Positions 1 through 64,000 of a DNA stretch of 64,000 nt are shown here, piece by piece. Location: IMG/VR virus record IMGVR_UViG_3300050821_013430, positions 124,001-188,000 of that record, one strand, 5' to 3'. Positions within the stretch are counted from its first letter, which is position 1, and the number at the start of each line of letters is the position of its first letter. The translations under genes and the position numbers were made by a program. The notes beneath the pieces are model-generated. The model ran no database searches and was not told where the DNA came from. It saw nothing but the letters and a program-made list of their open reading frames with translations.

Positions 1-237
1 TTCAATATATGGTAATTGTTCTTCACCTGACAATTGTCGAAAATCGTCAGGAGAACCACGAAAGCCTACTCCGCGTAAAGAACTGGGTAAAAATTGCGTC
101 AAACCAACCGCCTTAGATGGTACTTGTGGATTAAGGCCAGACTCCAACTGCATAATAGCCAGTACATCCTCTGGTTTTAGGCCTAAAGAATTGCTCATTT
201 GAGCTAATTTAATGTAGAAGTTGGGGCCTAGGGCCAT
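1..237 (-). CDS. Lytic transglycosylase (SLT-like) domain protein, partial (runs off the window edge)
   Basis: Not in the ORF track. Manual translation from ATG at 237 gives MALGPNFYIKLAQMSNSLGLKPEDVLAIMQLESGLNPQVPSKAVGLTQFLP..., with SLT motifs ES(G) and AxGLxQF. Confidence 0.75.
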   Translation of the reverse strand, partial: MALGPNFYIKLAQMSNSLGLKPEDVLAIMQLESGLNPQVPSKAVGLTQFLPSSLRGVGFRGSPDDFRQLSGEEQLPYIE

Positions 238-238
238 T

Positions 239-1321
239 TTATCCTTTTAATATAACTTTGGCTATCAATTGGGCTATAATCGGCTTTGATGTTTCAGTTT
301 TAGCCGATGGATTAAATGGTGGCTTAAAAGGAGGTTTAACTTCCTTAGATGATTCTGGTTTAGCTGGTGGATTATTTTGAATGTATTCCTTGAGAGACTC
401 TATTTTAGCAGATTCTTCCGGAGAAACTGGAGCAGGAATTGGTTTTGAAATAGGTAATCCTGGATACGGTTTGGTAGGAGTAGAAGATGGTTTACCAGAA
501 GAAGGGGACGACGGTCCTCCGACAGTCGAAGCGGGGGCGCCTGGAAGTACCCCTCCTACACCGAGAGCTTTGGACTTAGCCTCTTCTGCTGCTTTTTGAG
601 ATTCAATATAACTTTTAACATATTTGTTGTAAAAATCATTGAAAGACTTATTATAGGCACGATATTTATTGTTGATGCCTGGCAACAGTCGAACATAATC
701 TTCAATTTTACGACCTACCCGATATTTACCTAATTGTTTAAGTAAATTAAGGAAGGTCGATGATAATGCCTTGCTCTTGTTAAGCATATTGTTAGTTTGA
801 TTTTTTAATTCTCTAGCTGTTTGTGGAAAACGCTTTTCCCATTGTCGCAGCCCTTTGCCACGATCAGTGGTCATTGAATACCACCAATCAGATAGCCCAG
901 CCTCTTTAACACTAGCAGTTTTAGTAGGAGCGCCTTTGAACCATTTAGGCATCTTTTCCATCAGATACTCTTTTTGATTCGGATCTAAATCTCCAAATAA
1001 AAAAGCATGATGATGTTTATGTACTACATCATTGAGGCCTTGGAAGGCTGTCATAATTTCTTCCATCTTCTCGTGAAATTTAGCCAAATAAGAAATAGCA
1101 AACATATACTCGCGACGATTGAAATTAGATTCCGCTATTTTGAGATAATCTTTAAGCTCAAAAGCCTTTTCACGAACTTCGTCATCAACACTAATCAGTT
1201 TGTCGATAATTTCTCGATACTCATCAGACCCTAAAAAATCGGTCTTTAGATCTTTCAATTTCCCAAAAGTTTTTTCTTTGGTACGTTGAAGCCAATTGAG
1301 TCGTTGTGCAATCTTATCCAT
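239..1321 (-). CDS. Hypothetical protein, probably virion-associated; Pro/Ser-rich C-terminus
   Basis: 360-aa ORF directly downstream of the portal; contains KIAQ and KTAS motifs. Confidence 0.6.
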   Translation of the reverse strand: MDKIAQRLNWLQRTKEKTFGKLKDLKTDFLGSDEYREIIDKLISVDDEVREKAFELKDYLKIAESNFNRREYMFAISYLAKFHEKMEEIMTAFQGLNDVVHKHHHAFLFGDLDPNQKEYLMEKMPKWFKGAPTKTASVKEAGLSDWWYSMTTDRGKGLRQWEKRFPQTARELKNQTNNMLNKSKALSSTFLNLLKQLGKYRVGRKIEDYVRLLPGINNKYRAYNKSFNDFYNKYVKSYIESQKAAEEAKSKALGVGGVLPGAPASTVGGPSSPSSGKPSSTPTKPYPGLPISKPIPAPVSPEESAKIESLKEYIQNNPPAKPESSKEVKPPFKPPFNPSAKTETSKPIIAQLIAKVILKG

Positions 1322-1361
1322 ATTTAGCCCTCTATGTGTGAGAATGCCATTTTATCGCCTA

Positions 1362-3242
1362 TTAGGCTGGCGGAGCCGCTGGTGGCGGGCCACCTGCTGG
1401 AGGAGGGGGTGGGGGAGGTCCCCCTGCGCCACCTGCTGGGGGTGGTGAGGGCAGAGGGGGTGGCGATCCACTACCACCTAGGCCTGGGAGACCGCTCATC
1501 GGAGGCATTCCTCCTCCCGCAGCCTCTTCTCCGGCTCCCGTTTCGCCTGGAACTGGTGCTTCCTTGGCATCCTGAGTATCGGGCTCTGGAATTTCATTAT
1601 CCTCACCATCACCCAAAGAACGAAGAGCGTTAAGCGGCATTTTCTCGAGAGAGGCCGCTTCTTTAGTTTCAATAGCGGCCTGAATCATTTCTTTGCGTTT
1701 CTTACGAACTTCATCTTCCCATTCCAAACCCATCGCACGATAGAGAGAGTGAAGGGAGGCTCGTTTTTCTTCACCCTTGCCGCTAGTCAGTGTGACTAAA
1801 TTCTGGATATAATCAGCGGTATCGAAGAGAGACATATGATTCCAATCAATTTCTGGAACAATCAGTCTCTTTTTCTTATCCTTGTATTCGTAAAAACCTT
1901 GTATCTTAGATATGGGGGCGAAGATTTTGTTTCGTAACCAAGAACCTAACATATTTCGGAATTGCATATACCGCTGACGAAGAACATCCAAAGCAACGCC
2001 ACCGTTGGCATAAGTGGTATCAGCTCCGCCATCCATCAATACTTGTGGAACCTGCAAACCAACATAGATTTCTTTCATCAATTGAGTAATATCGCCAGAA
2101 ATATCGTAGATGCCCTGATTCCATCCAACACGCTCAACCGCAACGCCTTCGTGAGTAAAAATCTTGAAATCCTGATCGTACTGAGCCGCTTCAAATACAT
2201 TGCGCCAAGCTTCCAAATCTAAATGAGTTGGCTTATAATCAGCCGATCCTATCTTTACGATAGTCATTGGATTGATCATATTTACGGCTTGTACATACTT
2301 AGCTTCTCTTAATTGATCGAACAACATTAGCTGTCTAAAAATACAAACTGGCAAACCCGTTCCACGAATTTCATATGGGCTAATTTTACGCGCTAAGTGA
2401 TGAATATGGAAATTATCCAATACAATATTTTCTCCGCGTTTTACCGCATCAATAATATATTGATTGAGCTGCTTTTTTTGTTCTAAATCTGCTGGACGAT
2501 TTGAATTAATGATACGTTTCAAATTTTCGTCAGGCCGCATCATAATAATAGGCTCATTGGCTACTACAGTGCGTTTTACAATCATATAGTCTGGATTTTC
2601 AATTAATAACCGACTCCACATACCTTTAGTATTATCTAATTCACCATAAACAAAGGCTTCACCTAAAAGAAAATATTCCTGAGCAATTTGAGTACAAATA
2701 TTGATCAAATCCAAATTTTCAATCATTTCATCAAAGAATTGTTGGATTTCTGCATTTTTACATTTGATATTTAACTTACTAATTGGGTAAGTACTGTGCA
2801 AATTAATCGCATTATGCACGAAAGGGTTTAGCGCATAGAAACTACGACACCAAGCATTGATGGTGACACGATCTCTCGGTAAATTAAGATTGCTGTTCAA
2901 CCATAGTGGTGAATAAACTTGTGGGACTTGTTTGACTGAATCGCCCATCCCACCCCTATAATTAGAGCCCGGACCGACGCCCCCATCTAAAAACTGCCCT
3001 CCGCTTAACACCTGGGCATGCTTAGCTATACGCACCGAAGCCACTACATTAGCGTTAGCAGTCTCACCAGATGCTAAATTGGTGGAACTACCATCCCGAT
3101 AAATTCCGGATGCTACATCATCGGCCAACATATTGCGACGTTCCTCAGAAACTGAGGAAGCCACCAGAGCACTAATCTGAGGCGGTTGCGAGGATTTGGC
3201 TTCCAAATATTTCTCTGAATTTGACTTGACGAACTTATTCAA
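1362..3242 (-). CDS. Phage portal protein
   Basis: 626 aa, directly downstream of the terminase. Portal-like segments (NPFVHNAINLHSTYP, YFLLGEAFVY, HLARKISPYEIRGT, VGLQVPQVLM). Acidic and Pro/Gly-rich C-tail. Confidence 0.8.
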   Translation of the reverse strand: MNKFVKSNSEKYLEAKSSQPPQISALVASSVSEERRNMLADDVASGIYRDGSSTNLASGETANANVVASVRIAKHAQVLSGGQFLDGGVGPGSNYRGGMGDSVKQVPQVYSPLWLNSNLNLPRDRVTINAWCRSFYALNPFVHNAINLHSTYPISKLNIKCKNAEIQQFFDEMIENLDLINICTQIAQEYFLLGEAFVYGELDNTKGMWSRLLIENPDYMIVKRTVVANEPIIMMRPDENLKRIINSNRPADLEQKKQLNQYIIDAVKRGENIVLDNFHIHHLARKISPYEIRGTGLPVCIFRQLMLFDQLREAKYVQAVNMINPMTIVKIGSADYKPTHLDLEAWRNVFEAAQYDQDFKIFTHEGVAVERVGWNQGIYDISGDITQLMKEIYVGLQVPQVLMDGGADTTYANGGVALDVLRQRYMQFRNMLGSWLRNKIFAPISKIQGFYEYKDKKKRLIVPEIDWNHMSLFDTADYIQNLVTLTSGKGEEKRASLHSLYRAMGLEWEDEVRKKRKEMIQAAIETKEAASLEKMPLNALRSLGDGEDNEIPEPDTQDAKEAPVPGETGAGEEAAGGGMPPMSGLPGLGGSGSPPPLPSPPPAGGAGGPPPPPPPAGGPPPAAPPA

Positions 3243-3290
3243 CTAGATTACCTCTTACAAAATGCCGCAAGAGCCCTATATCCAAAGTGA

Positions 3291-5165
3291 TCAAAATTTT
3301 CTGGAAATATAGGCCCCAACTACAAGGGGCTGTTCTTTTTGACCCGGCATAAGATTACCGACCATACCTTTGGTTGTAAAACCTTTAGTAATATGAAATT
3401 TGTAAGCAAGGTATGCATTTAATAGCGCGGCTAACCCATCGTTCGGGCTACTACCTTTTACATAATGAATTTGAGGGTCACCAGATCTAGAAATAGATGG
3501 TTTAATATCCATACTAGAACAATGTTGAACTAACCAAGCAATTTTTTCATAACTACCATAGGGAAATTTTACCTCTCCTCGTTTTAATTTGTCAAATAAT
3601 TCGGCCAGATAAAAATCTTTCTCAAAAATGATTTCTTTTGGAAATGTATCTTTACTGAACTTAACTTTGTCATTAATTTTGTTATGAGCTCTAGAAACTA
3701 GATAACGATCCCCATAAATGTTAGCAAGAATTTCAGAAAAATCATTTGAATATCCAATATCTCCGACCGCCAATCTAACATTGTATCGACGCATAATTTG
3801 ATCGATAGCCGCTTTCTTACTTTCTACATCATTGTACCTAAATTTGGTAGCATATTCGATAGAAAGAATAGTTGGAGTACGTGGTACAATTAAAACTGCA
3901 CTGCTAAATGATTGACCCCTATCTTTATACTTTTCTGGATTTGCAATGGCTTCCAAATCTGATTTGGCACCATAGTCAATTCCTAAAAAAGCAACCATTT
4001 CATCAGCAGGAGTGATTTGATTCCGCATCTTTCTACCGGGCTCACCGCACTGCTCTCGAATTTCCTCAGCAGTAATTGGAGTTGAATCGCCGTGATAAAA
4101 CTCCCCCAATACTTCATTTTTATATGCACGTTCGGTTTGAGTAGGATGAATGCCTGGCTTATTAGCCAAAATCTTTTCTTTAGTTAGATAAGGCATGAAT
4201 AATTGATTAATATGAAAACCAACATATAAACATTCATTAGAGTCTTTAGTGGAAACCCATTTTCCTCTTTCAGCGGACTCTCTCTTATCTTGTTCATGAT
4301 TACAGTGCGTACATTTTACAATGTAATCATAGAGCCAAATTTTTTCCCAGTCATCATTTTCCGGCGTACAAAGAGGAAAATGTTTTTTACAAGATTCACA
4401 TCCTAAATAATAATATTGTTGAGAAGACGCCAACCATCGTTTATGGAATGATGAGCCTTTTCTCTTGGGAGTACCAAAATATACTTGTACCCCTATACCT
4501 TCAGGACCATATTTAGAAGCGGTAAGGATTTTGACAGCATTATTGATGGCTTCATCAGTCATATCTTGCACTTCATCAAAAAAGAAAAAATCAGCAGTAC
4601 GTCCGCGAAGTCTATCAGCATCAATACCGGTTGAATCAATACGAATACTATTGCCATTAGAAAATTGTTTGAAACCTAATGAGTCTCCAGAATCACTATT
4701 TTTATCCAATAAACATTGCATATATGATTCTAAACGTTTAGCCTTTTTATCTGGATTTGTAATAATAGAGCCACTAATCATTGGATTAAGTTTAGTTTTA
4801 GTGTAATCGGCAGCCATTGCCAATTGAGGAAAAGCATGAATAATACGAGCGGGAGGCTTATCGCCGAATCCGAAAAGACCAGAGCCTGTAAAATACATTT
4901 CTAGGACCGCAGCCATAATAGTTCCACCTACCTGACGTCCCTTTACTAGTACTACCGGTTTTGCATCTTTTTCTAAAGCCTTAATGCCAATATAGCGATA
5001 AATATCCGCAAAAGGTTTAAATCCATTAGAATGAAGCCGAAAAGGCGAGCCCTCTAGAGTCAAATATTTTTCTGCAAAACCAACGGGGTCTAATTTGAGA
5101 ACATTTTCCTTGAAAAGAGAAAATAATTCTTCCTTGGGTGTCAAATGAGATGAATGAACCGGCAT
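3291..5165 (-). CDS. Terminase large subunit (GpA-like with Zn ribbon)
   Basis: Walker A-like VKGRQVGGT, Walker B FFFFDEVQD, coupling motif GTP, CxxC...CxxC, RNase H-like GIDYG and C-terminal PNDGL. Confidence 0.9.
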   Translation of the reverse strand: MPVHSSHLTPKEELFSLFKENVLKLDPVGFAEKYLTLEGSPFRLHSNGFKPFADIYRYIGIKALEKDAKPVVLVKGRQVGGTIMAAVLEMYFTGSGLFGFGDKPPARIIHAFPQLAMAADYTKTKLNPMISGSIITNPDKKAKRLESYMQCLLDKNSDSGDSLGFKQFSNGNSIRIDSTGIDADRLRGRTADFFFFDEVQDMTDEAINNAVKILTASKYGPEGIGVQVYFGTPKRKGSSFHKRWLASSQQYYYLGCESCKKHFPLCTPENDDWEKIWLYDYIVKCTHCNHEQDKRESAERGKWVSTKDSNECLYVGFHINQLFMPYLTKEKILANKPGIHPTQTERAYKNEVLGEFYHGDSTPITAEEIREQCGEPGRKMRNQITPADEMVAFLGIDYGAKSDLEAIANPEKYKDRGQSFSSAVLIVPRTPTILSIEYATKFRYNDVESKKAAIDQIMRRYNVRLAVGDIGYSNDFSEILANIYGDRYLVSRAHNKINDKVKFSKDTFPKEIIFEKDFYLAELFDKLKRGEVKFPYGSYEKIAWLVQHCSSMDIKPSISRSGDPQIHYVKGSSPNDGLAALLNAYLAYKFHITKGFTTKGMVGNLMPGQKEQPLVVGAYISRKF

Positions 5166-5171
5166 AAATAA

Positions 5172-5834
5172 TTACTTTACTTTGGATGGCATCAAAATAT
5201 GCCACGCGTCTCGATTAGAAGCATCTATATCCTCTTCATCGAAGTGATGTAGCTTACCTAAAGAATCGGCATTTGATTCGGCATCTGGATATTTACGCTT
5301 AACCTCTATATTTTTGTCATTAAGATATTTGAGAAAATTAGGATCATCCCAGTCTGCATCACTAGCATCCGACCGATGAATGGCTTTTATTCTTTCAATA
5401 ATTGATGGGATGGGCAAATTTCCACGACTATCTTCTATACAATTATTAGCGGTTGATTTAACCTGAGGACATTTTCTAAAAAGAGCGATTGGCTCTGACG
5501 AATCATTGGCTTTTTTGATTTGCTCTGCGCGCGCTTTTACCTGCTTCCAATAAGCACTAATACCGCTTCTTTCTTGCATATCTTCTACCGCAGCCTCAAC
5601 AGTAGGATATTTCGATTTATTCCCCATGATGGAAGAAATCTGATCATAAAGAGAACGTTGTTCTACATCTTTTCGAGACTCTACGCTGCTTTTTTCTAAA
5701 TTTTTAGCAAAATCGCGAAGCCAAGAAGGTTCTGTTGAAGAATCTTCTACCGAATAAGATTCTCGTGTAATGAGTGGTAAGGTGCGATAAGAGTATTTTT
5801 TCATTGGGATTAAACTTGAAAATTTGGCATCCAA
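5172..5834 (-). CDS. Hypothetical protein (morphogenesis block)
   Basis: 220-aa ORF upstream of the terminase; the true start may be the second Met (MKKYSY). Confidence 0.55.
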   Translation of the reverse strand: MDAKFSSLIPMKKYSYRTLPLITRESYSVEDSSTEPSWLRDFAKNLEKSSVESRKDVEQRSLYDQISSIMGNKSKYPTVEAAVEDMQERSGISAYWKQVKARAEQIKKANDSSEPIALFRKCPQVKSTANNCIEDSRGNLPIPSIIERIKAIHRSDASDADWDDPNFLKYLNDKNIEVKRKYPDAESNADSLGKLHHFDEEDIDASNRDAWHILMPSKVK

Positions 5835-6775
5835 TCGTAATTTTCTGGCGATCTCTGATCGACCGTCGCCGTATCAGTTGAAAATCCACGATCTTGACGA
5901 AAATAGTGTCCCATATCTTCGAGGAGTTGAATCAATTCCGCCTGTTCTCTTTTATCTAAATCATATTCCTTTACTTGTCTGGCAAAAAGTTCTTCAATAT
6001 CTTTACCGGCTGATACTGCACCATTGGCACACACTCTTGCGATTCTAGAAATAAGAAGAGGAACTGTAATTACAATGCCATCAATACGAGTAGCTTTTTG
6101 ACCTTCTTTGACTAAGCCAAAGAGTTCTTCAGCTCTTTTCTTTTTCTTATTTTTCTTGCTTACAATTTTTTCATAACGATCGTATAGTCTTCCCTTACCG
6201 TCATCAATCTTAGAACGAATTTCTTCGATTTTGTTGGCATCTAGTTTGCCATCCAAGTCTGCGCACATTGCATCGGAAATACCATCATCAGCTTTCTCGA
6301 AATATTTAATACATCGTTCAATACCACTTTCATCATAACCAGAATGTTTTGGCACTCCGTCTAAAAGTTCTTTGATTCTGGCAACTACCGCATCAGTGCC
6401 GTGCTGAATAAGATGTTTCAGATCAAACTTATCTTTTTCTTTTTCTTTGGGCTTTGATTTTGATAAATTATTGGCGTCAGAAGATTCCATTGTTGAAGAA
6501 TTATCTTCTGAAACTTCTAATTCCTTTTCTCGTTCTGGGTCCAAATGATCAACACCGGGTAAATCTTGTACTACGATTTCTAGATCGTGAGGCTCTTCTA
6601 AAGATACTTCATGAGCATGATCATGCATTTCGGGTTCATGCATCTCTAAAACCAATTCTTTACTAGGCTCCTCAGAATAAAAAACGATTGGTTCTGCTTT
6701 ATTTTCTGGCGCTAAATGCAAAGATGGTGAATCTTCAACCAAAATATCGCTTAGGGCCTGTGCAATTGATTCCAT
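5810..6775 (-). CDS. Hypothetical protein with acidic N-terminal half
   Basis: 321-aa ORF with GAGG SD upstream. Confidence 0.6.
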   Translation of the reverse strand: MESIAQALSDILVEDSPSLHLAPENKAEPIVFYSEEPSKELVLEMHEPEMHDHAHEVSLEEPHDLEIVVQDLPGVDHLDPEREKELEVSEDNSSTMESSDANNLSKSKPKEKEKDKFDLKHLIQHGTDAVVARIKELLDGVPKHSGYDESGIERCIKYFEKADDGISDAMCADLDGKLDANKIEEIRSKIDDGKGRLYDRYEKIVSKKNKKKKRAEELFGLVKEGQKATRIDGIVITVPLLISRIARVCANGAVSAGKDIEELFARQVKEYDLDKREQAELIQLLEDMGHYFRQDRGFSTDTATVDQRSPENYDWMPNFQV

Positions 6776-6800
6776 ATAAAACCTCTGATATTATGTCTTG

Positions 6801-7238
6801 TTATGCAAGGGGTATCTGATCCTTATGTTTTGATTCGGATTTTTCCGATGAATCTTCTTCCGATTCTTCCTGTATTTCTCCGTCATCTGCTGGAAACCAA
6901 TGGGTGTCTGTTACCCCATAATATAGATTACCCGATGGCTTATTTTCCAAATCTTCCTGAGGGTATATTCCATCCGTTATTCCCATAGGGGAAATTTCTG
7001 CTGGATTATATGGCGGATTGAAAAATTCTTCGGTTGGATCAACCAAAAAATTCTTATCCGAAGTTTGCAATAAAATATTCAACATAGATTGACGTCGTTT
7101 TTGTTGTTTTCTTTTCTTTTTACGAAAGTCGGAAACACTTTTATATTTTGTCATATCCTGATACAAACCTTTACCAGGTCCGCTCGGATCATTTACATAA
7201 TCGTAATTCTTAAAAAAGACAAAAGGTTTTTTGGGCAT
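6801..7238 (-). CDS. Hypothetical protein
   Basis: Likely start is MPKKPF at 7238, a TAATG overlap with the upstream stop. Confidence 0.5.
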   Translation of the reverse strand: MPKKPFVFFKNYDYVNDPSGPGKGLYQDMTKYKSVSDFRKKKRKQQKRRQSMLNILLQTSDKNFLVDPTEEFFNPPYNPAEISPMGITDGIYPQEDLENKPSGNLYYGVTDTHWFPADDGEIQEESEEDSSEKSESKHKDQIPLA

Positions 7239-7993
7239 TATACCACCAATCTTTTGCGATAATATGGATATAACGCCTCTGATATGGGCACATATTTCCA
7301 TAATCCCATTTGATCAAGCAGATATGCCGTTCGATCGGCATCAAATTCTATAGCTTTGTCTAATTTTTCCTGTAAGGCGTGTTCAGAAGAAATTTTGATT
7401 GATGCTGGATTTTTCTTTATCCATTCCATCAAAGATGGCTCTAACTCAAAATTGAGTTTTGCAGCTAAATATATAGCTCTAACTACTCTATTCTTATTGG
7501 TGGTTAGGGTAATTTCTGGTGGCAAATTGGTTCTAATTATCTTGTTTTTGATATCTTTGGCGCCCATTCCGGTAGGATCTAATACTCTTTCAAGATCAAA
7601 AGAAAGTAAAAGACTATTACAAGTAAAATCTCTGCTGAAAAATTCTCGTTGTAGATTGGTTGGATTTTTGATGCCTAACTTTTGGAGAATTTCAACAATA
7701 TTTGGAATAGTAAAATTTGATGAAAAATCTAATTTAATATTTCCAAAAAATATAGAAATGTGTCCATCATCCATAATTTTGGTTTTGATATCAAAATGCT
7801 TACTCAAAAGAATAGATACTTCTTTAGCCAAATTATGAACAGTCTTATCACCAGTGGCAATATCCAAATCGCTTAAATTGTTAGCTCGATCTAAAATTAC
7901 ATCTCTAGGAACTCCTCCACACAAAAAAGGTTTGGAAGTTCCCGCCTTTTTCTGTATGAATTCAATAATACGAAGGAGCTCTCGAAGTTTCAA
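7238..7993 (-). CDS. Class II nucleotidyltransferase (CCA-adding enzyme / poly(A) polymerase family)
   Basis: GGxxRD (CGGVPRD), DxD (DLDIAT), RDFTxN (SRDFTCNSL), DPTGMG..DI, RVVRAI. Confidence 0.85.
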   Translation of the reverse strand: MKLRELLRIIEFIQKKAGTSKPFLCGGVPRDVILDRANNLSDLDIATGDKTVHNLAKEVSILLSKHFDIKTKIMDDGHISIFFGNIKLDFSSNFTIPNIVEILQKLGIKNPTNLQREFFSRDFTCNSLLLSFDLERVLDPTGMGAKDIKNKIIRTNLPPEITLTTNKNRVVRAIYLAAKLNFELEPSLMEWIKKNPASIKISSEHALQEKLDKAIEFDADRTAYLLDQMGLWKYVPISEALYPYYRKRLVV

Positions 7994-8002
7994 TCAGCCC
8001 CC

Positions 8003-9730
8003 TTACCGTACGGGAGCAGGAGGGGGTGCTGGAATGGGTGGAGCTACTGCTGGAGTGGCGGTAGAAAGATCTTCCGCTACTTCTAATTCAGGAGTTGGCT
8101 TTGGTTGCTCAAATGATTGTTCTTGAACATTTTTTCTCATTTGTTTGCGAGCTTTTTCTTTATCCTGACTGTCTTGTAATTGTTGTTGATTTTGCTGCAT
8201 TTCTGATGTTGGCGGAGGCGCTGCCTCATTGGTAAGATCAAGTTCTTTTGTTTTAGAAACTCCACGTAATCTAGAAAGAACTTGTTCAACGCGAATATTT
8301 ACATAATTATTGGATTCTAATGATTTATTAATAGCTTCGCTAAGTTCTGGGAAAAAAGTCGCCAATCCCAATCTATCTAACATCATATCAACAATAGACA
8401 GTTGGCGTGGGACTTCTCTTACCTTGAAAATTTTGGCAACATCCTCAAGCTTAGAAATAGCATCATCAACAGTCAAATTAGCAAAAGCATCATCAATAAC
8501 TTTATCAAAATCCTTGCCAGCTACTACTTCCGGATCTTCCTGAGGTAATTGATCTGGCGTTGGCTCCTGTACTTCTAATTCAGTAGGTTCGGGAGTCGGA
8601 GAAGCGACTTGCGCCTTTGTTAATAATTCTTCAGATACTTCTAAATCATCACTATTAGATTGATCTAGCCCTTCTAGAAACTCTTCCATTCCCTTTGACG
8701 GAACCGGCGTGGCTGGAGGGGCCAAACTGACGCCTGCCGCGTCATTAGGCGCGTCATTGCGGGGTGCTCCGGCATGACCAGGGGCACCAACGGGTCCCGC
8801 GTCTACGGGGCTACCAGGCAGCCCTTCGTTGGTAGTGGGATTATTGGGTTGAGCCGGAGTGAGAGCAATATCCTGAGCAACCTTTTGTAATACCTTAGAA
8901 GACTCAACAAAACCACGATGATTGAGAATATTAGCTTCTCGCACAATCATGTCCTTATACAAACGAGTAGATGTGCTTATTTTATTGACAGTATTGATCT
9001 TATGTTTCAATTGATAAATTACATGCATCAATGTATCAAATTCTTTACCAGCGAAAAATTGACCTTCCGAAGAACGTAAAAGTTTTTCGGCCGAATCTAA
9101 ACGACTAATGATCTTCTGGCGTTGCTGTTCAATTCTTTCTCTTTTTTCCTCTTCCATTACATCCGGATGAGTTGTTGGATTATGAAACTGTTGAATTTGT
9201 TGAGTAGCAGGAAATGAGGGATTCATTGGGTGTTGAGATTGGGGTAAAGGTAAGGCATAGCCCGGCTTGTCTGCTGGCTCCCAATAAGAAACTTGAGCTG
9301 TTTTATATTTCAAATGATCTCCTGATTGATAGTATCGCATCCAATGCTCAAAATCTAACTTTTCCATCTCATCCCAGCCCTTAGTGGCTCGTTCTGTAGC
9401 GTTTTTTCGATCTTCTCCCTTATAGACTTGATATTGAATACTTCGCATGGCTTGAAGCCATTTATTCAGATCGCGTGGTTTTTGATATATACCCATATCT
9501 GAATAATTAGGGTAAGCCGTTTTCTCTTTAGAAATACCGAATAATGCCGTTTCTGGCCTATCGGTTAGAGCCCCGTACTCTGACAAGAATTTAGCATCCT
9601 GCAATAATTTACGGCGAACGGCCGGGGGCAAATCTTTAGGCAATTTTCCCTTATGTCTTCGGAAAAAATCCTCTAGAGAAATTTCCTCAAAAATCTGCTC
9701 AACTTGTGGATATTCTAAACCTTTAGCCAT
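8003..9730 (-). CDS. Hypothetical virion-like protein
   Basis: 575-aa ORF with several KTA/KVAQ motifs and Pro-rich linkers. Confidence 0.6.
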   Translation of the reverse strand: MAKGLEYPQVEQIFEEISLEDFFRRHKGKLPKDLPPAVRRKLLQDAKFLSEYGALTDRPETALFGISKEKTAYPNYSDMGIYQKPRDLNKWLQAMRSIQYQVYKGEDRKNATERATKGWDEMEKLDFEHWMRYYQSGDHLKYKTAQVSYWEPADKPGYALPLPQSQHPMNPSFPATQQIQQFHNPTTHPDVMEEEKRERIEQQRQKIISRLDSAEKLLRSSEGQFFAGKEFDTLMHVIYQLKHKINTVNKISTSTRLYKDMIVREANILNHRGFVESSKVLQKVAQDIALTPAQPNNPTTNEGLPGSPVDAGPVGAPGHAGAPRNDAPNDAAGVSLAPPATPVPSKGMEEFLEGLDQSNSDDLEVSEELLTKAQVASPTPEPTELEVQEPTPDQLPQEDPEVVAGKDFDKVIDDAFANLTVDDAISKLEDVAKIFKVREVPRQLSIVDMMLDRLGLATFFPELSEAINKSLESNNYVNIRVEQVLSRLRGVSKTKELDLTNEAAPPPTSEMQQNQQQLQDSQDKEKARKQMRKNVQEQSFEQPKPTPELEVAEDLSTATPAVAPPIPAPPPAPVR

Positions 9731-10511
9731 TAAGAGGCTCGCTTAATTTTTGAGAGATGGTTTCATTCAACAGTTTGACTTCGGCAGTTTTTTGTTCTTG
9801 TGTCAATTTAGCTTCGGTTGGTAGCCTAAGTTTGGCTATTTTTTCACTGAAAATATCCATAAAATAAAGAGAAGTCTCCAAATCCATTTGAGATAATGTT
9901 TCTCGTATTGCCTCGTAAATGACCGAAACATATTGATCTAAATTATTCTGAATATTAACATTGTGTTGTATGATCTGATCGGGGCCTTCGTGTGTGAATT
10001 TATGCCAACGCTCTAATGAGCTACCTAATACCTCAAACCATTCAATTAATACTCGTTCAGTTCGAGTATCAATTTTACCAGAAGCCTGTATTTCATCATA
10101 AAATTGAGCGGTTTTATTTTCAATCCCTTTAATCATACCAGCTAAAATTCTTTCAACATTAACGGCATTTCTTATTTCTGTATCTGCAATACCCATTACT
10201 AAAGATTTATAGTTAGGGTTATCAGATACTGATAAACGTAACTCTTTATCCAAATCCTGCATTTGGATAGCGGTTTTACTTTTTAAGACATCATCTCTAA
10301 TTTGCTGATAAACGTCTAAATAATTCTCTTGAAATGATTTGATCGTTTTTTCAGAGATTACAAATTTACGTTCAGCAACATCTGAATATTTAGCCGAAAG
10401 CCATTCATTGATTTCTTTGGGGGATAAGCCTATAATACTCTTGCTGATAAGCTCATCCTTATCTGGATGTTCAAGAAAGCGTTTGAGAGAGGTGTTGGAT
10501 ACAGAGGCCAT
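9723..10511 (-). CDS. Hypothetical protein (N-terminal HTH-like region; small terminase is a possibility)
   Basis: 262-aa helical ORF in the morphogenesis block; function is only a guess. Confidence 0.45.
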   Translation of the reverse strand: MASVSNTSLKRFLEHPDKDELISKSIIGLSPKEINEWLSAKYSDVAERKFVISEKTIKSFQENYLDVYQQIRDDVLKSKTAIQMQDLDKELRLSVSDNPNYKSLVMGIADTEIRNAVNVERILAGMIKGIENKTAQFYDEIQASGKIDTRTERVLIEWFEVLGSSLERWHKFTHEGPDQIIQHNVNIQNNLDQYVSVIYEAIRETLSQMDLETSLYFMDIFSEKIAKLRLPTEAKLTQEQKTAEVKLLNETISQKLSEPLNG

Positions 10512-10517
10512 TTTTCA

Positions 10518-11237
10518 TTACTTATTATATCCGTGCAGTCGCTCTTCTCTAGTATTAAAGATTGCATGAGTTTGATCGAGTTCGGAGGCTGGCCCCTGCA
10601 ATGCAACTGATCCGCCTGGGACACGCTCTCCCCGTTCGGTAGTGTATCCAAGAGCATAATTATATACTTTACCATCTAATGAGCATTTCCATATTGAATC
10701 ATCTACTCTTTGCATTTGCGCACCAGCATGATCTGGGCACGATCTTGTTTGTAATGGGGCTTCCATAATTCGGTATGCTTTACTAAACGGGCTTTTTTCA
10801 ATTGCCTTTTCTGCCTCTGCAACATGATTTACTTCATGAAGTTGTTCTCTTGTTGATTGATAATTATTTTTGATAGAATCTATTTTTCCATCTTGTTTTT
10901 GTTTGAATTTTTTAGCCCAATCTGGCGGAGCCGCAACAGTCAACAAAAGCTCATCAATTACGGAAGCCGCTTTTTTCAGATCTACATCGCCAGACATATC
11001 AAGAGCGGTAGTCATCGTATTCAATTGATCCAAATTTTCTGTAGTAAGAATCGATTCTGCTTGCGGCTCTAGGTGTTCTAATTCCTCGGCCCCTTGACGT
11101 AAAATAGTAGCGGCCTGAACACAAACCTGAGCCGCTTTGGTTAGGCAGGCTTCATCGTATTCGGCTAACATCAGAGCCTCATTATCGGGACTTTCTAGCC
11201 AACTGGCAACTGCTGCTAAAAATTCTGCAATTCTCAT
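10518..11237 (-). CDS. Hypothetical protein with C-terminal Cys/His motif
   Basis: 239-aa ORF; CPDH...C motif. Confidence 0.55.
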   Translation of the reverse strand: MRIAEFLAAVASWLESPDNEALMLAEYDEACLTKAAQVCVQAATILRQGAEELEHLEPQAESILTTENLDQLNTMTTALDMSGDVDLKKAASVIDELLLTVAAPPDWAKKFKQKQDGKIDSIKNNYQSTREQLHEVNHVAEAEKAIEKSPFSKAYRIMEAPLQTRSCPDHAGAQMQRVDDSIWKCSLDGKVYNYALGYTTERGERVPGGSVALQGPASELDQTHAIFNTREERLHGYNK

Positions 11238-11884
11238 TTGATTTCCTTTTTGGTAAGTCTTTGTTCTTCCTCTTGAATTTCTTTATCAAGTCGATTTAGC
11301 AAAGAACGTAAAACGGAAGGACGTTTTATTCGGCCTTTGACCGGACTTTCTATGGGCCCGTAGTGCCAAGTGGGGATTGTTTTTTGCTGTAAAATGGCGT
11401 TTGCTTCTGGCGTATCCAAACCAACTCCTCGTAAGTCGTGTACATTAATCAATGCCTTAGTATGCTTCCAAATGTACTCTTGAATGCTCTGAATCGCCTC
11501 ATCAAGACGATACATTTTGTCTCTTGGATACTTCATTTTGATAATAACATTGCGAAGATCATTGAGAGCATCAATGATTTTCACCGAATAATTGAAATTC
11601 TCTTTTAGAGTTTGTCCTTCTATATTGGCCACATATAAGTCTATTAGCGATTTGAAAACCTTGAAAAGGTGATCTTTGCCCAATTCATTATTTATTTCAA
11701 TAAAAGAGGGTAATTGAGTGATATTTTTGGCTAATCGATCATAAACTAAAATCAGACGATCTTTTAATAATCTAGTCTTTTTGGCATTTATAGGCACACC
11801 AAATGAGGTATCCGCTCCCTCAGAATCTGGAAGCTCCTGAGCATACTTGAAGGATAGCTTGGCAGCAAGAGAGGATAAACTCAT
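11234..11884 (-). CDS. Hypothetical protein
   Basis: 216-aa ORF; short N-terminal leader ending in KYAQ. Confidence 0.55.
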   Translation of the reverse strand: MSLSSLAAKLSFKYAQELPDSEGADTSFGVPINAKKTRLLKDRLILVYDRLAKNITQLPSFIEINNELGKDHLFKVFKSLIDLYVANIEGQTLKENFNYSVKIIDALNDLRNVIIKMKYPRDKMYRLDEAIQSIQEYIWKHTKALINVHDLRGVGLDTPEANAILQQKTIPTWHYGPIESPVKGRIKRPSVLRSLLNRLDKEIQEEEQRLTKKEIK

Positions 11885-11890
11885 TCATTG

Positions 11891-13501
11891 TTATCCGAAA
11901 ATTTTTGTATGCATCATATATAATTCTTCAGTAGTTTCATCCATTCCCTTCCGATACATTGGATGACAATTACCAAACTTATCAACATAAATTTTATGTA
12001 GAGGAAGTCCGGTATGACCGCAAAGAGGATATTTGCTGGTTTTGCTCTGAATTACTAAAGAACATTGCTCTTCTTTAGAAGCAACTTTCTCCAAAGAAAG
12101 ACCATCTTTGTATAGATTGAAAGCGATGGCATATGCTTTGATATCTCCGGAAGTATGAAGAATATTAAGGGCGTCTTCTGCCTTAGATAGATTCTTTTCG
12201 GACATTGCTTGACGAACATTTTCAATTAATTCTGATGGTTTCAGTCCATATTGCGGAGAAGTAATGGCCATCGCGCGAGTATCTGTCTTCTCTTCTGTCA
12301 TTGCTCTTTGTAATTCTTTGACAGTAAGGCTTGAAATTGATCCATTACATAGGAAAAGATCAGGAGATTGCACGCGATTATTAACCATCTTAACTGGCAC
12401 TTTAATAGCCAATTGGCCATTATGAGCCGAAACAGCATAGAAAATAGTATTTTCAGAGCAGTCTGCTACTTTGACAATAACATGAGAAATGCCTAGTTGG
12501 GCTAAGATGCGACGGACAGCATCTGATCCCAGGGCCACTTTATCACGACCAAAGTGTAATTCTGCAGCACCTTCGGGTGTGCTGAATTTCTCGGCAAAAC
12601 TTTCAAATTCAGGTGATTTAGGCATCTGCACTTCGGTAGGCAAAGTATCTAAACTTTGCCCTAATATCGAATTGGTATGATATTCTTGTTGAGGAGTACG
12701 AGAAGCATTGATCTTAGTAAGTGCCATTTCTACTTGGCTTACTTCTGTTTTGGGATGTACCGCTGAAGCTAGTACCTGTGCTACGTCAGTAGACCTAACC
12801 TTGAGGGTTTGGCCTGCTTGCGAAAGGATATAATCTTTCAAATTTGAGTGATTTAACTCAAAAGGCCCTGCATTTCCCATAAAAAAGGTTGGCTCTAATA
12901 CTTTATTTTGATTAACTTCTACTGGCACTAAAACGGAAGTTGTGCCCTTGGGAGTATCGTAATCGGCTCGTACTACAATGAAATGCTCATTGCCACCATC
13001 AATTGAAAGTTTGCTTGCTTTAAGATTCCAAGCATCTAGATTCTGATTGACAACTAATTGGGCCCTATCGGCGTGTTGCTTAGCGAATGGTTTGAATGGA
13101 ATAGAGGCATCAAAAGCAGTAGCTAGAGCATTAGAAAGCACCGGGTCAGCCACTGATTCGTGCAGATTGGCGAGAGGTAGGTCTTGTTTGGGTTGGGGTG
13201 CAACCTGTTCAACTACTACTTTTTCTCCCAGCTCATTTTGGAAAAAATGAGCAAACTTAGTATTACGAGTGTAAAAACGCGTATAAATATCTTTCAATTC
13301 TGCGCGAGTAATTAACATTTTATTGTTGCTTTCCGCTTTGGAAAGAATTTGAGTAACCGCTCCGATAGTGCTATCATTAGGATATTCAGATGCTAATTTT
13401 TGTAATTTGACATTGAGAAGCGAGAGTGAAAAACTTTCGCGTCGATCTAATGTTTGTGAAACGGAAGAGACTAATTTATTCAGGCTGTGATTATGGTTCA
13501 T
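11891..13501 (-). CDS. Hypothetical virion-like protein with internal duplication
   Basis: 536 aa; two similar segments (VLVPVEVNQNKVLEPTFFMGNAG / IKVPVKMVNNRVQSPDLFLCNGS). Confidence 0.6.
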   Translation of the reverse strand: MNHNHSLNKLVSSVSQTLDRRESFSLSLLNVKLQKLASEYPNDSTIGAVTQILSKAESNNKMLITRAELKDIYTRFYTRNTKFAHFFQNELGEKVVVEQVAPQPKQDLPLANLHESVADPVLSNALATAFDASIPFKPFAKQHADRAQLVVNQNLDAWNLKASKLSIDGGNEHFIVVRADYDTPKGTTSVLVPVEVNQNKVLEPTFFMGNAGPFELNHSNLKDYILSQAGQTLKVRSTDVAQVLASAVHPKTEVSQVEMALTKINASRTPQQEYHTNSILGQSLDTLPTEVQMPKSPEFESFAEKFSTPEGAAELHFGRDKVALGSDAVRRILAQLGISHVIVKVADCSENTIFYAVSAHNGQLAIKVPVKMVNNRVQSPDLFLCNGSISSLTVKELQRAMTEEKTDTRAMAITSPQYGLKPSELIENVRQAMSEKNLSKAEDALNILHTSGDIKAYAIAFNLYKDGLSLEKVASKEEQCSLVIQSKTSKYPLCGHTGLPLHKIYVDKFGNCHPMYRKGMDETTEELYMMHTKIFG

Positions 13502-13510
13502 CTGGTTGCC

Positions 13511-13978
13511 TTATGAAAGTTCCGGATATTTAGCTAACAATTGAGCTTTGGATTCGGATTTCAAATGAGAAAGTAATGCCGAGACCAAGTTTTTATTTTG
13601 CGAAAGACGGGCGGGAAGATATCGCTTTGCCAAGTCTATTTCATTTTCCGGAATGCCCAATTGACTGGTTGCTAGTTTGACTACCGGCTCTCCTTTATAG
13701 AAGAAATTGAGAGTTTTGCTAGTATTGGAAGCAATAACTTCCCAAGACAAGCTCGCAGTTTTGGTATTCTCTTCTTCCCGATCTTCATAGAGAGAAACGA
13801 TATAATCACCATCTTCAGCGCTTTGTACTTGCCAAAGTGCAGCTCCTTTATCGCCATCTTTGAAACGAACGATATCAAACGCAACGCGTTCTAATTGGTC
13901 TTTCACTTCGGAAAGACGGTATGACTTTTTGAGGAGCTTATCCTCTAACTTTGCGTAATCGACGGTAAAATCTCTCAT
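13511..13978 (-). CDS. Hypothetical protein
   Basis: 155-aa ORF with AGGAG SD; KTAS motif. Confidence 0.6.
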   Translation of the reverse strand: MRDFTVDYAKLEDKLLKKSYRLSEVKDQLERVAFDIVRFKDGDKGAALWQVQSAEDGDYIVSLYEDREEENTKTASLSWEVIASNTSKTLNFFYKGEPVVKLATSQLGIPENEIDLAKRYLPARLSQNKNLVSALLSHLKSESKAQLLAKYPELS

Positions 13979-14029
13979 ACTCTATCTCCTACTGGGTATG
14001 GCATAATATTCCCCGCATATTACTAGATA

Positions 14030-14866
14030 TTATGGCTCTTTCTTTTGATCCCAATATTGACTACGAGCTTCCGACATCTTATCCTTGGTCTCTTCAGAAT
14101 GCCGCTTGCCAGCCCATTTGGTATAATTATTGAGAAGGGAGATATTATTACGTTCCAAAATTCGATAGATTTTACCGTTGCCACCGATATTGAATTGTTT
14201 TTTGATTTGATTGATGGTAGCACCGTCGAGATAGGCTTGAATGATCTGATTTTGGATTTCTTGTGGCAGCATCCGAGACTTGATGCGTTTTTCGATGGTT
14301 TCATCGGATTGTTTTCGACCAACTAATTTATCACTCATAGCTTGTTTAGATTCTTCGGTGTGATGCTTGCCTTGCATCGGATGACCTTGTTCCTGATGGC
14401 GTTGGATCATAAATTCGGAATTTTGATGTTTCCATTCTTCGGTATGAGGAGGTTTTGGTATTCCGGCATGAATTTTGGAAATTTTTTCTCTGGTTTCTTC
14501 GGAAACTTCTCTACCCATTAGAGCTTGAGAAATTTTTTGCTTACTTTCTTTAGAGTGCCTCCCATGACTTCCACCATCTTTTAGATTATAACCAATATCC
14601 GGATTTTTACTATTATACTGTTCTATATATTGGTCTTCTAACTTATCTGCAGTTTCTTGATCTGCGCACTCATCTAATATGCTATACTCAAAATTTTCCG
14701 ATCCATATTTACAAATAGCAGAATAGAGGTGATGAGAATTTTTATAGCCAATTCCATCTTTACCCATACGCTTATCAAAAGTCAGCCAAGTTTGTCCTAT
14801 ATAAACTTTACCATTGATTTTATTGATTAGTTTATAAATATTACACGTCATTTTACCATTTGTCAT
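14030..14866 (-). CDS. GIY-YIG homing endonuclease with NUMOD3 repeats
   Basis: IYKLINKINGKVYIGQT, GYN motif, repeated HSEESK/HTEESK NUMOD3 units. Confidence 0.9.
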   Translation of the reverse strand: MTNGKMTCNIYKLINKINGKVYIGQTWLTFDKRMGKDGIGYKNSHHLYSAICKYGSENFEYSILDECADQETADKLEDQYIEQYNSKNPDIGYNLKDGGSHGRHSKESKQKISQALMGREVSEETREKISKIHAGIPKPPHTEEWKHQNSEFMIQRHQEQGHPMQGKHHTEESKQAMSDKLVGRKQSDETIEKRIKSRMLPQEIQNQIIQAYLDGATINQIKKQFNIGGNGKIYRILERNNISLLNNYTKWAGKRHSEETKDKMSEARSQYWDQKKEP

Positions 14867-15299
14867 CTTTTAGGTCTCGAATTTTCTTCAGAATTTCAGA
14901 GATTTTTGGATCTTCTTCAATAAGTTTGAGCAATTTCTTTTTTGATCCTCCATATACACTTCTTGTTCCATTCTTATAATCTACGTTCCCATTGAGCGAC
15001 TTTGTGATCGACGACTGATTCACTTGTAATATCTTTGCTATCTCCATTTGTGTTTTCCCCTCCGCATACAACCTAATCACCTGCCGCTGCCTCTTAGTTA
15101 GCAATGTATTTACAATTCTCCAAAATTCCTTCTTCAATTCATCTTCTAGCATTAAAATATCTTCATTATAATCAAACGGGTTCAGACGACCATAAATACT
15201 ATCTTCATTAGAAAATGATTCCAACATTTCATTTGAGTACAGCGATTCGTGAAAAATTTGTTGATAATGATCCGAACGATTGGCGCGTTTTTCCATTGA
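14853..15299 (-). CDS. Sigma-70 region 4-like HTH protein (putative phage transcription factor)
   Basis: LTKRQRQVIRLYAEGKTQMEIAKILQVNQSSITKSL; likely start at MEKRAN. Confidence 0.7.
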   Translation of the reverse strand, partial: SMEKRANRSDHYQQIFHESLYSNEMLESFSNEDSIYGRLNPFDYNEDILMLEDELKKEFWRIVNTLLTKRQRQVIRLYAEGKTQMEIAKILQVNQSSITKSLNGNVDYKNGTRSVYGGSKKKLLKLIEEDPKISEILKKIRDLKDDKW

Positions 15300-15318
15300 G
15301 TATCCTTGTAGGTAAGTA

Positions 15319-16098
15319 TTATACGCTGACATTTGTCTTGTCTAACAGACTAATTGAATCGTGATGACGAAGATATTCATCCAGGTCTTTATAGCCTTTG
15401 GGTAGGTATTGATTGTAATTAATTTTTACACCATGCTCAATTGTATCTAATCTTTTAGCAACTGACTTACGACCTTGTTCTCCGGCATCATCATTGTCAA
15501 AAAGTAGAACAATTTTATTGGTATATCTTGCAAGAAGAGAGAATTGATAAGAAGTAAGAGTAGAGTTGCCAACAGCAACAATATTATAAATGCCTTTCTC
15601 AAAAGCTTTGATTACATCAAATTGGCCCTCCACCACATAGACAAAGCCTTCTGATAGGATATAAGATTTAGCCTCAAATAGACCAAATAAATGATTACCC
15701 TTGAGAAAGGAAGTATTTCTATACTTTTCAATGCCTAGATTTTTACGATCTTTCTCGGAAAGAAGAGTACGACCAATCAAAGCAATTACGTTGCCATAAA
15801 TGTCTCGATAAGGCATTATTAGTGGGTGACGTTCAAAAAAGTTGAAATTAGCATTACGAGTAGAACTGGAATCATAAATCCGCCAACCATACAATAAACC
15901 TAATTTTTTAAGTATCTCTTCCCCAACCAAAGAAGATAGTAGTGTAAGAAATTCTATACTTGGAAAATATCCAAAGGCAAACAATTTTTGCATTTCATAG
16001 CTAAGCCGAGAATTCAAATAATTTCTACACTCCTCGGCTTGAGGGGTTTCTTGAAGCAAAAACTGGCATGGTTGTAAAAGAGATTGAAAATCTGTCAT
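15319..16098 (-). CDS. dnaG: DNA primase, DnaG catalytic/TOPRIM domain only (no Zn finger)
   Basis: YLNSR, IGR, KYRNT, VVEGQFDV, LFDNDDAG, KDLDE motifs. Confidence 0.85.
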   Translation of the reverse strand: MTDFQSLLQPCQFLLQETPQAEECRNYLNSRLSYEMQKLFAFGYFPSIEFLTLLSSLVGEEILKKLGLLYGWRIYDSSSTRNANFNFFERHPLIMPYRDIYGNVIALIGRTLLSEKDRKNLGIEKYRNTSFLKGNHLFGLFEAKSYILSEGFVYVVEGQFDVIKAFEKGIYNIVAVGNSTLTSYQFSLLARYTNKIVLLFDNDDAGEQGRKSVAKRLDTIEHGVKINYNQYLPKGYKDLDEYLRHHDSISLLDKTNVSV

Positions 16099-16653
16099 TT
16101 AGAGGATCTTTTTTAGAATATCCAAATTCCGCAAGTCTTCAACAGGTACACAATATTTGTTAGGATCATAAGGCCAGCGTTTGGTTACATATTCGTTGGC
16201 ACACCATCCGGCCAATATTACCTTTTCTATTTCCCGTCGAGTTTTACCTATTGAAAAGGCACATACATAAATCATATCTTTATGAAATTCTCTTTCCGGA
16301 ATTACTAAATTGAGACGTGGTATTTTCTTTTCATCTGTCACATGACTAGTTTTTACATCTACTAAACGTGTTTTAGAATTATGAATGATTTTGTCATCAT
16401 AACCATCATCTCCCTTACGAGTAGGCCTTAGAGTCTCAAATTTGTAATCTAAAAGTTTTCCTAACTTTTCTAGGCTTTGATAGCGATATAAATACCAAGC
16501 ACCCTCACCATAAAGTGCGGTATATTGATAGTCTAGTCTTGTTGCTTTAGCAAGATCAATAGTGGCTAAATTGGAATATCCTCCTATATCTTGTTGAATG
16601 GCGTACTTTTCTGTAAGATTTATCAAATCTTCATTTATTTTTATTTCAATCAT
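16099..16653 (-). CDS. Putative PD-(D/E)XK nuclease-fold protein
   Basis: GE...GDDGYD...VDVKT pattern. Confidence 0.45.
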   Translation of the reverse strand: MIEIKINEDLINLTEKYAIQQDIGGYSNLATIDLAKATRLDYQYTALYGEGAWYLYRYQSLEKLGKLLDYKFETLRPTRKGDDGYDDKIIHNSKTRLVDVKTSHVTDEKKIPRLNLVIPEREFHKDMIYVCAFSIGKTRREIEKVILAGWCANEYVTKRWPYDPNKYCVPVEDLRNLDILKKIL

Positions 16654-16753
16654 TATTTATTATTCTTTCATATCTTTTGTTATTATTGATGATTTGCAAT
16701 AATCATAAAAATGATTATGAATTTCATTGAATTGGCCTATATATTTTTCTAAC

Positions 16754-17089
16754 TTATTCACTATCAATCTTTTTCAATTGTTGAAGCAATAAATTCTTGA
16801 AAGTCGGAGTTAATTTTTCTAATGGCTTCTTACAAACACCACATAATAAATTTTCTCCTGAAATAATTGGCCTTTCTTCTTTTCCACACTTATCGCACTT
16901 AGTAGCAAATGATTTTTTGCTTTTTGGTCTATATTGTTTGAGACTTTTCATTTGTTGTTTAGCAAATGGAGTAAGACCAGTAATAGTTTTATCACACATA
17001 GAACAATAAACCTCATTAGTTTCTTGATCTAAATATGGTGACTGAAATTGTCCGCATCCTTTATTGGTGCAGTTTATGAGAAATGGCAT
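16754..17089 (-). CDS. Zinc-ribbon protein
   Basis: Four Cys pairs (CTNKGC, CSMC, CDKC, CGVC). Confidence 0.6.
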   Translation of the reverse strand: MPFLINCTNKGCGQFQSPYLDQETNEVYCSMCDKTITGLTPFAKQQMKSLKQYRPKSKKSFATKCDKCGKEERPIISGENLLCGVCKKPLEKLTPTFKNLLLQQLKKIDSE

Positions 17090-17090
17090 T

Positions 17091-18074
17091 TTATTTTTCC
17101 TTGAGAGATTGGATTAATTGATCTGTATCAGATGGATATTCCACATTCACTATAACCCGTTGCGATCCCTTTTTACCTACTCCTAAATTTGGAATAGCAA
17201 CCTCTTCCTTATTTCTAATTTTAGCAGGGATTGTTATATCTTTTTCTCCGTCAATAGTATTGACTTTTTTATCGCAGCCCTCTAAAGCCTCTAATAGAGA
17301 GATCGTAATTTTAGAAACTACATCTTGACCTTGAATAGAAAGATCAGAGAATGAATTTACTTTGATTGACAGGTATGCATCAGAATATTCATCTCCAAAA
17401 ATAGATGAACTAATAAAATTTCCATGTCCGGACAAACGGAGCACCGTATTATCTGGTGTTCCGGGATCAATTGAAACATTACCTTCGGACTCTACTTCAA
17501 TTTGGCGGGCACCCTTGCATCCTGTACAGTGTTGCCTCTGCGTTTTACCACCACACGCGTCACATTGTTGAAAAACAACAGTATTGCCACGACGAATTTC
17601 TACTTTTCCCTTGCCATGACACTTAGAACAATTATCGATCAATTTTCCGCCTTGACCATTACATTCTTGACATTTTATTTTCTTTTTGTATTTGATCGAA
17701 ACTTGGCATCCTAAAACTGAATCACGAAAAGAAATTATAGTATCTAATCGAATGTCTTGACGGGCGACCCTAGAATTAGAACCAGAAAATGGATTAGCAA
17801 AACCAAAAAAATCTCCAAAAAGATCTCCAAAATTAACCCCATGAACACCCGAAGAATGATTTGACCAGGGCGATGCGGCGACATGTTCATCTGAGTTTTT
17901 GCCGGATTCAATTAGTTGAAATGCCTGATTGATCTTCTTAAATTTGGCTTCATTGCCGGTTTCTTTGTTGTCAGGATGTAAAGATGCAGCAAGTTTACGA
18001 AATGCTTTCTTAGCTTCTTCTTTAGAAGAACCTTGCGGAATTTCTAATACCTCAAACGCTTCTTTGAGTTTCAT
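17091..18074 (-). CDS. dnaJ: DnaJ chaperone
   Basis: J-domain with HPD, G/F-rich region, CxxCxGxG-type repeats, C-terminal LLEALEG motif. Confidence 0.92.
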   Translation of the reverse strand: MKLKEAFEVLEIPQGSSKEEAKKAFRKLAASLHPDNKETGNEAKFKKINQAFQLIESGKNSDEHVAASPWSNHSSGVHGVNFGDLFGDFFGFANPFSGSNSRVARQDIRLDTIISFRDSVLGCQVSIKYKKKIKCQECNGQGGKLIDNCSKCHGKGKVEIRRGNTVVFQQCDACGGKTQRQHCTGCKGARQIEVESEGNVSIDPGTPDNTVLRLSGHGNFISSSIFGDEYSDAYLSIKVNSFSDLSIQGQDVVSKITISLLEALEGCDKKVNTIDGEKDITIPAKIRNKEEVAIPNLGVGKKGSQRVIVNVEYPSDTDQLIQSLKEK

Positions 18075-18670
18075 TTATTTTTCTTGTTCTTTCTCTTTTG
18101 CTTCTTTTTGATTTTTAGGATTTTTTGTCCCGTGAGTATCATAGCGTAATACAAAGACACCGCAATTCCGTCACCCTCGTCAAAACTTTCAGTTTTGGCT
18201 TCGCCACTCTTCTTGTAGTCATAGGGGAATGTAATACCTAATCGTTGGGCGACAAGCTCTGGTATGTCGGATTTATTAGGCAAGTCCGCATTCAATTTGA
18301 TTCCGTGTCGGATGGCTAAAACATTGAAAAGAAGGGGAAGGGTGGGCTGTCCGTGCTTGACAGAAAGAAAATCAAAAGCCAACATGCCCAAAACACGATT
18401 GAAAACGGCCAGAGAAATCACCGTATTTGCACTAGTCTTGCCTGGCATAAATTGAACGATATCTTCAATGCCTATAAAATCTGGCTGGTGTTTTTGTAAA
18501 ACCATCTCGACTTTGCGACGAGCATCTTCTAATCGATCAAAAATCGTTCCTTTTTTCGAAGGTTTTATCCATCCACTATCAATGTAATCTATTTTATATC
18601 CATCGATACTAAGAACGCCATAACCCACGGTCGAGCTAGATATGTCGAGACCCAAAATTTTTTTGGACAT
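18071..18670 (-). CDS. ruvC: RuvC-like Holliday junction resolvase
   Basis: ILGLDISSSTVGYGV, IGIED, DEGDGIAV. Confidence 0.85.
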   Translation of the reverse strand: MSKKILGLDISSSTVGYGVLSIDGYKIDYIDSGWIKPSKKGTIFDRLEDARRKVEMVLQKHQPDFIGIEDIVQFMPGKTSANTVISLAVFNRVLGMLAFDFLSVKHGQPTLPLLFNVLAIRHGIKLNADLPNKSDIPELVAQRLGITFPYDYKKSGEAKTESFDEGDGIAVSLYYAMILTGQKILKIKKKQKRKNKKNK

Positions 18671-18689
18671 ACCCGTAATATATCGGGAG

Positions 18690-18727
18690 AAAAAGAAAGG
18701 CCCAAGTCGCTAAACCCGGGCCTTTCT
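18690..18727 (-). terminator. Rho-independent terminator after the SSB gene
   Basis: Minus strand reads AGAAAGGCCCGGG-loop-TTGGGCCTTTCT followed by a T tract. Confidence 0.75.
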
Positions 18728-18746
18728 AATCTAATTACTGATATTA

Positions 18747-19493
18747 TCAGTCAGCATTATACGAGGGAAAAATATCCTCAATGCTGTCTTCTGCATCCAC
18801 GCTCATATCGACTGCGGGAACCGTTACCTTACCATTTTTGATAGTAGGAGCGGTCTTATCCTTGTCGAATTTGCTGGGCGGAGGTGGTGCTAACTTACCA
18901 TCACCAACAATATTAGCAATTCGCTTTTCAACGGTTTCTAGCGTGGGTGGCTGCACCCGGCGCTTCAATTCTTCCAAATCAGCCTGATCACGAATTGATT
19001 GGTCGGTAGCCGAAAGAGGTGTCTTGGGACACGGTTGAACCGTATACCACTCTTGCGGAGTCCGGGCTTTACTATTCTTGATGATATTAATATCATAAGA
19101 CTGAGGATCGCCCCACTTCTTATTAGTATTCAACGCTCTAATCTGTTGATACACCATATAAGAAATATCTAATATCTTAAAGGCATTGGAGGCCCGATCA
19201 ATTACGCCAAGAAACCAGCGAGGTTGTACATGATAACTTGCATCACATAGGGGGCAGCTGCCGTGAACAATAGAGCATCCTACCTTCTGGCCATAGCCCT
19301 TATTATCTCCCTCTTTCTTGATCTTGGTATGGGTCATGTATTGGTGGGGGCGGGTCACCAATCGCATTTCATTATCGCCATCTTTGAGGCGAAGCCATAA
19401 ATCCTTACCATTTGTTGAGAACTTTTTGTTATTTGTTTCACGACCAAAATTGAGATCGTCTTCCCACGAAACTTCACCGAATGTTGTTGTCAT
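18747..19493 (-). CDS. Single-stranded DNA-binding protein (gp32-like)
   Basis: WLRLKDGDNEMRL, C..HGSCPLC, WGDP..YDI, acidic C-tail (DAEDSIEDIFPSYNAD); located near RecA. Confidence 0.7.
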   Translation of the reverse strand: MTTTFGEVSWEDDLNFGRETNNKKFSTNGKDLWLRLKDGDNEMRLVTRPHQYMTHTKIKKEGDNKGYGQKVGCSIVHGSCPLCDASYHVQPRWFLGVIDRASNAFKILDISYMVYQQIRALNTNKKWGDPQSYDINIIKNSKARTPQEWYTVQPCPKTPLSATDQSIRDQADLEELKRRVQPPTLETVEKRIANIVGDGKLAPPPPSKFDKDKTAPTIKNGKVTVPAVDMSVDAEDSIEDIFPSYNAD

Positions 19494-19541
19494 TGTTTTT
19501 CCTTTTACTAAACCAGATATTTATTTGTTGCTAACAACACA

Positions 19542-19841
19542 TTAGCGTGTTGAGAAAACAACCAATCTTGTCCTGGCATGATCTGTCGAACGAGTAAAGC
19601 GGACACGAATGCCTGCATTACGCAAACGATTTACTACTTGATTGAGAGTAACTCGAAGGGCACTTGGAGAACCTGGCCAATTTTGAGGAAGTTTGCTCAA
19701 GCGATCTTGGAGGGCCTCATCTAAAAGAGTCATAGTTCCAACCCAGGGGGTAGCTCTACGTCTTACCAAGGTTTTCACTCCTGAAACAAGAGTATCGAAA
19801 ACCTGTGTTTTCTTGCTGTTTTGCTTACTATTTGATGTCAT
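19542..19841 (-). CDS. Hypothetical small basic protein (winged-helix-like)
   Basis: WVGT...WPGSPSAL...LRNAGI pattern. Confidence 0.5.
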   Translation of the reverse strand: MTSNSKQNSKKTQVFDTLVSGVKTLVRRRATPWVGTMTLLDEALQDRLSKLPQNWPGSPSALRVTLNQVVNRLRNAGIRVRFTRSTDHARTRLVVFSTR

Positions 19842-19874
19842 TTTATGCCTTGCTTTCTTTACTATTTATTGAAA

Positions 19875-20183
19875 TTATTTGCTGTATTTTGGTAGTCCGC
19901 TCACGCTATGAACGCGGCACCAGGGGTAATATATAACCCTAATCTTACTCTTGTCAATGGCTTCGTGAAGTGAGACATAATCTTTGATTACAGATTCCTC
20001 TGAGGCTTCGGTCAAAAAACCTTTCACTTCAATGTGAGAGGATTCAAACTTAGGCACATCCAAAGCAACGAATCTTTCAGTTTCAGTATCAGAGAATCTG
20101 ACCATATAACAAGGCTTGACTAAAGCTTGTCGTCCAGTTGGAACATTGCTAGTGGCTGTTACTACGAAATCTTTTTCTGACAT
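19875..20183 (-). CDS. Hypothetical protein
   Basis: 102-aa ORF translationally coupled to RecA. Confidence 0.55.
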   Translation of the reverse strand: MSEKDFVVTATSNVPTGRQALVKPCYMVRFSDTETERFVALDVPKFESSHIEVKGFLTEASEESVIKDYVSLHEAIDKSKIRVIYYPWCRVHSVSGLPKYSK

Positions 20184-21385
20184 TAGGAGGCCTTTCTTGA
20201 TTTTTTGGACTTATCAGTTTCTGTTTCAGCAGTTTCGAGCTTCAATTCCTCAGTAGTAGAAGAAAGTTTTTCTTGTTCAGCCCTTTCTCGATCCCATTTG
20301 GTATCACGGGCTTGAGCAACTTTGGCTACCAACTCTTGGGCCAATTTAGAATCGGCCGCGATGGCTTCACAAAAAGCTGGCATTCCAACCCATTTACGAT
20401 CTTCATAAACATAGGAAACATTACTTGGCTTGCTCACAACATCATAAGCGAGCGCTAATCCTGCAATTTCAGATTCTTGTTCTACAATGCCTTTAGTAAA
20501 TTCAATCTTGAACTCACACTTTCTTGGCCAAATTCCAAATTTAGATTTTTCTATAGTCGCACGGAGTGCTTGACCAATCTTATTCTCTTTTTCATCTACG
20601 ATACGAGAATCCTTCGCATTGATGGCTTCGAAATACACATTGGCACTAAGAAAGTGAGAATAAGTATTACCACCAGAATAGGTATGATCCCCACTGTAAG
20701 GGTCCATATTTGCTTTCTTATGGTTGATGATGATGAAAGGGATACCAGCCTTATTGACTTCTAACGAAACTTTCTTTAGAGTGGTTGCTAAAAACCGGGC
20801 CAGTAATGAAATATTCATCTTACCTACCGCTGAAATATCTTCACCAGGAGGAATAAGTGAGCCCAATGAATCCAAAACTATAATATTGATATTAAGTTCC
20901 TTGGAAGCGATCTTGTCAAACAAGCCTTCCTTAGACTTGCCCTTATAGATATGGGTTTTGGCCTCTTCTTTGGGAACACCTAGGAGCATCTCGAAACATT
21001 TGCGTCCATTGACTGCGGTATCACCATCGACTACAATTACCTTAGAAAGATTGAGGCCGAGCTGACGAGCCCAGGTAGGGCTGAAAGTCTGCTCCGCATC
21101 AATAAATACCTGTTGTGCTGTGGGGTCTAACTTCTGTGCCTCTAACATCGCGATCATAGCCATTAGAGTTTTACCAGAACCAGGCGGGCCATAATATTGG
21201 ATTAGACGTCCGCAAGGCAAACCACCGCTAGAAAGCGCATCGTCCAAGGCCAATGAGCCGGTAGGAATAACTTTTACTTTCTCAGCCAAAACTTCGTGGG
21301 CTCGATGAAAATCTAATTCCTCTTCACTATCTGCGAAGCTCTTGAAAAATGCTTCGAATTTATCATCCTTCTTCTTATCACTCAT
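20183..21385 (-). CDS. recA: RecA recombinase
   Basis: IPTGSLALDDAL..GGLPCGR, Walker A GPPGSGKT, FIDAEQ, VLDS, KSK. Confidence 0.93.
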   Translation of the reverse strand: MSDKKKDDKFEAFFKSFADSEEELDFHRAHEVLAEKVKVIPTGSLALDDALSSGGLPCGRLIQYYGPPGSGKTLMAMIAMLEAQKLDPTAQQVFIDAEQTFSPTWARQLGLNLSKVIVVDGDTAVNGRKCFEMLLGVPKEEAKTHIYKGKSKEGLFDKIASKELNINIIVLDSLGSLIPPGEDISAVGKMNISLLARFLATTLKKVSLEVNKAGIPFIIINHKKANMDPYSGDHTYSGGNTYSHFLSANVYFEAINAKDSRIVDEKENKIGQALRATIEKSKFGIWPRKCEFKIEFTKGIVEQESEIAGLALAYDVVSKPSNVSYVYEDRKWVGMPAFCEAIAADSKLAQELVAKVAQARDTKWDRERAEQEKLSSTTEELKLETAETETDKSKKSRKAS

Positions 21386-21395
21386 ATTCTTTCCT

Positions 21396-21890
21396 TTATT
21401 CCCAACCTGTTTTTTCTTGTGTTAGCGCACTATATCCAAGGATGCCGCGCTTGAACCCTGCGGCAATATCTTTGTAATGATGATGGCTCTTGATCAAAAT
21501 ATCGTATTTCTTTTCAAGAAGAGATTTACTTCCCTTAGCGCGGGCCAAGCGGATAGCTAAGTCTTCTACCTCTGGTGAGGATTCTGCTGCAAATTTTCTC
21601 ATCTCCATTGTAGCACGAGAGCCATCTGGCGCTGTATAGCCTAATGCCACTCGATTTTTGGTAGCATTTACCTGAGACTCTAAATAACTAACCGTTTTGA
21701 TTAGACGCGCCAAATACTCAGAGAGTGTATCTGCTGCGGATAGAGCGCGCTGTTGCTGCAACTCCGCATGAGCCAGGTCGATAGCATCCGTATCTCTTAG
21801 TTTGATGAGAACTAGTTGAATTTCCGTCAGATCAAACTTGAGAAATTCATCTTCTAATTCAGAGCCAATTAGTTGCTCTAATGTGGTCAT
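21396..21890 (-). CDS. Coiled-coil protein, possible UvsY-like recombination mediator
   Basis: Helical 164-aa ORF immediately upstream of recA. Confidence 0.4.
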   Translation of the reverse strand: MTTLEQLIGSELEDEFLKFDLTEIQLVLIKLRDTDAIDLAHAELQQQRALSAADTLSEYLARLIKTVSYLESQVNATKNRVALGYTAPDGSRATMEMRKFAAESSPEVEDLAIRLARAKGSKSLLEKKYDILIKSHHHYKDIAAGFKRGILGYSALTQEKTGWE

Positions 21891-21932
21891 TTAGACTCTC
21901 CGTCTTTGTTCGATGCAAGTAAGATAAATCTA

Positions 21933-22280
21933 CTACTTGAGCTTGTCAAGCGTTTTCAATTCTTCTAACTTTTGATCTAACAACTTAGATTTCTCTTCCA
22001 AGCGGGCGCAGAGATCATCGACCCGACTATGAGATAATCTCAAATTTTGATTGATTAACGTGTTCTGCAAAAACATCAAAATTTCGAAACTGGTATGACG
22101 CATGGTGGGCGGGCGTAAAAATATAATAAGACCTTGTTCATTTGTTTCAAATAATCCAATAAATAGGTCTTCGCCCTTTTGGTACGGCGGAGTCGTGTAG
22201 CGGGCTACTATTTGTTGATAGAGATTCCATTCATCATTCGTAAGATCAATGCGCTTGTTATCAATAATGTGTATCGTCAT
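21933..22280 (-). CDS. Hypothetical protein
   Basis: 115-aa ORF ending in tandem TAG TAG. Confidence 0.55.
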   Translation of the reverse strand: MTIHIIDNKRIDLTNDEWNLYQQIVARYTTPPYQKGEDLFIGLFETNEQGLIIFLRPPTMRHTSFEILMFLQNTLINQNLRLSHSRVDDLCARLEEKSKLLDQKLEELKTLDKLK

Positions 22281-22281
22281 A

Positions 22282-23112
22282 CTATTTTCTTTTTTTGTGT
22301 CTTTTTCTTGTGGATCCGTCTAATATATTTTGCTTGGCATTTAATGGCCTTAGATTTTCGAGAGCCCAACATTTCTTAAATTCTTCCTCTTCTATCGATT
22401 CATAATAAAAATCAGATTGCGGAATAATATGATCAAGACTCCACTTCCAGGTAGTTAGATCATTATCATCCCAGTCTTTTTTCTTATATACTCCCCAATT
22501 TCCCCAGTTCATCCAAGGCTCAAAAAGATCCTCAATATGAGCTCGGAAGTCTTCTATTGAATAAGATAGATATGGGATAAAAGATTTTCCTTCTTTGGAA
22601 GATCCGTTTCGTTTAAGAGTTATTCTGATAAGGGAAGACACATTTGATCTGATTAAAAACCCTATATCATCTCTTCTTTTTATTTTATTATAATCCTTAA
22701 AATATTCTTTTAATTCTTCTTTATGCTCTTCCCTGTATTGTTTTTGGTAAGACTTTATTTTCTCTTCATTATTTTTAGCATAAATCTTTGTCTTTTCTGC
22801 TATTTCTTTTTTATTTTCTTCATAATATATTTTTTGTTTTTCTAATATTTTTTCTTTATTATCTTCATACCTCTTTTTATTTTCTTCTTGTAAATATTCC
22901 TTGTTTTCTTCGTAATATTTTTTACCATATTCTTGTTTTTCTTCCTTGTGTTCTATATAATATCGTTGAAAATATGCTACTTTCTTTTCTTTATTTTTCT
23001 CCCTGTACTCTTTATCATAGTTCGACGCACAATTTTTACATAAATTTGTATTCGTTCGAAATTCTTCTATATTTTTTACAATTTTACAAACTCTGCAAAT
23101 TTTAGTTTCCAT
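22282..23112 (-). CDS. HNH homing endonuclease with charged YxExNKE repeats
   Basis: CRVC/CKNC, YYEENKE repeats, WSLDHIIP...NLRPL...N. Confidence 0.85.
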   Translation of the reverse strand: METKICRVCKIVKNIEEFRTNTNLCKNCASNYDKEYREKNKEKKVAYFQRYYIEHKEEKQEYGKKYYEENKEYLQEENKKRYEDNKEKILEKQKIYYEENKKEIAEKTKIYAKNNEEKIKSYQKQYREEHKEELKEYFKDYNKIKRRDDIGFLIRSNVSSLIRITLKRNGSSKEGKSFIPYLSYSIEDFRAHIEDLFEPWMNWGNWGVYKKKDWDDNDLTTWKWSLDHIIPQSDFYYESIEEEEFKKCWALENLRPLNAKQNILDGSTRKRHKKRK

Positions 23113-23113
23113 A

Positions 23114-23917
23114 CTAACCTCGTCGAACGATTCCGCCCGATCCCTTCCCCTTAGCTTTCTGCATCATCCGTTGTTGGGCCGCTAAATCTTTAGCATTATA
23201 GTCTGTGCTTGCATTAGCGCCACCGGATGAGAAGGCTAAAACTGCAGCAGGAATATCATCTTCATCTTCTCCGCCACCGCCGAAAACCGAGCTGACCTCT
23301 GGGGCCCCTCCGGTAATCATCTGCTCCCATTGTTCAATTTCTTCTGGATCAGCGTGAGCCATCATTTCAGGAGTGATATTCATCTGCCCACCATCAGCAT
23401 TACTACCAACAGAACCTCCCTTCTTGATTTGTTTGACGATATCTTTCAGATGTTGGTTGCGATTCATAATCTTATCGGCTTCGGCATTCTTGAAGAATTT
23501 GCTAGTTTGAGCCTGATCTTGAATAGCGGGGCCTTGAATTTGATTTCCCTCTGCATTCACTGCCACCTCACCTTCTTGTAAGGGGGTGGGCTGAGTATCA
23601 TCTTTGGTAATAACCTTAGGCACTCGGGCTGCGGCCAACTTCTTAGCCCGTTCTTCTACCTGAGCTTCAACTTGAGCGGAGGCTTCTTTCAATTTGTCAT
23701 CTAATTCAACACTAGTTAGCAAACCGAAATTAGATTTGAGCCAATCGAAAATTTCGACAGGATAGGTATCAACTACTGTCATTGCTTCTCGAAGATTATT
23801 GAGAGCATCTTTCAATTCCTCATCAATAATCTCTTGTCCGCAAAATGGACAAGCGTTGGTAGAAAGGGCATAAGCAAATTTCGAACTAACTTCTTCCTGG
23901 CAACTTTTACACTTCAT
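23114..23917 (-). CDS. Hypothetical protein with N-terminal Zn ribbon
   Basis: CKSC...CPFCG. Confidence 0.6.
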   Translation of the reverse strand: MKCKSCQEEVSSKFAYALSTNACPFCGQEIIDEELKDALNNLREAMTVVDTYPVEIFDWLKSNFGLLTSVELDDKLKEASAQVEAQVEERAKKLAAARVPKVITKDDTQPTPLQEGEVAVNAEGNQIQGPAIQDQAQTSKFFKNAEADKIMNRNQHLKDIVKQIKKGGSVGSNADGGQMNITPEMMAHADPEEIEQWEQMITGGAPEVSSVFGGGGEDEDDIPAAVLAFSSGGANASTDYNAKDLAAQQRMMQKAKGKGSGGIVRRG

Positions 23918-24885
23918 TAGCGTTTCCTTGATAATTTCTTGGGAGTTTTCTTAGCGGCTTTTTTCTTTTTGACCGTAGATTTAGGCTTACTAACTTTCTT
24001 GGGTTTCTTAGTCTTAGGTAATTTGGGATTTGGATTGTCAATAGCTTCGAAAATTTTCGCGTCAATAGCCATTTGTTCGGTAAATTCCTGCGTTCTTCGT
24101 CGTACATTGATTCTATCCGCGGCGTGTTCTGGTTCGCTCATTTCATCGAGCATTTTCTCAAACTTTATTGAGGCCAGTGTAAATGGCTTACCATCATCGG
24201 TAATTGTAAGATCTGCTTCTGGTTTGATATCAGTTAGAATTTGCTGGGGTGGGGTCTGCCAATATTTTTTCCGATCCTCTTCTATCTTTTCCATTTCAAT
24301 AGCAGTTGGTTGAACGCGCTTGATTCTCCCTACTTGACTTGTCGTTTTCATCAATTCAGTAAGTTGATGAGGTCGCATCAAATAACGAACTGCCCAATCA
24401 GGCAGTTTTTTCTCGGCTATTATTGAAAGCATTTCGTCTGCTGCTGATGGGAATGAGGTAAAAGTTTCTGGTTTTGGCGCCATCCAAACTCCTATACGCA
24501 TCATAGTATCAATCACACCAACAAACGGTTTGGTGCAAAACAATAGCGATGGTACCAGCCACCCCTTGAATCGGGAAAGAAAAGTATTGCTATACAAATT
24601 ACTCAGTTTCAATTCTTCGGGCGAATAATAACCCCCAATAATTGATGCCGGTTTTCTTCCTTTATTTTGAGCGCTATGATAGACTCCACCAAAAAATGGA
24701 ATATATGTTGCAAACAACAATTTCTGAACACTGACACTTGGATTGAAACCAGCAACAATGACTGCCCAACGCATTAGTGTTTCAACCACACTTACTAATG
24801 GCTGAATAAGGAGGACTAGCATCCAAATAATATACTGCTGAATAATTTTAGATACTCGCTTGAAAAATTGTCTAATTACTTTCAT
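23917..24885 (-). CDS. Hypothetical protein with hydrophobic N-terminal repeat and Lys-rich (histone H1-like) tail
   Basis: Internal repeat (QPLVSVVETLMR / KPFVGVIDTMMR); tail PKTKKPKKVSKPK... Confidence 0.55.
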   Translation of the reverse strand: MKVIRQFFKRVSKIIQQYIIWMLVLLIQPLVSVVETLMRWAVIVAGFNPSVSVQKLLFATYIPFFGGVYHSAQNKGRKPASIIGGYYSPEELKLSNLYSNTFLSRFKGWLVPSLLFCTKPFVGVIDTMMRIGVWMAPKPETFTSFPSAADEMLSIIAEKKLPDWAVRYLMRPHQLTELMKTTSQVGRIKRVQPTAIEMEKIEEDRKKYWQTPPQQILTDIKPEADLTITDDGKPFTLASIKFEKMLDEMSEPEHAADRINVRRRTQEFTEQMAIDAKIFEAIDNPNPKLPKTKKPKKVSKPKSTVKKKKAAKKTPKKLSRKR

Positions 24886-25169
24886 TATTTTGCTTTCACC
24901 AAATGATAGTTGCTGAGAATATATCCGGAGAAATCTTCTCCTGTAATCTCCGAATTTTGCAGTTGAGAAACTTTCCGTAGAAAATCCGCGATGACTTCCG
25001 GATCGTTATGAAACTGCTCTTGCTTTTCCTGTACCATAATAGTACCGGAAGCGGTTTGATGCACCGAGGATACCGAGGGGTGTTTTTCTAATTCCCCAGA
25101 ATGGAACCATCGGTATGCGGTAGGCATAGAGATGTTATGTTTCTTGGCAAAATCGGCGAGCTTCATCAA
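24885..25169 (-). CDS. MerR-type HTH protein resembling the N-terminus of IS607 TnpA, without the serine-recombinase domain
   Basis: MKLADFAKKHNISMPTAYRWFHSGEL...QTASGTIMV. Confidence 0.6.
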   Translation of the reverse strand: MMKLADFAKKHNISMPTAYRWFHSGELEKHPSVSSVHQTASGTIMVQEKQEQFHNDPEVIADFLRKVSQLQNSEITGEDFSGYILSNYHLVKAK

Positions 25170-25199
25170 CTATTATCTTTCATTATCGCCTATGAACCG

Positions 25200-26411
25200 T
25201 TATCGGTATTTAGCCGATGACTTCTTGCGTCTACGATCCGTCTTGCCCTTAGCCTTTTGCTTAGGGGTAGAGGACGATATCTCGGCAAGCGCTTCGGGCA
25301 GTTCCTGCCCTGTATTTGACCTAATAAGGCCAAACTTCTTGATGTTGATGGCCGCATTGACATCGCGGTCGTGCTGTGTATGGCATTCCTGACAAGTCCA
25401 AGAACGGACATCCAAGGTCAGGTTTGGGTTTTTCCATCCGCAGCAAGAGCATAACTTGCTGCTTGGATCGAACCGACCGATCTTGATCAGGTTTTTGCCA
25501 TACCACTCAGCCTTGTAGGTTAGGAGACGAACAAACTCTCCCCAACTGACATCGCTGATGTTTTGGGCGAGACAATGGTTTCTCAGCATTCCCGCTACAT
25601 TCAAGTCTTCCAAGATGATCGTTTGGTTCTCACGAATCAGTTTGGTCGAGAGTTTGTGTAGGAAGTCAGAACGCTGGTTTGAGATTGTCTCATACAGTCT
25701 TGCTACTTTGAGATTGGCCTTTCTTCGGTTGTTGGAGCCTTTGACCTTGCGGCTGGCTCGGCGTTGTAAAACATTGAGGCGGTCTAAGAGTTTAGATAGG
25801 AAACGAGGATTTGGTACTTTGGTGCCATCCGAAAGGATGGCAAAGTGAGTAAGCCCGAGGTCAATACCGATGGCACCGTCTAAGATGATGGGAACCTTAG
25901 ACGGTAAGGTTTGGTCATTATCGACCAAGATAGAGATGAAGAACTTCCCTGTGGGCGTTTTCGATACCGTGCAGGTTTTGATCTTGCCATCGAACTTTCG
26001 GTCAAAAACGCAGAAAACCTCTCCGACTTTGGGAAGTTTGACTTTGCTACGCTTGAAATCAACTGAAACTTTCTGTGGATATTGAATTGATCCGCGACCG
26101 TTCTTCTTCTTGAATGTTGGAAACTTACTTTGCTTACGAAAAAAGCGTGTAAAGGCATTATCCAAATTACGTAATGCCATTTGTAATGATTGAGCATTTG
26201 GAACCATCAACCATTCATTAGTTTTCTTTTCTTCGAGTAAGAAGCCATTAGCTAAACAAAAATAACTAAGCGTTTCCCCCGTTTGCTCATAACATTTGAT
26301 CTTAATTTCCAATCCTTTATTATAAATATAGCGCACGCATCCCATCGCCTGGACGAAGTGGTGCTTTTGGGCATCGGAAGGATAGATACGATATTTATAG
26401 GCTTTGAGCAT
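25200..26411 (-). mobile_element. tnpB: TnpB RNA-guided endonuclease (IS200/IS605/IS607 family)
   Basis: KAYKYRIYP N-terminus; RuvC I GIDLG, RuvC II ILEDL, Zn finger CSCC/CQEC, RuvC III DRDVNAA, all intact. Confidence 0.95.
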
Positions 26412-26461
26412 AGTCTATATTTATATCAGACTATGCCCAGATCTCAAAATTATATCGCGGT

Positions 26462-29400
26462 CTAATCATCTTCGTCGTTCAGATCTAATAATCCTTCTTC
26501 GTATAACTCATCCTCAATCTGATCGAATAGCTCTTGAGCTGAGGCCTTTTTTACATCAATCTTTTCTTTTGCACTTTTGAGACTAACTTTTTTAGCTTTT
26601 AGATCAGACGGACGTTGGGGTGGTGGCTGATACAAATAAATACCATCCAACACTAAACCAATTTCATCTTCATACACATTGACGCTACCGCCAAAATGAA
26701 CGGCCCCACCAACCTCAAACTCAAATTTAGAATTGTAAAAATCCTTTATTTGCTGCTGAACCTTTTCCCATCCGTCTGGAAAGATCGTCAGACCACATTG
26801 ATCTCCCTTGACGTCTTGTAAAATTGCCTTGATCATTGCTTTACCAAAATACTTGCTAGTTTCTTTTTTTACTCTAAACTCAAAAATATCTTGAATTACC
26901 CCCTTGAATGACTTGAAACGACTACGATCTTGCATTTTTCGTATTTGTTCAATACTGGTAGATAATTGTTGATCCTTGAAAAAAGCACCATAAGCCTCCT
27001 TATAGCCACAACAAAACGCATCACCCAAATAATATTGCTCTAAAGCATATAGATCCGGAGCAGACCACTCAGGCTCCTTAGGCCATGGATAGATAAATTT
27101 TTCTTTTTCAGGATCATGAGTTTTGAGCCATACTTGTAGTTTCTTCCGATAATCAGAACAATAGAAGAAAATAGAACGACGAGTCAAATCAAAATCATCT
27201 AGACATCCTGCGGCCGCTAATGCTTGAATGGCGTTAGCTCTTACATTCTTGGAAGAAATCCTTACCATAAAATCGAAGAAATCCTTGAATGGGCGCTTCT
27301 CAATAATATCCCGAATAGCATCTTCACCGACAAATTTTAGAGCATCCAAACCAGTGATAAGCCTATTCTCAATCAATGTATAGCTAAGTTGTGATTGATT
27401 AAGATTAGGGGGGATAATTTTGACTTTATGCTTCCTAATCTCTTTCTTGATTTGGGCAATATTACCTTTGGCATCCGGAGTATTAGAATTTATTTCAGCC
27501 ATCAAATTGGCCAGCAAAAATTCGATTGGATAATGGGCTTTTAGATAAGCAGTTTGGAAACTGATCATAGAATAGAGGACGGAGTGGCTAAGATTGAATC
27601 CATAACCTCCGAACTTATCTACAACTTCATCCCAAATTCTTTTAGCAATTTCTTCATTGACTCCTTGTGCTACTGCATCATTGATGAACTCCGTTCTCCA
27701 TTGTTGCACCTTCTTAGGATTTTTGCCCTTGTCCTTGGTCAATTTTCGGAGGCGGTCAGCAGAATGCAAGCTCCATCCAGCAACATCTTGCGCCAGATAC
27801 ATTAATGATTCTTCATATAGACCGAATCCGAAAGTACCTCCGAAAGCCCGTTGCAAATTTGGATGCAAAAGAGCGACCGCCTTCTTTCCTTCCTTGGCAG
27901 CAACGAAAGCGCTTCTGATTTCTCTGGCTGAGGGACGGGCCAGAGCGTTGATATGGCTAATGTCTTCGATGGATTTGGGCTTGATCTTTTTGCATAAATC
28001 AATCGTGCCTGAGGAAGTGCCTAACTGAAATACGCAGAAAGTATCGCCGGAAGAAATCAAATCATAAGTGGCTTGATCTTCCATACCATAATCAAACGGC
28101 TCGGGAGGTAATGCCTTACCGGATTGTTTGATGAGTTGTAAGGTAGTGTTCATAATATCTAGCGTGGATAAACCTAAAATATCCATTTTGACCAAACCAT
28201 TTTCTTCTGCCTTTTCCTTATCATATTCTAAGGCTAAGGTGCCATCCTTATCTTTCCGAAGTGGAATAAGGCCGGTCAATGGTCGCTTAGAAATGACAAT
28301 GCCACCGGCGTGAGTACTCCATGCCCGATATTTACCGTTGATAGCCATATACTGTCTTAGAGCGGTATATCGTTTAGCATACTCATCAAATAATGGAGCT
28401 TTTTCCAAAGCAGACTCAACGGTAGTAATTTCCTTAGGAATAGAATCCGCAATATCATTACCAATTTGGACTGCTTCTTCTCTATCTCCACCAAATTCGC
28501 AAGCTCTTGCGATATCTCTAGCATACACCTTGGGCGTGATGGTATTGACGTTGGAAACGTGAGCCACGTGTTCCTCGCCATATTTTTGGCGAAGATATTC
28601 TTGAATTTTTTCTCGTCCTGACGGAGCAATATCCTGGTCAATGTCCGGGAAGGCTGACTTTTCCTTGTTATGAAACCTGGCAAAAATCAAACCATACTTG
28701 ATCGGATCGGCCTGGTGAATATTGAGTAGATACGCGATAAGTGAGCCACCAACACTACCTCTTCCTGGTCCTACCAATATGTTGTTGCGCCGAGCCCAAC
28801 TGATGTAATCCGCCACAATCAGCATATAACTAGAAAAACCGTGAAACTCCAATACGTCTAGCTCTTCTAATACACGCTCACGATACTGAGGAAATTTTTC
28901 TTCGGCTACCTTGCCAACTATTCTCTCCTCAAAACTTCTTTCACACTTGAATCGAAGATATGTCTTATCTTCATCTAAGACCTGTAATTCTTGCGTTTGC
29001 TTGTTTTTCCACTCTATAAATTCTGAATAATCGGATTCATTCTTCACTGGGAAAATTGGCAATTCTTTTCCGGTTGGATTAGAAAACTTAGGGTCTATCC
29101 ATTGAGGATCCTCACAACGATTGGCAAAGAATAATGTATTGGAACATAATTCTTCTGCTAACTCACCATAATTACGCTCAAAAAATGATTTGACTTCCTC
29201 GCCTGTTTTTAGATAAAACTCTGGGCATTCATATTTCAATCTGAAATTAGAATACACCGGTTGGTGAGAACCTACCGCCAATAAAACATCATGAGTTTCC
29301 GCTTCTTCTTTTTTGCAATAATGCACATTGGCCGTGGCCACGGCACGAACATTATATTTCTTACTCAATTTGATTAGCTGAGCATTGACAAAAACTTGTT

Positions 29401-30001
29401 CGATTGATTCACTATAAGGGGTGGCAGGACGGTGCAGAGTATTAGCCTGCACTTCTAAACCCAAATCATCGCCAAAAATATTTTTCAGTTTCAACAACTG
29501 AGTTTCGGCTTGCTCAAAATTCTTGTTCATCACCAATTGTGCAATGATGCCATTACTACAAGAAGTAAGACAAATCAAACCTTCCGAATGTTTTTCTAAT
29601 AATTTCCAATCAATTAGCGGATAAACTCGCTTGGTAAAAACGGCTCGATGATCAAAGCCCTTCTTATTTAGAGTGAGTAGATTAGAATAGCCAGCTGCAT
29701 TTTTGGCAAGTAAGATGATATGACGAAATTTTACATCCTCAATTTGAGATACATCGTCAACAAAATACATTTCGCAACCAGCAATCAATTTGACACCAGA
29801 TTCCTTGGAAGCTTTGAGTGCGTCCCAGACGGATGCCATTGATCCATGTTCAGTGATGGCCAATGCTGTCTGACCTAACTCCTTTGCTCGCTGAAATAAC
29901 TCTTTGGGGGTGGCAAGGGCGTCGAGAAGTGAAAAATGCGTGTGTGCGTGTAAATGAACGAAATTAGTCATGATAGTTTCCTTTTGTGCTATTAGCATCA
30001 A
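26462..30001 (-). CDS. dnaE: DNA polymerase III alpha subunit
   Basis: PHP domain HLHAHTHFSLLD, GPGRGS, FPDIDQD, KMDILGL, YGFNLSHS, C-terminal OB fold. True start is probably MTNFVH. Confidence 0.97.
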   Translation of the reverse strand: MMLIAQKETIMTNFVHLHAHTHFSLLDALATPKELFQRAKELGQTALAITEHGSMASVWDALKASKESGVKLIAGCEMYFVDDVSQIEDVKFRHIILLAKNAAGYSNLLTLNKKGFDHRAVFTKRVYPLIDWKLLEKHSEGLICLTSCSNGIIAQLVMNKNFEQAETQLLKLKNIFGDDLGLEVQANTLHRPATPYSESIEQVFVNAQLIKLSKKYNVRAVATANVHYCKKEEAETHDVLLAVGSHQPVYSNFRLKYECPEFYLKTGEEVKSFFERNYGELAEELCSNTLFFANRCEDPQWIDPKFSNPTGKELPIFPVKNESDYSEFIEWKNKQTQELQVLDEDKTYLRFKCERSFEERIVGKVAEEKFPQYRERVLEELDVLEFHGFSSYMLIVADYISWARRNNILVGPGRGSVGGSLIAYLLNIHQADPIKYGLIFARFHNKEKSAFPDIDQDIAPSGREKIQEYLRQKYGEEHVAHVSNVNTITPKVYARDIARACEFGGDREEAVQIGNDIADSIPKEITTVESALEKAPLFDEYAKRYTALRQYMAINGKYRAWSTHAGGIVISKRPLTGLIPLRKDKDGTLALEYDKEKAEENGLVKMDILGLSTLDIMNTTLQLIKQSGKALPPEPFDYGMEDQATYDLISSGDTFCVFQLGTSSGTIDLCKKIKPKSIEDISHINALARPSAREIRSAFVAAKEGKKAVALLHPNLQRAFGGTFGFGLYEESLMYLAQDVAGWSLHSADRLRKLTKDKGKNPKKVQQWRTEFINDAVAQGVNEEIAKRIWDEVVDKFGGYGFNLSHSVLYSMISFQTAYLKAHYPIEFLLANLMAEINSNTPDAKGNIAQIKKEIRKHKVKIIPPNLNQSQLSYTLIENRLITGLDALKFVGEDAIRDIIEKRPFKDFFDFMVRISSKNVRANAIQALAAAGCLDDFDLTRRSIFFYCSDYRKKLQVWLKTHDPEKEKFIYPWPKEPEWSAPDLYALEQYYLGDAFCCGYKEAYGAFFKDQQLSTSIEQIRKMQDRSRFKSFKGVIQDIFEFRVKKETSKYFGKAMIKAILQDVKGDQCGLTIFPDGWEKVQQQIKDFYNSKFEFEVGGAVHFGGSVNVYEDEIGLVLDGIYLYQPPPQRPSDLKAKKVSLKSAKEKIDVKKASAQELFDQIEDELYEEGLLDLNDEDD

Positions 30002-30073
30002 AATAGAGCCGGTCGGTTTGACTGAGCAAATTCAACTTGTGAATTTGGGTCTGTTTGTGCTAGGGAGCAACGG

Positions 30074-30745
30074 TTAGATTAAATTGAAAATGTGTCTTAG
30101 ATCGCGATCCTTAAAATGTGATTGAGGGTCATATATCTTGCCAAGAACGCGAAATCGTTCTTTCCAAAATGATTTATTAGGGGATTTTCTTGTAAGCAAA
30201 TTTTTTAGGTCATCAAAGGATAATTTATGTTTGTCATAAAGAGCGTGAGCAACCAAAGTAATATCTTGCCAATAAGTTTCCACGGTTTGGGCCGTTTGTT
30301 TCAATAACTTTTGCTTATAGGTATATCGTTTTTGTCCAGGAGGAGCTAAATTGTATTCTTTGATCAAATCAGTAGAAGTATCCATATCTGAAAATGATCC
30401 TTCTTTTAGAACCATTGGTAATGCGTCGCCACCACAAATATGGCGATAAAGATTTTTCTCCGCCACTGAACCAGCATAATTGAGGACAACCTCACCTTTT
30501 ACTAAGAAAGAGATAACATCACTATCCTTGATGGTAAAACCTCTATCGTCGGTAAATCCTACGATATCATAATGAGTGAATCCTTCACCACGTCCTTCCT
30601 CAGTACGAAAGATTTCAACCGGATCAATTTTGATAAAATTGAGAAGTCCAATAATAGTATGTCCGGCTTCGTGCTGGGCAGCGAAGATCATCTCGAATTC
30701 GAGGGATAGCTTTTGTATGTCGATTCGATCGCTGGACTGAACCAT
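30074..30745 (-). CDS. Peptidase M41-like (FtsH protease domain-like) zincin
   Basis: AQHEAGH, AGSVAE, GSFSD; no AAA domain. Confidence 0.65.
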   Translation of the reverse strand: MVQSSDRIDIQKLSLEFEMIFAAQHEAGHTIIGLLNFIKIDPVEIFRTEEGRGEGFTHYDIVGFTDDRGFTIKDSDVISFLVKGEVVLNYAGSVAEKNLYRHICGGDALPMVLKEGSFSDMDTSTDLIKEYNLAPPGQKRYTYKQKLLKQTAQTVETYWQDITLVAHALYDKHKLSFDDLKNLLTRKSPNKSFWKERFRVLGKIYDPQSHFKDRDLRHIFNLI

Positions 30746-30749
30746 TTCA

Positions 30750-31037
30750 CTATCCCATTTGCGTTAGTAATTCCTCGAACTTGCTGAGGTGATTTTGACA
30801 ATCATCGGTCTTACATTTTGCTTGCAAAGTATTACTGCCAAACATCCCTGTCGCTACTAACCCGGCGTTTTCTATATAGAAAATTCCGGAATTAGTGAAA
30901 TGCTTACTTTCTTGAAAACCATTACTCACAAAGTATGGCAAAAAAGTCTTAGACAGTGGTGCCCCTAACCTGAAAGCAATGGACAGTTTGCCACAAACGG
31001 CACAATTTGTTTTATTAATGAACTTTTCAATTTTCAC
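30750..31037 (-). CDS. Hypothetical protein
   Basis: 95-aa ORF with Cys pairs. Confidence 0.5.
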   Translation of the reverse strand: MKIEKFINKTNCAVCGKLSIAFRLGAPLSKTFLPYFVSNGFQESKHFTNSGIFYIENAGLVATGMFGSNTLQAKCKTDDCQNHLSKFEELLTQMG

Positions 31038-31044
31038 AATAAAA

Positions 31045-31338
31045 TCATCGCGTTAGCGAAACTCCACGCTCTTCTAATATGTGCAAAGCATATTTGATCT
31101 TAGCCGTAAGTAAAGTCTTCGTTTCACGGTAAGAAGCTCCGTATTGTTTTACGTTTTCTTTTGCTGAGGCCAATTGAGTATCGCTTTCTTTGGCCTTTTC
31201 CACCTCATTGATATCACTTTCACAAGAAAGAATTAGCTTTTTAAGCTCATCATCTTTCATCGAAAGGGCCCCCTCTGTAAAAGTAGGCTCCACTTTAAGA
31301 GCATTTGTATATTTTTTAGGAAATATAGTATTTGACAT
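31045..31338 (-). CDS. Hypothetical coiled-coil protein
   Basis: 97-aa ORF with AAGGAG SD. Confidence 0.55.
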   Translation of the reverse strand: MSNTIFPKKYTNALKVEPTFTEGALSMKDDELKKLILSCESDINEVEKAKESDTQLASAKENVKQYGASYRETKTLLTAKIKYALHILEERGVSLTR

Positions 31339-31350
31339 AATTCTTTCTCC

Positions 31351-32592
31351 TTATTCAACTATCTTGCAGGATTTCATTAAGAAATCTATTGTGTATTCAT
31401 TTTTAATTCTCGCCACTAATGCTTCTAAATAACCTCGTTTATTGATATTTTGCGTGATTTCTGATGCATTTTGCCCCATCGAAGTCAATTGTTGTTGAAT
31501 TGTTTCAATACAATCTGCTTCTGAAAGAGCCGCTTCAGGCTCTACTTCCCGCACGGCCTCTAAAATAAAAGAGGTTTTTACCTGTCTTTCGGCCATATTG
31601 ATATAACTTTCCCTATCAATATCGCTCAAATTATCCCATTTCATTTGAGATGATGCGGCCAAATACTGAGCTTCCATAATAATCAACCATTGCGGCACTT
31701 GAAACTTATGACTTTCATACAATCGAGCCAACAATTGATGTGTAAGTGCATTTTTTTCTAACTTAGCTATATCTTGCGATGCTTGGCCATGAATTGCCGC
31801 TCTCAACTCGTCAAAAGAATTGAATCCTGCTTTCTTGGCCAACTCGTCATTGAGTGGCATTGGCATTACTTTTGAGCCAACCTTGAAAGTAGTTACAAAC
31901 TTCAACGTTTTATTAGCGAGAGAAGGAAGAGCTGAGCCCGGCATTTGGAGAACGATTTCACGAGTTTCACCCAATCGCATTCCCAAAATAGCATCATCTA
32001 ATCCTGGCACCTCACTTTTCCCAACAACTAAAAGTTCATCTTTGACGCAAAGATTGGATAACTTTTCATCCCCATCAAAAGCCTCATAATCAACAATAAT
32101 ATGATCGCCTGATTGGACAAAATCAGTTTCGGTAAATAGAACGCTTTCGGCAAGTCTAATTCTTAATTGTTGCATCTGTTGTTCTGCGGTAATTTCAACC
32201 GTGGTTTCCAACTTAGGCTTAGGTAAATCCATCTCTTTATATTGTTGTAATTCAATTACTGGACGCGTTGAAATTGAAAAATCGCATTCAAACTTACCAT
32301 TAGTAAGTAACGTAGAAGAGAATTCCGGCTGACCAAAGGGTTTGAGATTTTTCTCGAAAAGAGTATTACGATACGCCTCGTCCGCGAGAGCGCGTTTTAC
32401 ACCATCATCAATTTCACGTTTGTAGTACATCTTGATTGCATTGAGAGATGCCTTACCAGGACGGTTTCCTGGTACGGGCGCCCTCTTAAATTGTGAAAGC
32501 ACTTCCAATCTCTTGTCCTCAATTAACGTCTTATCACATTCACAATGTACGGCATACTTACAATATTCTAATTCTTTTAGCGCAATTTGCAT
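31351..32592 (-). CDS. tig: Trigger factor
   Basis: VPGNRPGKAS ribosome-binding-loop variant, FKBP domain (GDHIIVDY...VPGLDDAILGMRLGE), C-terminal helical domain. Confidence 0.85.
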   Translation of the reverse strand: MQIALKELEYCKYAVHCECDKTLIEDKRLEVLSQFKRAPVPGNRPGKASLNAIKMYYKREIDDGVKRALADEAYRNTLFEKNLKPFGQPEFSSTLLTNGKFECDFSISTRPVIELQQYKEMDLPKPKLETTVEITAEQQMQQLRIRLAESVLFTETDFVQSGDHIIVDYEAFDGDEKLSNLCVKDELLVVGKSEVPGLDDAILGMRLGETREIVLQMPGSALPSLANKTLKFVTTFKVGSKVMPMPLNDELAKKAGFNSFDELRAAIHGQASQDIAKLEKNALTHQLLARLYESHKFQVPQWLIIMEAQYLAASSQMKWDNLSDIDRESYINMAERQVKTSFILEAVREVEPEAALSEADCIETIQQQLTSMGQNASEITQNINKRGYLEALVARIKNEYTIDFLMKSCKIVE

Positions 32593-32604
32593 AATTATTT
32601 TCCT

Positions 32605-33387
32605 TTACCAGTCTATTTCTCCGTAAATACCTTTTCCGAAACCCTTTGTTCTACCCTCGACACATTGGGATTGAAAATCACAAAAATTACATAATGCGGT
32701 AGGATTGGCGGGAAATTCCTTCTCACCCAATATATCCTGAGCATATTGAATATATTGCTCCTTTACCGCTTTAATTTGAGCAACATCAAACTCAGTAGTA
32801 ATATACTCAAAATTATGACGTAAGAGAATATAAGAAACTCTAATCTTTTCTAAGTCAGGATTATCCTGCAAAATGACATAAGCATATGTCAATAATTGAA
32901 GCCAATCATTTTTGAGATACTTTTTATTTTTTGTACTCTTATAGTCCGCAAGATGTAAAACACCATCCGAATCAATTTGTACTCTATCAATCATTCCAAT
33001 CAAACCGACCTTATCAGTTAAGGGAAACTCAAATTCCTTTTCTACTGCCAAAATATTTGATAGGCCTTTTTCACTTACCAATTTGAGATAACCATTGATC
33101 ATTTCCCAACATTCATCAACCATTTCTTGAGTCATTTTGGGTTTGTAAATGCTTAGGGCAGTCTTGAAAGATTGCCCCATTATTTTATGAAATGGATCGG
33201 ATGAATTGATCCCACCCAAATAATGTTGGTGAAAATCCTCTAAAACTTTATGGACGAATTTGCCAACGATATGATACGTAGCTTCTTTTCTGGGAAGCTT
33301 CAGGATGTAAGCAAAATGAAACTTTTTCTTGCAGTCGCTAAAAGTTTTGTATTTGGATACGGACAAGCGTATATTTTCGTCGGGCAT
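32605..33387 (-). CDS. PD-(D/E)XK exonuclease (Cas4/RecB-like)
   Basis: LSVSK...C, G.FVHKVLE, GMIDRV, DYKS, QLLTY, CNFCDFQSQC. Confidence 0.85.
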   Translation of the reverse strand: MPDENIRLSVSKYKTFSDCKKKFHFAYILKLPRKEATYHIVGKFVHKVLEDFHQHYLGGINSSDPFHKIMGQSFKTALSIYKPKMTQEMVDECWEMINGYLKLVSEKGLSNILAVEKEFEFPLTDKVGLIGMIDRVQIDSDGVLHLADYKSTKNKKYLKNDWLQLLTYAYVILQDNPDLEKIRVSYILLRHNFEYITTEFDVAQIKAVKEQYIQYAQDILGEKEFPANPTALCNFCDFQSQCVEGRTKGFGKGIYGEIDW

Positions 33388-33549
33388 CGATGTATGATAT
33401 ATCCCATACTTTTGAGTGGCAAGGGGTAAGGAAAACTAAGGATACGATTGTTGCACCTGTATGGTTCAATGTCGGGCACTAAGACGTTCATACGCTGGTA
33501 CTCGTAAATTACGGTATATTTGTTTCTACCTATTTTACAAATAAAAGTA

Positions 33550-34566
33550 TTATAGAAATGTATTTCCCTTGAACGGAATCCATTGCATCACCTTCGCTGA
33601 ACCGGAACTTCTTCCATTACCCATTTTAGTTTCTGCCCAAAGATTGGGGATACTTCCAAGAGGAACCTTAGTCTTACTTATTATCCATTTATTTGTCCAC
33701 GTATCTATATAATAATATGTCGTCGTCCCATCCGTTGGATTAAAATGCTGTCGTAAAAAAGTGCCCGAAGGAGGTGGAACCCCATCTTGATTTGTACTAT
33801 AATACAAACTTCCCTGCCGAGTTTTTTGTTCATCTTCTAAAAAGAAAGACATTCGATTGACCGTCACTGGCAAGGATGGATCCGGGGGCTGAGTAAAATC
33901 CTGATATACTACCATCGCTCTTGGGTCAAAGAGCGCGTCGTCCGTGCTGGAAGTCTCTGGTGGGGCTGGTGGGGTCAGCGGAGTGTATTGCGGCAGCGTT
34001 CCGATGCCTCGGCCCATCATACCTTCTGCGTCTTGATCCGAAAGTTGGATTGGAAATCTTTTGGCCGGAATACCGATAAAAGGATAATTTGATTGTGGGA
34101 TGGAGTTGCCATTAGCATCAAAGGCGGTATAATGAATCTTATGAGCCGGGTCATTGACATTGAAACCTGCGTCGCCGGGATTCTTGAATTTTTGTGGGGG
34201 GTGAAGCATAGCCTCAGGATCACCAAAAGGATATGGATCGATTAGTCCTTGCGTACCGTCTGCCTCGGCATTGGTACCTGCGTGCGGAAGACGAACATTA
34301 CCATCTACTTCGTCAGTTTCGTAAATAGTTGTGATAACGGGAGAGGTTTGCGTTCCGTCGGTAGCAAAGACATTGAAAGCAATTGATAAAGCTCCGAGAG
34401 GCAGTTGGATAGGCCCCGTATAAATAGGGGAAAAAAGAGTGGGAGTGCTTCCGTCGAGTGTATAGAATACGGTGCTCGGAATATTTGTAGTCAGAGTGAT
34501 AAACCGCGGAATCCCTGAAACCACTTCTTCCTTAGAAGCGATAATGCAAATACTTAAAACGGTCAT
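33550..34566 (-). CDS. Fn3-like/chitobiase C-terminal domain protein (possibly structural)
   Basis: TVFYTLDGSTPT..SPIYTGPI motif. Confidence 0.6.
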   Translation of the reverse strand: MTVLSICIIASKEEVVSGIPRFITLTTNIPSTVFYTLDGSTPTLFSPIYTGPIQLPLGALSIAFNVFATDGTQTSPVITTIYETDEVDGNVRLPHAGTNAEADGTQGLIDPYPFGDPEAMLHPPQKFKNPGDAGFNVNDPAHKIHYTAFDANGNSIPQSNYPFIGIPAKRFPIQLSDQDAEGMMGRGIGTLPQYTPLTPPAPPETSSTDDALFDPRAMVVYQDFTQPPDPSLPVTVNRMSFFLEDEQKTRQGSLYYSTNQDGVPPPSGTFLRQHFNPTDGTTTYYYIDTWTNKWIISKTKVPLGSIPNLWAETKMGNGRSSGSAKVMQWIPFKGNTFL

Positions 34567-34886
34567 TACATTACCAACTGTAGAAATCGACTACTTTTTC
34601 GAGTCAAACCTTTTTTGTGCGCTAAACGATACAATTTATGAGCTGCACGACGAAAAACTTTTGATAAGGCTAAATGTACATCCTGACCTTCTTGACGGTA
34701 AAGAATCAGTAATCGTTCCGAAAGATCGAGGTATTGAATGTCGGGGCGATCAGATTTACCACCATTTCCGAGATTGATTTTTACTAACTGTTTGACACCA
34801 GCGCTCAATAATAGATGGTAAAATACCATCTCCCCATTTTTTTGGAAAGTTTCAACTAAATCAACCTTTAGGAGGTCGTTTGACAT
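34566..34886 (-). CDS. Hypothetical protein
   Basis: 106-aa ORF coupled to the next gene. Confidence 0.5.
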   Translation of the reverse strand: MSNDLLKVDLVETFQKNGEMVFYHLLLSAGVKQLVKINLGNGGKSDRPDIQYLDLSERLLILYRQEGQDVHLALSKVFRRAAHKLYRLAHKKGLTRKSSRFLQLVM

Positions 34887-34900
34887 ACTAAGATGCCAAA

Positions 34901-35536
34901 TTATAGCCGAATTTGATCTATTTGTTTCGTGAGATTTTCTAAGGTGCTGTTATTGTCTATAACAAGATCAAATTCATCATCTCTGATTTTTTCTTGTTCA
35001 GTTTCGGTACCGTGATTGATAACCTGATCAGTATCACGAAGAAGTCTGATAATAAAGAAACCTTTGGATTTGAGATATTCCATTTCATTGACGAAACGAA
35101 GATCAGTAATGACAAGTGCCTTGATAGGTCTGTATCCACAACCACTAAAATCCTGTAAGATAATAGATCGATCTTCCGAAAGATTTTTGATTCTATTATC
35201 CATATTATCAATCCAAATATCTGACTTATAGGATCGTCCTAAAGTACCGATATCAATGAGCGCCTGACGATAAGTCAGTGGTGCGCCTTGTTTATTGATG
35301 GCGCGGGGAATGATATTATTTCGCAATTTAGAAGGGCCATAGAGACATTTTTTTTCTGCCCATGGAAATAATTCTTCCACCATTCTCTTTATCGGATCGG
35401 CGAAGGCAAGCATATCGTATGGCTCATCTTTTCCTGAACAAAGATGTTCGGCAAGTAAATTAGCGGCAGTATTTTTACCTACGTTCGCCCGCCCCGAAAG
35501 AGCGACTTTTTTCAAATCTTTTCTATTCAAATCCAT
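34901..35536 (-). CDS. Deoxynucleoside monophosphate kinase
   Basis: SGRANVGKNT, AFADPIK, RQALIDIGT, ITDLRFVNE, H.TE, IDNN. Confidence 0.85.
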   Translation of the reverse strand: MDLNRKDLKKVALSGRANVGKNTAANLLAEHLCSGKDEPYDMLAFADPIKRMVEELFPWAEKKCLYGPSKLRNNIIPRAINKQGAPLTYRQALIDIGTLGRSYKSDIWIDNMDNRIKNLSEDRSIILQDFSGCGYRPIKALVITDLRFVNEMEYLKSKGFFIIRLLRDTDQVINHGTETEQEKIRDDEFDLVIDNNSTLENLTKQIDQIRL

Positions 35537-35543
35537 ATGAGCC

Positions 35544-37739
35544 TCATAGAGAAACTATCTTAGCAGTAGAAATCATATTCGCATCTTGTTGAACTAAGAT
35601 GCCAGTTCCAAAACGATCCTTCAATCTATCATTGTGGGTAATAACAAGAATAGTATAATCCTTGGCGAAGAAACGGATGATTTCAGCATAAGTATCCACC
35701 TTAGCCGGAGCAAGGGGGCGATCTACCTCGTCCAATAAAAGTAATTTGATATTAGTGCCCATCATTTTAGAAAGTAGAAATGATAGCCCCATTTTTAGAC
35801 TAAACATCACCATTATTTTCATAGCACTAGATAACAAGCCGTAAGACCTCTCTTTGCCATTCAGATAATATTTGATATCTAAGGTTTCATCTTGTTCCCC
35901 GTCGCTACGGGTTTTTTCGATCTCAAATTTCAATTGGAGGCCCGGCTTCAATTGTCCCAAAAGATTATTAGACTCCAATTGCAAATCATCCAAGATATTT
36001 TGGATAATAAGATTAGGGATACCTTTAGAGCTAAAAGCCTGAGAAACTAATGGATAGGTAGCATACTGAGATTCTAATTCGGTAATCTTATTTTCTAACT
36101 CTCCCTTGAGAGATAAATCTTTTTTCTTATTTTCTAATTGATTTTTGACAACCGCCATTTTATTGGTTATGATTTGTAATTCTTGCCTATAAGCAAGGAG
36201 CTTCCTCTTAGCGGTATCAAATAATGCTTGTATGGAAGCGATTTTTGCTTTCAATTCATCTAATTGATGAGAATTGGCTTGCTGTAATAATTCTTCAATG
36301 GAAGCAAGTTCTGCATTTTTCTTCTCAATACTTTCTAAATGAACATTAAGTAATAAGGAATATTCTTCAAATAAAGACTTTTTAGCAGTCAGTTCCTGCT
36401 CTTTTGTAGATTTGTCTTGCTGATATCTAAGAGAATCCTGTTCGATTTTTTTGATCCGAAGCAAATTTTCATTGATACCCGTGCGTCCAGTTTCAGTAGT
36501 TTTTACTTCTTGCGAAAGAGAAAGAATTTGTTCAGTGATGTCAGCGATTTGCCGATCGATTACGGCTTGGCAAACTTTCCGGTGTTCCTCGGTAAGCGGT
36601 TGTCTGCAATGCTTGCAAACGGCGTCGTTAGGCATTGGAACTTTCAGTTCTTCCAAAATTTGGATTTTATTCTTTCGTTCTGCTTGTAATTGAGATGATT
36701 TTTCAATCAAATTAGAAAGATGCTTTTCTAATTCATCCTTATTAGGCATAGACAAATCAATAATTGGTTTTTTAAGTTTATTCAATTGGTCGGTAAGGTA
36801 CTTAGCGTCTTCCAAGAGCCGCTTCCGTTTAGAGGAAGTAATTGTCTTTTGACCATCCAAATCGGTAATTTCTTTCAATAGACTTGATTTAGATTTGAGC
36901 AAAGATTGTAATTTTAGTTCTACAATATTATATTGTTTAGACGCTTCTACTTGTTCTTGTTGTAAAGCGTCTGCCTTTTCTTGTTGATTATTTATTTCAG
37001 AATTTTTTGAGACCAATAATTTTTCCAATTCGACCTCTTGCTCTTGCAAGGCAGTCAAATCATTAGATGGGTCTCCTAAATTGGTTAGGATCAATTTTTG
37101 TTGCTCTAATTCTTTTAGTAAAGCGGCTGATTTTTTGTTAGCTATTTTTTCTAATTTAGCATACAAAAGTAGTTGTAAACTTTCCTTCAATACTTGCTTT
37201 CTTTTTTCAGGAGGCAAGGCGGGAAGTCCGCCCCTTTCGTCTTCTGAAAAATGTTGAGTATTATTGAATGCTCGATAGGTGATTTTGGTAATTTTGAATA
37301 GATCTTCTTCGGTGTCTTGCGCACGACGACTAGATATGTTTTCCCAAAATAATTTCTCTACTTCTTTTGGCAAAGAAGCTGAATGAGGATTATATTTTTC
37401 ATTTTGATAAGCGGTTCTCTCAAAAAGAGAGAAATCGGGAGTGCCTTTTTTAGTACGAGAGCGGGAAACTCTATATGTTTTCCCATCAATAAAAAAGTCA
37501 AAAATCACTAAACATTTTTCGGTACCATCTCGGATTACTTCTTCCAAATTGGCATCACGCACCTCATTAAAAAGTACATATTCAATAGCCCTAAATATTG
37601 TACTCTTACCCGCTCCGTTGGAATCTAATTCATTGCCATCGATGCTTCCCATTATGAGTGCTAACCCAATAGATGATAAATCCAATTCTGTTTGGACAAA
37701 ACACATAAAATTTTCAATGTAAAGATATAACGGCTTCAT
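35544..37739 (-). CDS. sbcC: SbcC/Rad50-like SMC ATPase
   Basis: NGAGKST, coiled coil with CKHC Zn hook, LSSA signature variant, LLLDEVD, ITH. Confidence 0.9.
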   Translation of the reverse strand: MKPLYLYIENFMCFVQTELDLSSIGLALIMGSIDGNELDSNGAGKSTIFRAIEYVLFNEVRDANLEEVIRDGTEKCLVIFDFFIDGKTYRVSRSRTKKGTPDFSLFERTAYQNEKYNPHSASLPKEVEKLFWENISSRRAQDTEEDLFKITKITYRAFNNTQHFSEDERGGLPALPPEKRKQVLKESLQLLLYAKLEKIANKKSAALLKELEQQKLILTNLGDPSNDLTALQEQEVELEKLLVSKNSEINNQQEKADALQQEQVEASKQYNIVELKLQSLLKSKSSLLKEITDLDGQKTITSSKRKRLLEDAKYLTDQLNKLKKPIIDLSMPNKDELEKHLSNLIEKSSQLQAERKNKIQILEELKVPMPNDAVCKHCRQPLTEEHRKVCQAVIDRQIADITEQILSLSQEVKTTETGRTGINENLLRIKKIEQDSLRYQQDKSTKEQELTAKKSLFEEYSLLLNVHLESIEKKNAELASIEELLQQANSHQLDELKAKIASIQALFDTAKRKLLAYRQELQIITNKMAVVKNQLENKKKDLSLKGELENKITELESQYATYPLVSQAFSSKGIPNLIIQNILDDLQLESNNLLGQLKPGLQLKFEIEKTRSDGEQDETLDIKYYLNGKERSYGLLSSAMKIMVMFSLKMGLSFLLSKMMGTNIKLLLLDEVDRPLAPAKVDTYAEIIRFFAKDYTILVITHNDRLKDRFGTGILVQQDANMISTAKIVSL

Positions 37740-38929
37740 TCTTTTCCGGTCAAAAATTCTTGATATATTTCCCTAGAAAGTGAAATAAAATTATCTTGTT
37801 TGTCCTTATCTACAAAGGCATCGGAATACATTTTGATGCTTGACGAAACGTCCATACTAACGTTGATAATTTTTTGGCTTTCTGATTGTTTGATTAGAGC
37901 AATCTTTTTAGACTGTGAAATACCAGCAACGCTAAAAACTCCTTTTTGGTAGAGAAGTTTCTCTATTAGAGAACGATCTACATCCAACAAATCTATTGAG
38001 ACTAACTGAATTTCAACTTTGACAATAGCCTTATCTAGATCGGTATGTTTTTCAATTTCTTCTTTTACGAATTGAGTAGTATCTTTAGTATTCTCCGGAA
38101 TTAAAATATTGATCTTTCTTAGGGAGCGGGTAGGGATTAGAATTTCTTGAAAAAATTTGGGATTGGATGAATCGATCAGTACCAATATTTTCTTTTGGTC
38201 TGTCTCCCCAAAATTAGAAATATCCATACTGCCGATATGAGCTACATAAGGTTTGCGAGACATCACTTGCGGTTTATGCACGTGGCCCATCCAAACATAA
38301 TCATATCCAGTAAACATCTCTACTGGGCAAAAAAGTTCATTGGACAAATCATCGATTTCATCACCGACCGGAATAGATCCCTCGATGGCTAAATGTCCCA
38401 CTACAATTTTAGTGAAAGGCATTGGGATCAATGATAATTCATAAACCAAATTATCTTGAAGAAGAGCAATAGCCGCAGCATTAGAATCTACATTGAAAGA
38501 CTTACGATCTCTGAACGGAATTAGAGTAAAAGCAAGACTGTCGATGAAAATTGTATCGATCGAATTATAGACATTGATATCTTCCATTTCGCACTCAGTC
38601 AGTACATCCAGCGGCGATGTATAGAAATTTCCACTGCGAAGCAGATCGTGATTACCAACTATGATATGTAATTGGATTCCATTGGCTTGACATTTCTTTA
38701 CCCATCCAATAAATAAGGCAAGTAAGGAAGGATGTGGTTTGGGATCCTCGAAAATATCTCCGGTAATAATAACGTGTGAGGCCTGATGTTCAATGGCCTG
38801 CTCTAAGGTATAATCCAATAAATTAGATTGATCAATTACACGACTATTGAGAGCCGAACCAATAGTGGCACGAGATAATACTGACGATTTACCAATATGC
38901 GGATCACCAAGAATTATGATTTTAGACAA
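37736..38929 (-). CDS. sbcD: SbcD/Mre11-like nuclease
   Basis: GDPH, TGDIF, GNHD, GHVH motifs. Confidence 0.9.
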   Translation of the reverse strand: MSKIIILGDPHIGKSSVLSRATIGSALNSRVIDQSNLLDYTLEQAIEHQASHVIITGDIFEDPKPHPSLLALFIGWVKKCQANGIQLHIIVGNHDLLRSGNFYTSPLDVLTECEMEDINVYNSIDTIFIDSLAFTLIPFRDRKSFNVDSNAAAIALLQDNLVYELSLIPMPFTKIVVGHLAIEGSIPVGDEIDDLSNELFCPVEMFTGYDYVWMGHVHKPQVMSRKPYVAHIGSMDISNFGETDQKKILVLIDSSNPKFFQEILIPTRSLRKINILIPENTKDTTQFVKEEIEKHTDLDKAIVKVEIQLVSIDLLDVDRSLIEKLLYQKGVFSVAGISQSKKIALIKQSESQKIINVSMDVSSSIKMYSDAFVDKDKQDNFISLSREIYQEFLTGKE

Positions 38930-39530
38930 GTTGTTCTTGCAGCCTTTCTATCAGACTTTTTAGAGCTTCATTATCCAAACGATGTTTCGTATTCATCTGA
39001 TCAAACACTTGTGTTAGTTTTTCAATTCGAGAAATGACGTCTGCATCATTTTTGTTTATCTGAATCAGATTACGAATAGTAGAAGAAAAATTCACCAGTA
39101 ATTGTAGCCTTTCATTTTGACTAATTTGTACAATACTCTCAAAAAGATCATCTCCTTCGGAGATCAAATCGAGAATCTTATAGGCAGCTTTGGCAACTGG
39201 AATATCTTCCAAATTAATTACCAAATCAATTGGGCTACGACCCGTCTTACAACCAAAACACCAAAAACTATTAGTTTCGGGATAATACCAAAACGAAGGT
39301 GTACTCTCTTTTCCTCCCTTATGCTTTGAGAGGGGACAAGTAATTTTACGATTATATTGATCTAAATGAAGTCTGTAATACTTGAAAAGAACGGTAATAG
39401 GAACTGAATTTGCTTTACAAATTAGCTCTTTATAGTGCTGTTTTCTTGTAATAGTTGCCTCAGAATCTGAATTTTGGTTTCGTGTCGAGCCGTAGCTACC
39501 ATATCCGGTTGTATCTGATAATGCGAACAT
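38922..39530 (-). CDS. Stand-alone CHC2 zinc-finger (primase zinc-binding domain) protein
   Basis: CPLSKH...ESTPSF...FWCFGC. Confidence 0.8.
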   Translation of the reverse strand: MFALSDTTGYGSYGSTRNQNSDSEATITRKQHYKELICKANSVPITVLFKYYRLHLDQYNRKITCPLSKHKGGKESTPSFWYYPETNSFWCFGCKTGRSPIDLVINLEDIPVAKAAYKILDLISEGDDLFESIVQISQNERLQLLVNFSSTIRNLIQINKNDADVISRIEKLTQVFDQMNTKHRLDNEALKSLIERLQEQLV

Positions 39531-39607
39531 AATTGTGAATAATTACTAAATTTTTCTTTTTCTTCAGTGATTAGGGCTAAAAGGCGTTCTTTAGTTAACA
39601 TCACCAA
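39422..39607 (-). CDS. Small hypothetical protein overlapping the start of the CHC2 ORF
   Basis: 61-aa helical-looking ORF that fills the gap after 39610. Confidence 0.35.
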   Translation of the reverse strand: MVMLTKERLLALITEEKEKFSNYSQLCSHYQIQPDMVATARHETKIQILRQLLQENSTIKS

Positions 39608-39609
39608 GC

Positions 39610-40095
39610 CTATACATCTAATTTATTGGCGTCAATCGTTGAAACTGATTTTTTCATTGCCAACAATTCCGTTTCCATTTCTTTCATTTTTCTAGTCAAT
39701 TGTTCTAATGTATATTCTAAAAAATTATTTCTATCTCGAAGAGTTAATAATTGATTCATTACTAACGCCTCAATCCCAATTGAACCCATACCATCTTTTT
39801 CATATTCATCGGTATTGATGTCAATAGCCAACTGCATTAGATTGGTAATAATTTCTCGTTCTAATTCCCTGGACAAAACATTTCTGTTTTGCGGCAAAGT
39901 AGCATCATTCATAATACGACGGAAATCAGTAGCCAATTTGAGCGCGCGGTCATTGTAAGAATTGAGCGTTTCATTGACTTTTTTAGCTTCTGCCTCAAAT
40001 TCCTTTTTGGAAGGAGTGGTGGGCAAAGCATTAGCAATCGATGCGTCGTTATTGATTTTTAGTCCCTTCTTAGGGCTTTTTTTATTATCGTCCAT
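39610..40095 (-). CDS. Hypothetical coiled-coil protein
   Basis: 161-aa ORF. Confidence 0.55.
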   Translation of the reverse strand: MDDNKKSPKKGLKINNDASIANALPTTPSKKEFEAEAKKVNETLNSYNDRALKLATDFRRIMNDATLPQNRNVLSRELEREIITNLMQLAIDINTDEYEKDGMGSIGIEALVMNQLLTLRDRNNFLEYTLEQLTRKMKEMETELLAMKKSVSTIDANKLDV

Positions 40096-40354
40096 TTATG
40101 GCCTTACTTTTCTCTGAAACAATAATATATTTGCCTTCAGTCTCAAAACTGAGCTTATCTCTCATAATTTCTTCTAATAGCGGCAAAGCGGATCCTGTAT
40201 TACAAACAAGATACAAACGATCCGTCTCTACTTGTAGAGGGGAAAAGAATTTAGAAACTAATTGATCGGGAAGAGCAAATAAACCTAAATCAACATTTTT
40301 GATTGATTCCCAAATTGATTCTGATTTTGTGAGTGTTTTTTCTTGATCTGTCAT
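40085..40354 (-). CDS. Hypothetical protein
   Basis: 89-aa ORF, coupled to its neighbours. Confidence 0.5.
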   Translation of the reverse strand: MTDQEKTLTKSESIWESIKNVDLGLFALPDQLVSKFFSPLQVETDRLYLVCNTGSALPLLEEIMRDKLSFETEGKYIIVSEKSKAINGR

Positions 40355-40677
40355 TGTATTACCTTATTTGTTTTGTTATATATCTTCTCAAAAACATCTT
40401 TGATCTCATTTGTAGAATGAGTACCAATTATTTGTTTCAATTTTTTACCTTTTCGATTAAATAATAAAATTGTTGGTAAAGAATCTATTTTATATTTTTT
40501 GATTAGAGTTGGAAAATTAGATAAATCTAAAGCAAAAAAACTAATTGTTGGATATGTTTTTTCAATTATCGCTAAAGAACTTATGAATTTAGTATGAAAT
40601 ATTACCTCCGCTGTATAAAAATACAACGCATTGATCTCAGTCAATTGAACTTCTGATGAATCGGTAATAAAAATCAA
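40351..40677 (-). CDS. Thioredoxin-fold protein lacking CxxC
   Basis: LYFY...LIKKYKIDSLPTILLF..GK thioredoxin pattern; no cysteines. Confidence 0.65.
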   Translation of the reverse strand: MIFITDSSEVQLTEINALYFYTAEVIFHTKFISSLAIIEKTYPTISFFALDLSNFPTLIKKYKIDSLPTILLFNRKGKKLKQIIGTHSTNEIKDVFEKIYNKTNKVIQ

Positions 40678-40681
40678 TCAT

Positions 40682-41248
40682 TTACCTGCCACAACATTTC
40701 TTGTATTTTGTTCTATTGCCAGTTATTGGATTTATTTTTCCACAATAGCAAGGATCATTTGGCCCTAATTTCACTTCTATCTTCTCTGCTTTACGAATAA
40801 CTGGAGCCGCTCTATCGAACATCAACACTTGATTGAGGTGATCTAATTCGTGTTGGATGCAAACAGCCAACAATCCGGTAGCAACAAAATTGGTAGGAGC
40901 CATAAGATTATCGGATACATGTACTTCTTGATACCGAAGCGTGTTCTCTGCCCTTGAGGGGAAGCTCAAGCAACCCTCTCCCTGCACCATTACCTGATCG
41001 TAGCCGTGCTCAATTTTAGCATTGACTAAATCTAAATTCAGATCGGGGTAGCCTTTATGACCTAATCTAACAATGGCCATCTTTTTAGGGATGCCCACTT
41101 GCGGCGCGGCCAAACCAATTCCAAACCTACCTAATCTATTAGAGTTGTCTAACTCGGCCTCTAACACCATCCGAATGGTGTCGATTTCATCTGGCAAAAC
41201 TTCTTCGCACTTGACGCGCAGTAATTCTTCATTATTGGTGATAATCAT
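40682..41248 (-). CDS. def: Peptide deformylase with C-terminal SEC-C motif
   Basis: GIGLAAPQ, EGCLS, QHELDH; GPNDPCYCG...KYKKCCG. Confidence 0.93.
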   Translation of the reverse strand: MIITNNEELLRVKCEEVLPDEIDTIRMVLEAELDNSNRLGRFGIGLAAPQVGIPKKMAIVRLGHKGYPDLNLDLVNAKIEHGYDQVMVQGEGCLSFPSRAENTLRYQEVHVSDNLMAPTNFVATGLLAVCIQHELDHLNQVLMFDRAAPVIRKAEKIEVKLGPNDPCYCGKINPITGNRTKYKKCCGR

Positions 41249-41296
41249 TGATGTAATACTCCTGCCCTCACTATATCGGGACAGTCTACAGCCTAA

Positions 41297-41509
41297 TCAT
41301 CGGCCACAAGAACTGCAACCAAATTTTCTATTAGAAAAAATTGAAGCACCGGCCGGATTGATTTTCTTTAGGCAGGCGCTGCATAACTGATTGGTAGAGG
41401 AACAGGCATCGCAAATAATTGACAAGGCCCAAAGCACCGCCCCCTGGCATCTGAGACATGATTTGTTAATGGGAGTCATGGCCAATTTGGAACAATTAGA
41501 GCAAAGCAT
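41297..41509 (-). CDS. Cys-rich small zinc-finger protein
   Basis: Five CxxC pairs in 70 aa. Confidence 0.55.
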   Translation of the reverse strand: MLCSNCSKLAMTPINKSCLRCQGAVLWALSIICDACSSTNQLCSACLKKINPAGASIFSNRKFGCSSCGR

Positions 41510-41535
41510 TTCATCTAATATTCTTACATATTGGT

Positions 41536-41820
41536 ATGTCGCCAGAAGAACTCATCAAGTTAGCCGATCTATTTAGCCAAGAGGCTGAAAAGGGAAAACA
41601 GCGTATCCAATACGCCCCATTACCAAAAGGTAATTTGGCTGTCCTAGATAGGGTAAATAAAATAATTTCTCAACTAAATAAGATCAAATATTCTATTCAG
41701 CACGGATCGATCGAAATAGGGTGGTGGAAAAAATTATTGATGAGCGGCTCTCTTGGTGGGATTGAAGATGAGGTTGATGATTTATTGAGCGATATCAATA
41801 AATACGATATTAAAAAATGA
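41536..41820 (+). CDS. Hypothetical protein
   Basis: 94-aa ORF on the opposite strand; N-terminus LIKLADLF resembles that of 53650. Confidence 0.5.
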   Translation: MSPEELIKLADLFSQEAEKGKQRIQYAPLPKGNLAVLDRVNKIISQLNKIKYSIQHGSIEIGWWKKLLMSGSLGGIEDEVDDLLSDINKYDIKK

Positions 41821-41981
41821 TGCTTCCACAATTCTTCTATGAGAAGCAGAAGAAAGAAAAGCGAAAACAACCAATTCAACTACCAATTGAATTGGATCAG
41901 CCTCTTCCGCAAGAAAGGCCCAAGAAAGAGGAAGAAGAACCAAGAATAGTGATTATTGAGTTATTTGACAAACGAATTTAG
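41817..41981 (+). CDS. Small hypothetical protein (54 aa)
   Basis: ATGA overlap with the previous ORF; MMLPQFFYEKQKKEKRKQPIQLPIELDQPLPQERPKKEEEEPRIVIIELFDKRI. Confidence 0.45.
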   Translation: MMLPQFFYEKQKKEKRKQPIQLPIELDQPLPQERPKKEEEEPRIVIIELFDKRI

Positions 41982-42662
41982 GGCGTCTCGAATATCTTTA
42001 CCATCAATTTCGTTGCCAAAACAATTCCAACCCGCACGTTCTCGACGGGCAAAAATTTCCATACGCTTGCCTGCAGTTGTAGGAAACATCGCTTCCAATT
42101 TATCCTGCAATACTTCCGGCTTTTGAGAGTGTTTCAAATTGGGAGCGAAGAAAACGGTGCGTTGAGACTTATCTTCCAATTTGTCGTAAATTTTCCCCCG
42201 CACACCTATCAAAACAATTTCATGCGCATTCCTTCCGAGCCTACCCATACCAAAAGATAGAATGCTATCCTCCTTAGAATTGAAATCAAATCTATCGACA
42301 AATTGTAATGCTTCATCAATTTTTTCCGGCTTCTTTTTAGCGACCTGTAATGTCTTACGCAAATCCTCGAAAGGATCGATTTTGGTTTTAGCCCATACCC
42401 AAATTTGTTTTTGCTCAAAACCCCAAGCAGTCATCAATCGAATCCCGTCAGCAATCATAGATGACGGTACCCAAAGAGCTAATAAACTACCTGCTGGATC
42501 AGCAATATCCGCAATAGGAAGTTTAGCCAATTCTTCAATGGTAAGAGTGGGGTAGTTGGCCTCAGCGCCTCTGGGGACATCCGAGTTTTGTAATTTATCA
42601 GAAAATTCATATGGCGGATCACACACAACTACCTGCATTTTGTCTTTCATAATAATCACCAA
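41961..42662 (-). CDS. MT-A70 family N6-adenine methyltransferase
   Basis: DPPY, LALWV, WVWAK, HSQKPE, EIFARR..GW..FGNE. Confidence 0.9.
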   Translation of the reverse strand: MVIIMKDKMQVVVCDPPYEFSDKLQNSDVPRGAEANYPTLTIEELAKLPIADIADPAGSLLALWVPSSMIADGIRLMTAWGFEQKQIWVWAKTKIDPFEDLRKTLQVAKKKPEKIDEALQFVDRFDFNSKEDSILSFGMGRLGRNAHEIVLIGVRGKIYDKLEDKSQRTVFFAPNLKHSQKPEVLQDKLEAMFPTTAGKRMEIFARRERAGWNCFGNEIDGKDIRDALNSFVK

Positions 42663-42679
42663 TACTAAATAAGATCGTC

Positions 42680-43456
42680 TTACTTGACGATCAATGTTTC
42701 GATTTCTTGCGGAACGGAACGACCGTCCACCGTAATTTCTTGCTTGATTTCTAATTTTTCTTTCAATGAGTTTTGGCTTTTCTTGACCAAAATTTGATAC
42801 TTACCAGGCTTGAGGGATGCTTGCCATTTACCGGACGCACCTGTTCTAGTCTTAGACTCTAAAAGATTCATTTCATTATACACTTCGATATCTGCCAAAA
42901 ATACTGCCTTGTTATTCTTATCGACGATTCTTTGTATAACTGGTATTTTACTATTAGTTAATTCAGGAGATGGAAGCGTTTCGGTCGGAGGCTTGAACTT
43001 GACTGAAACATTAGGAGATGGCATAGCAGGTAATTGAACTACCGCTTCTTCAACTTTCGACTTCTGTCGTTCTGGGAATCGATGTTCAGGACTGAAAGTT
43101 TCAGGACGAGAATTTCGTGTAAAACCTTTTGGATTTGTTTCTAACGTCAAATTGGTTTCTGGCATAGTCAAATCAGGAGGTAGCGCCAGATTATGAGGAT
43201 TATAGATTTGAGATGGTAAAACATTGATAGTAGTTTTACCATTGGTACCCATAGGATATCCACTTGCCTCAACTGTTGGTCTAGGGATAGAAACTTCTTG
43301 TTTGGATGGAAGAGTATTTAGAGTATCCAAAAGCTGACTAAGTTTATTGGACAATACATTGATGTTTAGATTTTGAGCACGAACAATCCCAAGAAGAGCA
43401 TCTACTTTGGATTCCAACTCTAATAAAACTTCAGTCGCTTTTTTCGGCTCTGTCAT
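42680..43456 (-). CDS. Hypothetical protein with C-terminal carboxypeptidase-regulatory-like beta domain
   Basis: TRTGASGKWQASLKPGKYQI pattern. Confidence 0.5.
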   Translation of the reverse strand: MTEPKKATEVLLELESKVDALLGIVRAQNLNINVLSNKLSQLLDTLNTLPSKQEVSIPRPTVEASGYPMGTNGKTTINVLPSQIYNPHNLALPPDLTMPETNLTLETNPKGFTRNSRPETFSPEHRFPERQKSKVEEAVVQLPAMPSPNVSVKFKPPTETLPSPELTNSKIPVIQRIVDKNNKAVFLADIEVYNEMNLLESKTRTGASGKWQASLKPGKYQILVKKSQNSLKEKLEIKQEITVDGRSVPQEIETLIVK

Positions 43457-43464
43457 AGAATATC

Positions 43465-44118
43465 CTAACTACTAATGAAAACTCCGGCTTTTACTTCCAA
43501 TCGTCGTAGAACGATCAAATCATCCATACTTTTCTGTTCTATGCCGGAAAACTCACCGAACAAAATTGCTTGCACTGCTTCTTGCACCTCTTCTTGAGAG
43601 CCAACAACCACAACATCGCCATCAACTAATAGTACAAATTCTCCTATAGAGATAGCGATCTCATCCGATTTAGTTTCTGATTGCAGATCATCAACTAATT
43701 GATTATCGAGTTTGGTTGACATCTGTAATGATTGAATATCCACAAATTCATTATTATCAATCACTTCAGCAATATCCGATAATTGAACAACATCCTCTTC
43801 TTCTAAAACTTCACCATTCCAAGATTGTTCAATGTTATTCCCATTATTAGGGAGAGGAATAAACCCGGACGTCGGGGGAAGATTGGCATATGGCACATTC
43901 CTTGGAACAATAGTAGGAGTAGTGCGTTGCGGGCCCGGAATCGCAGCAATAATATTGACTCGATTAGGAGTAGGGTTGCTCTTATCACTAACCTGCGCTC
44001 CACCTACTTCTGCAGGATGAATGCCTTGCGTTTGATAATGCGGAATGTATGGTGTATATGGCTTTTCTGGAACTTTGCGTAGCGGATTAGTAAAATACTT
44101 TGGTTTTGTATCAGTCAT
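43465..44118 (-). CDS. Hypothetical protein
   Basis: 217-aa ORF. Confidence 0.55.
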   Translation of the reverse strand: MTDTKPKYFTNPLRKVPEKPYTPYIPHYQTQGIHPAEVGGAQVSDKSNPTPNRVNIIAAIPGPQRTTPTIVPRNVPYANLPPTSGFIPLPNNGNNIEQSWNGEVLEEEDVVQLSDIAEVIDNNEFVDIQSLQMSTKLDNQLVDDLQSETKSDEIAISIGEFVLLVDGDVVVVGSQEEVQEAVQAILFGEFSGIEQKSMDDLIVLRRLEVKAGVFISS

Positions 44119-44437
44119 TGGTTTCTCTTTGCTTGCGATATTTCTTCATACGAGCTTCTTTATTTTCTGCTTCGAAAGCCTTGCGACGTGATTCTGCCTG
44201 CTTACGACGTCTCTTGACGGAAGGCTTTTCATAAGATTGTCGTTCCTTATATGTAGAAAGGACTCTCTCTTTTTGTACAATAGCTCGAAAGGCTTTTAGG
44301 GCACGATCGAAATTATCACCGCGTACGATGACTTGTAAATGTTCAGCTTGAACTGGCACATGCTCATTTGTATTTTCACCTCCATTCAGACCGAGCTTAG
44401 CAAATTGTTTTGTTTCAGTTTGATTATCGCGTGTCAT
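44111..44437 (-). CDS. rpsU: 30S ribosomal protein bS21 with N-terminal extension
   Basis: VIVRGDNFDRALKAF...KERQSYEKPSVKRRRK. Confidence 0.88.
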   Translation of the reverse strand: MTRDNQTETKQFAKLGLNGGENTNEHVPVQAEHLQVIVRGDNFDRALKAFRAIVQKERVLSTYKERQSYEKPSVKRRRKQAESRRKAFEAENKEARMKKYRKQRETND

Positions 44438-44509
44438 AAAAAATATCTATCCTCGTTTGGGAGAAACTCTCCCATCGACCAATGATATATCCGTCTCTTC
44501 CAAAGATTT

Positions 44510-46318
44510 TCAGAAAGCCCGTTCTGTTATTGTTTTGATATTACGGCACGATGGAAACCCAGTGCAGCCGAGGAATTTCCCACCACCATCTCGAATAGTT
44601 TTGACTACCATTGGACTATTACACTGCTCGCAAATTTGCGCTCCAAAAGAAACATAAGCTTTATTCAGCTGCTCCTTGAACGGGACGAAAAATTCTCTTA
44701 GCATTTGGATATGATCTTGTTTCCCTTCTGCGATTTGATCCAATTTGTTTTCTAATTCGGCGGTATAATCAAACCGCAAAAAGTCAAAAAATTGAATGAG
44801 AGTATCAGTAATTTTCTTACCTAATTCAGTAGCATGAAATACACTACCCTGTTTTTCTACATAATTACGGGCGGTAATTTTACTCAACAATTCCGCATAG
44901 GTGCTGGGACGCCCAATATTCTTATTATCCAATTCCTTGATCAATTTCTCTTCGGAGTAGCGAGGCGGGGGCTGAGTAAATTTTTGTTCTGCTTGCACCG
45001 GCTTCTTGCCAAAAAGATATAGCCGCTCTCCGACCGAGAGTTGAGGTAAATTCAATTCACCAGTTTCTGCCTGAACGAAATTCAATACTTCCAAAAATCC
45101 CTTAGATTTTAGAGCTTTGCCAGTAGCTTTGACTTGTAATTCCGGCTTCCCCTCTACTTGAGCTAGAATTTTCATCGTATCAAATGCGGCTGGGATCATT
45201 TGGCTGGCAATAAAATGCTTCCAAATAACTGCATACACCTTTTGTTCGATGGGATCGACCATTTCCACATTATCATCCGGATGTAGTGAAAGATCAGTTG
45301 GACGAATGCACTCATGGGCGTCTTGGGCTGAATTTTTATTCTTGAACGTATTAGCTTTGGAAGGCATTGATAAATTATTAGTTTTGAGCCAATTCCTCGC
45401 CTCATCAATAGCTTCTGGCGCGATGCGCGTTGAATCCGTTCTAATGTAAGTACAATACCCACTCTCATATAAACTTTGAGCTGCATGCATTGTTTGTCCG
45501 GCTGAAATGCCAAAAGTTTTAGACATTACTCGTTGTAGAGTGGAAGTAATCATCGGCGGAGGTGCGGATTTCAATTCTTCCTTAGCTTCTACTTCGGAAA
45601 CTATGTATTCTTTTCCTTCCAATTCGTATTTGATTTTCATCGCATCGAGCTTATTGGTAATTCTACTTGAACAATATTTGGCCAAGAAATTGGTCTTCTG
45701 AATTACCTTGTCCTTAGTAAGATTGGTAGTCAGTGTCCAAAATTCTTCTGGCTTGAATTGTTCTATTTCTCTTTCCCGATCAATGACCATTCGTACAACG
45801 ACCGATTGGACACGACCGGCCGAAAGGGTTTGGTTATAAGCATTACATAAAAATGGTGAAGCGGTAAACCCTACAAGACGATCTAGTATACGACGGGCTT
45901 CCTGAGAGTGAAATAAATTGACATCCACACCACGAGTCTTTTTGATGGCCTGTTGAACGGCCTTTTTAGTGATTTCATTGAAAACTATTCGTTGAATGGG
46001 TTTGCCCAAATCTTTGAGCCGATCTTGCAAATGCCAAGAGATGCTCTCGCCTTCTCTGTCCTCGTCTGAGGCTAAAAGAATTTGATCGCATTGCGTGGCC
46101 GTTTCCATAAGACCAGCTAAAATTACTACTTTGTCATCTTGCAAAACATATTTGGGGCGAAAATTATTCTTGACATCTACGCCAAGTCCATGTTTACCGC
46201 CCTTAGCAAGATCAGTGATATGTCCTTGACACGCTTTGACAATATAATTCTCATTGAGAAATTTACCAATAGTCTTGGCTTTTTTAGGACTTTCTACAAT
46301 CACTAATGTTTTATTCAT
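44510..46318 (-). CDS. topA: DNA topoisomerase I (type IA)
   Basis: LVIVESPKKAK, DEDREGE, SAGRVQS, catalytic TYIRTDS, AHECIRPT, GRPSTY, C-terminal Zn ribbon. Confidence 0.96.
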   Translation of the reverse strand: MNKTLVIVESPKKAKTIGKFLNENYIVKACQGHITDLAKGGKHGLGVDVKNNFRPKYVLQDDKVVILAGLMETATQCDQILLASDEDREGESISWHLQDRLKDLGKPIQRIVFNEITKKAVQQAIKKTRGVDVNLFHSQEARRILDRLVGFTASPFLCNAYNQTLSAGRVQSVVVRMVIDREREIEQFKPEEFWTLTTNLTKDKVIQKTNFLAKYCSSRITNKLDAMKIKYELEGKEYIVSEVEAKEELKSAPPPMITSTLQRVMSKTFGISAGQTMHAAQSLYESGYCTYIRTDSTRIAPEAIDEARNWLKTNNLSMPSKANTFKNKNSAQDAHECIRPTDLSLHPDDNVEMVDPIEQKVYAVIWKHFIASQMIPAAFDTMKILAQVEGKPELQVKATGKALKSKGFLEVLNFVQAETGELNLPQLSVGERLYLFGKKPVQAEQKFTQPPPRYSEEKLIKELDNKNIGRPSTYAELLSKITARNYVEKQGSVFHATELGKKITDTLIQFFDFLRFDYTAELENKLDQIAEGKQDHIQMLREFFVPFKEQLNKAYVSFGAQICEQCNSPMVVKTIRDGGGKFLGCTGFPSCRNIKTITERAF

Positions 46319-46343
46319 TCTAATACTCTTTCTGCATTATACA

Positions 46344-46760
46344 ATGGAAACTTACTCTAAACTCTCTGAGTTTTTCGAGAAAGTATTGCAAGGCCTACAA
46401 TGCCAACAATCTACACGTGCTTATTTGATTGGTTTATATTCTCAATACCGAATTTCTGATTTTGATCTTTCTAAGGAAAGTATCACGCTACAATTTATAT
46501 CAGCAAAAGAAAATCAAAATTTCGCTACTTATCAACAAGTAGCAGATTGGATTATGTTTTGCCAAACTGTTGTACCACAACATTTACATAATGCTTCTTC
46601 TGATTATTACCGAACTCTTGCCCAACTCTCTTATTATTCTTGCTATCGATTGATAGATCGCAAGTGGCAACTTTATGAGGAATTGGCGGATAGATTTATT
46701 CCTATTGAAATACAAATCAAAACTCTTCTGACTCAGCACTCCATTGATATTGGACATTAG
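46344..46760 (+). CDS. Hypothetical protein
   Basis: Likely start METYSK at 46344; lone plus-strand gene between topA and ftsK. Confidence 0.55.
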   Translation: METYSKLSEFFEKVLQGLQCQQSTRAYLIGLYSQYRISDFDLSKESITLQFISAKENQNFATYQQVADWIMFCQTVVPQHLHNASSDYYRTLAQLSYYSCYRLIDRKWQLYEELADRFIPIEIQIKTLLTQHSIDIGH

Positions 46761-47733
46761 CACAAATTTCGTCTGCCGTAGTATAAGCTACTTGAAATCT
46801 TTCTAGATCATACATTTGACTTTTGATAAGAGCATCGCCCGCTCCTAACAAATTTTGGGCACCCGTCGTATCTAAAATGACTTTAGAATCAATTGATGTT
46901 GCCACTTTACAACTAATGCGAGTGGGAAAATTTGCTTTGATACTACCATTGACAATATCAACTGATGGTCGTTGAGTGGCCAAAATTAGGTAGATTCCGG
47001 CAGCTCGACATTTTTGAGCCAAACGACACATTGCGTGTAAAAATTGATGATCGGAATCTTGTAAGATTAGATCGGCAAATTCATCGATCACTAGCACCAT
47101 TGGTGGAAAATCTTTTATTGTAGATCCATACATACGCATCTGCATGAATCGTTCTTCCATATGTTCTGAAACTAATTGTAAAGTTTTTAGTGAGTCTTGA
47201 TAGCCGGTTTGGACTACCACATTGGGATACTGGCTATATTGATAATATTCGGTATTTTTAGGGTCCAAAATATATAGATGGGATTGTTGATAGCGATGTA
47301 GTAAATTACCAATAATCGTATGTAATAAACTACTTTTACCTGAACCAGTACAACCCGCTACAAGCAAATGCGGCGATGCTGCAAGATCTAGCCACATTGG
47401 ATCTCCAATTAGAGTTTCTCCGATCAAACAAGATAATGTTCCATCGATTGTAGGAAGATGCCACATCGAAGATAAACGCAACATATCGGTACGAGGAGCG
47501 ACAAATTCTACACGGATCTGCCCCTTATCCGGAAGAGGATAAATTGTTGGTTGGCTAGATGCTCTCAACAATAAAGCTATTTCGGCGGAAAATTTCTCTA
47601 ATTGTTTTATGCGCCCGCCGGACTTCAATTCTACATCATAAAATTGAGCGTTTTTATATTCACTATAATCAACGCAATATGCAGGAATCTTGAACGAAGA
47701 TAAGATATTGTTAAACTTTTGGATTTCAATCAT
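46717..47733 (-). CDS. FtsK/SpoIIIE motor-domain protein (no membrane anchor, no gamma domain)
   Basis: PHLLVAGCTGSGKS, LDPK, LVIDEFADL, RAAGI.LILATQRPSVD, LLGAGD. Confidence 0.9.
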   Translation of the reverse strand: MIEIQKFNNILSSFKIPAYCVDYSEYKNAQFYDVELKSGGRIKQLEKFSAEIALLLRASSQPTIYPLPDKGQIRVEFVAPRTDMLRLSSMWHLPTIDGTLSCLIGETLIGDPMWLDLAASPHLLVAGCTGSGKSSLLHTIIGNLLHRYQQSHLYILDPKNTEYYQYSQYPNVVVQTGYQDSLKTLQLVSEHMEERFMQMRMYGSTIKDFPPMVLVIDEFADLILQDSDHQFLHAMCRLAQKCRAAGIYLILATQRPSVDIVNGSIKANFPTRISCKVATSIDSKVILDTTGAQNLLGAGDALIKSQMYDLERFQVAYTTADEICANVQYQWSAESEEF

Positions 47734-47784
47734 TTCGTAGATAGTATCATAATCAAAAATAATAAGAGAGTCAATGACTCTAAA

Positions 47785-48540
47785 TTAGGCGGTAATCAAT
47801 TTGATTCGATCGCCGATTGTAATGTTTTTGGCCTTGCAAGTGCCGTAAGGAAATTCAATTACTAAATCAGAAGGAACATGATCGCCGATCAATTTGGTAG
47901 AATATGGCTCGCCCTTCTGAATCGAAGTAATTCGACCAGCTAAACAAAAAACAATGTCTAACGGACTTATAGTATTTTTCATCCAATATTTTTGCAAACG
48001 AGGCTGATCATATACGAAAGACATTACGGGTGGTGGCCAAGCCACACCCATCAGACCTTGCTCTTGTTCCTGGGCGGTGATAGCTAAAAGCGTAGGAATT
48101 TTTTCTTTCCCAATTAGAAGAAAAGATTCTTGTTTTATAGAAGCCGTGGCTATTTTTGACGCTGCCTTAGGCGTCTCAGCCAAAGGTCCTTTGGCTGGTT
48201 TGCGACGATGTTCTGCATAATATGCTTGTTGTTGAACAATACGATTAGCCTCTTCGGCAAGTTGCTGAAAATTACTGGAAAGTTCCGACAAAAATGTTCC
48301 AATCTCAGCTGGCAACGGTTCGTGAATTTTGGAAATTGGAAGGCCATACCTAGCATCTCCACGTCCGTTCATGCCGCGCTTGAATGCAATTAGTCGGGAA
48401 ATCAACTCTTTGGCTGCTAAATTCCATCGGTCTTTCGCTTCTCGAAGCTGCTCCTGAACGGGATCAGCGCTTCGTTTTCTAGCTATGATTTCCATCAATA
48501 CAAATGCGAAGTTATTGACCTTAGACAATTTCTTCGACAA
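47785..48540 (-). CDS. DUF192-family domain fused to an N-terminal helical domain
   Basis: C-terminal EQEQGLM...YWMKNTISPLDIVF...VIEFPYG...GD; true start may be MEIIAR. Confidence 0.7.
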   Translation of the reverse strand: MSKKLSKVNNFAFVLMEIIARKRSADPVQEQLREAKDRWNLAAKELISRLIAFKRGMNGRGDARYGLPISKIHEPLPAEIGTFLSELSSNFQQLAEEANRIVQQQAYYAEHRRKPAKGPLAETPKAASKIATASIKQESFLLIGKEKIPTLLAITAQEQEQGLMGVAWPPPVMSFVYDQPRLQKYWMKNTISPLDIVFCLAGRITSIQKGEPYSTKLIGDHVPSDLVIEFPYGTCKAKNITIGDRIKLITA

Positions 48541-49147
48541 TAGAATCAGCTAGGTTATATTTTACCGCCTGCTCGGCGGTAAAAAACATATCCGTCTTAC
48601 AATCTTCTTTTAGCTTCTCCAAAGTTTGTCCGGTATGTTTAGATAATAAACGAATAAACATATCATTATGTTGCTTTATGAAATCTAAGTAATTTTCTGA
48701 ATCTACTTGAGTATCTCCTACCATTGGGAAAATACATTGAATGCCATGAATCATAACTTCGGCATGCTTGAAAATAAATCTCTTTCCTTTAGCACCAGTA
48801 GCTAAAAGCACGGCACCAGCCGAATAACATTTTCCAAGACAAATGGTTTTGACTGGTGCAGAAATCATCTGCATCACGTCATAAATATGGGTCAACGCAG
48901 CGACATCGCCTCCGACCGAATTGATGAAAATAGTAATATCTTCTTTTGGATCTAAATGATCATAATAAAGTAGCCATGCGGAAAGAGCGGATGAGACCTC
49001 AGTAGTAAAATCTTCATTGAGAAAGATGATTCGATCTTCTGCTAATTTGATGTAAGACTCAAAATATTTGGAAGGATGTAAATTGAATAATTTTTCTAAT
49101 CCTGGTGGAAGAAGAGGTAGGGGCGGTAATGGTACGGCTTTATTCAT
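48521..49147 (-). CDS. clpP: ClpP protease subunit (catalytic triad intact)
   Basis: DRIIFL, INSVGG, catalytic Ser in CYSAG, His in MIHG, Asp in KTDMFF, YNLAD. Confidence 0.9.
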   Translation of the reverse strand: MNKAVPLPPLPLLPPGLEKLFNLHPSKYFESYIKLAEDRIIFLNEDFTTEVSSALSAWLLYYDHLDPKEDITIFINSVGGDVAALTHIYDVMQMISAPVKTICLGKCYSAGAVLLATGAKGKRFIFKHAEVMIHGIQCIFPMVGDTQVDSENYLDFIKQHNDMFIRLLSKHTGQTLEKLKEDCKTDMFFTAEQAVKYNLADSIVEEIV

Positions 49148-49762
49148 TTATGATCTCTTTCCTAAAATTACACGATCAATAAGCCCAAAACTTTGAGCCT
49201 TCTTTGGTGTATAAAAAACTTTATGCTCAAATTCCGCCATTACTTTTGTAATTGAATTTTTACTATGTTTAGCCAATAATTCCATGAAATCTTTATTATC
49301 AGCTTGAAATCTTTTCATTTCAGTTTTAGCATTACCAACGGTAGAATAAAATCCACCTTCATGAGTAAGTTGCGAAGGACTAATCACCGCATTCGCGGTT
49401 GCGTGCCTAAGGCCTGGTGTCCCGGCCGCTAAAAGCAACACTGCTTCATTTTGCGCCATTCCGACACAATAGGTTTCAATTTGAGAACGAACTAATTGCA
49501 TCATATCATAAATCATAAATGTATTCCGAATATCTCCTCCATCTGAATTGATAAAAAGAGAAATTTTTTGAGTAGTATCCTCAAAATCTCGTAATAAAAG
49601 AGTTGCAATCGTATCTGTCGCCATCTGATCATCAATACGACCATTGATGAAAAGAATTCGATCGTTTGCTAGCTTGGCGAAAATATCGATAGGTACCACA
49701 CCCATTTCAGTCTGTTCAGCGGTTATAGTATTCAAATAATTATCGCGCTCCTCTCTTTGCAA
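49148..49762 (-). CDS. ClpP-like subunit, catalytically inactive (ClpR-like)
   Basis: DIFAKLANDRILF, INSDGG, FGLID present; Ser position reads AQNEA and His position reads SPSQL. Confidence 0.8.
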   Translation of the reverse strand: MQREERDNYLNTITAEQTEMGVVPIDIFAKLANDRILFINGRIDDQMATDTIATLLLRDFEDTTQKISLFINSDGGDIRNTFMIYDMMQLVRSQIETYCVGMAQNEAVLLLAAGTPGLRHATANAVISPSQLTHEGGFYSTVGNAKTEMKRFQADNKDFMELLAKHSKNSITKVMAEFEHKVFYTPKKAQSFGLIDRVILGKRS

Positions 49763-50087
49763 TCATTTCTTGTTCTTCTGCACATGAAATACATAAAGTA
49801 AAATATGGATTAGTTTCTAATCTTTTTTCATTGATTTGATCCGAACACTCTTCACAAAATCCAAAAGTATTATTCTGAATTTTAGTTAGAGCGTTTTCTA
49901 TTTTTTTCATTTTTTCTGTATCTCTATAATTCAATTGACTTATCAAAGCAACTAATATATTTCCTTGAATTTCATCAGTTTCATCTCCATCCACATCAAT
50001 TTCATTATCCCGATGCGGTTTAGAAAGTAAAAGATTTTTTTGATTTATAAGACTCTTTTTGATTTTTTCGATTACTGTTTTTCTCAT
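49740..50087 (-). CDS. dksA: DksA/TraR C4 zinc-finger protein
   Basis: Coiled-coil tip GDETDEI; ALTKI...FGFCEECSDQINEKRL..P...CISC; likely start MRKTVI. Confidence 0.85.
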   Translation of the reverse strand: MRKTVIEKIKKSLINQKNLLLSKPHRDNEIDVDGDETDEIQGNILVALISQLNYRDTEKMKKIENALTKIQNNTFGFCEECSDQINEKRLETNPYFTLCISCAEEQEMIAKRGAR

Positions 50088-50094
50088 TGAACGC

Positions 50095-50436
50095 TCAATT
50101 CTCCTTAGTTTGCGTCTCGCTAAAAGTTTTGTCAATATCCAAATTACTGGTCAAAATACGACTGATCGCTTTGGACAATTTGAATCTTACTGCACGATGA
50201 CCTCGTGTTATATCCATTTTTTTTGTTGAAATATTGACGTGTCGTTTATCTGGTAATTTTTGATAATGAAAGTCACCAAAATTACCAATTTTGATTTCAC
50301 CTGTTTCCAACAATTCATCTCGTAATTCTTCTAAGAGAATAGAAATTACACCACGAACATGATATACTGGAATAATTCCTTTTAGTTTTTGAGATACAAT
50401 TTTGTATAATTTGCTGGGAAAAATTTTATCATTCAT
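50095..50436 (-). CDS. HU/IHF-like DNA-binding protein
   Basis: GEIKIGNFGDF...VRFKLS; likely start MNDKIF. Confidence 0.8.
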   Translation of the reverse strand: MNDKIFPSKLYKIVSQKLKGIIPVYHVRGVISILLEELRDELLETGEIKIGNFGDFHYQKLPDKRHVNISTKKMDITRGHRAVRFKLSKAISRILTSNLDIDKTFSETQTKEN

Positions 50437-50935
50437 TTGATGACACTTTCGAATCACTATATTGAATAAATGATTTCATTTTATCAATCAAATAAGGCTT
50501 CGTGGCGGGAACCCAAGGCTGATGAAAATCTTTCAAATTTTCCATACCAGCTAAAAAAGTAGCTTGCAAATAAGTGCTCGTTTCTAACCATTTTCCATTA
50601 GTAAAAAATGCTAACAAACCATCAAAAGATTCTTTACTGGAATTATCAAAACATAAATAACAACCATAAGTGGGACATTTTTCCAATTCCACTATCACCG
50701 CATATTCTGAATTAGATTTCACACTAAAATCAGCGCACAATATTTTCATTACTGCGCCAATATTAGCCTGAGCTGACCACAAAGAAGCCGTATATTCCCC
50801 CTCCTCATCGGAAAACAAAAGCCCCTCTTTCAAATGAAAAGCATCAGTGGTAATGGGCGATAGTATTTTTTTGGTCAACCCGAGATTGCCATAGATATGA
50901 TCCAAAATTTGGTTGAGTAATTTTTGATTAGTCAT
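50429..50935 (-). CDS. Hypothetical protein
   Basis: 168-aa ORF. Confidence 0.55.
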   Translation of the reverse strand: MTNQKLLNQILDHIYGNLGLTKKILSPITTDAFHLKEGLLFSDEEGEYTASLWSAQANIGAVMKILCADFSVKSNSEYAVIVELEKCPTYGCYLCFDNSSKESFDGLLAFFTNGKWLETSTYLQATFLAGMENLKDFHQPWVPATKPYLIDKMKSFIQYSDSKVSSNE

Positions 50936-51249
50936 TTTGTTCTAAGTTTTCCTAAAAGCGATCCGAAATCTTTGAGATCAATTTTGAGTTTAGGAAGCGC
51001 GGCGAGTTTATCGTTGATGTATTGTTCATAAGCAAAAGAATCACTATTACTCCTACGTTTGGCTAATTCTTCCATTGCTAACTTAGCAAGTTCAGCATAC
51101 ATTCCTAAATATCTTTGGGCGACAACAAGATCAGCTAATTTAGTATTAGGTAGTTCTGGTATGCGTTGAATAATTTCTTCTTCGGAAAGAGATTCTCCTT
51201 CGATCTCGTCGGGAAGAAATTCTGAAATATCATAAAGTCCTTTGATCAT
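50932..51249 (-). CDS. Hypothetical protein
   Basis: 105-aa ORF. Confidence 0.55.
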   Translation of the reverse strand: MIKGLYDISEFLPDEIEGESLSEEEIIQRIPELPNTKLADLVVAQRYLGMYAELAKLAMEELAKRRSNSDSFAYEQYINDKLAALPKLKIDLKDFGSLLGKLRTK

Positions 51250-51596
51250 CTTAGTCCCTCGACAGTTTTCATTTTTATTTTGACTCCCGTAGTTATCTCG
51301 CCTTTTCGATGATAAAACTCACTAAGTAAAGGACGTCTATAAAAGAATAGAATCATTTTCTGAAATAGTTTAGGAAAATATAACATCTTCCCCAAAATCA
51401 ATAATTCTCGTATTGTCTGAAAGGTATATTTGATTATTAGTGCTACGTCGCTTTTAGGAATCAATGGGTACCGGGCAGACACTCGGTCAACCAATTTATC
51501 AGTTTTCATTTTGATAGGATATTCTTGATCTAAAACACGCACTAATTCTTCTGCTGAAATATCTACAAAATCAAATTGTTGATGATATTTTTTCAT
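51246..51596 (-). CDS. Divergent HU/IHF-like protein
   Basis: LVDRVSARYPLIPKSDVALII...IRELLILGK resembles HU/IHF N-terminal helices. Confidence 0.5.
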   Translation of the reverse strand: MKKYHQQFDFVDISAEELVRVLDQEYPIKMKTDKLVDRVSARYPLIPKSDVALIIKYTFQTIRELLILGKMLYFPKLFQKMILFFYRRPLLSEFYHRKGEITTGVKIKMKTVEGLR

Positions 51597-51599
51597 TAT

Positions 51600-51950
51600 C
51601 TAATCAATTATATCAGTACTTTCCTTGATTTCCAATTCAACATTCTTTTTGATCATTCGTTGATAAAAATCACAATCCAATTTCTCTTCATCGGTCGCGC
51701 ATTCTAAATGCCAACCCCTACCATTTTGGCAAAAAATAAAATCTCCCGGCAAATAAACACGATTACATTTTTCACATTTACCACTAAATTTTGATGGAAG
51801 GTAAATGATTTTACCATCATTCCGAGGAGTACATTTTAGTTTGCCATCTCGGATCATTTTGGCGATCTCGACCGCCGCGCCCGGGCTACCGTTCTCGTTG
51901 AAACAGTCCAAATAATAATTGAAAGCGTTTTGAATTTTGTTGTTGATCAT
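51600..51950 (-). CDS. Hypothetical protein with Zn-binding motif
   Basis: SKFSGKCEKC...PGD.I...WHLEC. Confidence 0.55.
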   Translation of the reverse strand: MINNKIQNAFNYYLDCFNENGSPGAAVEIAKMIRDGKLKCTPRNDGKIIYLPSKFSGKCEKCNRVYLPGDFIFCQNGRGWHLECATDEEKLDCDFYQRMIKKNVELEIKESTDIID

Positions 51951-52324
51951 TCTGGGAAGGGATGAGGGAGTATAATTGGGGGCCCAAAGAGTGTCAAGAG
52001 CAAACTATATTCTAATCAATTTGGAGATCTAAAATACATTATGACATTCTTACTATTTACATATTTACATTTCTACATGTATACATTTCGCCCGCGCGTA
52101 TATAATGTGTCCATCTTTTGGAATATAAGAGGCGCGCTCCTATACGCCTCTATAAAACGTCGGAGGGGTAGGGGCGGTCTCAGGTCGTTCTAAATATTTG
52201 GATTCGATACGGGTCAACCTCGTGCCAATACGGGCCTACCCAGCCCTCCCACCGGGTGGCCTAACCCCCGCAGGAATATCACCCTTGCTCAGGGAGGCGG
52301 ATATAGTCGGGCCGGAGTCAGCAT
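51951..52324. other. Largest non-coding region at a divergent strand switch, with ACAT repeats (candidate origin or regulatory hub)
   Basis: About 370 nt with no ORF; six ACAT cores (mostly TACAT) in 52031-52090, followed by a GC-rich tract. Confidence 0.4.
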
Positions 52325-52930
52325 ATGAAAATCACCAAACTCAATTTGACCAATCAGACCATTCTCGCTATTAGCCCACTTTACGATCAGATCGACAAAC
52401 TGCATCAAATCAAGACGTTATGTACCGAACAAACCGTTGTTGTCTTTATGGGAGACATTTGTTTTCCCTACAAGCAAACTTATGAGATTGTCCCTCGGGT
52501 CAATATTTTGCAAGCGTTTATGGAGGACAAATCAGCCCATTTTGTCGTCGGAAATCATGACCTGATCTATGCTGCCAAATGTGCCAATATTCACGCTGAT
52601 ATTTGTGAGTGGATGCATCTCCAACCACGTGTTCTAAAAATTAGTTATTCCAATGGCTCTAATTACCTTTTTCTACATGGTGGAATCAAACCTGACCATA
52701 AAACATTAAACGATTTGGAAAACGATTTGGAAGTTTCATTTTTGGAACAATGGCATTCCGATTATGATGGTCGATTTGGGTTTGTAGTAGCCAGTCATCC
52801 TACCCAAGAAAATCATCAAATTCAGAAATATCCCCATTCACTTAGTTTGGATACCTCGGCCCATCAGAATAAAAAAGTGGCTATACAAGAAATTACGGCG
52901 CAAGGATTGGGAAAAGTGGTATATTACTAA
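52325..52930 (+). CDS. Degenerate calcineurin-like metallophosphoesterase
   Basis: FMGD, GNHD, HGG, LDT present; the first DxH motif is replaced by SPL. Confidence 0.65.
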   Translation: MKITKLNLTNQTILAISPLYDQIDKLHQIKTLCTEQTVVVFMGDICFPYKQTYEIVPRVNILQAFMEDKSAHFVVGNHDLIYAAKCANIHADICEWMHLQPRVLKISYSNGSNYLFLHGGIKPDHKTLNDLENDLEVSFLEQWHSDYDGRFGFVVASHPTQENHQIQKYPHSLSLDTSAHQNKKVAIQEITAQGLGKVVYY

Positions 52931-52963
52931 TATCGCATTTGTCCATACTCCTAAGGATTTACA

Positions 52964-53641
52964 ATGACTGTCAATAAAACTGCCCAAGCCGTAGACCCCC
53001 AAATTGCCTCTTATTTGGCCCGCGCCCTCTCTACGGCCGTAGCCAACGCCTCCGCTAAGGTAGGCCCAATCAAAAGCTCCTTTGCTCCATATACCCACAT
53101 GGAAGGCGAGCGTTTTATTGTCATCGCAGACTTCAATCCGCCCCTAAGCGATCCGCAAAGAGAAGCGGTCTCGGGTAATTTTACTGCATACTTGCAGGCT
53201 AACAATCCTCAATTAGCCAGCAAAGTCGTTCTTCAATTCTCTCAATCAGGAAAAACTGCCATGGACAATAAAACCGCAACTCTCAAACTTTTGGCTGTCG
53301 TCAAAAAGCAACAAGCAATGATTGAGAAGTTAGCTCAATCGGCTCCGGTTCATCCGGCTGCTCAAACACCAGCACCACAACATATGGATCCCGTCAATCC
53401 TTCTAAACGAGAAGCGGAGACAATCCTCAACGCTCTATCTGCCAATGTTCGTGCGTTGATTGCCAATTTAGAAGTACATCCAGGTGCTGGTGGCAAAGAG
53501 GTAAAAGTTTTCGCAAAACCAGGGCAGCCTGATCATGCTCTCGATGTAGTACAAAGGGCGGTACAAAATACCGTGGCCAGCCTTGCTCAAAAGAATATGC
53601 TTCCCCCTCCGGCCGCATATAAAGTTCAAGTCCAAGGCTAA
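52964..53641 (+). CDS. Hypothetical protein, putative head-internal protein; internal module shared with 54105
   Basis: KTAQ, KTAM and KLAQ motifs; internal MDNKTATLKLLAVVKKQQAMIEKLAQ. Confidence 0.55.
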   Translation: MTVNKTAQAVDPQIASYLARALSTAVANASAKVGPIKSSFAPYTHMEGERFIVIADFNPPLSDPQREAVSGNFTAYLQANNPQLASKVVLQFSQSGKTAMDNKTATLKLLAVVKKQQAMIEKLAQSAPVHPAAQTPAPQHMDPVNPSKREAETILNALSANVRALIANLEVHPGAGGKEVKVFAKPGQPDHALDVVQRAVQNTVASLAQKNMLPPPAAYKVQVQG

Positions 53642-53649
53642 GGCCAAGA

Positions 53650-54108
53650 ATGGATCTCGAACGACTCAATAAACTCGCCGCGGTTTTTTGCAAAACGGCC
53701 GATGAGGTGGATTCGACCAATTTGGGATTTACTATTCGTCCTGTTGTTGAAAAGTTCTTGCCGCAATTGAAAGCGGTAGTATCAAAAATCGTGCAACAAG
53801 TTGCCTCAAAAAATACCGATCTAAGCGGAGATATTATGGTTGGGAAAGCCTTTTTTACTAATGCTAAAAAAGAAGGCGACAATTGGACGGTACTACAAAC
53901 TCAAATCAAAGCGGATGGTAGTCTTCTACAAGACAAACGAGTGGGGCCAGCCATCGAAGCCGTAATCAATCAATTCAACAATCAGATCAAAATTCCTGTC
54001 CAAAAAGAAATCAATCGGATGAAAAATAGTTTGGGCGGGGGAGAAACCATTACCAATCACGAGACCGCAGTCGCCAGTTTTTCTTTTGGCGTAGGAGATG
54101 CTTCATGA
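53650..54108 (+). CDS. Hypothetical protein
   Basis: 152 aa; N-terminal leader ending in KTAD. Confidence 0.55.
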   Translation: MDLERLNKLAAVFCKTADEVDSTNLGFTIRPVVEKFLPQLKAVVSKIVQQVASKNTDLSGDIMVGKAFFTNAKKEGDNWTVLQTQIKADGSLLQDKRVGPAIEAVINQFNNQIKIPVQKEINRMKNSLGGGETITNHETAVASFSFGVGDAS

Positions 54109-54485
54109 ACGACAAAAATACAACACTCAAACTTTTAGCCATTGTCAAAAAACAACAAGCGATGATTGAAAGACTAGCCAATTGGTCAGGGGCGGTTAGT
54201 CCTGCCTCGGTATTACAAGCAAATACTCCTAATAGTGCTGGCAGTATGGCTGGGGCACCAGAAAGCGCTAAACAGCGCATCCAAGCCATGATTATTCCAA
54301 TGAAGTTGGAAATTATTGATTTGGAATGGGGCACACTTCCAAAAATAGTACTGCAAGGCCAAAAAGTAGATTATCCAAGACCGCATGCTGATCAAGATTT
54401 GGTTGCTCGCTTGAAACCACGCCTTTCTACAATAATGGATGACTATCAAAAACACGGTATTGTGCTTAGCATTCAACTTGTTTAG
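54105..54485 (+). CDS. Hypothetical protein with N-terminal module shared with 52964
   Basis: MNDKNTTLKLLAIVKKQQAMIERLAN; AGGAG SD. Confidence 0.6.
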   Translation: MNDKNTTLKLLAIVKKQQAMIERLANWSGAVSPASVLQANTPNSAGSMAGAPESAKQRIQAMIIPMKLEIIDLEWGTLPKIVLQGQKVDYPRPHADQDLVARLKPRLSTIMDDYQKHGIVLSIQLV

Positions 54486-54510
54486 CTTCAAATTCGAACG
54501 GCATTTAATA

Positions 54511-55197
54511 ATGAAAGATGTTTGTACAATCTATATTATACAAAATAATTTCAATGATAAAGTTTATATTGGCCAAACTTGGCAACCCGTCAATAAGCGT
54601 TTCAATGCACATCTAAAAGATAAAAAAGGCTCCTGTCGTAAGTTATTCAATGCTTTCAATAAATACGATCGCGCGAATTTTTATATCGCGGTATTAGCGG
54701 TTTGCAATACACAATCAGAAGCAGATTGGCTGGAAACCTGCTGGATAGATATTTTCGATAGTCGTATAAATGGATACAATCTTAGAAGTGGCGGATCACG
54801 CGGCAAACATTCAGAAGAAAGCAAACAAAAGATGAGCACCGATCGAAAAGGCAAAATGCTTGGAGAAATACATCCAATGTATGGCAAGCATCATACCGAG
54901 GAAACTAAAGCCAGAATGTCAAAGTCCAAAAGAGGAAAGGTTCAATCCGAAAAAAGCAATCATAAAAGATCAGAAGCATTGAAGGGACGATCGATTCTTA
55001 CGGAAATTCAAGTTCAGCAAATCCGGGAAAGCCACATGCAAATGAAAAGTTATCGTACATTAGCTAAAGAATTTGATATATCTATAACTACAGTGGAACG
55101 CGTGGTAAAAAAGAAAAGTCCATATAATAAACCGCTTACTGATGAAGCAAGCATAGCAAGACAAAATAATAGCCAGTCTAAACTTTTTGGTACTTAG
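54511..55197 (+). CDS. GIY-YIG homing endonuclease with NUMOD3 repeats and HTH
   Basis: IYIIQNNFNDKVYIGQT, GYNL, HSEESK/HTEETK; start at MKDVCT. Paralogue of 14030-14866. Confidence 0.88.
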   Translation: MKDVCTIYIIQNNFNDKVYIGQTWQPVNKRFNAHLKDKKGSCRKLFNAFNKYDRANFYIAVLAVCNTQSEADWLETCWIDIFDSRINGYNLRSGGSRGKHSEESKQKMSTDRKGKMLGEIHPMYGKHHTEETKARMSKSKRGKVQSEKSNHKRSEALKGRSILTEIQVQQIRESHMQMKSYRTLAKEFDISITTVERVVKKKSPYNKPLTDEASIARQNNSQSKLFGT

Positions 55198-55507
55198 TCG
55201 ATAGTTCTAGTATCTTGATTTTCTCTACCGCCAGTTGTAGGGCAGTAAATGTATTGATGTTGTCCTTGTAAGATAATTGGGTCATAGTCAAAAGAATACT
55301 GCCCATCCAATTCTCTTTCAATTTGTTTTTGGCTTCAACGGGAGCGGTACTTTCATCGATAGCGCGGTAGGCGCTCATCTGAGTAATAAGTTGTTCTGTT
55401 AGGTCTTTGACTGAAAGGGAGGCAGTTTCCCTTTGGAGTTGTTGCTCGGCCGATTCCCATAAATTCTCAAAATGAATTTCACTCATCTTTTTTGTCCATT
55501 GGGGCAA
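55178..55507 (-). CDS. Hypothetical protein
   Basis: 109-aa ORF; true start probably MSEIHF. Confidence 0.5.
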   Translation of the reverse strand: MPQWTKKMSEIHFENLWESAEQQLQRETASLSVKDLTEQLITQMSAYRAIDESTAPVEAKNKLKENWMGSILLTMTQLSYKDNINTFTALQLAVEKIKILELSTKYQKV

Positions 55508-55667
55508 TTTGAATTTGTTCAGAGCCCAATTCCGATACGAAACAAATCAACGCTATCCCATCTCTACAATCAATCATCATTGGCGCTTTCAATTTACCGA
55601 TGTAATAGGTGCGGCCCGCGCTGTCTTTTCTGGGGTTTAGATCGATACATAAATTATTATTTGCCAT
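55479..55667 (-). CDS. Small hypothetical protein
   Basis: 62 aa with AAGGA SD. Confidence 0.5.
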   Translation of the reverse strand: MANNNLCIDLNPRKDSAGRTYYIGKLKAPMMIDCRDGIALICFVSELGSEQIQIAPMDKKDE

Positions 55668-55720
55668 TACAATTCCTTACTAATCAAAAATTAGAGACTG
55701 ACCTCTCTATATCTCGTCAG

Positions 55721-56185
55721 TCAAGAATGTGGCAAGATCAATTTTTCAACATCAATTCCAAAACTTTTCAACAAGGATACATCTAATGCCCAATGAAAGT
55801 GGCTGCGTTGGCTCCAAATCTGAAACTCGTGGTGAATATAATCCTTGGCCTCTTGTTCCGGTATCTCATTGACTTTCATTAGATGGTGTAGGGCGTCCTC
55901 ATATTTCCCGGCGGTCATCGCATAACCCATATGTTTAGTGAGATGGCAGGCGGGACATAAGGCCATCATGCATTTTAGTTTTTGGATATGTCGATGATCA
56001 TCATATGACCAAACTTCGTGGCAATGCAAGGCAACATTGGTAGTGCCGCAAACTTCGCAAGCGTTGTAGGCGTTGCTATAAATTTGCTTTCTAAGTATGT
56101 CCCATTGAGTTTGAGAAAGGATAGCACGAAGACTCTTGCCCCACGCATTTAAAGGGACGAGTTCAAGTATTAGGCGCATCGACAT
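55721..56185 (-). CDS. HNH endonuclease-like protein
   Basis: WDILRK...CEVC...LHCHEVW...LCPACH..KH; AGGAGG SD. Confidence 0.75.
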   Translation of the reverse strand: MSMRLILELVPLNAWGKSLRAILSQTQWDILRKQIYSNAYNACEVCGTTNVALHCHEVWSYDDHRHIQKLKCMMALCPACHLTKHMGYAMTAGKYEDALHHLMKVNEIPEQEAKDYIHHEFQIWSQRSHFHWALDVSLLKSFGIDVEKLILPHS

Positions 56186-56255
56186 CCTCCTACGAATGAA
56201 ATTTAGTGCTTCATTGAAAACAATACCGCATTAGCCCTAATTGGGCAAGAAAAAG

Positions 56256-56332
56256 TGGTGTCCCCGGCGAATTAACAGCTCGCATCATTTTCGTTTTAGG
56301 GACGAACGCTCTTGTTTTTGAGCTACGGGGAC
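56256..56332 (-). tRNA. Atypical tRNA with CUA anticodon (putative amber suppressor)
   Basis: GTCCCCG TA GCTC-AAAAACAA-GAGC G TTCGT-CCCTAAA-ACGAA AATGAT GCGAG-CTGTTAA-TTCGC CGGGGAC A CCA. Full cloverleaf with encoded CCA; anticodon CTA at 56297-56299; C33, no D-loop GG, no TTC. Confidence 0.75.
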
Positions 56333-56337
56333 AAAAT

Positions 56338-56394
56338 TGGTAGGGACGGTAGGACTTTCACCTACGTTAGGGCCTGTTGCGCCCAGTCATCCCC
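56338..56394 (-). ncRNA. 57-nt mini tRNA-like RNA (acceptor stem + one hairpin + T-arm + ACCA)
   Basis: GGGGATG ACT GGGC-GCAACAG-GCCC TAAC GTAGG-TGAAAGT-CCTAC CGTCCCT A CCA. Confidence 0.55.
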
Positions 56395-56399
56395 ATAAG

Positions 56400-56732
56400 T
56401 CATTTGATCCATTCATCTGGCACAATCGCGTGGGATTGACACCATTCATCGAGGTCTTGGTTTTCCATCCACATAAATACACCATAATCTTCACCACCAA
56501 AATACTCATCGATATGAATATCGATATCCTCTAATTTTGCTCCTTTGAGAAACTCAACAACGATATGGGCAGCCCAAATAGCATAGGCTTTGCGCCCATC
56601 TGTAAGTTTTTGGTAGAGGTTTTTAGCGACAGTATGTACATCGCCTAATAAATCTTCTGGATCGACAAACCATCCTTTGGATGTATAGAGATACTTGCCA
56701 GTTTTCCAATTATTGATTACATATTGGGCCAT
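56400..56732 (-). CDS. Hypothetical protein
   Basis: 110-aa ORF directly after the PTH2-like gene. Confidence 0.55.
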   Translation of the reverse strand: MAQYVINNWKTGKYLYTSKGWFVDPEDLLGDVHTVAKNLYQKLTDGRKAYAIWAAHIVVEFLKGAKLEDIDIHIDEYFGGEDYGVFMWMENQDLDEWCQSHAIVPDEWIK

Positions 56733-57068
56733 TTATTTTCCTTTCAATGCCAGTTTCAGATGTTGGCATAATCTTTTGCTTTTCTCACCGGGCGCCAATG
56801 CTATCGCAGTGAGTTCGTCTTCCAAATCCGGCTCTCGAAATAATGTTCGTTCGATGTTTTGTTCTCTGGCTTGTCGAGCAAGCTCCTGCAAGTCAAATTT
56901 ACTTTCAGTTCGCAACACCACAATATAGTTTGAGGTCGTTAGCCAATGCTTTGCACTCTCAGGATGTTCGATCATAAAAGTGGTAGCGGCGTGGCAGGCC
57001 TGAGCGATTTGTAGTCCTGGTGCGAGATCGCCCCGCACCACGATGTAGAGTTTATCAATCTATGACAT
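56733..57068 (-). CDS. PTH2-family (peptidyl-tRNA hydrolase II-like) protein with in-frame UAG at codon 3
   Basis: ATG TCA TAG ATT GAT AAA CTC TAC ATC GTG GTG CGG = MS*IDKLYIVVRGDL; then AQACHA, IVVL, FREPDL..ELTAIAL. The ATG overlaps the upstream TAA (TAATG). Confidence 0.8.
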
Positions 57069-57484
57069 TAGAGGCCCAGCACTTTCAATATCTTGCCAAA
57101 AACGGTATGGGCGATTTGGTTGGTGGCTGGCATGGCAGCAGGTTTAGCAGCGGGCAGTGATTCGTCTTGCAGCCAAGCCTTCACTCTTTCCAAAGTCCAG
57201 ACGCCGGGGACGTTATGGGCCTCGATGATTTGCAATATAAGCCCCGCTGAGGGCTTATTGTCGATCCGACATCTAGGCTCCAAGACCTTGTAGAAAACGC
57301 CTCTAAGGGCTGCGTAAGCGAGCAAATGATGTCTTGATTGACTTCCGACGGAACGCTTGATAGAGCAAAGCGACCAAGCCTTCTCATCCTTTTTGGCTTT
57401 TTTGATTTGGGATCGGAGTTGTTGAGACTTGTCCGAGAGTCCGTTGATTTTTGCTACTAAAAAATGTCTATAATATTTATTCAT
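57068..57484 (-). CDS. Hypothetical protein (RHHLLAYAALRG motif), first gated gene of the amber operon
   Basis: 138 aa; AAGGAG SD 7 nt upstream. Confidence 0.7.
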   Translation of the reverse strand: MNKYYRHFLVAKINGLSDKSQQLRSQIKKAKKDEKAWSLCSIKRSVGSQSRHHLLAYAALRGVFYKVLEPRCRIDNKPSAGLILQIIEAHNVPGVWTLERVKAWLQDESLPAAKPAAMPATNQIAHTVFGKILKVLGL

Positions 57485-57569
57485 TAAGTTTCTCCTTGTA
57501 AAATTGTTTGGTGAATTGGATTGAAAGAAGCCAATCCCAAGGAGGATCGCGCGAACGAATAGTAATCTA
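57477..57569 (-). promoter_or_regulatory. Putative amber-readthrough translational attenuator (UAG + RDPPW + anti-SD/SD stem)
   Basis: After the TAG the frame stays open as ITIRSRDPPWDWLLSIQFTKQFYKEKLNE-TAA. CTCCTTG (57544-57538) is complementary to the SD CAAGGAG (57498-57492). Inner hairpin GGATTG/CAATCC. Confidence 0.65.
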
Positions 57570-57764
57570 CGAATAGGTCATTAGTTCGGTTTCTGAAATT
57601 TCGGTCAAAAATTCTTCATTAGTGGTTTTGATTTTATAGGTAGGCACACCATTGATGAATACATTATCAAAACCTATAATAGTGGCAGCCACTTCGTAAT
57701 CACCAACCCAGGGATTGTATCTTTGGATTTTTACTCTTTGTCCAATTGAGAATTTAGCCTTCAT
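57567..57764 (-). CDS. Small KOW/SH3-like protein that also serves as the leader ORF ending MTYS-UAG
   Basis: KFSIGQRVKI...YKIK...ISETEL; GGATATA motif 9 nt upstream. Confidence 0.6.
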   Translation of the reverse strand: MKAKFSIGQRVKIQRYNPWVGDYEVAATIIGFDNVFINGVPTYKIKTTNEEFLTEISETELMTYS

Positions 57765-57781
57765 CTCTAACTATATATCCT

Positions 57782-58135
57782 TTATTTAGCAGCCAATTGT
57801 CGAAATACTTCGGTGGCCCACTCGTTCAATGCAGCCAAAATGAAATCCCAATCCGCTTCCGTCAAATCCTCATTGTTTTGCATTTTAGTATCTAACTGCA
57901 AAAGATAGAGCAGTTGATCGGTGAGATGATTGCTCTTCTCGTGCATATACTGCTCAAATAGGAAGAAAATTACCTTGCCGCTATCTTCCGAGCCGGGGTG
58001 GTAATTGATCGAGAAAAGTTCTTTGACCCAAGCCATATCCTCTTCGGAAGGTTTGACGCCCTCGTCGCGTAGGAAGCAGATGATGACGCTTAGCCGGGTG
58101 TAGCAGGAATGTAGATGTATGTTTTCAGGTGCCAT
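57782..58135 (-). CDS. Hypothetical protein
   Basis: Start at MAPENI (58135); the longer call overlaps the tmRNA 3' end. Confidence 0.55.
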   Translation of the reverse strand: MAPENIHLHSCYTRLSVIICFLRDEGVKPSEEDMAWVKELFSINYHPGSEDSGKVIFFLFEQYMHEKSNHLTDQLLYLLQLDTKMQNNEDLTEADWDFILAALNEWATEVFRQLAAK

Positions 58136-58154
58136 TGTCTTTCTCTGTAAATTT

Positions 58155-58506
58155 TGGAGCTGCCGAGCTTCGATGCCCGGGTCTCCCACACTCAATCCTA
58201 AAACTCATTCACAAACTTAGCAAGTGATATTAGCATTTGCACTAATCGAAGAGTTTTAGGTTCTTCGCGACCGATCTACTGTTGATTTCATTTGAGGCCC
58301 CGTAGCCAAACATCAAACTATTTTTCGTGGGTTAGCGTTCCTTTGACTACTAAAAATACCTCATCTCGGAACGTATGGGGCCCTTAGGCTGCCATAGCGA
58401 ATACTGTTTCGTCAGCGTTCAAACGTTGATCACTTTTTGACGAGGAGCAATCGTCCCCGGTTTGCGTTTTAGTTTCTCCTGCGAGATCGAAATCCAATTC
58501 AGCCCC
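58155..58506 (-). ncRNA. ssrA: tmRNA, tag (A)ADETVFAMAA
   Basis: 5' GGGGCTGAATTGGATTTCGA and 3' CAGCTCC-A give an acceptor stem with G3:U70. Tag frame GCT GAC GAA ACA GTA TTC GCT ATG GCA GCC TAA at 58416-58384. Length 352 nt; CCA not encoded. Confidence 0.92.
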
Positions 58507-58522
58507 GTTATCCTATGTAATT

Positions 58523-58786
58523 CTAATCCCCTAATGCCTCAAACAATTTTTCCAAATCTTTTTTGTCATACAAGCCACCACGGGGCTTTTGGCCCACATA
58601 CAACACAAACTTTCCATTTCGTCCAAACGAATGGTCGAAAGAAATTTCATTTATTTGAGCAAGGTCGCATATGCTTTGGACGCCGGTTTGTTTATTCAGA
58701 AATTTCAATAAGGAAGAGCCTTTGACGATAGAGGCTTCTGAATCCTTATCATCGTTGAATTTGATATCTTCGGCAATATTCTTCAT
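58523..58786 (-). CDS. Hypothetical protein
   Basis: 87-aa ORF. Confidence 0.5.
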   Translation of the reverse strand: MKNIAEDIKFNDDKDSEASIVKGSSLLKFLNKQTGVQSICDLAQINEISFDHSFGRNGKFVLYVGQKPRGGLYDKKDLEKLFEALGD

Positions 58787-58805
58787 TCGTGCTTTCTCAA
58801 TATAA

Positions 58806-59351
58806 TCACTTGGAATTAGGTGTCAATTCCGAAGTTTCTCCGTTGATCACATTCATAAGATTTACTTTACCCTCTTGGCTCTGGATGGCCCTGTTCATAA
58901 TGTCAGCCTTATTCACTTCATTTTCCATCAAATGAGCCTGACCACATTGAGGGCATACCTCTGGTTTTAGATTATTGATGCTCTTTTTGACATTGGAAAT
59001 CTTGCACGACCAAGTTTTTCCACATTCCTGGCAAATCATTCCGAGACGAAGTTCTGCTGGGCGATCCGCCCAAAGGATACACGGCACTTCGTGAGTGAGT
59101 CGATGTTTAGAGGCATCTTGGGTCATAGCGACAAAATCATCCCAATTGTCGCTGGCCACGATATCTTCATGCGCCACAATCAATGTTTTGAGCAGTGAGG
59201 ACAATTCGGTAGAAACCTCGCTCATCGGCTTGTTGAGGGCATCCGCCACCTTGGTTAGTTTCTCGAACGCTTCTGCATACTCAGGGTCTATTGATGTTTT
59301 TAGAACGCTATCTTGTAGTTCTTGTTTGAAATTGATTTTTTCGTCAGTCAT
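58806..59351 (-). CDS. Hypothetical protein with Zn-ribbon motifs
   Basis: CQECG, CPQCG. Confidence 0.55.
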   Translation of the reverse strand: MTDEKINFKQELQDSVLKTSIDPEYAEAFEKLTKVADALNKPMSEVSTELSSLLKTLIVAHEDIVASDNWDDFVAMTQDASKHRLTHEVPCILWADRPAELRLGMICQECGKTWSCKISNVKKSINNLKPEVCPQCGQAHLMENEVNKADIMNRAIQSQEGKVNLMNVINGETSELTPNSK

Positions 59352-59398
59352 TATTCTCTCGCTTTCAATGAGAGATTATATCGACACTTCCGCGTTTA

Positions 59399-59740
59399 TC
59401 AATCGTATTCCAACCAAAAATAATGAATGAAATATGCTACATCGTTAGGGTCATACCAATCGAGATCGCCGTAATGCTTTACGAAATCCTTGATGGCGTT
59501 ATGGGGTAGGTTATGTTTGATTTCCTCGAAGGCTCTGGCCTGCGACATTGGCGGTTCGTTGCCTTCGTCCAACGGAGTGGCGGTTGGGTCATCCCACGGC
59601 TCTAAGGGCTCTTCTTCGGGCTGGTCTAACTGCTCGCGCCGGATGCCCTCAAACATTCCTTCTTGGGCAAGTTTCTCAAAAATAATACATCGAGTGCGTA
59701 AATTACCGTATGCCATAGAAATAATGTTGAAATATGCCAA
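59399..59740 (-). CDS. Hypothetical protein
   Basis: 113 aa; FEKLAQ motif followed by an acidic region. Confidence 0.5.
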   Translation of the reverse strand: MAYFNIISMAYGNLRTRCIIFEKLAQEGMFEGIRREQLDQPEEEPLEPWDDPTATPLDEGNEPPMSQARAFEEIKHNLPHNAIKDFVKHYGDLDWYDPNDVAYFIHYFWLEYD

Positions 59741-60505
59741 TCAGTGTTTTTTGATGATATCTTGGAGAAATTCCTTTTCCGAAGTGAAAATCGGAACATC
59801 GGTATTTAGAGCCCAACGCTCTTTTACAATATCCTCGCCGTTGTAATTGATCGTCTCCGGGCGTCGGTAGCACACTACGCCTCTCCTAAATTCGACCGGA
59901 TACTCATAGAAATCAATTCCCGCTTCTTCTTTCAATAGTTTGATCTTCTCTTCCAAGGAAGTATCCATCAGCATCTCTTCGATTTCGTGTTTCCTATACT
60001 TCTTGATCAATTCATAGAAACAAGCCAGCCTAACTGCAATTTGGTGGGCTCGTTGCTGATGATATACCATAACATTTACTGCCTCAGTAAGATTAGGGAC
60101 GGTAAAAATCTTGCTCAAAAAGATGGGGTCGCCCGACAAATTTACTTCCAATTCTGCTGCAGCATCATTGAAATGGAGCGTGGCAAGAGAAGAAGCGGCA
60201 GAAATAATTTTGGAAACGGAATTATCATACCAAGGCTGAGTATCCAAAGTTTGATCGTTTCTTACAATTATTGTAATTTCATCGTTGAACGAATAAGCAA
60301 AAACTGCTCCCTCAATTTCTTGAACGAGATCGGCCATCGTGGCATAGAGGCATTGTCCAAGTTCCAAAGAAAATGGTTTTGGTAGCAAGGAAGTGATCTT
60401 GCTGAAATTTCTTCCGTTGAGATTGATGATCAGCGGCACTCGGGGCATCAGTCTCGGGTCGCAAATATCCTCATAACTTGTAATTCTGGCTTTCAGTGGC
60501 TGCAT
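59741..60505 (-). CDS. Thg1-like protein (tRNA-His guanylyltransferase / 3'-5' polymerase family)
   Basis: YE...P.II.LNGRNFS.T...KPF, YSFNDEI, SKIISAASS, FRRGV. Confidence 0.85.
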   Translation of the reverse strand: MQPLKARITSYEDICDPRLMPRVPLIINLNGRNFSKITSLLPKPFSLELGQCLYATMADLVQEIEGAVFAYSFNDEITIIVRNDQTLDTQPWYDNSVSKIISAASSLATLHFNDAAAELEVNLSGDPIFLSKIFTVPNLTEAVNVMVYHQQRAHQIAVRLACFYELIKKYRKHEIEEMLMDTSLEEKIKLLKEEAGIDFYEYPVEFRRGVVCYRRPETINYNGEDIVKERWALNTDVPIFTSEKEFLQDIIKKH

Positions 60506-61120
60506 TTATTTTGTCTTTATTTGTCGTACTATATCGAGAAGAACGGTTCTAATGTTGCCACCAACCTTACTATACAGCGTGGCATTTATCGCACCGTCAG
60601 GAATTGCCGGAGATTGAATTTGATTTGTCAAAATGCTAACGGTTTGCATTCGATTAGCGGTAGGAACGGGAGCGGCGAAATCATAACCATTATTTTTGAT
60701 CATCCTACGAAAAACTAATTTTCCAAGATTGGCCAAGGCACTAACCAATGGTGTATAAGCGCTCGTGTCAATGCCGAAAGACTGATCGTAAAGTCTTGCA
60801 AAATCCAGTTTGCCATTAGAAGTAATGTAGATGGCCTGATTGAGCGCATTGACTAATTGACGAATGAAATTGAGATTGTTGGCACCCCATCCTAAAACCA
60901 AGGTCGGGGAGACGGTAGCAGGATCAAAAGGTCGTGGGGAGCCAGAAACAACGGTCGGAGTAGTTGATGTAGCGGTAGAAGCGGGCGAGGACGGAGCAGC
61001 GGGAGCGGCGGGAGTTGCTGCTTGTGCCAGTCGAAATAATGTCCTAAGTCTGCCGTTCATATAAGAAATGTCGGAAAAACGCCTTCGTCTTTTCGGATAT
61101 AGGGACTGGTATGAAAACAC
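60506..61120 (-). CDS. Hypothetical virion-like protein
   Basis: RLAQ followed by an Ala/Pro/Thr linker; true start probably MNGRLR. Confidence 0.5.
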   Translation of the reverse strand: MFSYQSLYPKRRRRFSDISYMNGRLRTLFRLAQAATPAAPAAPSSPASTATSTTPTVVSGSPRPFDPATVSPTLVLGWGANNLNFIRQLVNALNQAIYITSNGKLDFARLYDQSFGIDTSAYTPLVSALANLGKLVFRRMIKNNGYDFAAPVPTANRMQTVSILTNQIQSPAIPDGAINATLYSKVGGNIRTVLLDIVRQIKTK

Positions 61121-61461
61121 TTACGATCGCCGTGGATATTGATCACACCCTTATTGACTCGTCAGACAATGTTTATACTTTCGAACCGAAGCCAATTCAA
61201 TCGATGATTGAGTTTGTCAATCAATTATACGATCAAGGACATACTATAATTCTCTACACTGCCAGGGGGATGGGTAGTATGGCCGGTCAGGCTCATTTGA
61301 TCCCACACGCTTTCTATGAGAAAACCAAGAAGCAGTTAGACGAGGTGGGCGTTAAATATCATCACCTGGTCTTCGGAAAGATTCACTACGACTATTTTAT
61401 TGATGACAAAGCGTGGAATGTAAAAGATTTAGATTTGCTGAAAGAGAAGTTACTCAAATAA
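61111..61461 (+). CDS. HAD-superfamily phosphatase (capsule biosynthesis phosphatase-like)
   Basis: DIDHTL, YTARG, FGK, IDDK. Confidence 0.85.
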   Translation: MKTLTIAVDIDHTLIDSSDNVYTFEPKPIQSMIEFVNQLYDQGHTIILYTARGMGSMAGQAHLIPHAFYEKTKKQLDEVGVKYHHLVFGKIHYDYFIDDKAWNVKDLDLLKEKLLK

Positions 61462-62347
61462 CTGATCTATAATAAAGAAATTCCAAAGTATTAGTAAATG
61501 TTTCAAAACAAAAACTATTTTGATAATCAAATCCAATATCATCAGTGATATCAAACTGAGAAAAATCTATCATTTTAATATTTTGCACTTTTTCGTTTTG
61601 AAAATTACTTATGTTTAATAGACTTTGTAATTTGATATTAGACGGAGTCAAAACAAAAATGAATGGAGAAAATGATATTTCTCCATACCAAACATTAGCA
61701 TTATTTGCTGCTATAGATTTTATACCAATTCTACGAGATAATTTGCTATTATATATTCCTATCCATAAATTTATGTTGTCTGGTATCCAAAATTTGTTAT
61801 TTCCCTTATCAATAATATAATTAGTAATATTTTCTCTATATTCTTTCAAAAATTGATCTGAACAATTTACCAAAAACATAGACAGAATCTGTTTTACAAA
61901 TCCTATAAAATATTTATTTGGAAAACAAAGTTTTGAATCACATAATTGTTTTGCTAAATTGGCACAAATTTTGTAATCTTCCGCATAATTCTTACTTTGA
62001 CAACTTGTACATAGTCGTTTTTCAACTACACCATCGGAAAAAATCTTACCATTTTTGATAAAATCAAGATTTTTTGTTCTATAACCTTCAGATAATGCTT
62101 GAGCGGCCAGGCATACAACTCTCTTCATATTTGATGAAGAAAAGGGAGGCAGATGTTCATTAGTCAAAATTTGATCAGGTTTTAAACAGAAAAAGCATGT
62201 ACCCCTGATTTCTTTGTTTTCAATAAATTTATTTTTACTAAAAGAGTTCCATTCATATCCATCTGGTACAGATATATTACATTCATATAACTTATGCGCT
62301 GGCAAAAATTCCGTATTGCCATACCTTTGATCATATTGGGAATGCAA
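61454..62347 (-). CDS. HNH-like protein in an AT-rich insertion
   Basis: CFFC...EHLPP...LCTSC; start uncertain. Confidence 0.5.
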   Translation of the reverse strand: MHSQYDQRYGNTEFLPAHKLYECNISVPDGYEWNSFSKNKFIENKEIRGTCFFCLKPDQILTNEHLPPFSSSNMKRVVCLAAQALSEGYRTKNLDFIKNGKIFSDGVVEKRLCTSCQSKNYAEDYKICANLAKQLCDSKLCFPNKYFIGFVKQILSMFLVNCSDQFLKEYRENITNYIIDKGNNKFWIPDNINLWIGIYNSKLSRRIGIKSIAANNANVWYGEISFSPFIFVLTPSNIKLQSLLNISNFQNEKVQNIKMIDFSQFDITDDIGFDYQNSFCFETFTNTLEFLYYRSVI

Positions 62348-62508
62348 TTTTTTACTAAATTCAGTATAAATGTATGAATTAGGAATTAATATTCCGCTAG
62401 AATTCAGAATCCATTTATGTTTTTTTAAATAGTGATATATTTTTTGCCTATCTATATTAGTATTATAAAAATAATCTGCTACTCTAATGTTTTACTCCAT
62501 ATAGATAA

Positions 62509-63513
62509 TTATTTATTATCTAATAATAGTTTTTCTTTTTTCGCTTCTTTCATGTCATAAGCCATCATCTCATCTACCAACGCATTAAAATCATATTTGG
62601 GCTCCCATCCAAGTTCTTTCCTAATCTTTGACGCGTCTCCGCATAACGCATCCACTTCGGAAGCACGATAATACTTTGGATCAATTTCAACATAATCTCG
62701 ATAATCCATATCGAGTTTGCTAAAAACTATCTCAACAAATTCTCTTACTGATCTCATCTCCCCGCTTGCGATAACGAAATCATCTGCTCGGTCTGCCGTA
62801 GCGATAAGATACATGGCCTCTGCCATATCGGCAGCGTGCGACCAGTCTCGTTTCGCTTCCAAATTACCAAGATACAATTTCTCTTGCAATCCAAGTTTGA
62901 TTCTGCAAGCAGCGGCGGTGATCTTTTTTGAAACGAAGTTCTCGGATCGTCTATATGACTCATGATTAAATGCTATACTGTTAGAAGCATGTAAATTATA
63001 TGCCTCTCTGTAATTTACTGTTGTATGATACGAAGCGATCTTTGCTGTCGCGTATGGGCTTCTTGGATGGAATAAACTTTTTTCACTTTGTAAAGGTGGG
63101 GTCGAGCCAAACATTTCGGATGAAGATGCTTGTAAGAAATGAGTTTTTGGGCTTGTCTTTCTGATTGCTTCTAATACTCTAACCGTTCCCGTTCCCACAA
63201 CATCCATAACATATTCTGGTATTTCAAAAGAAATTTTCACGTGAGACATCGCTGCCATATTGAAAAATAGATCGGGCTTAATATCTCCTATCCAACTAAA
63301 TAACGAAGATGAATCGCCCAAATCACCATAAGTGAGTTCGAGATTTTTCTTCTTCTCTGGTTCGAGTTCGATATGATCAATTCGTTCGGTGTTAAAAACA
63401 CTCGATCGTCGTTTAAGCCCACAAACCTTATATCCTTTGGATAATAGGAGATCGGTTAAAAAACTTCCCGTTTGTCCGGTGATACCAGTGATACATGCTG
63501 TCCCGATAGTCAT
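62509..63513 (-). CDS. gmd: GDP-mannose 4,6-dehydratase
   Basis: ITGITGQTGS, AAMSHVKISF, QASSSEMFG, PRSPYATAK, FNHES, LGNLEAKRDW. Confidence 0.95.
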   Translation of the reverse strand: MTIGTACITGITGQTGSFLTDLLLSKGYKVCGLKRRSSVFNTERIDHIELEPEKKKNLELTYGDLGDSSSLFSWIGDIKPDLFFNMAAMSHVKISFEIPEYVMDVVGTGTVRVLEAIRKTSPKTHFLQASSSEMFGSTPPLQSEKSLFHPRSPYATAKIASYHTTVNYREAYNLHASNSIAFNHESYRRSENFVSKKITAAACRIKLGLQEKLYLGNLEAKRDWSHAADMAEAMYLIATADRADDFVIASGEMRSVREFVEIVFSKLDMDYRDYVEIDPKYYRASEVDALCGDASKIRKELGWEPKYDFNALVDEMMAYDMKEAKKEKLLLDNK

Positions 63514-64000
63514 TTAATTTCCTTCCGTATTTCTTTCCAATCATTTTCCCAAATAGTAATTATGTTATATCCCGCTTCTTTTAACAAAATTTCTCTTTGC
63601 TTAGTATTTTTAAATAACTCACCAAATGAACGTTTGTTGGATAAGTTTGTTTCATTTTCTGAAAAGACTTTTGGATTACCATGCCAATAATCGCCATAAA
63701 ATTCATAAATAGTATTTGTATGAGGATCAAACGCATCTGGTTTAATAGTTTGTTTTCCTATTTTCATCTTTTTAGGATGGCGATATTCTTGCGGAATATT
63801 TAAATAATCTAACCATTCCATTTCTATTTTAGAAATATTTGAAAAACATTCGGGACATCCAGTTCCACGCAAATGATTGTACGGGGCTTGTGAAAAATCG
63901 CCATGTTTAGGACATATTATTATTACGTGTTCATGAGAATGAGTATAAATTGCTTTACTATATAAGTAGTAATCGTTATGTCTGATATTGGCTTGTTCAA
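63510..64000 (-). CDS. Homing-endonuclease-like protein (Zn-ribbon repeat + Vsr/DUF559-like nuclease), 5' partial
   Basis: ICPKHGDF...HLRGTGCPEC...PDAF...YEFYGDYWHG...GY.IITIWE; the ORF extends beyond the window. Confidence 0.75.
   Translation of the reverse strand, partial: EQANIRHNDYYLYSKAIYTHSHEHVIIICPKHGDFSQAPYNHLRGTGCPECFSNISKIEMEWLDYLNIPQEYRHPKKMKIGKQTIKPDAFDPHTNTIYEFYGDYWHGNPKVFSENETNLSNKRSFGELFKNTKQREILLKEAGYNIITIWENDWKEIRKEIK

What the first reader, a model, noticed from the sequence alone, without database searches (positions are those of the whole stretch)
239..61120. Shared K-x-A-[Q/S] motif across many unrelated virion-like proteins (candidate head-protease or packaging signal)
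Examples: KIAQ and KTAS (239), KHAQ (portal), KTAY/KTAQ/KVAQ (8003), KYAQ (11234), KVAS (11891), KTAS (13511), KAAS (47785), KTAQ/KTAM/KLAQ (52964), KTAD (53650), RLAN (54105), KLAQ (59399), RLAQ (60506). It often closes a short N-terminal leader or precedes a low-complexity linker. Established: T4 and phiKZ head proteases cut many head proteins at short motifs. Inference: a cleavage or capsid-targeting code with a Lys-x-Ala specificity that marks scattered genes as head-internal proteins.
Basis: inference. Interest (0 to 1): 0.6.

Follow-up and report, generated by a model that had tools for sequence, protein, structure and literature searches.

The report
Head-protein Lys-x-Ala-Gln/Ser motif in megaphage
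A short Lys-x-Ala-Gln/Ser signature is specifically over-represented in the head-assembly proteins of this 473-kb phage and its relatives, and it most likely marks where the capsid-maturation protease cuts, though no cleavage has been shown.

Summary
The window is part of a 472,749-bp phage related to Bacillus phage G. All cited strings exist. Within the window alone the excess of K-x-A-[Q/S] (27 vs 12.7) is no better than chance once the post-hoc choice is allowed for (K.AQ ranks 11 of 8,000). The signal is nevertheless real. It is confined to the head module (23 vs 8.9; rest of genome 52 vs 53.5). It replicates in all 22 relatives with full-length portal flanks (296 vs 114), and K.AQ ranks 1st to 4th of 8,000 motifs in four of the five most divergent relatives ranked. 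It is sharply specific (K not R; A; Q>Y>S) and survives local shuffles and permuted controls. About half the cited instances are conserved, several at ends of folded units before Pro-rich linkers or near N-termini. Two are not conserved and six are untestable. A prohead protease domain (T4 gp21/assemblin fold) lies 3.6 kb outside the window, fused to a ~950-aa extension. The same blind test on T4 recovers its known I/L-x-E code. Best reading: a new cleavage or recognition code (K-x-A↓Q/S) for head maturation. Cleavage itself is unproven.

The parts
1362..3242 (-). Portal protein gene (626 aa). It carries the best-supported site.
   Evidence: phrog_16240 at 2.1e-54. 33.6% identical to phage G portal gp14.
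3012..3023 (-). Portal residues 74-77, KHAQ. A conserved island (hydrophobic-x-K-x-[A/G/S]-[Q/S/N]) between gap-rich linkers, about 45 residues before the conserved portal core.
   Evidence: Column conservation: K 95%, x 2%, Q 79%, against a local identity of only 0.29. Phage G gp14 has RKMAS at residue 55, about 30 residues before its LPRDR core.
239..1321 (-). 360-aa orphan protein directly downstream of the portal gene.
   Evidence: No PHROG or Pfam family. 49 orthologues at 24-34% identity.
1304..1315 (-). Residues 3-6, KIAQ. The N-terminus M-[D/Q/E]-K-x-A-Q is almost invariant.
   Evidence: 42 of 47 orthologues keep [KR].A[QS], with K .98, x .21, A .91, Q .98. In the L081 lineage the leader is longer, with KEAQ at residue 10.
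8003..9730 (-). 575-aa orphan protein: helical units joined by long, probably disordered Pro-rich linkers. It carries three conserved sites.
   Evidence: AF2 model mbb8c4e3402da has pLDDT below 50 at residues 58-82, 145-188, 291-344 and 356-405.
9512..9523 (-). Residues 70-73, KTAY. A conserved K-x-A-Y inside a predicted disordered segment.
   Evidence: K.A retained in 81% of orthologues, and Y follows in 22 of 27. The site lies in the low-pLDDT segment 58-82.
9293..9304 (-). Residues 143-146, KTAQ, at the C-terminal edge of a confidently folded unit.
   Evidence: K 100%, A 100%, Q 82%, x variable (F/T/K/V/M). pLDDT falls from residue 145.
8873..8884 (-). Residues 283-286, KVAQ ([S/K]-x-A-Q across the clade), at the end of a helix and directly before a gap-rich Pro-rich linker.
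   Evidence: A 89%, Q 96%. Helix 275-289 is followed by the low-pLDDT segment 291-344.
10962..10973 (-). Residues 89-92, KAAS, of the 239-aa orphan protein (10518..11237). The clade consensus is L-K-[K/R]-x-A-S-V.
   Evidence: 16 of 19 orthologues keep [KR].A[QS], with x variable (Q/M/V/A/I).
13751..13762 (-). Residues 73-76, KTAS, of the 155-aa protein (13511..13978), in a gap-rich loop.
   Evidence: 4 of 5 orthologues from complete relatives have K-x-A-[S/A] here.
5505..5516 (-). Residues 107-110, KKAN, of the 220-aa protein (5172..5834). This is a degenerate local version of a clade-wide K-x-A-[Q/S] island flanked by gaps.
   Evidence: 24 of 31 orthologues carry K.A[QS] at this column.
6098..6109 (-). 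Residues 223-226, KEGQ, of the 321-aa protein (5810..6775). The clade majority is KEAQ.
   Evidence: The site is present in 21 of 31 orthologues (20 of 31 in the variant tally); this phage has Gly in place of Ala.
53327..53338 (+). Residues 122-125, KLAQ, of the 225-aa accessory protein (52964..53641), at the end of a helix-like segment and followed by a Pro/Ala-rich linker.
   Evidence: The only orthologue found (L165) keeps KLAQ followed by a Pro-rich stretch.
54171..54182 (+). Residues 23-26, RLAN, of 54105..54485. This is a paralogous copy of the 52964..53641 segment, not an independent example.
   Evidence: 66% identity over 35 aa between residues 1-35 here and residues 100-133 of 52964..53641.
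61022..61033 (-). Residues 30-33, RLAQ, of the 204-aa protein (60506..61120), directly before a Pro/Ala/Ser-rich linker.
   Evidence: Both orthologues keep it, as KLAQ and KIAR, followed by the linker.

Best explanation
Phi-x-K-x-A-[Q/S, also Y] is a real short linear motif used by the head-morphogenesis proteins of this phage-G-related megaphage clade.

Most likely it is the recognition site of the phage's own capsid-maturation (prohead) protease, which would cut at K-x-A | Q/S, that is P3 Lys, P1 Ala, P1' Gln/Ser. The protease is the N-terminal domain (about residues 36-262) of a 1216-aa protein. Its gene lies 3.6-7.3 kb before the window start (genome 116743..120393 = L001:12743-16393, minus strand).

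Under this model, processing would:
- trim N-terminal leaders, for example from the portal, the capsid protein's 44-aa extension, and small variable proteins between the capsid and protease genes;
- separate helical units from Pro-rich linkers;
- cut up the protease's own ~950-aa, scaffold-like C-terminal extension, including a conserved site 38 residues from its C-terminus.

Shown: the motif's existence, specificity, head-module restriction, conservation and placement, and the presence of the protease domain.

Inferred: that this protease recognises the motif, that cleavage occurs at all, and where the scissile bond is.
For: 1. Head-specific excess in this genome: 23 vs 8.9 (p 5e-5) in the head module against 52 vs 53.5 elsewhere. 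Control motifs in the head module mostly lie near 1x (range 0.67-1.65).

2. Replication in relatives. All 22 relatives with full-length portal flanks show it: K.A[QS] 296 vs 113.8 and K.AQ 164 vs 41.5. Capsid-gene flanks give 142 vs 67.4.

3. Unbiased ranking among 8,000 motifs. K.AQ ranks 1st in L073 (p 7e-7), 2nd in L081 and L075, 4th in L082 and 7th in L059.

4. Positional specificity. Position 1: K 2.9x, R 0.7x. Position 3: A 2.9x. Position 4: Q 4.2x, Y 2.4x, S 2.1x. L/M/F are favoured two residues before the Lys.

5. Robustness. Local 20-aa shuffles give z 5.3 here, 10.3 in L081 and 7.4 in L073. Ten reversed, permuted or re-spaced versions give 0.7-1.25x against 3.28x for the motif.

6. 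Independent gains. The divergent sub-clade has 9-11 lineage-specific sites against 2-3.7 expected, and the protease-bearing protein family has 25 distinct sites.

7. Conserved sites with a free x position sit in poorly conserved or gap-rich surroundings in the portal, the 360-, 575-, 239-, 220-, 155- and 336-aa proteins, the capsid protein's N-terminal extension and the protease protein.

8. Placement. 31 vs 17.1 sites fall in the first 40 residues (p 7e-4). Pro-rich linkers follow 9.3% of sites against 2.9% of other lysines (p 2e-4). In the AF2 model of the 575-aa protein all three conserved sites lie in a disordered segment or at its edge, while the non-conserved K-x-A lies inside a confident helix.

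9. The protease domain. phrog_18299 'head maturation protease' at 6.6e-15. NCBIfam NF045541 prohead protease/MCP fusion at 1.6e-6, far below that family's cut-off. 33% identity to phage G gp19, which is annotated as the head maturation protease in PMC12484599. Best full-domain structural match is T4 gp21: Z 6.1 with 118 of 164 residues aligned, followed by herpesvirus proteases at Z 3-4.

10. Phage G has RKMAS at the equivalent portal position and an excess of K.A in its head locus, 37 vs 22.1.

11. Positive control. The same blind statistic on the T4 head cluster ranks I.E 1st and L.E 4th of 400, and the neighbouring non-head genes do not show it. T4, phiKZ and SPN3US head proteases cut at short P3-x-P1 motifs and process the capsid protein, the portal, internal proteins and themselves (PMC5694885 and PMC10052503).
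Against: No proteomic or biochemical evidence of cleavage exists for this phage or for phage G in the literature I could reach.

In this phage's own sub-clade the excess rests mainly on about 8 conserved sites; lineage-specific gains there are not significant.

Strict column-based tallies did not single out K.AQ or K.A. K.A instances are retained only slightly more often than average: 23% against 14%, p 0.04, rank 15 of 399.

Some conserved sites lie inside well-conserved blocks and may be purely structural, for example portal residue 315 and residue 143 of the 575-aa protein.

The site in the 360-aa protein would release only a 5-residue leader.

The flanking pattern (hydrophobic at -5, -2 and +1) looks like the end of an amphipathic helix, which would suit a docking motif as well as a cleavage site.

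The protease model has low confidence (pLDDT 60) and its catalytic residues were not mapped.

Phage G's capsid protein lacks the N-terminal extension altogether.

The complex prediction gave no verdict.
Confidence: 0.5

Rival explanations
1. Capsid-targeting or docking motif without obligatory cleavage. The motif ends an amphipathic helix that binds the inner capsid shell, the scaffold or the portal. The following flexible Pro-rich linker tethers a cargo domain. This would resemble encapsulin cargo-loading peptides or the T4 capsid-targeting sequence.
For: Hydrophobic preferences at -2, and by eye at -5 and +1, fit one face of a helix. Pro-rich linkers follow the motif three times more often than other lysines. 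The arrangement helix, then motif, then linker, then domain is seen in 52964..53641, 60506..61120, site 283 of the 575-aa protein, and the protease protein. The N-terminal MDKxAQ of the 360-aa protein would leave a leader too short to be useful if cut.
Against: Sites also occur many times within one protein, up to 10 in the L081 protease-scaffold protein. That suits fragmentation better than docking. The P3-x-P1 grammar and the set of carriers (portal, capsid protein, the protease itself) match known protease substrates. Docking and cleavage are not mutually exclusive: the T4 targeting sequence contains its own cleavage site.
Confidence: 0.25
2. Substrate motif of a different enzyme, such as a host protease (as host Prp trims staphylococcal phage 80alpha capsid proteins) or another phage protease such as a ClpP homologue, rather than the assemblin-fold prohead protease.
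For: Nothing links the motif specifically to the 1216-aa protein's protease domain other than co-location in the head module. Phage G virions contain ClpP and ClpX (PMC12484599). The complex prediction gave no verdict.
Against: The motif's next-residue preference differs between this clade (Q/S) and phage G (S/N/G/A). That is more easily explained by co-evolution with a phage-encoded enzyme. The protease protein itself carries the most sites, including one at the start of its catalytic domain in both phages. I did not look for a ClpP gene in this genome.
Confidence: 0.1
3. No shared function. The excess reflects structural preferences, such as helix C-terminal capping in helical head proteins, plus shared ancestry among the relatives and selection of the motif after the fact.
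For: Within the window alone the post-hoc rank is unremarkable. Column-based recurrence tests were negative. The closer relatives show no significant independent gains. Two cited sites are not conserved.
Against: K.AQ ranks 1st to 4th of 8,000 in four of the five most divergent relatives ranked (10th in L077), tested after the hypothesis was fixed. Lineage-specific gains reach p 1e-5. Arg does not substitute for Lys, and reversed or permuted motifs are flat. There is no excess outside the head module. Local shuffles give z of 5-10.
Confidence: 0.08

Closest known systems
Prohead-protease cleavage codes of T4 (gp21), phiKZ (gp175) and SPN3US (gp245)
   Same: A short P3-x-P1 motif shared by many unrelated head proteins. 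The substrates include the capsid protein, the portal, abundant internal or ejection proteins and the protease itself. Most cleavages release N-terminal propeptides, and extra motif copies occur inside propeptides (PMC5694885 and PMC10052503). The protease has the same fold class. The blind enrichment statistic behaves the same way in T4.
   Different: Those enzymes cut C-terminal to Glu (A-x-E in SPN3US; all four phages cut after Glu per PMC5694885). Here the conserved positions are Lys and Ala followed by Gln/Ser, with no acidic P1. The protease is fused to a ~950-aa extension instead of being a ~200-260-aa protein. Cleavage has not been demonstrated here.
Herpesvirus assemblin-scaffold polyprotein (pUL26) and its R and M sites
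   Same: An N-terminal protease domain is fused to a long scaffold part. Cleavage is after Ala with Ser or Thr next: the pseudorabies sites are YLQA-T and VQA-S, and the M-site removes the last 37 residues (PMC4498786). Here the N-terminal protease domain has a long extension, the motif has Ala followed by Ser or Gln, and a conserved K-S-A-G lies 38 residues from the C-terminus (K.A retention 0.92). Herpes proteases appear among the fold matches.
   Different: Position 1 is Lys here, whereas my recollection of the herpes consensus is an aliphatic residue there. Gln is preferred over Ser. Structural similarity to the herpes enzymes is weak (Z 3-4). A Cys/His cluster is inserted in the domain. 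Many more proteins carry the motif.
Bacillus (Lysinibacillus) phage G head module (portal gp14, protease gp19, capsid gp27)
   Same: It is the closest cultivated relative: capsid protein 53.5% identical, portal 33.6%, protease domain 33%. It has K-M-A-S at the equivalent portal position, K-T-A-A at the start of the protease domain, and an excess of K.A in the head locus.
   Different: The residue after Ala is S/N/G/A rather than Q. The protease gp19 is a 300-aa protein without the long extension. The capsid protein lacks the 44-aa N-terminal extension. Other motif-bearing proteins have no detectable homologues there.
T4 capsid-targeting sequence and encapsulin cargo-loading peptides
   Same: A short terminal peptide, often joined by a flexible linker, marks proteins for incorporation inside an HK97-fold shell. 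Here the motif lies near N-termini or at the end of a helix before a Pro-rich linker.
   Different: No binding to the shell has been shown. The motif also occurs internally and repeatedly. This resemblance rests on my own knowledge of those systems and was not tested.

Membership tests
Prohead-protease cleavage code (T4 gp21 / phiKZ gp175 / SPN3US gp245 type) | A phage-encoded capsid-maturation protease of the gp21/assemblin/HK97 fold in the head module | tested here: met
   phrog_18299 at 6.6e-15. NF045541 at 1.6e-6, below its family cut-off. 33% identity to phage G gp19. T4 gp21 at Z 6.1 with 118 residues aligned. Model confidence is only moderate (pLDDT 60).
Prohead-protease cleavage code (T4 gp21 / phiKZ gp175 / SPN3US gp245 type) | Conserved catalytic Ser and His residues | tested here: inconclusive
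   His134, Ser136, Ser185 and His211 are invariant in 26 sequences. They were not mapped onto the gp21 catalytic residues, and the loops 134-142 and 183-191 have pLDDT below 50.
Prohead-protease cleavage code (T4 gp21 / phiKZ gp175 / SPN3US gp245 type) | A short motif over-represented in head proteins but not in the rest of the proteome | tested here: met
   23 vs 8.9 in the head module against 52 vs 53.5 elsewhere. Replicated in 22 relatives. T4 positive control: I.E ranks 1st and L.E 4th in head genes only.
Prohead-protease cleavage code (T4 gp21 / phiKZ gp175 / SPN3US gp245 type) | Sites in the capsid protein, the portal, internal proteins and the protease itself, mostly bounding N-terminal propeptides | tested here: met
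   Portal residue 74, capsid protein residue 26 (LVKYA[A/S/Q]), protease protein residues 36, 588, 653 and 1176, and N-terminal sites in several orphan proteins. Enrichment in the first 40 aa, p 7e-4.
Prohead-protease cleavage code (T4 gp21 / phiKZ gp175 / SPN3US gp245 type) | Cleavage C-terminal to Glu (P1 = Glu) | tested here: not met
   The conserved positions are Lys, Ala and Gln/Ser. L.E and I.E are unremarkable in this head module, ranking 57 and 218 of 400. If this is a protease code, its specificity differs.
Prohead-protease cleavage code (T4 gp21 / phiKZ gp175 / SPN3US gp245 type) | Demonstrated cleavage at the motif in virions or in vitro | not testable with these tools
   No proteomic data are available for this clade. 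The phage G papers reachable here give no cleavage sites.
Herpesvirus-type assemblin-scaffold fusion | An N-terminal protease domain fused to a long scaffold part, with sites after Ala including one near the C-terminus | tested here: inconclusive
   The architecture is present: the domain spans about residues 36-262 of 1216. A conserved K-S-A-G lies 38 residues from the C-terminus. A scaffold role for the extension and cleavage at these sites are not shown.
Capsid-targeting / cargo-loading peptides | A short peptide sufficient for incorporation into the shell, joined to the cargo by a flexible linker | not testable with these tools
   Linker association is met (9.3% vs 2.9%). Binding and sufficiency need experiments. 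Complex prediction gave no verdict for the protease-portal pair.

The most novel reading that the evidence does not exclude
K-x-A-Q/S is a combined capsid-address and processing code specific to phage-G-like megaphages. It would let one read, from sequence alone, which orphan proteins are packed inside the giant capsid and possibly ejected into the host, and where they are trimmed. Its specificity resembles the Ala|Ser sites of herpesvirus assemblins more than the Glu sites of T4 and phiKZ. The protease sits at the N-terminus of a herpes-like protease-scaffold polyprotein, which would be an unusually close functional parallel between a phage and herpesvirus capsid maturation.
Probability: 0.2. 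Interest if true: 0.75.

Novelty: new variant of a known kind. Interest (0 to 1): 0.62.

Why it matters
Huge phages of this clade are known almost only from metagenomes, and most of their head-module genes are orphans.

A validated maturation or targeting code would give a sequence-only way to predict which unknown proteins are head-internal, where their mature N-termini lie, and how the capsid interior is built in phages with genomes of about 0.4-0.5 Mb.

It would also add a new specificity, Lys-x-Ala | Gln/Ser, to the gp21/assemblin protease clan. That would bridge the Glu-specific phage enzymes and the Ala | Ser-specific herpesvirus enzymes.

Phage G is cultivable, so the prediction can be tested directly.

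Tried and rejected
**Searches that found nothing useful**
- Megablast of 20 kb against annotated phages gave no match.
- Pfam found nothing for 10 head-module proteins.
- A PDB sequence search with the protease domain found nothing.
- Foldseek alone gave only weak hits, E 0.06-0.7.
- The FtsK-like gene used as an anchor recovered only the same genome.
- No orthologues were found in five complete relatives for 11234..11884 or 59399..59740, and essentially none for 52964..53641. Those cited sites could not be tested.
- The phage G cryo-EM and mass-spectrometry paper (PMC7316594) is not held, and the 2025 phage G paper has no supplements held.

**Tests that did not single out the motif**
- Strict column-conservation tallies of exact a.bc and a.b motifs across 24 families put K.AQ and K.A level with arbitrary motifs. 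The fast alignments split some sites.
- The retention test for K.A was only weakly positive: p 0.04, rank 15 of 399.
- The two-position K.A alone is only rank 16 of 400 in this head module. The fourth position is needed.

**No verdict**
- Complex prediction of the protease domain with portal residues 50-110 scored 0.02 against a mark of 0.32. That counts as no evidence either way.

- Arg at position 1 (0.7x) and D, M or N at position 4 (about 0.8-1.0x).

**Cited sites rejected as chance**
- KTAS-134 in 239..1321, kept in 1 of 47 orthologues.
- KLAS-35 and KVAS-472 in 11891..13501.
- KAAQ-34 in 10518..11237.
- KLAQ-10 in the protein just before the window, which is mostly KLVQ in relatives.

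**Considered and set aside without a test**
- A Lys-Gln isopeptide cross-link motif. Ser and Tyr substitute for Gln, which argues against it.
- Signal peptidase A-x-A sites. There is no hydrophobic signal segment.

Full report
**What the window is**

The 64-kb window is bases 124,001-188,000 of a single 472,749-bp contig. Genes are densely packed, mostly on the minus strand, there are no tRNAs in the window, and GC is about 39%. It has no near match among annotated phages.

PHROGs identify the portal (1362..3242) and the large terminase (3291..5165). Their neighbours include replication and nucleic-acid enzymes: primase, a RuvC-like resolvase, an SSB, GIY-YIG endonucleases, a tRNA nucleotidyltransferase, a Thg1-like enzyme and an FtsK-like ATPase.

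The closest cultivated relative is Bacillus/Lysinibacillus phage G (497 kb). Its capsid protein is 53.5% identical and its portal 33.6%. IMG/VR holds a large clade of relatives, with contigs up to 480 kb and portals 52-78% identical.

**Checking the observation**

All cited strings are present. I built a simple non-overlapping ORF set of 718 genes, 86 of them in the window.

K.A[QS] occurs 27 times in the window against 12.7 +/- 3.5 in shuffles. The motif was chosen after reading, though. Among all 8,000 a.bc motifs K.AQ ranks 11th (p 9.5e-4, with about 7.6 expected at that level), and K.A[QS] ranks 57th of 76,000. On the window alone the finding would be dismissed.

**Localisation**

The hits are not spread evenly. 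They pile up in genome 100-140 kb (24 vs 9.6). This is the head module.
- The capsid protein is at genome 104382..105401 (phrog_2522, 2.8e-80).
- A 1216-aa protein at 116743..120393 has residues 107-215 matching 'head maturation protease' (phrog_18299, 6.6e-15).
- The portal and terminase lie at the start of the window.

For genome 104-138 kb the count is 23 vs 8.9 (p 5e-5). For the rest of the genome it is 52 vs 53.5. Control motifs in the head module mostly lie near 1x, ranging from 0.67 to 1.65. Tail-like genes beyond the capsid gene show no excess.

**Replication in relatives**

I fetched +/-10 kb around the portal and capsid genes of 160 related contigs.
- Every one of the 22 full-length portal-flank loci shows the excess: K.A[QS] 296 vs 113.8 in total and K.AQ 164 vs 41.5. 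Capsid-gene flanks give 142 vs 67.4.
- In the most divergent relatives, tested after the hypothesis was fixed, K.AQ ranks 1st of 8,000 in L073 (12 vs 1.9, p 7e-7), 2nd in L081 and L075 (behind only Pro-rich low complexity), 4th in L082 and 7th in L059. In L081, K.AS ranks 3rd.
- Sites not aligned to any site of this phage number 9-11 against 2-3.7 expected in L081, L073, L075, L077 and L082 (p 1e-5 to 1.6e-3). These are independent gains.
- In this phage's own sub-clade such gains are not significant. There the excess rests on about eight conserved 'majority' sites.

**Specificity and robustness**

Scanning each position on ten lineages pooled gives:
- position 1: K 2.9x, R 0.7x, everything else 1.3x or less;
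- position 3: A 2.9x, V 1.6x, L 1.4x, G 0.9x, S 1.0x;
- position 4: Q 4.2x, Y 2.4x, S 2.1x, E 1.6x, the rest about 1x;
- L/M/F favoured two residues before the Lys.

These scans share the same relatedness among the sequences, so they act as internal controls.

Shuffling within 20-residue blocks gives z of 5.3 (this phage), 10.3 (L081), 7.4 (L073) and 6.0 (L075). Ten reversed, permuted or re-spaced versions of the same residues give 0.7-1.25x, against 3.28x for the motif.

**Conservation of individual sites**

Alignments of 24 orthologue families show sites where Lys and Ala (or a small residue) and Gln/Ser are kept while x varies freely, often in gap-rich surroundings.
- Portal residue 74: K 95%, x 2%, Q 79%, local identity 0.29. 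It is an island between gap-rich linkers about 45 residues before the conserved core.
- The N-terminus M-[D/Q/E]-K-x-A-Q of the 360-aa protein, kept in 42 of 47.
- The 575-aa protein at residues 70 (K-x-A-Y), 143 and 283. The last sits directly before a Pro-rich, gap-rich linker.
- The 239-aa protein at residue 89, kept in 16 of 19.
- The 155-aa protein at residue 73, kept in 4 of 5.
- The 336-aa protein near the capsid gene at residue 25.
- The capsid protein's N-terminal extension, LVKYA[A/S/Q], at residue 26.
- The protease protein at residues 36, 588, 653 and 1176.

At three clade-wide sites this phage carries degenerate versions: KKAN, KEGQ and KSGQ.

Outside the head module, KLAQ-122 of 52964..53641 and RLAQ-30 of 60506..61120 are kept in the few orthologues that exist, and both precede Pro/Ala-rich linkers.

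Not conserved: KTAS-134 of 239..1321, both sites of 11891..13501, KAAQ-34 of 10518..11237, and KLAQ-10 of the gene just before the window.

RLAN in 54105..54485 is a paralogous copy of the 52964 segment.

Stricter, fully automatic tests were weaker. Exact column tallies did not single out K.AQ or K.A, and K.A instances are retained 23% of the time against 14% overall (p 0.04).

**Placement**

Sites are enriched in the first 40 residues (31 vs 17.1, p 7e-4). They are followed by Pro-rich stretches three times more often than other lysines are (9.3% vs 2.9%, p 2e-4).

An AF2 model of the 575-aa protein (pLDDT 63) is a chain of confident helical units separated by low-confidence segments.
- Site 70 lies inside such a segment.
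- Site 143 lies where a confident unit ends.
- Site 283 lies at the end of helix 275-289, just before the linker 291-344.
- The non-conserved K-x-A at residue 109 lies in a confident helix.

**The protease**

Residues 36-249 of the 1216-aa protein align to phage G gp19 at 33% identity. gp19 is annotated as the head maturation protease in PMC12484599. In both proteins the alignment begins exactly at a K-x-A site (KFAE here, KTAA in gp19).

The domain is strongly conserved. His134, Ser136, Ser185 and His211 are invariant, and there is a Cys/His cluster. NCBIfam gives a weak match to a prohead protease/capsid fusion family.

The AF2 model is of moderate quality (pLDDT 60). Its best full-domain structural match is T4 gp21 (Z 6.1, 118 of 164 residues aligned), and several herpesvirus proteases follow at Z 3-4. 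Other rows with similar Z cover fewer residues of larger, unrelated proteins.

About 950 residues follow the domain. In the L081 lineage this protein carries ten K-x-A-[Q/S/G] sites, several about 93 residues apart, and the family as a whole has 25 distinct sites. A conserved K-S-A-G lies 38 residues from the C-terminus.

**Phage G**

Portal gp14 has R-K-M-A-S at residue 55, about 30 residues before its LPRDR core. That is the same relative place as here, and identical to the KMAS seen in divergent clade members. Its head locus has K.A 37 vs 22.1, with S/N/G/A rather than Q in the next position. Its capsid protein (282 aa) lacks the 44-residue N-terminal extension found here.

**Positive control**

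The same blind statistic on the T4 head cluster (genes 20, 67, 68, 21, 22, 23, 24 and inh) ranks I.E 1st (35 vs 16.2, p 3.5e-5) and L.E 4th of 400. In the neighbouring non-head genes they rank 254th and 108th. By my own knowledge the T4 gp21 motif is Leu/Ile-x-Glu; PMC5694885 confirms cleavage after Glu in T4, phiKZ, 201phi2-1 and SPN3US. So a head-restricted excess of a P3-x-P1-type motif of about 2-3x is what a known prohead-protease code looks like with this method.

**Interpretation**

The motif is real and functional (my estimate is about 0.9).

The best mechanism is recognition and cleavage by the phage's own prohead protease, written K-x-A | Q/S by analogy with herpesvirus assemblins. 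Those cut after Ala: YLQA-T and VQA-S in pseudorabies virus. They are also N-terminal domains of protease-scaffold fusions, whose M-site removes the last 37 residues (PMC4498786). I give this 0.5.

The carrier set parallels SPN3US, where gp245 processes the capsid protein, the portal (the longest propeptide), the ejection proteins and itself, almost always releasing N-terminal propeptides (PMC10052503).

A docking or targeting role without cleavage is the main rival (0.25) and could coexist with cleavage. Another enzyme (0.1) and no shared function (0.08) are less likely.

I found no description of such a motif for this clade in the held literature. That is not proof that none exists.

**Limits**
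- Gene calls come from a simple ORF rule.
- The relatives are related to one another, so pooled p-values overstate independence. The lineage-specific counts and the internal controls address this only in part.
- Only the head flanks of the relatives were held, so head restriction was tested in this genome alone.
- No alternative genetic code, read mapping or sequence outside the tools' rules was used.

Noticed in passing
window-wide, e.g. 22282..23112, 57068..57484, 62509..63513: K-x-Y-R is the most over-represented a.bc motif in the window: 16 vs 2.7, p 3e-8, which survives correction for 8,000 motifs. The 16 sites lie in 15 unrelated proteins with no common context. Unexplained.
   Followed up: partly
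window 47785..48540 (-): In four complete relatives the two halves of this 251-aa protein (residues ~9-125 and ~132-250) match separate reading frames about 1.2 kb apart, some with in-frame stops. The cited KAAS-125 sits exactly at the junction. Either this is a fusion or uninterrupted form here, or the relatives carry an inserted element.
   Followed up: partly
window 52964..53641 (+) and 54105..54485 (+): These genes share a paralogous ~35-aa segment at 66% identity, followed in both by low-complexity Pro/Ala/Ser linkers. They belong to a small plus-strand island of poorly conserved accessory genes with higher GC, 0.42-0.44.
   Followed up: partly
L001:12743-16393 (-), i.e. genome 116743..120393, just before the window: The protease-bearing 1216-aa protein contains a ~100-aa internal tandem repeat (residues ~400-500 and ~500-600, nearly identical blocks). 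Its protease domain also has an invariant Cys/His cluster (C195, C198, C209, H211) that looks like a zinc-binding insert.
   Followed up: no
L001:382-1401 (-), genome 104382..105401: The major capsid protein (339 aa) has a conserved ~44-residue N-terminal extension that phage G gp27 (282 aa) lacks. The capsid protein is unusually conserved across the clade, at 79-87% identity, while neighbouring head genes are only 20-50% identical.
   Followed up: partly
window 14030..14866 (-) and 54439..55197 (+): Two GIY-YIG homing-endonuclease genes of the same family (phrog_314, E about 1e-38 each). One is wedged between head-module orphan genes and a sigma-like or HTH gene.
   Followed up: no
window 7238..7993 (-) and 59741..60505 (-): tRNA-maturation enzymes are encoded here: a tRNA nucleotidyltransferase-like protein and a Thg1-like tRNA-His guanylyltransferase (2e-39). 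The first lies between the terminase and head-module orphan genes. There are no tRNA genes in the window itself.
   Followed up: no
genome outside the window (G000): The rest of the genome has massive excesses of G.TG (279 vs 77.5), G.QG, C.QC, T.PQ and P.GP. This points to large collagen-like, Cys-repeat or Thr/Pro-repeat proteins elsewhere, for example the 2349-aa protein at genome 92195..99244 and a collagen-like fibre.
   Followed up: no
G001-G003 (records behind L029, L040, L065): IMG/VR classes three complete 430-480-kb relatives as 'provirus', which is surprising for phage-G-like megaphages and may be a classification artefact.
   Followed up: no

What the first reader, a model, noticed from the sequence alone, without database searches (positions are those of the whole stretch)
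3277..61101. Recurring SGATATA promoter-like motif, often 8-10 nt before the start codon
(G/C)GATATA occurs on the coding strand shortly upstream of starts at 3277-3283 (portal), 18679-18685 (ruvC, 8 nt, right after a terminator), 26451-26457 (tnpB), 33398-33404 (exonuclease, 10 nt), 41272-41278 (def), 44486-44492 (bS21), 57774-57780 (amber-operon leader, 9 nt), 59377-59383, and on the plus strand at 52299-52305 and 61095-61101 (9 nt). AGATATA occurs near 55708. The orientation always follows the gene. The short spacings have no clear SD, suggesting leaderless mRNAs. Inference: a phage-specific promoter, possibly read with the sigma-region-4-like protein at 14853-15299.
Basis: partly seen in the sequence, partly recalled or inferred. 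Interest (0 to 1): 0.6.

Follow-up and report, generated by a model that had tools for sequence, protein, structure and literature searches.

The report
Phage promoter motif for leaderless genes
A short DNA word, GATATA, sits at a fixed distance (about 9 bases) in front of many gene starts in this 473-kb soil phage and its relatives. It is most likely a phage-specific promoter element that yields messenger RNAs starting at or next to the start codon: a real signal, but of a kind already known from other phages.

Summary
All listed sites exist. GATATA is the most enriched hexamer in the 40 nt before gene starts across the whole 472,749-bp phage genome (43 seen, 6.5 expected; with two preceding G/C bases, 27 vs 2.2). 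It is orientation-specific. The gap to the start codon peaks sharply at 9 nt (8-11 nt, no Shine-Dalgarno), with a second broad class at 17-60 nt that does carry a Shine-Dalgarno sequence.

An internal calibration supports the leaderless reading. Canonical TTGACA-N16-18-TAnnnT promoters in the same genome end 6-7 nt before ORF-opening start codons. That is the register obtained if TATAnn inside GATATAnn is the -10 hexamer and G sits at -14.

About a third of sites also carry an A-tract (AAA/AAAC) 13-20 bp upstream. The GATATA-N9-ATG pattern recurs in seven of eight related huge phages that carry an orthologue of a 209-aa sigma-70-family gene. That gene lies outside the window. The pattern is absent in three relatives without a clear orthologue.

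No RNA data exist, so start sites and the reading factor are inferred. Verdict: real, a new member of a known kind (phage sigma-type promoter class with leaderless mRNAs).

The parts
18679..18685 (-). CGATATA, 8 nt before the RuvC ATG (18670). Leaderless-type site, no Shine-Dalgarno.
   Evidence: The Pfam RuvC match starts at residue 5, so this ATG is the true N-terminus.
18688..18726 (-). Hairpin plus T-run (intrinsic-terminator-like) ending just before the RuvC motif.
   Evidence: It is one of only two motif genes with such a terminator upstream.
33398..33404 (-). GGATATA, 10 nt before the exonuclease ATG (33387). Leaderless-type. Part of the 8-bp palindrome GATATATC.
57774..57780 (-). GGATATA, 9 nt before the ATG at 57764 of a 65-aa ORF. 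Leaderless-type.
61095..61101 (+). GGATATA, 9 nt before the ATG at 61111 (116-aa phosphatase/kinase-like protein). An AAAAAC tract lies 15 nt upstream. Leaderless-type.
26422..26427 (-). GATATA, 10 nt before the tnpB ATG (26411). It lies in the loop of a TAGTCT/AGACTA inverted repeat, so it may belong to the IS element's end rather than to a phage promoter.
   Evidence: The TnpB HTH domain starts at residue 1.
26451..26457 (-).
51609..51614 (-). GATATA, 12 nt before the ATG at 51596.
10526..10532 (-). GGATATA, 14 nt before the ATG at 10511, inside the 3' end of the upstream ORF.
52299..52305 (+). GGATATA, 19 nt before the ATG at 52325. Leadered class.
41272..41278 (-). CGATATA, 23 nt before the def ATG (41248), with an AGGAG Shine-Dalgarno in between. 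Leadered class.
59375..59402 (-). CGATATAAT preceded by TTGATA at a 16-nt spacing. Here the motif overlaps a near-consensus sigma-70-type promoter, 25 nt before the ATG at 59351.
   Evidence: (11 of 12 match).
3277..3283 (-). GGATATA between the TerL stop and the portal start (TTG 3242, 34 nt downstream, AAGAGG in between).
   Evidence: GATATA is kept at this place in 5 of the 6 relatives whose sequence covers it, while the flanks diverge (alignment A1). It is also kept before the portal orthologue in G001 and G005.
44486..44492 (-). GGATATA, 10 nt before a 13-codon upstream ORF (ATG 44475-44473). The upstream ORF's TGA overlaps the bS21 ATG (44437) as ATGA. The motif is 48 nt before bS21.
55708..55713 (-). 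GATATA (preceded by A), 40 nt before the start of a 62-aa ORF at 55667.
60530..60536 (-). CGATATA, 24 nt before the ATG at 60505, inside the upstream ORF. Weaker candidate. Others of this kind: 40379-40384, 24920-24926, 21431-21437, 63566-63572, 5226-5232.
14853..15332 (-). Not favoured as the specificity factor.

Best explanation
GATATA, usually preceded by G/C in this genome and by T in relatives, is the core of a phage-specific promoter.

Proposed anatomy:
- It works as an extended -10-like element: G at about -14, A at -13, TATA at -12..-9.
- About a third of sites also carry an A-tract (AAA/AAAC) at about -34..-27.
- There is no TTGACA -35 box and no conserved T at -7.

Proposed mechanism:
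- Host RNA polymerase starts 7-9 nt downstream of the motif.
- Where the start codon lies 8-11 nt after the motif, the mRNA therefore begins at or within 1-3 nt of the AUG (leaderless) and needs no Shine-Dalgarno.
- Where the start lies 17-60 nt downstream, an ordinary leader with a Shine-Dalgarno follows.
- The most likely specificity factor is the phage's own 209-aa sigma-70-family protein (regions 2 and 4) at G000:C1:2112-2741(-), about 121 kb before the window.

Genes served:
- Replication and recombination: DnaB, RuvC, exonuclease.
- Structural: portal, tail sheath, tail fibre, protease-like.
- Translation-related: def, bS21.
- Many free-standing homing endonuclease genes.
- This mix suggests a middle/late class.

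Shown: enrichment, orientation, spacing, lack of Shine-Dalgarno, register calibration, conservation, co-occurrence with the sigma gene.
Inferred: that it is a promoter, the start-site position, and which factor reads it.
For: 1. Enrichment and orientation.
- GATATA 43 vs 6.5 in -40..-1.
- SSGATATA 27 vs 2.2 in -60..-1.
- The reverse complement and AT-rich one-mismatch variants are barely enriched.

2. Spacing.
- Sharp peak at N9 (8-11 nt), then a gap, then a broad 17-60 nt class.
- Strong Shine-Dalgarno pairing: 0 of 18 in the short class, 34% in the long class.
- 17 of 18 short-class starts are ATG.
- Domain matches begin at residues 1-5 for RuvC, TnpB and an HNH endonuclease, so these ATGs are the real starts.

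3. Calibration.
- 57 TTGAC[AT]-N16-18-TAnnnT matches show a peak of 8 ORF-opening starts 6-7 nt after the -10 hexamer, and none at 0-5 nt.
- Leaderless layout is therefore general in this phage.
- TATAnn within GATATAnn falls in the same register (6-9 nt, peak 7).
- At 59377 the motif reads CGATATAAT with TTGATA at N16.

4. A second block.
- AAA at -20..-13 from the G: 21 of 59 upstream sites vs 22 of 201 other GATATA copies (p=3e-5), and 17 of 196 control intergenic windows.

5. Conservation.
- Kept after the TerL stop in 5 of the 6 relatives whose sequence covers that place.
- Orthologue pairs share it in 7 of 29 cases vs 12 of 149 (p=0.018).
- Among all hexamers at -8..-11 before ORF-opening ATGs, GATATA ranks 1, 1, 2, 3, 4 and 6 in G008, G005, G006, G007, G000 and G010. 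It reaches p=0.006 in G001.

6. Link to the sigma gene.
- Genomes with a full-length orthologue (35-59% identity) show the signal in 7 of 8 cases.
- The eighth, G009, was only partly fetched (3 vs 1.1).
- G002, G003 and G004, which have no orthologue or only a weak one, show none: ranks 226, 812 and 1083.
- The sigma gene is conserved in 47 IMG/VR contigs.

7. No phage RNA polymerase was found.
- No PF00562 match, only a weak PF00623 match (E=0.03), and no DxDGD motif in a long ORF.

8. Established knowledge.
- A TA-like signal about 10 bp upstream of a start codon marks leaderless genes in bacteria (PMC3160421).
Against: - There are no RNA data. The only runs holding the sequence are soil DNA metagenomes, so no start site is shown.
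- T at -7, the most conserved base of sigma-70-type -10 elements, is not conserved. The analogy to a -10 hexamer is therefore partial.
- Terminators upstream of motif sites are no more common than elsewhere: 2 of 58 vs 18 of 669. Most short-spacing sites follow an upstream gene directly, so read-through transcripts should also exist.
- The sigma link rests on 11 related genomes that are not phylogenetically independent. The sigma-bearing genomes are also the closer relatives by TerL.
- G001 (sigma 59% identical) has only a weak signal, and G009 has none that is significant.
- The sigma's region 2.4/3.0 residues differ from sigma-70, but specificity cannot be read from that.
Confidence: 0.6

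Rival explanations
1. The motif is a promoter, but a host sigma factor reads it with no phage factor. This could be the primary sigma using it as an extended -10 promoter, or a host alternative sigma. The phage sigma would then serve another gene set.
For: - In relatives the consensus is TGATATATA, which looks like an extended -10 (TGn + TATAnn).
- At 59377 the motif is part of a near-consensus TTGATA-N16-TATAAT promoter.
- Extended -10 promoters need no -35 box (established knowledge).
- The motif is used by very different gene classes.
Against: - The same genome holds a separate set of canonical TTGACA-N17-TAnnnT promoters with T at -7.
- The GATATA class lacks T at -7 and TTGACA, and in G000 it has G/C rather than T at -15.
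- The signal tracks the presence of the phage sigma orthologue across 11 genomes.
- The sigma-28 consensus GCCGATAA does not occur upstream of starts (0), and GATAAA is not clearly enriched.
Confidence: 0.2
2. GATATA acts at the RNA level as a Shine-Dalgarno substitute. It would be a translation-initiation signal 8-11 nt before the AUG on polycistronic mRNAs, perhaps used together with the phage's bS21 and IF1.
For: - The fixed 8-11 nt spacing resembles ribosome-binding-site spacing.
- The short class has no Shine-Dalgarno.
- Most sites follow an upstream gene with no terminator between.
- The phage encodes bS21, IF1 and a tmRNA.
Against: - Two thirds of upstream sites lie 17-60 nt from the start and have their own Shine-Dalgarno. 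A ribosome-binding signal would not be kept there.
- The accompanying A-tract lies about 30 nt before the start.
- Canonical DNA promoters in this genome show the same register to the ATG.
- The motif has no complementarity to the anti-Shine-Dalgarno sequence.
Confidence: 0.07
3. The region-4-like HTH protein at 14853-15332 is the specificity factor. It would act as a split-sigma partner or as an activator.
For: It matches Sigma70_r4, Sigma70_r4_2 and GerE, just under or around the cut-offs.
Against: - It has no region 2, so it cannot recognise or melt a -10-type element.
- It overlaps a GIY-YIG/NUMOD3 homing endonuclease gene.
- Three of the four other weak region-4 matches in the genome are inside HNH or LAGLIDADG endonucleases.
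- It also matches a small-terminase family.
Confidence: 0.05
4. The pattern is not a regulatory signal of the phage. It would be sequence carried along with mobile homing-endonuclease cassettes, plus chance copies.
For: - 6 of the 18 short-spacing genes in G000 are homing-endonuclease-like.
- 9 of 26 such genes carry the motif, against 59 of 729 genes overall.
Against: - The flanks of these sites share nothing beyond AAAC and the motif.
- In G001 and G005 none of the short-spacing genes is an endonuclease.
- Core genes (portal, sheath, DnaB, RuvC) carry the motif.
- It is conserved before the portal gene in three genomes.
Confidence: 0.03

Closest known systems
Phage T4 late promoters (TATAAATA, read by host RNA polymerase with gp55 and gp33)
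   Same: - A short AT-rich -10-region word with no -35 box.
- Read by host polymerase carrying a phage sigma-like protein (PMC3014915).
- It serves structural genes and also homing endonuclease genes such as I-TevI, which have their own late promoter (PMC3014915).
   Different: - The word differs: TATAAATA occurs only 3 times upstream here.
- The candidate factor has both region 2 and region 4, unlike gp55. Its match to the gp55-type family phrog_234 is weak (5.6e-4).
- T4 late mRNAs carry leaders with Shine-Dalgarno sequences, whereas many here would be leaderless.
- Clamp coupling was not examined.
Bacillus phage SPO1 middle and late promoters (phage sigmas gp28 and gp34 on host polymerase)
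   Same: - A large phage switches host polymerase from canonical early promoters to its own classes by small phage-encoded sigma factors (PMC13401047).
- From memory, not verified in the library: the SPO1 late -10 is GATATT, one base from GATATA.
   Different: - GATATT is not enriched upstream here (18 vs 28 expected).
- tblastn of the 209-aa sigma finds no cultured phage at all.
- A leaderless layout is not a feature of SPO1.
Leaderless genes with a TA-like -10 signal about 10 bp before the start codon (Actinobacteria, Deinococcus-Thermus; from memory also the middle/late genes of Thermus phage phiYS40)
   Same: A promoter -10 element at a fixed short distance from the AUG, with no Shine-Dalgarno (PMC3160421). 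The canonical promoters of this phage show exactly that layout.
   Different: - The GATATA class lacks T at -7 and depends on G and A at -14 and -13.
- The host is unknown, so it cannot be said whether leaderless use is a host trait.
- The phiYS40 comparison is recalled, not checked.
Sigma-28 (FliA/SigD) promoters, TAAAGTTT-n11-GCCGATAA
   Same: An A-rich upstream block plus a -10 block containing (C/G)CGATA. The phage sigma also matches the FliA/WhiG model weakly (2e-8). Consensus taken from PMC2859248.
   Different: - GCCGATAA and CCGATAA are absent or not enriched upstream (0 and 2).
- The bases after GATA are TA, not AA.
- The A-tract lies 2-4 bp closer to the -10 block.

Membership tests
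Leaderless-mRNA promoter of the sigma-70 type (-10 element 6-7 nt before the AUG) | TA-rich -10-like element at a fixed short distance from the start codon, with no Shine-Dalgarno | tested here: met
   Peak at N9 after GATATA, which is 7 nt after TATAnn. No strong Shine-Dalgarno in 0 of 18. Same register as the canonical promoters.
Leaderless-mRNA promoter of the sigma-70 type (-10 element 6-7 nt before the AUG) | Conserved T at -7 (TAnnnT) | tested here: not met
   The position two bases after GATATA is A27 C10 G8 T14 in G000 and A29 C3 G14 T11 in relatives.
Leaderless-mRNA promoter of the sigma-70 type (-10 element 6-7 nt before the AUG) | Transcript 5' end at the A of the AUG | not testable with these tools
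   No RNA run holds the sequence.
Extended -10 promoter (TGnTATAAT) | G at -14, with T at -15, directly upstream of the -10 hexamer | tested here: inconclusive
   G is required: AATATA and CATATA are not enriched. The preceding base is T in relatives (33 of 57) but G/C in G000 (41 of 59).
Sigma-28 / FliA-type promoter | -10 block GCCGATAA | tested here: not met
   0 GCCGATAA and 2 CCGATAA upstream. GATAAA is 19 vs 12.3.
T4-type late promoter | TATAAATA at -10, plus a gp55-type factor | tested here: not met
   TATAAATA occurs 3 times upstream. The gp55-type family match is only 5.6e-4 over the N-terminal half.
SPO1-type late promoter | -10 GATATT (consensus recalled from memory) | tested here: not met
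   GATATT is 0.64-0.69x of expectation upstream.
Single-subunit (T7-like) phage RNA polymerase promoter | The phage encodes a T7-like polymerase, and the promoter is about 20 bp and conserved | tested here: inconclusive
   No PF00940 match, but that search had no positive control anywhere. Conservation here spans only about 8 bp plus an A-tract.
Multisubunit phage RNA polymerase promoter (phiKZ/AR9-like) | The phage encodes beta/beta'-like subunits | tested here: not met
   No PF00562 match, PF00623 only at E=0.03, and no DxDGD motif in a long ORF. Very divergent subunits could still escape.
Sigma-70 family factor (the 209-aa protein at G000:2112-2741) | Region 2 and region 4 both present | tested here: met
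   PF04542 at 27 bits and PF04545 at 22-25 bits. TIGR02937 at 6e-17. It aligns to region 2 and region 4 of SigA, SigB and RpoS.
Shine-Dalgarno ribosome-binding site | Complementarity to the 16S anti-Shine-Dalgarno sequence 5-10 nt before the start | tested here: not met
   Duplex energy in the short class has a median of -3.3 kcal/mol, and none is at or below -6. The genome's true Shine-Dalgarno words (AAAGGAG) form a separate enriched set.

The most novel reading that the evidence does not exclude
GATATA-N9-AUG may be the DNA face of a phage-run 'leaderless regulon'. A clade of 200-470-kb soil phages would use its own sigma to make AUG-first mRNAs, and its own translation parts would tilt host ribosomes towards them. 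Those parts are bS21, IF1, tmRNA and peptide deformylase, with no IF3. bS21 itself would be made through a leaderless 13-codon upstream ORF coupled by an ATGA overlap. Homing endonucleases would have adopted the same compact module so that they can spread as self-contained genes.
Probability: 0.1. Interest if true: 0.75.

Novelty: new member of a known kind. Interest (0 to 1): 0.4.

Why it matters
- It gives a testable transcription map for an uncultivated clade of very large soil phages. There are two promoter classes: a canonical TTGACA/TAnnnT class, probably early and read by the host sigma, and a GATATA class, probably dependent on the phage sigma. The candidate factor is conserved.
- It corrects start-codon calls. 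Genes 8-11 nt after GATATA start at that ATG with no ribosome-binding site.
- It shows that leaderless design is systematic in these phages, which says something about the unknown host's translation.
- It offers a compact, portable promoter-plus-start module that homing endonuclease genes appear to use.
- It does not reveal a new principle. Phage sigma-dependent promoter classes and leaderless phage mRNAs are both known.

Tried and rejected
- **Amber or other stop-codon recoding.** Adjacent long same-frame ORFs separated by one stop show no excess for TAG. The '57764 leader' ORF is followed by all three stop types. Rejected.
None found.
- **Terminator-then-promoter architecture as general support.** Only 2 of 58 motif genes have it, no more than background.
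- **Host inference from TnpB.** The best hits are Methanosarcinaceae at 55-57% identity, too distant to mean anything for a phage with a bacterial sigma, DnaE, bS21 and def. The host remains unknown.
- **Sigma against cultured phages.** tblastn found no match.
- **Motif statistics on short TerL-flank loci.** Confounded by in-frame GAT-ATA codons. Not used as evidence.
- **Motif statistics on sigma-flank loci.** Confounded by repeated orthologous sites. Not used as evidence. Whole genomes were used instead.
- **Literature search for GATATA as a phage promoter.** Nothing relevant.
- **Other region-4 matches in the genome.** Three are homing endonucleases, not sigma factors.

Full report
**Setting**

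The window is bases 124001-188000 of a single 472,749-bp contig. IMG/VR classes the contig as a virus record that is 100% complete by CheckV. The only runs that hold it are soil DNA metagenomes.

Gene content checked in the window:
- large terminase (3291-5165)
- portal (1362-3242)
- DnaE (26462-30001)
- RuvC, TnpB and a GIY-YIG/NUMOD3 endonuclease
- exonuclease, peptide deformylase and bS21

No close cultured relative exists: TerL is under 30% identical to Bacillus phages.

Yes.

In the window:
- SGATATA occurs 29 times against 18.3 +/- 4.1 in shuffles.
- 14 of 54 GATATA copies are intergenic, although only 4.1% of bases are (p=2e-8).

I laid the whole genome in the Python box and built a crude gene model of 729 genes. 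On that model:
- GATATA is the single most enriched hexamer in the 40 nt before starts (43 vs 6.5). It ranks ahead of the Shine-Dalgarno words AAAGGA and AAGGAG.
- With one or two preceding G/C bases the enrichment rises to 6x and 12x.
- The reverse complement is only 16 vs 8.6, so the signal is oriented. AATATA, CATATA, GATATT, GATATC, GACATA and GATACA are not enriched. AT-richness of spacers therefore does not explain it.

**Spacing**

The distance from the end of GATATA to the start codon has a sharp peak at 9 nt: 3, 8, 4 and 2 sites at 8, 9, 10 and 11 nt. After that there is almost nothing up to 17 nt, and then a broad 17-60 nt class.

A count that uses no gene model gives the same picture. 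GATATA-N9-ATG occurs 14 times, and 11 of these open ORFs of 60 aa or more. Five of six control hexamers show no comparable peak. The sixth, GAGATA, peaks only at 2-5 nt, where it overlaps Shine-Dalgarno words.

Further properties of the two classes:
- The short class has no strong Shine-Dalgarno pairing (0 of 18). The long class has it in 34% of cases.
- 17 of 18 short-class starts are ATG.
- For RuvC, TnpB and an HNH endonuclease the protein-domain match begins at residues 1-5. These ATGs are therefore the true N-termini, not artefacts of start calling.

**Internal calibration**

The genome also holds canonical TTGACA-N16-18-TAnnnT promoters. Among 57 such matches, ORF-opening start codons pile up 6-7 nt after the -10 hexamer: 8 cases, none at 0-5 nt, and 0-2 at any other distance.

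This is the textbook layout of leaderless genes; a TA-like signal about 10 bp before the start codon is the accepted marker (PMC3160421). It shows that AUG-first mRNAs are a general design in this phage.

If TATAnn inside GATATAnn is taken as the -10 hexamer, its distance to the ATG is 6-9 nt with a peak at 7, the same register. G and A then sit at -14 and -13, the place of the extended -10 element. At 59377 the motif actually reads CGATATAAT with TTGATA 16 nt upstream, an 11 of 12 match.

The class differs from the canonical one in three ways:
- there is no TTGACA;
- T at -7 is not conserved;
- the base at -15 is G/C.

A second, weaker block exists. AAA or AAAC lies 13-20 bp upstream of the G in 21 of 59 upstream sites. 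The comparison values are 22 of 201 for other GATATA copies and 17 of 196 for control intergenic windows (p=3e-5). An element about 30 nt before the start codon is hard to reconcile with a ribosome-binding signal.

**Which genes carry the motif?**

- In the window: RuvC, exonuclease, tnpB, a phosphatase/kinase-like gene, a 65-aa ORF, portal, def, bS21 and others.
- Elsewhere in the genome: DnaB helicase, a PhuZ-like tubulin, tail sheath, a tail-fibre protein, a protease-like 1216-aa protein, glycosyltransferase and a dehydrogenase.
- Homing endonucleases stand out. Six of the 18 short-spacing genes are homing-endonuclease-like (HNH, endonuclease VII, HTH-nuclease). 9 of the 26 such genes carry the motif, against 59 of 729 genes overall.

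The flanks of the endonuclease sites share only AAAC and the motif. In G001 and G005 none of the short-spacing genes is an endonuclease. The motif is therefore a general phage signal that mobile genes in this genome have adopted. T4 intron and free-standing endonuclease genes similarly carry T4 late promoters (PMC3014915).

**Conservation**

- TerL relatives are abundant in IMG/VR and include contigs of 200-450 kb.
- Directly after the TerL stop, GATATA is kept in 5 of the 6 relatives whose sequence covers that place (one aligned locus ends before it), while the flanks diverge.
- Reciprocal-best orthologues in G001 share an upstream GATATA in 7 of 29 cases against 12 of 149 (p=0.018). The portal gene and two other genes have it in three genomes.
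- I ranked all 4096 hexamers at -8..-11 before ORF-opening ATGs:

| Genome | GATATA seen vs expected | Rank |
|---|---|---|
| G008 | 13 vs 1.5 | 1 |
| G005 | 9 vs 0.9 | 1 |
| G006 | 12 vs 1.5 | 2 |
| G007 | 7 vs 1.0 | 3 |
| G000 | 17 vs 1.6 | 4 |
| G010 | 6 vs 1.0 | 6 |
| G001 | 7 vs 2.1 | 60 |

- Most of these genomes show an N9 or N9-N10 peak. In G010 and G001 it is weak.
- These genomes span 31-45% GC and TerL identity down to 50%.
- In the relatives the consensus is TGATATATA.

**Who reads it?**

No phage RNA polymerase was found:
- no PF00940 match, although that search has no positive control;
- no PF00562 match;
- PF00623 only at E=0.03;
- no DxDGD motif in a long ORF.

The genome has exactly one full sigma-70-family gene, 209 aa, at G000:C1:2112-2741(-):
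- it has region 2 and region 4;
- TIGR02937 scores 6e-17;
- it aligns to regions 2 and 4 of SigA, SigB and RpoS, but with different residues at the positions that read -12 and the extended -10 in sigma-70;
- it has no match in cultured phages, yet it is conserved in 47 IMG/VR contigs.

Co-occurrence with the motif:
- Seven of eight genomes with a full-length orthologue (35-59% identity) show the GATATA signal.
- The eighth, G009, was fetched only in part and gives 3 vs 1.1.
- G003 (no homologue), G002 (27% identity) and G004 (partial, 32%) show none.

This is suggestive, not proof. The sigma-bearing genomes are also the closer relatives.

It overlaps a GIY-YIG endonuclease gene and resembles the HTH modules found inside the genome's HNH and LAGLIDADG endonucleases. 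I rate it unlikely.

**Rivals**

- Host sigma alone, using the motif as an extended -10. This is the main rival (0.2). It is favoured by the TG in relatives and by the 59377 site. It is disfavoured by the missing T at -7, by the separate canonical class and by the tracking with the phage sigma.
- An RNA-level Shine-Dalgarno substitute (0.07). It is disfavoured by the long-spacing class, the A-tract and the calibration.
- Hitch-hiking with endonuclease cassettes. This is largely refuted.

**Comparison with known systems**

- It works like T4 late promoters and SPO1 middle/late promoters: a phage sigma on host polymerase (PMC3014915, PMC13401047).
- It also works like leaderless promoters of bacteria (PMC3160421). 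From memory, not checked here, Thermus phage phiYS40 is a further example.
- It is not a member of the sigma-28 (GCCGATAA; PMC2859248), T4-late (TATAAATA) or SPO1-late (GATATT, from memory) consensus classes. Each word was tested and is not the enriched one.

**Limits**

- The gene model is my own crude ORF model.
- The high-GC third of the genome (240-420 kb) is full of small, doubtful ORFs.
- The host is unknown.
- No transcript data exist.

Noticed in passing
window 58152-58506 (-): A phage-encoded tmRNA gene (Rfam RF00023, 71 bits, full length). ARAGORN missed it. The 137-aa ORF at 57782-58195 overlaps its 3' part and is probably spurious. A near-consensus TTGACA-N16-TATATT promoter lies upstream at 58826-58799.
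   Followed up: partly
whole contig G000 (the window lies in the low-GC part): There is a strong GC gradient within one phage genome. It is 37-43% over 0-240 kb, where the long conserved genes and most GATATA promoters lie. It is 47-56% over 240-420 kb, where ORFs average about 130 aa and few motifs occur. The cause is unexplained: it could be a chimeric assembly, an acquired region or a distinct early region.
   Followed up: partly
G000:C1, e.g. starts at 51650, 277246, 429911, 431844, 442814: Canonical TTGACA-N16-17-TAnnnT promoters end 6-7 nt before ORF-opening start codons. This second, host-type promoter class is also laid out for leaderless mRNAs.
   Followed up: yes
window 44437-44492 (-): A 13-codon upstream ORF starts 10 nt after GGATATA. 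It ends in a TGA that overlaps the bS21 ATG as ATGA. This suggests translational coupling of the phage ribosomal protein gene to a leaderless mini-ORF.
   Followed up: no
G000:C1, 26 genes (e.g. 48926-49963, 244702-245700, 315722-316579, 336498-337256, 365162-366202; window 14030-14866): The genome is unusually rich in homing-endonuclease-like genes (HNH, endonuclease VII, LAGLIDADG, GIY-YIG). Many sit in their own intergenic gap with the GATATA-N9-ATG module.
   Followed up: partly
G000:C1:436019-436174 (+) and 11812-13173 (-): The phage encodes an IF1 homologue (PF01176, 47.5 bits) but no detectable IF3. It also encodes a PhuZ-like tubulin.
   Followed up: no
window 25200-26460 (-): The closest genomic relatives of TnpB are in Methanosarcinaceae archaea (55-57% identity), which is odd for a phage with bacterial-type genes. 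The GATATA nearest its start lies in the loop of a TAGTCT/AGACTA inverted repeat that may be the IS end.
   Followed up: partly
window 33396-33403 and 44484-44491: At two sites the motif is part of the 8-bp palindrome GATATATC, so it reads the same on both strands.
   Followed up: no
G000 upstream regions: Other over-represented upstream words were not explained: TGAAAGGA (12 vs 0.6, a Shine-Dalgarno with a fixed left context), TGTCCTCA (11 vs 2.1) and CTTGACAC (5 vs 0.3, an extended -35).
   Followed up: no

What the first reader, a model, noticed from the sequence alone, without database searches (positions are those of the whole stretch)
56256..56332. Non-canonical CUA-anticodon tRNA in a standard-code phage
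Complete cloverleaf with a perfect 7-bp acceptor stem (GUCCCCG/CGGGGAC), A73 and encoded CCA. The anticodon loop is CCCUAAA, with C33 instead of the invariant U33. The D-loop lacks GG and the T-loop (CUGUUAA) lacks UUC, so both partners of the elbow interaction are changed while all stems are intact, which argues against random decay. It is not tRNA-Pyl (A73, 5-bp anticodon stem, 8-nt D-loop). It could be a deliberately weak or context-specific amber suppressor, or a decoy for tRNA-targeting defences.
Basis: partly seen in the sequence, partly recalled or inferred. Interest (0 to 1): 0.72.

Follow-up and report, generated by a model that had tools for sequence, protein, structure and literature searches.

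The report
Atypical amber-suppressor tRNA in a megaphage
A 77-nt gene in a 473-kb soil phage is a real, evolutionarily maintained tRNA that carries the stop-codon-reading anticodon CUA but lacks the sequence signatures standard tRNA finders rely on, and it belongs to a previously unannotated family of such tRNAs in related giant phages.

Summary
On the minus strand of window 56256..56332 lies a perfect cloverleaf with anticodon loop CCCUAAA (C33, CUA), no G18G19, no T54-Psi55-C56, A73 and an encoded CCA. ARAGORN and Rfam both miss it. It is not decay. Two relatives whose neighbouring protein is 82-84% identical carry the same RNA. All 21 stem pairs are kept there, through five compensatory double changes and one wobble change. 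A covariance model then found ten more members in related 100-480-kb phages, all with CUA. Most have a non-canonical T loop and seven were missed by ARAGORN. Across ten members, 14 of 21 pairs covary. The D-loop/T-loop contact 19:56 appears as G:C, C:G (this phage) or U:A, so the elbow looks rebuilt rather than lost. The gene occupies the slot where relatives hold canonical CUA tRNAs, in a module with a Thg1-like protein, a tmRNA and a PTH2 peptidyl-tRNA hydrolase. The phage uses the standard code and shows no TAG-specific read-through. TAG ends 17.6% of its long ORFs, against 3-5% in relatives with canonical U33 suppressors. Best reading: a host-charged, probably weak amber suppressor. Charging and decoding are untested. 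It is a new variant of a known kind.

The parts
56256..56332 (-). Atypical tRNA gene, anticodon CUA (77 nt, CCA encoded). Acceptor 5' strand 56326..56332. D arm 56308..56323. Anticodon arm 56290..56306. T arm 56267..56283. Acceptor 3' strand 56260..56266. A73 at 56259. CCA at 56256..56258.
   Evidence: Sequence. MFE cloverleaf, z -4.0. Orthologues with compensatory changes. Covariance models R1 and R2 score it 104 and 84 bits.
56297..56299 (-). Anticodon CUA (positions 34-36) inside the 7-nt loop CCCUAAA. Position 33 is C, not the near-invariant U.
   Evidence: Sequence. The loop is invariant in window, L112 and L114. CUA is kept in the family members.
56234..56246 (-). Small conserved hairpin (GCCC-AAUUA-GGGC) 9 nt downstream of the CCA. 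Its role is unknown; it may be a processing or termination signal.
   Evidence: It is conserved in L112. In L114 it reads GUCC-GAUUA-GGAC, a compensatory change.
55721..56185 (-). Downstream neighbour: a 154-aa Cys/His-rich protein (CxxC...HCHE.W...CPxCH). It has no Pfam hit, and one source names a homologue McrA/HNH-like. It served as the anchor gene for finding orthologous loci.
56400..56732 (-). Upstream neighbour: a 110-aa ORF of unknown function, found only in this phage and in L112/L113.
56733..57041 (-). PTH2-type peptidyl-tRNA hydrolase.
   Evidence: Pfam PF01981, E 1.8e-10. Homologues sit upstream of the CUA tRNAs in relatives.
58152..58506 (-). Phage tmRNA. The acceptor has G3:U70, the tag reads ADETVFAMAA by alignment to the model, and CCA is not encoded.
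   Evidence: Rfam RF00023, 71 bits, E 1e-25. ARAGORN misses it. Contigs from two soil metatranscriptomes cover only this part of a 5-kb stretch.
59741..60505 (-). Thg1-like protein (3'-5' nucleotidyl-transferase family that acts on tRNA 5' ends).
   Evidence: Pfam PF04446, E 1.8e-18, plus PF14413. The same gene is present in L112.

Best explanation
This is a functional, selectively maintained tRNA gene with anticodon CUA. It is the most derived member of a family of structurally atypical amber-suppressor-type tRNAs, called 'type D' here, carried by a clade of soil megaphages inside a translation-rescue module (Thg1-like protein, tmRNA, PTH2, CUA tRNAs).

Inferred mechanism:
1. It is transcribed with the upstream PTH2/110-aa genes. 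In two relatives it starts only 5-10 nt after the upstream ORF's stop codon.
2. It is cut out by host RNase P and 3' processing; the CCA is encoded.
3. It folds into an L shape whose elbow is held by a swapped 19:56 pair (C19:G56 instead of G19:C56).
4. It is charged by a host aminoacyl-tRNA synthetase, because none of the four synthetase families searched for is present in the phage. By analogy with E. coli CUA tRNAs the amino acid would be Lys or Gln, but this is unknown.
5. It reads UAG in competition with release factor 1.

Because U33 is replaced by C33 and the T loop is non-canonical, I expect low suppression efficiency. That fits a phage that still ends about 18% of its genes with TAG.

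Shown: the structure, its conservation and covariation, the conserved CUA, the synteny with canonical CUA tRNAs, the standard code, and the TAG-usage contrast. Inferred: expression, processing, charging, decoding, and the 'weak' efficiency.
For: (1) The cloverleaf is the MFE structure, z -4.0.

(2) Orthologues in L112/L113 and L114, whose neighbouring protein is 84% and 82% identical, keep 21/21 stem pairs. Five pairs have double compensatory changes (four in the anticodon stem plus 49:65) and one has a wobble change. The loop CCCUAAA is identical in all three.

(3) Models R1/R2 find further members that ARAGORN missed in L010, L012, L013, L021, L028, L119 and L120 (73-86 bits for the family, against <=53 bits for ordinary tRNAs). 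L143, L151 and L146 were added later.
- Across 10 members, 197/210 stem cells pair and 14/21 pairs show compensatory changes.
- RNAalifold independently recovers the acceptor, D and T stems, with 10/15 pairs changed on both sides.

(4) All members have CUA followed by AA.

(5) Synteny. In relatives the order is PTH2 - ... - CUA tRNA(s) - homologue of the 154-aa protein, often with a tmRNA upstream and tRNA-Arg(CCU) downstream.

(6) The tertiary pair 19:56 covaries. Most members have G19 with C56; window, L112 and L114 have C with G56; L146 has U19 with A56.

(7) The genome uses the standard code and shows no TAG-specific in-frame stops.

(8) TAG as a share of the stops that end ORFs of >=150 aa:
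- G000: 17.6%
- G002, G003 and G004, which have canonical U33 CUA tRNAs: 4.9%, 4.6% and 3.3%
- G001, whose only CUA tRNA also has C33: 9.6%
Fisher's test for G000 against G002-4 gives OR 4.7, p 1e-13.

(9) No LysRS/AspRS-class, GlnRS/GluRS-class or PheRS/PylRS-class synthetase and no RF-1-domain protein is found in the genome.
Against: - There is no direct evidence of expression, processing or charging. No RNA run was listed for the intergenic stretch, and the two metatranscriptomes laid down show only the tmRNA. A 77-nt RNA would hardly appear in such contigs anyway.
- C33, the missing T54-Psi55-C56 and the G:U or U:U pair at 53:61 could impair ribosome or EF-Tu use enough that decoding is not its role.
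- The phage does not avoid TAG and has no gene that visibly needs suppression, so the benefit of a suppressor is unclear.
- The discriminator base differs among close orthologues (A, U, G). That is odd for a tRNA with one fixed synthetase.
- The TAG-usage correlation rests on five genomes and on ORF proxies rather than curated genes.
Confidence: 0.6

Rival explanations
1. A tRNA-shaped RNA that is kept by selection but no longer decodes. Examples would be a decoy or sponge for a host tRNA-directed nuclease, modification enzyme or defence sensor, a regulator of the neighbouring translation-rescue genes, or a substrate for a non-ribosomal aminoacyl-transfer reaction.
For: - It lacks the features most translation factors and processing enzymes contact (U33, G18G19, T54-Psi55-C56), and general tRNA models do not see it.
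- This subclade has lost the canonical CUA paralogues that relatives keep.
- It uses TAG freely as a stop.
- The discriminator base varies among orthologues.
Against: - CUA-A37-A38 is kept in every family member over deep divergence. An ordinary host would not be expected to carry a CUA tRNA for a decoy to mimic.
- The RNA is positionally orthologous to canonical CUA tRNAs.
- The acceptor stem, the discriminator-plus-CCA layout and the apparently preserved elbow pair all point to a chargeable L-shaped tRNA.
Confidence: 0.25
2. A decaying relic of a suppressor tRNA that happens still to fold.
For: The canonical loop signatures are missing. The phage neither needs TAG decoding nor avoids TAG stops.
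Against: Three diverged copies keep 21/21 pairs through five double compensatory changes and no disruption, with invariant anticodon and near-invariant T loops. Neutral decay would break stems.
Confidence: 0.04
3. A pyrrolysine-type tRNA (tRNA-Pyl) served by a dedicated synthetase.
For: It has a CUA anticodon, lacks G18G19 and T54-Psi55-C56, and has G1:C72. ARAGORN labels CUA tRNAs in the relatives 'tRNA-Pyl', simply by anticodon.
Against: It has a 5-bp anticodon stem, a 6-nt variable region, two bases (U8 A9) between the acceptor and D stems, an 8-nt D loop and A73. tRNA-Pyl has 6 bp, 3 nt, 1 base, 5 nt and G73 (PMC1851642). No PylRS/PheRS-class catalytic domain is found in the genome.
Confidence: 0.01

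Closest known systems
[quoted passage not shown]
   Same: It is a phage-borne tRNA with a stop-codon anticodon in a large phage. It occurs in a standard-code genome, as has been described for relatives of recoded phages. It sits beside other translation genes.
   Different: Known examples were found with tRNAscan-SE or ARAGORN and so are canonical. This family has a non-canonical T loop and, in this subclade, also C33 and a G-free D loop, which makes it invisible to those tools. No recoded (code 15) member was seen among the five related genomes I examined.
tRNA-Pyl
   Same: CUA anticodon, absence of G18G19 and T54-Psi55-C56, and G1:C72.
   Different: Stem and loop lengths, the number of linker bases and the discriminator all differ (see the membership test). 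No cognate synthetase gene is present.
Non-proteinogenic tRNA-Gly of staphylococci and metazoan mitochondrial tRNAs (from my own knowledge, not tested here)
   Same: These are working tRNAs in which the D-loop GG and the T-loop T-Psi-C are replaced. They show that the canonical elbow sequence is not required for charging.
   Different: Those tRNAs read sense codons, or feed cell-wall synthesis, in cellular or organellar systems. They are not phage suppressors.
Eukaryotic initiator tRNAs with C33 (cited in PMC11122139)
   Same: C in place of the near-invariant U33.
   Different: Those are initiators used in the P site. Here C33 sits in an elongator-type CUA tRNA. It recurs in three otherwise canonical phage CUA tRNAs (L027, L108, L109).

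Membership tests
Canonical bacterial-type tRNA (Rfam RF00005 / ARAGORN model) | Cloverleaf with 7-bp acceptor, 4-bp D, 5-bp anticodon and 5-bp T stems and a 7-nt anticodon loop | tested here: met
   The MFE fold equals the cloverleaf. 21/21 pairs form.
Canonical bacterial-type tRNA (Rfam RF00005 / ARAGORN model) | Score at or above the model's threshold | tested here: not met
   No Rfam match, even at E<=10 on 131 nt. ARAGORN finds nothing at default settings, and does not call this locus down to -ps85.
Canonical bacterial-type tRNA (Rfam RF00005 / ARAGORN model) | U33, G18G19, T54-Psi55-C56 and G53:C61 | tested here: not met
   The sequence has C33, the D loop AAAAACAA, the T loop CUGUUAA and G53:U61.
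Canonical bacterial-type tRNA (Rfam RF00005 / ARAGORN model) | U8, A14, A21, a purine at 37, and a discriminator followed by CCA | tested here: met
   Read directly from the sequence.
Phage amber-suppressor tRNA | CUA at positions 34-36, conserved in orthologues | tested here: met
   All 13 family members carry CUA. L119 has an expanded or ambiguous loop.
Phage amber-suppressor tRNA | Positional orthology with recognised CUA tRNAs of related phages | tested here: met
   The order PTH2 - CUA tRNA(s) - 154-aa homologue is seen in L004/L016, L010-L028, G001, G002, L117 and L119.
Phage amber-suppressor tRNA | Aminoacylation and read-through of UAG | not testable with these tools
   This needs charging and reporter assays. 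No RNA run holding the locus was listed.
Stop-codon-recoded phage (genetic code 15) | In-frame TAG in conserved genes, and low coding density under code 11 | tested here: not met
   ORFs cover 92% of the genome under code 11. No TAG-specific in-frame stops appear against relatives. TAG ends 83 of 471 long ORFs.
tRNA-Pyl (features from PMC1851642) | [quoted passage not shown] | tested here: not met
   The values here are 5 bp, 6 nt, two bases (U8 A9) and 8 nt.
tRNA-Pyl (features from PMC1851642) | G73 and G1:C72 identity elements, with a cognate PylRS | tested here: not met
   G1:C72 is present, but the discriminator is A73, and U or G in orthologues. No PF01409-class synthetase is found in the genome.
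tRNA-Pyl (features from PMC1851642) | Absence of G18G19 and T54-Psi55-C56, with a CUA anticodon | tested here: met
   Sequence.
'Type D' atypical CUA tRNA family (defined here) | UA-GCUC-AAA..A-GAGC D arm, CUA-AA loop, 4-bp T stem closed by U:U or G:U with a non-T-Psi-C loop, and R2 score well above ordinary tRNAs | tested here: met
   The window scores 83.8 bits with R2. The ten seed members score 73-86 bits, against <=53 bits for other tRNAs. L143 and L151 score 80-83 and L146 scores 65. The model was built from the ten, so their own scores are partly circular. The independent support is the covariation.

The most novel reading that the evidence does not exclude
In this subclade the CUA tRNA has been remodelled on purpose: C33, a swapped C19:G56 elbow pair and a new T loop. 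This would make it orthogonal to host factors. It might escape a host T-loop- or elbow-directed tRNase, modification enzyme or defence sensor, or be used only by a phage-modified translation apparatus. The phage would then control when, or at which UAG codons, termination is overridden, together with its own tmRNA and PTH2. That would be a natural 'orthogonal' suppressor system in a standard-code virus.
Probability: 0.15. Interest if true: 0.85.

Novelty: new variant of a known kind. Interest (0 to 1): 0.62.

Why it matters
- Detection bias. A whole family of conserved CUA tRNAs in giant soil phages escapes ARAGORN and Rfam. Surveys of phage suppressor tRNAs and stop-codon recoding that rely on canonical tRNA finders may therefore undercount them.
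- tRNA structure. The family offers a natural experiment in tRNA architecture. The 19:56 elbow pair occurs in three Watson-Crick versions, and C33 is tolerated in several independent CUA tRNAs.
- A testable link. Relatives with canonical U33 suppressors almost abandon TAG as a stop. The phage with only the atypical C33 version does not. This makes the relation between suppressor strength and stop-codon usage directly testable, and that relation is a proposed first step towards genetic-code change in phages.
- Synthetic biology. Naturally diverged suppressor tRNAs of this kind are also candidate parts for genetic-code expansion.

Tried and rejected
- ARAGORN on the window and the genome, including relaxed thresholds, does not call the locus.
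- Rfam at gathering and E-value thresholds gives no tRNA hit.
- Megablast and blastn against deposited phages give no match.
- Exact-pattern scans of viral and metagenome collections for this variant's T arm returned only the same phage (L002, L116) and one chance hit in GC-rich coding DNA (L115).
- Sequencing runs: DNA runs hold identical sequence, so they give no variation. RNA contigs cover only the tmRNA, and no RNA run was listed for the intergenic stretch.
- Origin by similarity: the candidate is about equally similar (50-54 of 77 nt) to relatives' tRNA-Arg(CCU), which has the same GUCCCCG acceptor, and to several CUA types. Simple identity does not settle its origin. The covariance model and the shared T arm place it with type D.
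- TAG read-through: no TAG excess was found among in-frame stops inside tblastn alignments to G001 or among same-frame ORF pairs bridged by a homologue (TAA 12, TGA 7, TAG 5). TAG has no special downstream context and no longer extensions than the other stops.
- C33 enrichment in CUA tRNAs is not significant (2/22 against 5/153, p 0.21).
- Phage-encoded synthetases or release factor: none were found for PF00152, PF00749, PF01409 or PF00472.
- The promoter/terminator scan gave nothing specific next to the gene.
- MAFFT and CM alignments mis-register the 3' strand of the anticodon stem. Pair counts were therefore made on a scripted structural parse instead of with the count of structure pairs.

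Full report
**1. The observation**

The window is bases 124001-188000 of a 472,749-bp IMG/VR virus record. CheckV rates the record 100% complete, and its G+C content is 45%.

The reverse complement of window 56256..56332 reads as follows:
- a 7-bp acceptor stem GUCCCCG/CGGGGAC
- U8 A9
- D stem GCUC/GAGC around the loop AAAAACAA
- G26
- anticodon stem UUCGU/ACGAA around the loop CCCUAAA
- a 6-nt variable region
- T stem GCGAG/UUCGC around the loop CUGUUAA
- A73 and CCA

RNAfold returns exactly this cloverleaf as the minimum-free-energy structure: -25.3 kcal/mol, z = -4.0, with none of 200 shuffles as stable. The feature lies on the minus strand, the same strand as all its neighbours.

Standard detectors do not see it:
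- ARAGORN reports no tRNA in the window and six elsewhere in the genome. It does not call this locus down to a relaxed threshold of -ps85.
- Rfam gives no match, even at E<=10 on a 131-nt slice.

**2. Genetic code of the phage**

Stop-to-stop ORFs of at least 100 aa cover 92% of the genome under code 11. No 4-kb window other than the first falls below 80%. TAG ends 83 of 471 ORFs of at least 150 aa.

I looked for TAG read-through in three ways:
- tblastn between this genome and a 433-kb relative (G001) shows no excess of TAG among in-alignment stops.
- Among same-frame ORF pairs bridged by one homologue, there are 12 TAA, 7 TGA and 5 TAG junctions.
- The bases after TAG and the distance to the next in-frame stop are unremarkable.

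The phage therefore uses the standard code, and I found no gene that needs amber suppression.

**3. Surroundings**

The minus strand carries, in this order:
- a Thg1-like protein at 59741..60505 (PF04446)
- a tmRNA at 58152..58506 (Rfam, 71 bits)
- a PTH2 peptidyl-tRNA hydrolase at 56733..57041 (PF01981)
- a 110-aa ORF
- the tRNA-like gene
- a 154-aa Cys/His-rich protein at 55721..56185

Two soil metatranscriptomes contain contigs that cover only the tmRNA within a 5-kb stretch. No RNA run was listed for the intergenic stretch that holds the candidate. A 77-nt RNA would hardly be assembled in such data, so this says nothing either way.

**4. Relatives**

I used the 154-aa protein as the anchor gene. 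About twenty 40-49%-identical homologues in 20-480-kb viral contigs, most over 120 kb, have one or two ARAGORN-recognised CUA tRNAs just upstream. They usually also have tRNA-Arg(CCU) downstream. PTH2 and a tmRNA lie further upstream. The candidate thus sits in the slot that holds amber-suppressor tRNAs in related phages.

A protein search found two closer relatives, 84% and 82% identical. Their contigs, L112/L113 and L114, carry the same atypical RNA in the same gap.

In a structural parse all three copies form 21 of 21 stem pairs. Between them, four of the five anticodon-stem pairs and pair 49:65 show changes on both sides. Pair 5:68 changes C:G to U:G, and nothing is broken. The loop CCCUAAA is identical in all three and the T loop differs at one base. 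This excludes neutral decay.

**5. A family**

A covariance model built from these three copies (R1) hit tRNA-like genes that ARAGORN had missed in L010, L012, L013, L021, L028, L119 and L120. Those hits scored better than most of the ARAGORN-called CUA tRNAs.

A second model (R2) separates the ten members (73-86 bits) from every other tRNA in 40 loci (<=53 bits). A pattern scan followed by R2 added L143, L151 and an intermediate form, L146.

The members share these features:
- UA-GCUC-AAA..A-GAGC as the D arm
- CUA followed by AA in the anticodon loop
- a four-pair T stem closed by U:U or G:U
- T loops such as GUCAGAA, GUCGGGA, GGCAGGA or, in this subclade, CUG(U/G)UAA; L146 differs, with a five-pair T stem and the loop UUAGAAU

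Across ten members, 197 of 210 stem cells pair and 14 of 21 pairs show compensatory double changes. RNAalifold independently recovers the acceptor, D and T stems, with 10 of 15 pairs changed on both sides. Within this genome the candidate is the only strong match (which covered 464 of 473 kb).

**6. What is special in this subclade**

Relatives have U33, G18G19 (or A18G19) and C56. Window, L112 and L114 have C33, a D loop with C but no G, and G56. L146 has G18 U19 with U55 A56.

The tertiary pair 19:56 therefore appears as G:C, C:G and U:A. I read this as preservation of the elbow by compensatory change. This is an inference from two independent switches, not a demonstrated contact.

C33 is not unique to this RNA. 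It also occurs in otherwise canonical CUA tRNAs of L027/G001, L108 and L109 and in 5 of 153 sense tRNAs of these phages. The difference from CUA tRNAs is not significant. U33 is otherwise near-invariant, with C33 known in some eukaryotic initiator tRNAs (PMC11122139).

**7. Function**

Three observations indicate that the selected property is reading UAG: the conserved CUA-AA, the chargeable acceptor end, and the orthology to canonical suppressors.

None of the four synthetase and release-factor families searched for (PF00152, PF00749, PF01409, PF00472) is present in the genome. Host enzymes would therefore have to charge the tRNA. From my own knowledge of E. coli amber suppressors, Lys or Gln is the usual outcome for CUA tRNAs that lack other strong identity marks. 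The variable discriminator (A, U or G) leaves this open.

TAG as a share of the stop codons ending long ORFs:

| Genome | CUA tRNAs | TAG share |
|---|---|---|
| G004 | canonical, U33 | 3.3% |
| G003 | canonical, U33 | 4.6% |
| G002 | canonical, U33 | 4.9% |
| G001 | one canonical, C33 | 9.6% |
| G000 (this phage) | only the atypical C33 tRNA | 17.6% |

- The overall TAG trinucleotide share is similar in all five genomes.
- Fisher's test for G000 against G002-4 gives an odds ratio of 4.7, p = 1e-13.
- In the L112 locus, 3 of 19 genes end in TAG.

This pattern fits strong suppression in the relatives and weak suppression here. It is a correlation over five genomes, based on ORF proxies rather than curated genes.

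Borges et al. describe suppressor tRNAs in standard-code relatives of recoded phages, and depletion of the stop codon concerned, as steps towards recoding (10.1101/2021.08.26.457843). The relatives here fit that picture.

**8. Rival explanations**

- A non-decoding tRNA mimic remains possible (about 0.25).
- A decaying relic is nearly excluded by the covariation.
- tRNA-Pyl fails four of its architectural criteria and has no synthetase (PMC1851642).

**9. Verdict**

This is a real gene: a new, structurally atypical variant of phage suppressor tRNA, and a member of a family that standard tools miss. Expression, charging and decoding remain to be shown.

Noticed in passing
window 58152..58506 (-): A phage tmRNA (Rfam, 71 bits) that ARAGORN misses. 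Its acceptor has G3:U70, its tag reads ADETVFAMAA, and its 3' end is ...CUCCAAAA with no encoded CCA. Contigs of two soil metatranscriptomes cover only this part of a 5-kb stretch, which suggests a stable, expressed RNA. Relatives G001 and G002 have tmRNAs with the tags ANDNAFVPMAQAA and ANDNAFAMAA.
   Followed up: partly
window 59741..60505 (-) and 60506..61120 (-): A Thg1-like protein sits next to a 204-aa ORF in the same frame, separated by a single TAA. In G001 and G002 one continuous ORF spans both parts, with S or P at that position. So the gene is either split here or fused there.
   Followed up: no
window 54439..55197 (+): A GIY-YIG/NUMOD3 homing-endonuclease gene lies about 0.5 kb downstream of the 154-aa gene. 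That is the region where relatives carry tRNA-Arg(CCU), and no such tRNA is found in this genome. The relatives' tRNA-Arg(CCU) has the same acceptor 5' strand (GUCCCCG) and the same ACCA end as the candidate.
   Followed up: partly
window 56234..56246 (-): A 4-bp hairpin 9 nt after the CCA is conserved in L112 and shows a compensatory change in L114 (GCCC/GGGC becomes GUCC/GGAC). Its function is unknown.
   Followed up: no
G000 genome 275261..275503 (outside the window; L168:7261-7503): Three adjacent tRNA-like genes. Only tRNA-Leu(CAA) passes ARAGORN's default threshold; 'Ser(UGA)' and 'Arg(CCG)' appear only at relaxed thresholds. The phage may hold more atypical tRNAs.
   Followed up: no
G002 (L123:10073-10149) and G002-G004 as a whole: G002 also carries an ochre-type tRNA (anticodon UUA) besides two CUA tRNAs. 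G002, G003 and G004 end only 3-5% of long ORFs with TAG although they use the standard code.
   Followed up: partly
L119:1099-1173: This family member has an extra A in the anticodon loop. It can be read either as a 9-nt loop CUCUAAAAA or as a 7-nt loop UCUAAAA with C33 and anticodon UAA.
   Followed up: no
L155 (Tepidisphaeraceae MAG) 2179..2253 and L156 (Verrucomicrobiae MAG) 2383..2456: These bacterial metagenome-assembled genomes hold canonical CUA tRNAs with the same D arm (GCUC-AAAGG.A-GAGC). They could be prophage-borne, or a hint about the host range of this phage group.
   Followed up: no
G000 genome 246992, 226906, 290968, 435959 (outside the window): At these positions two long same-frame ORFs are separated by TAA, where the relative G002 has a sense codon in one continuous alignment. 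They were not examined further. Split genes and adjacent genes are the simple explanations.
   Followed up: no
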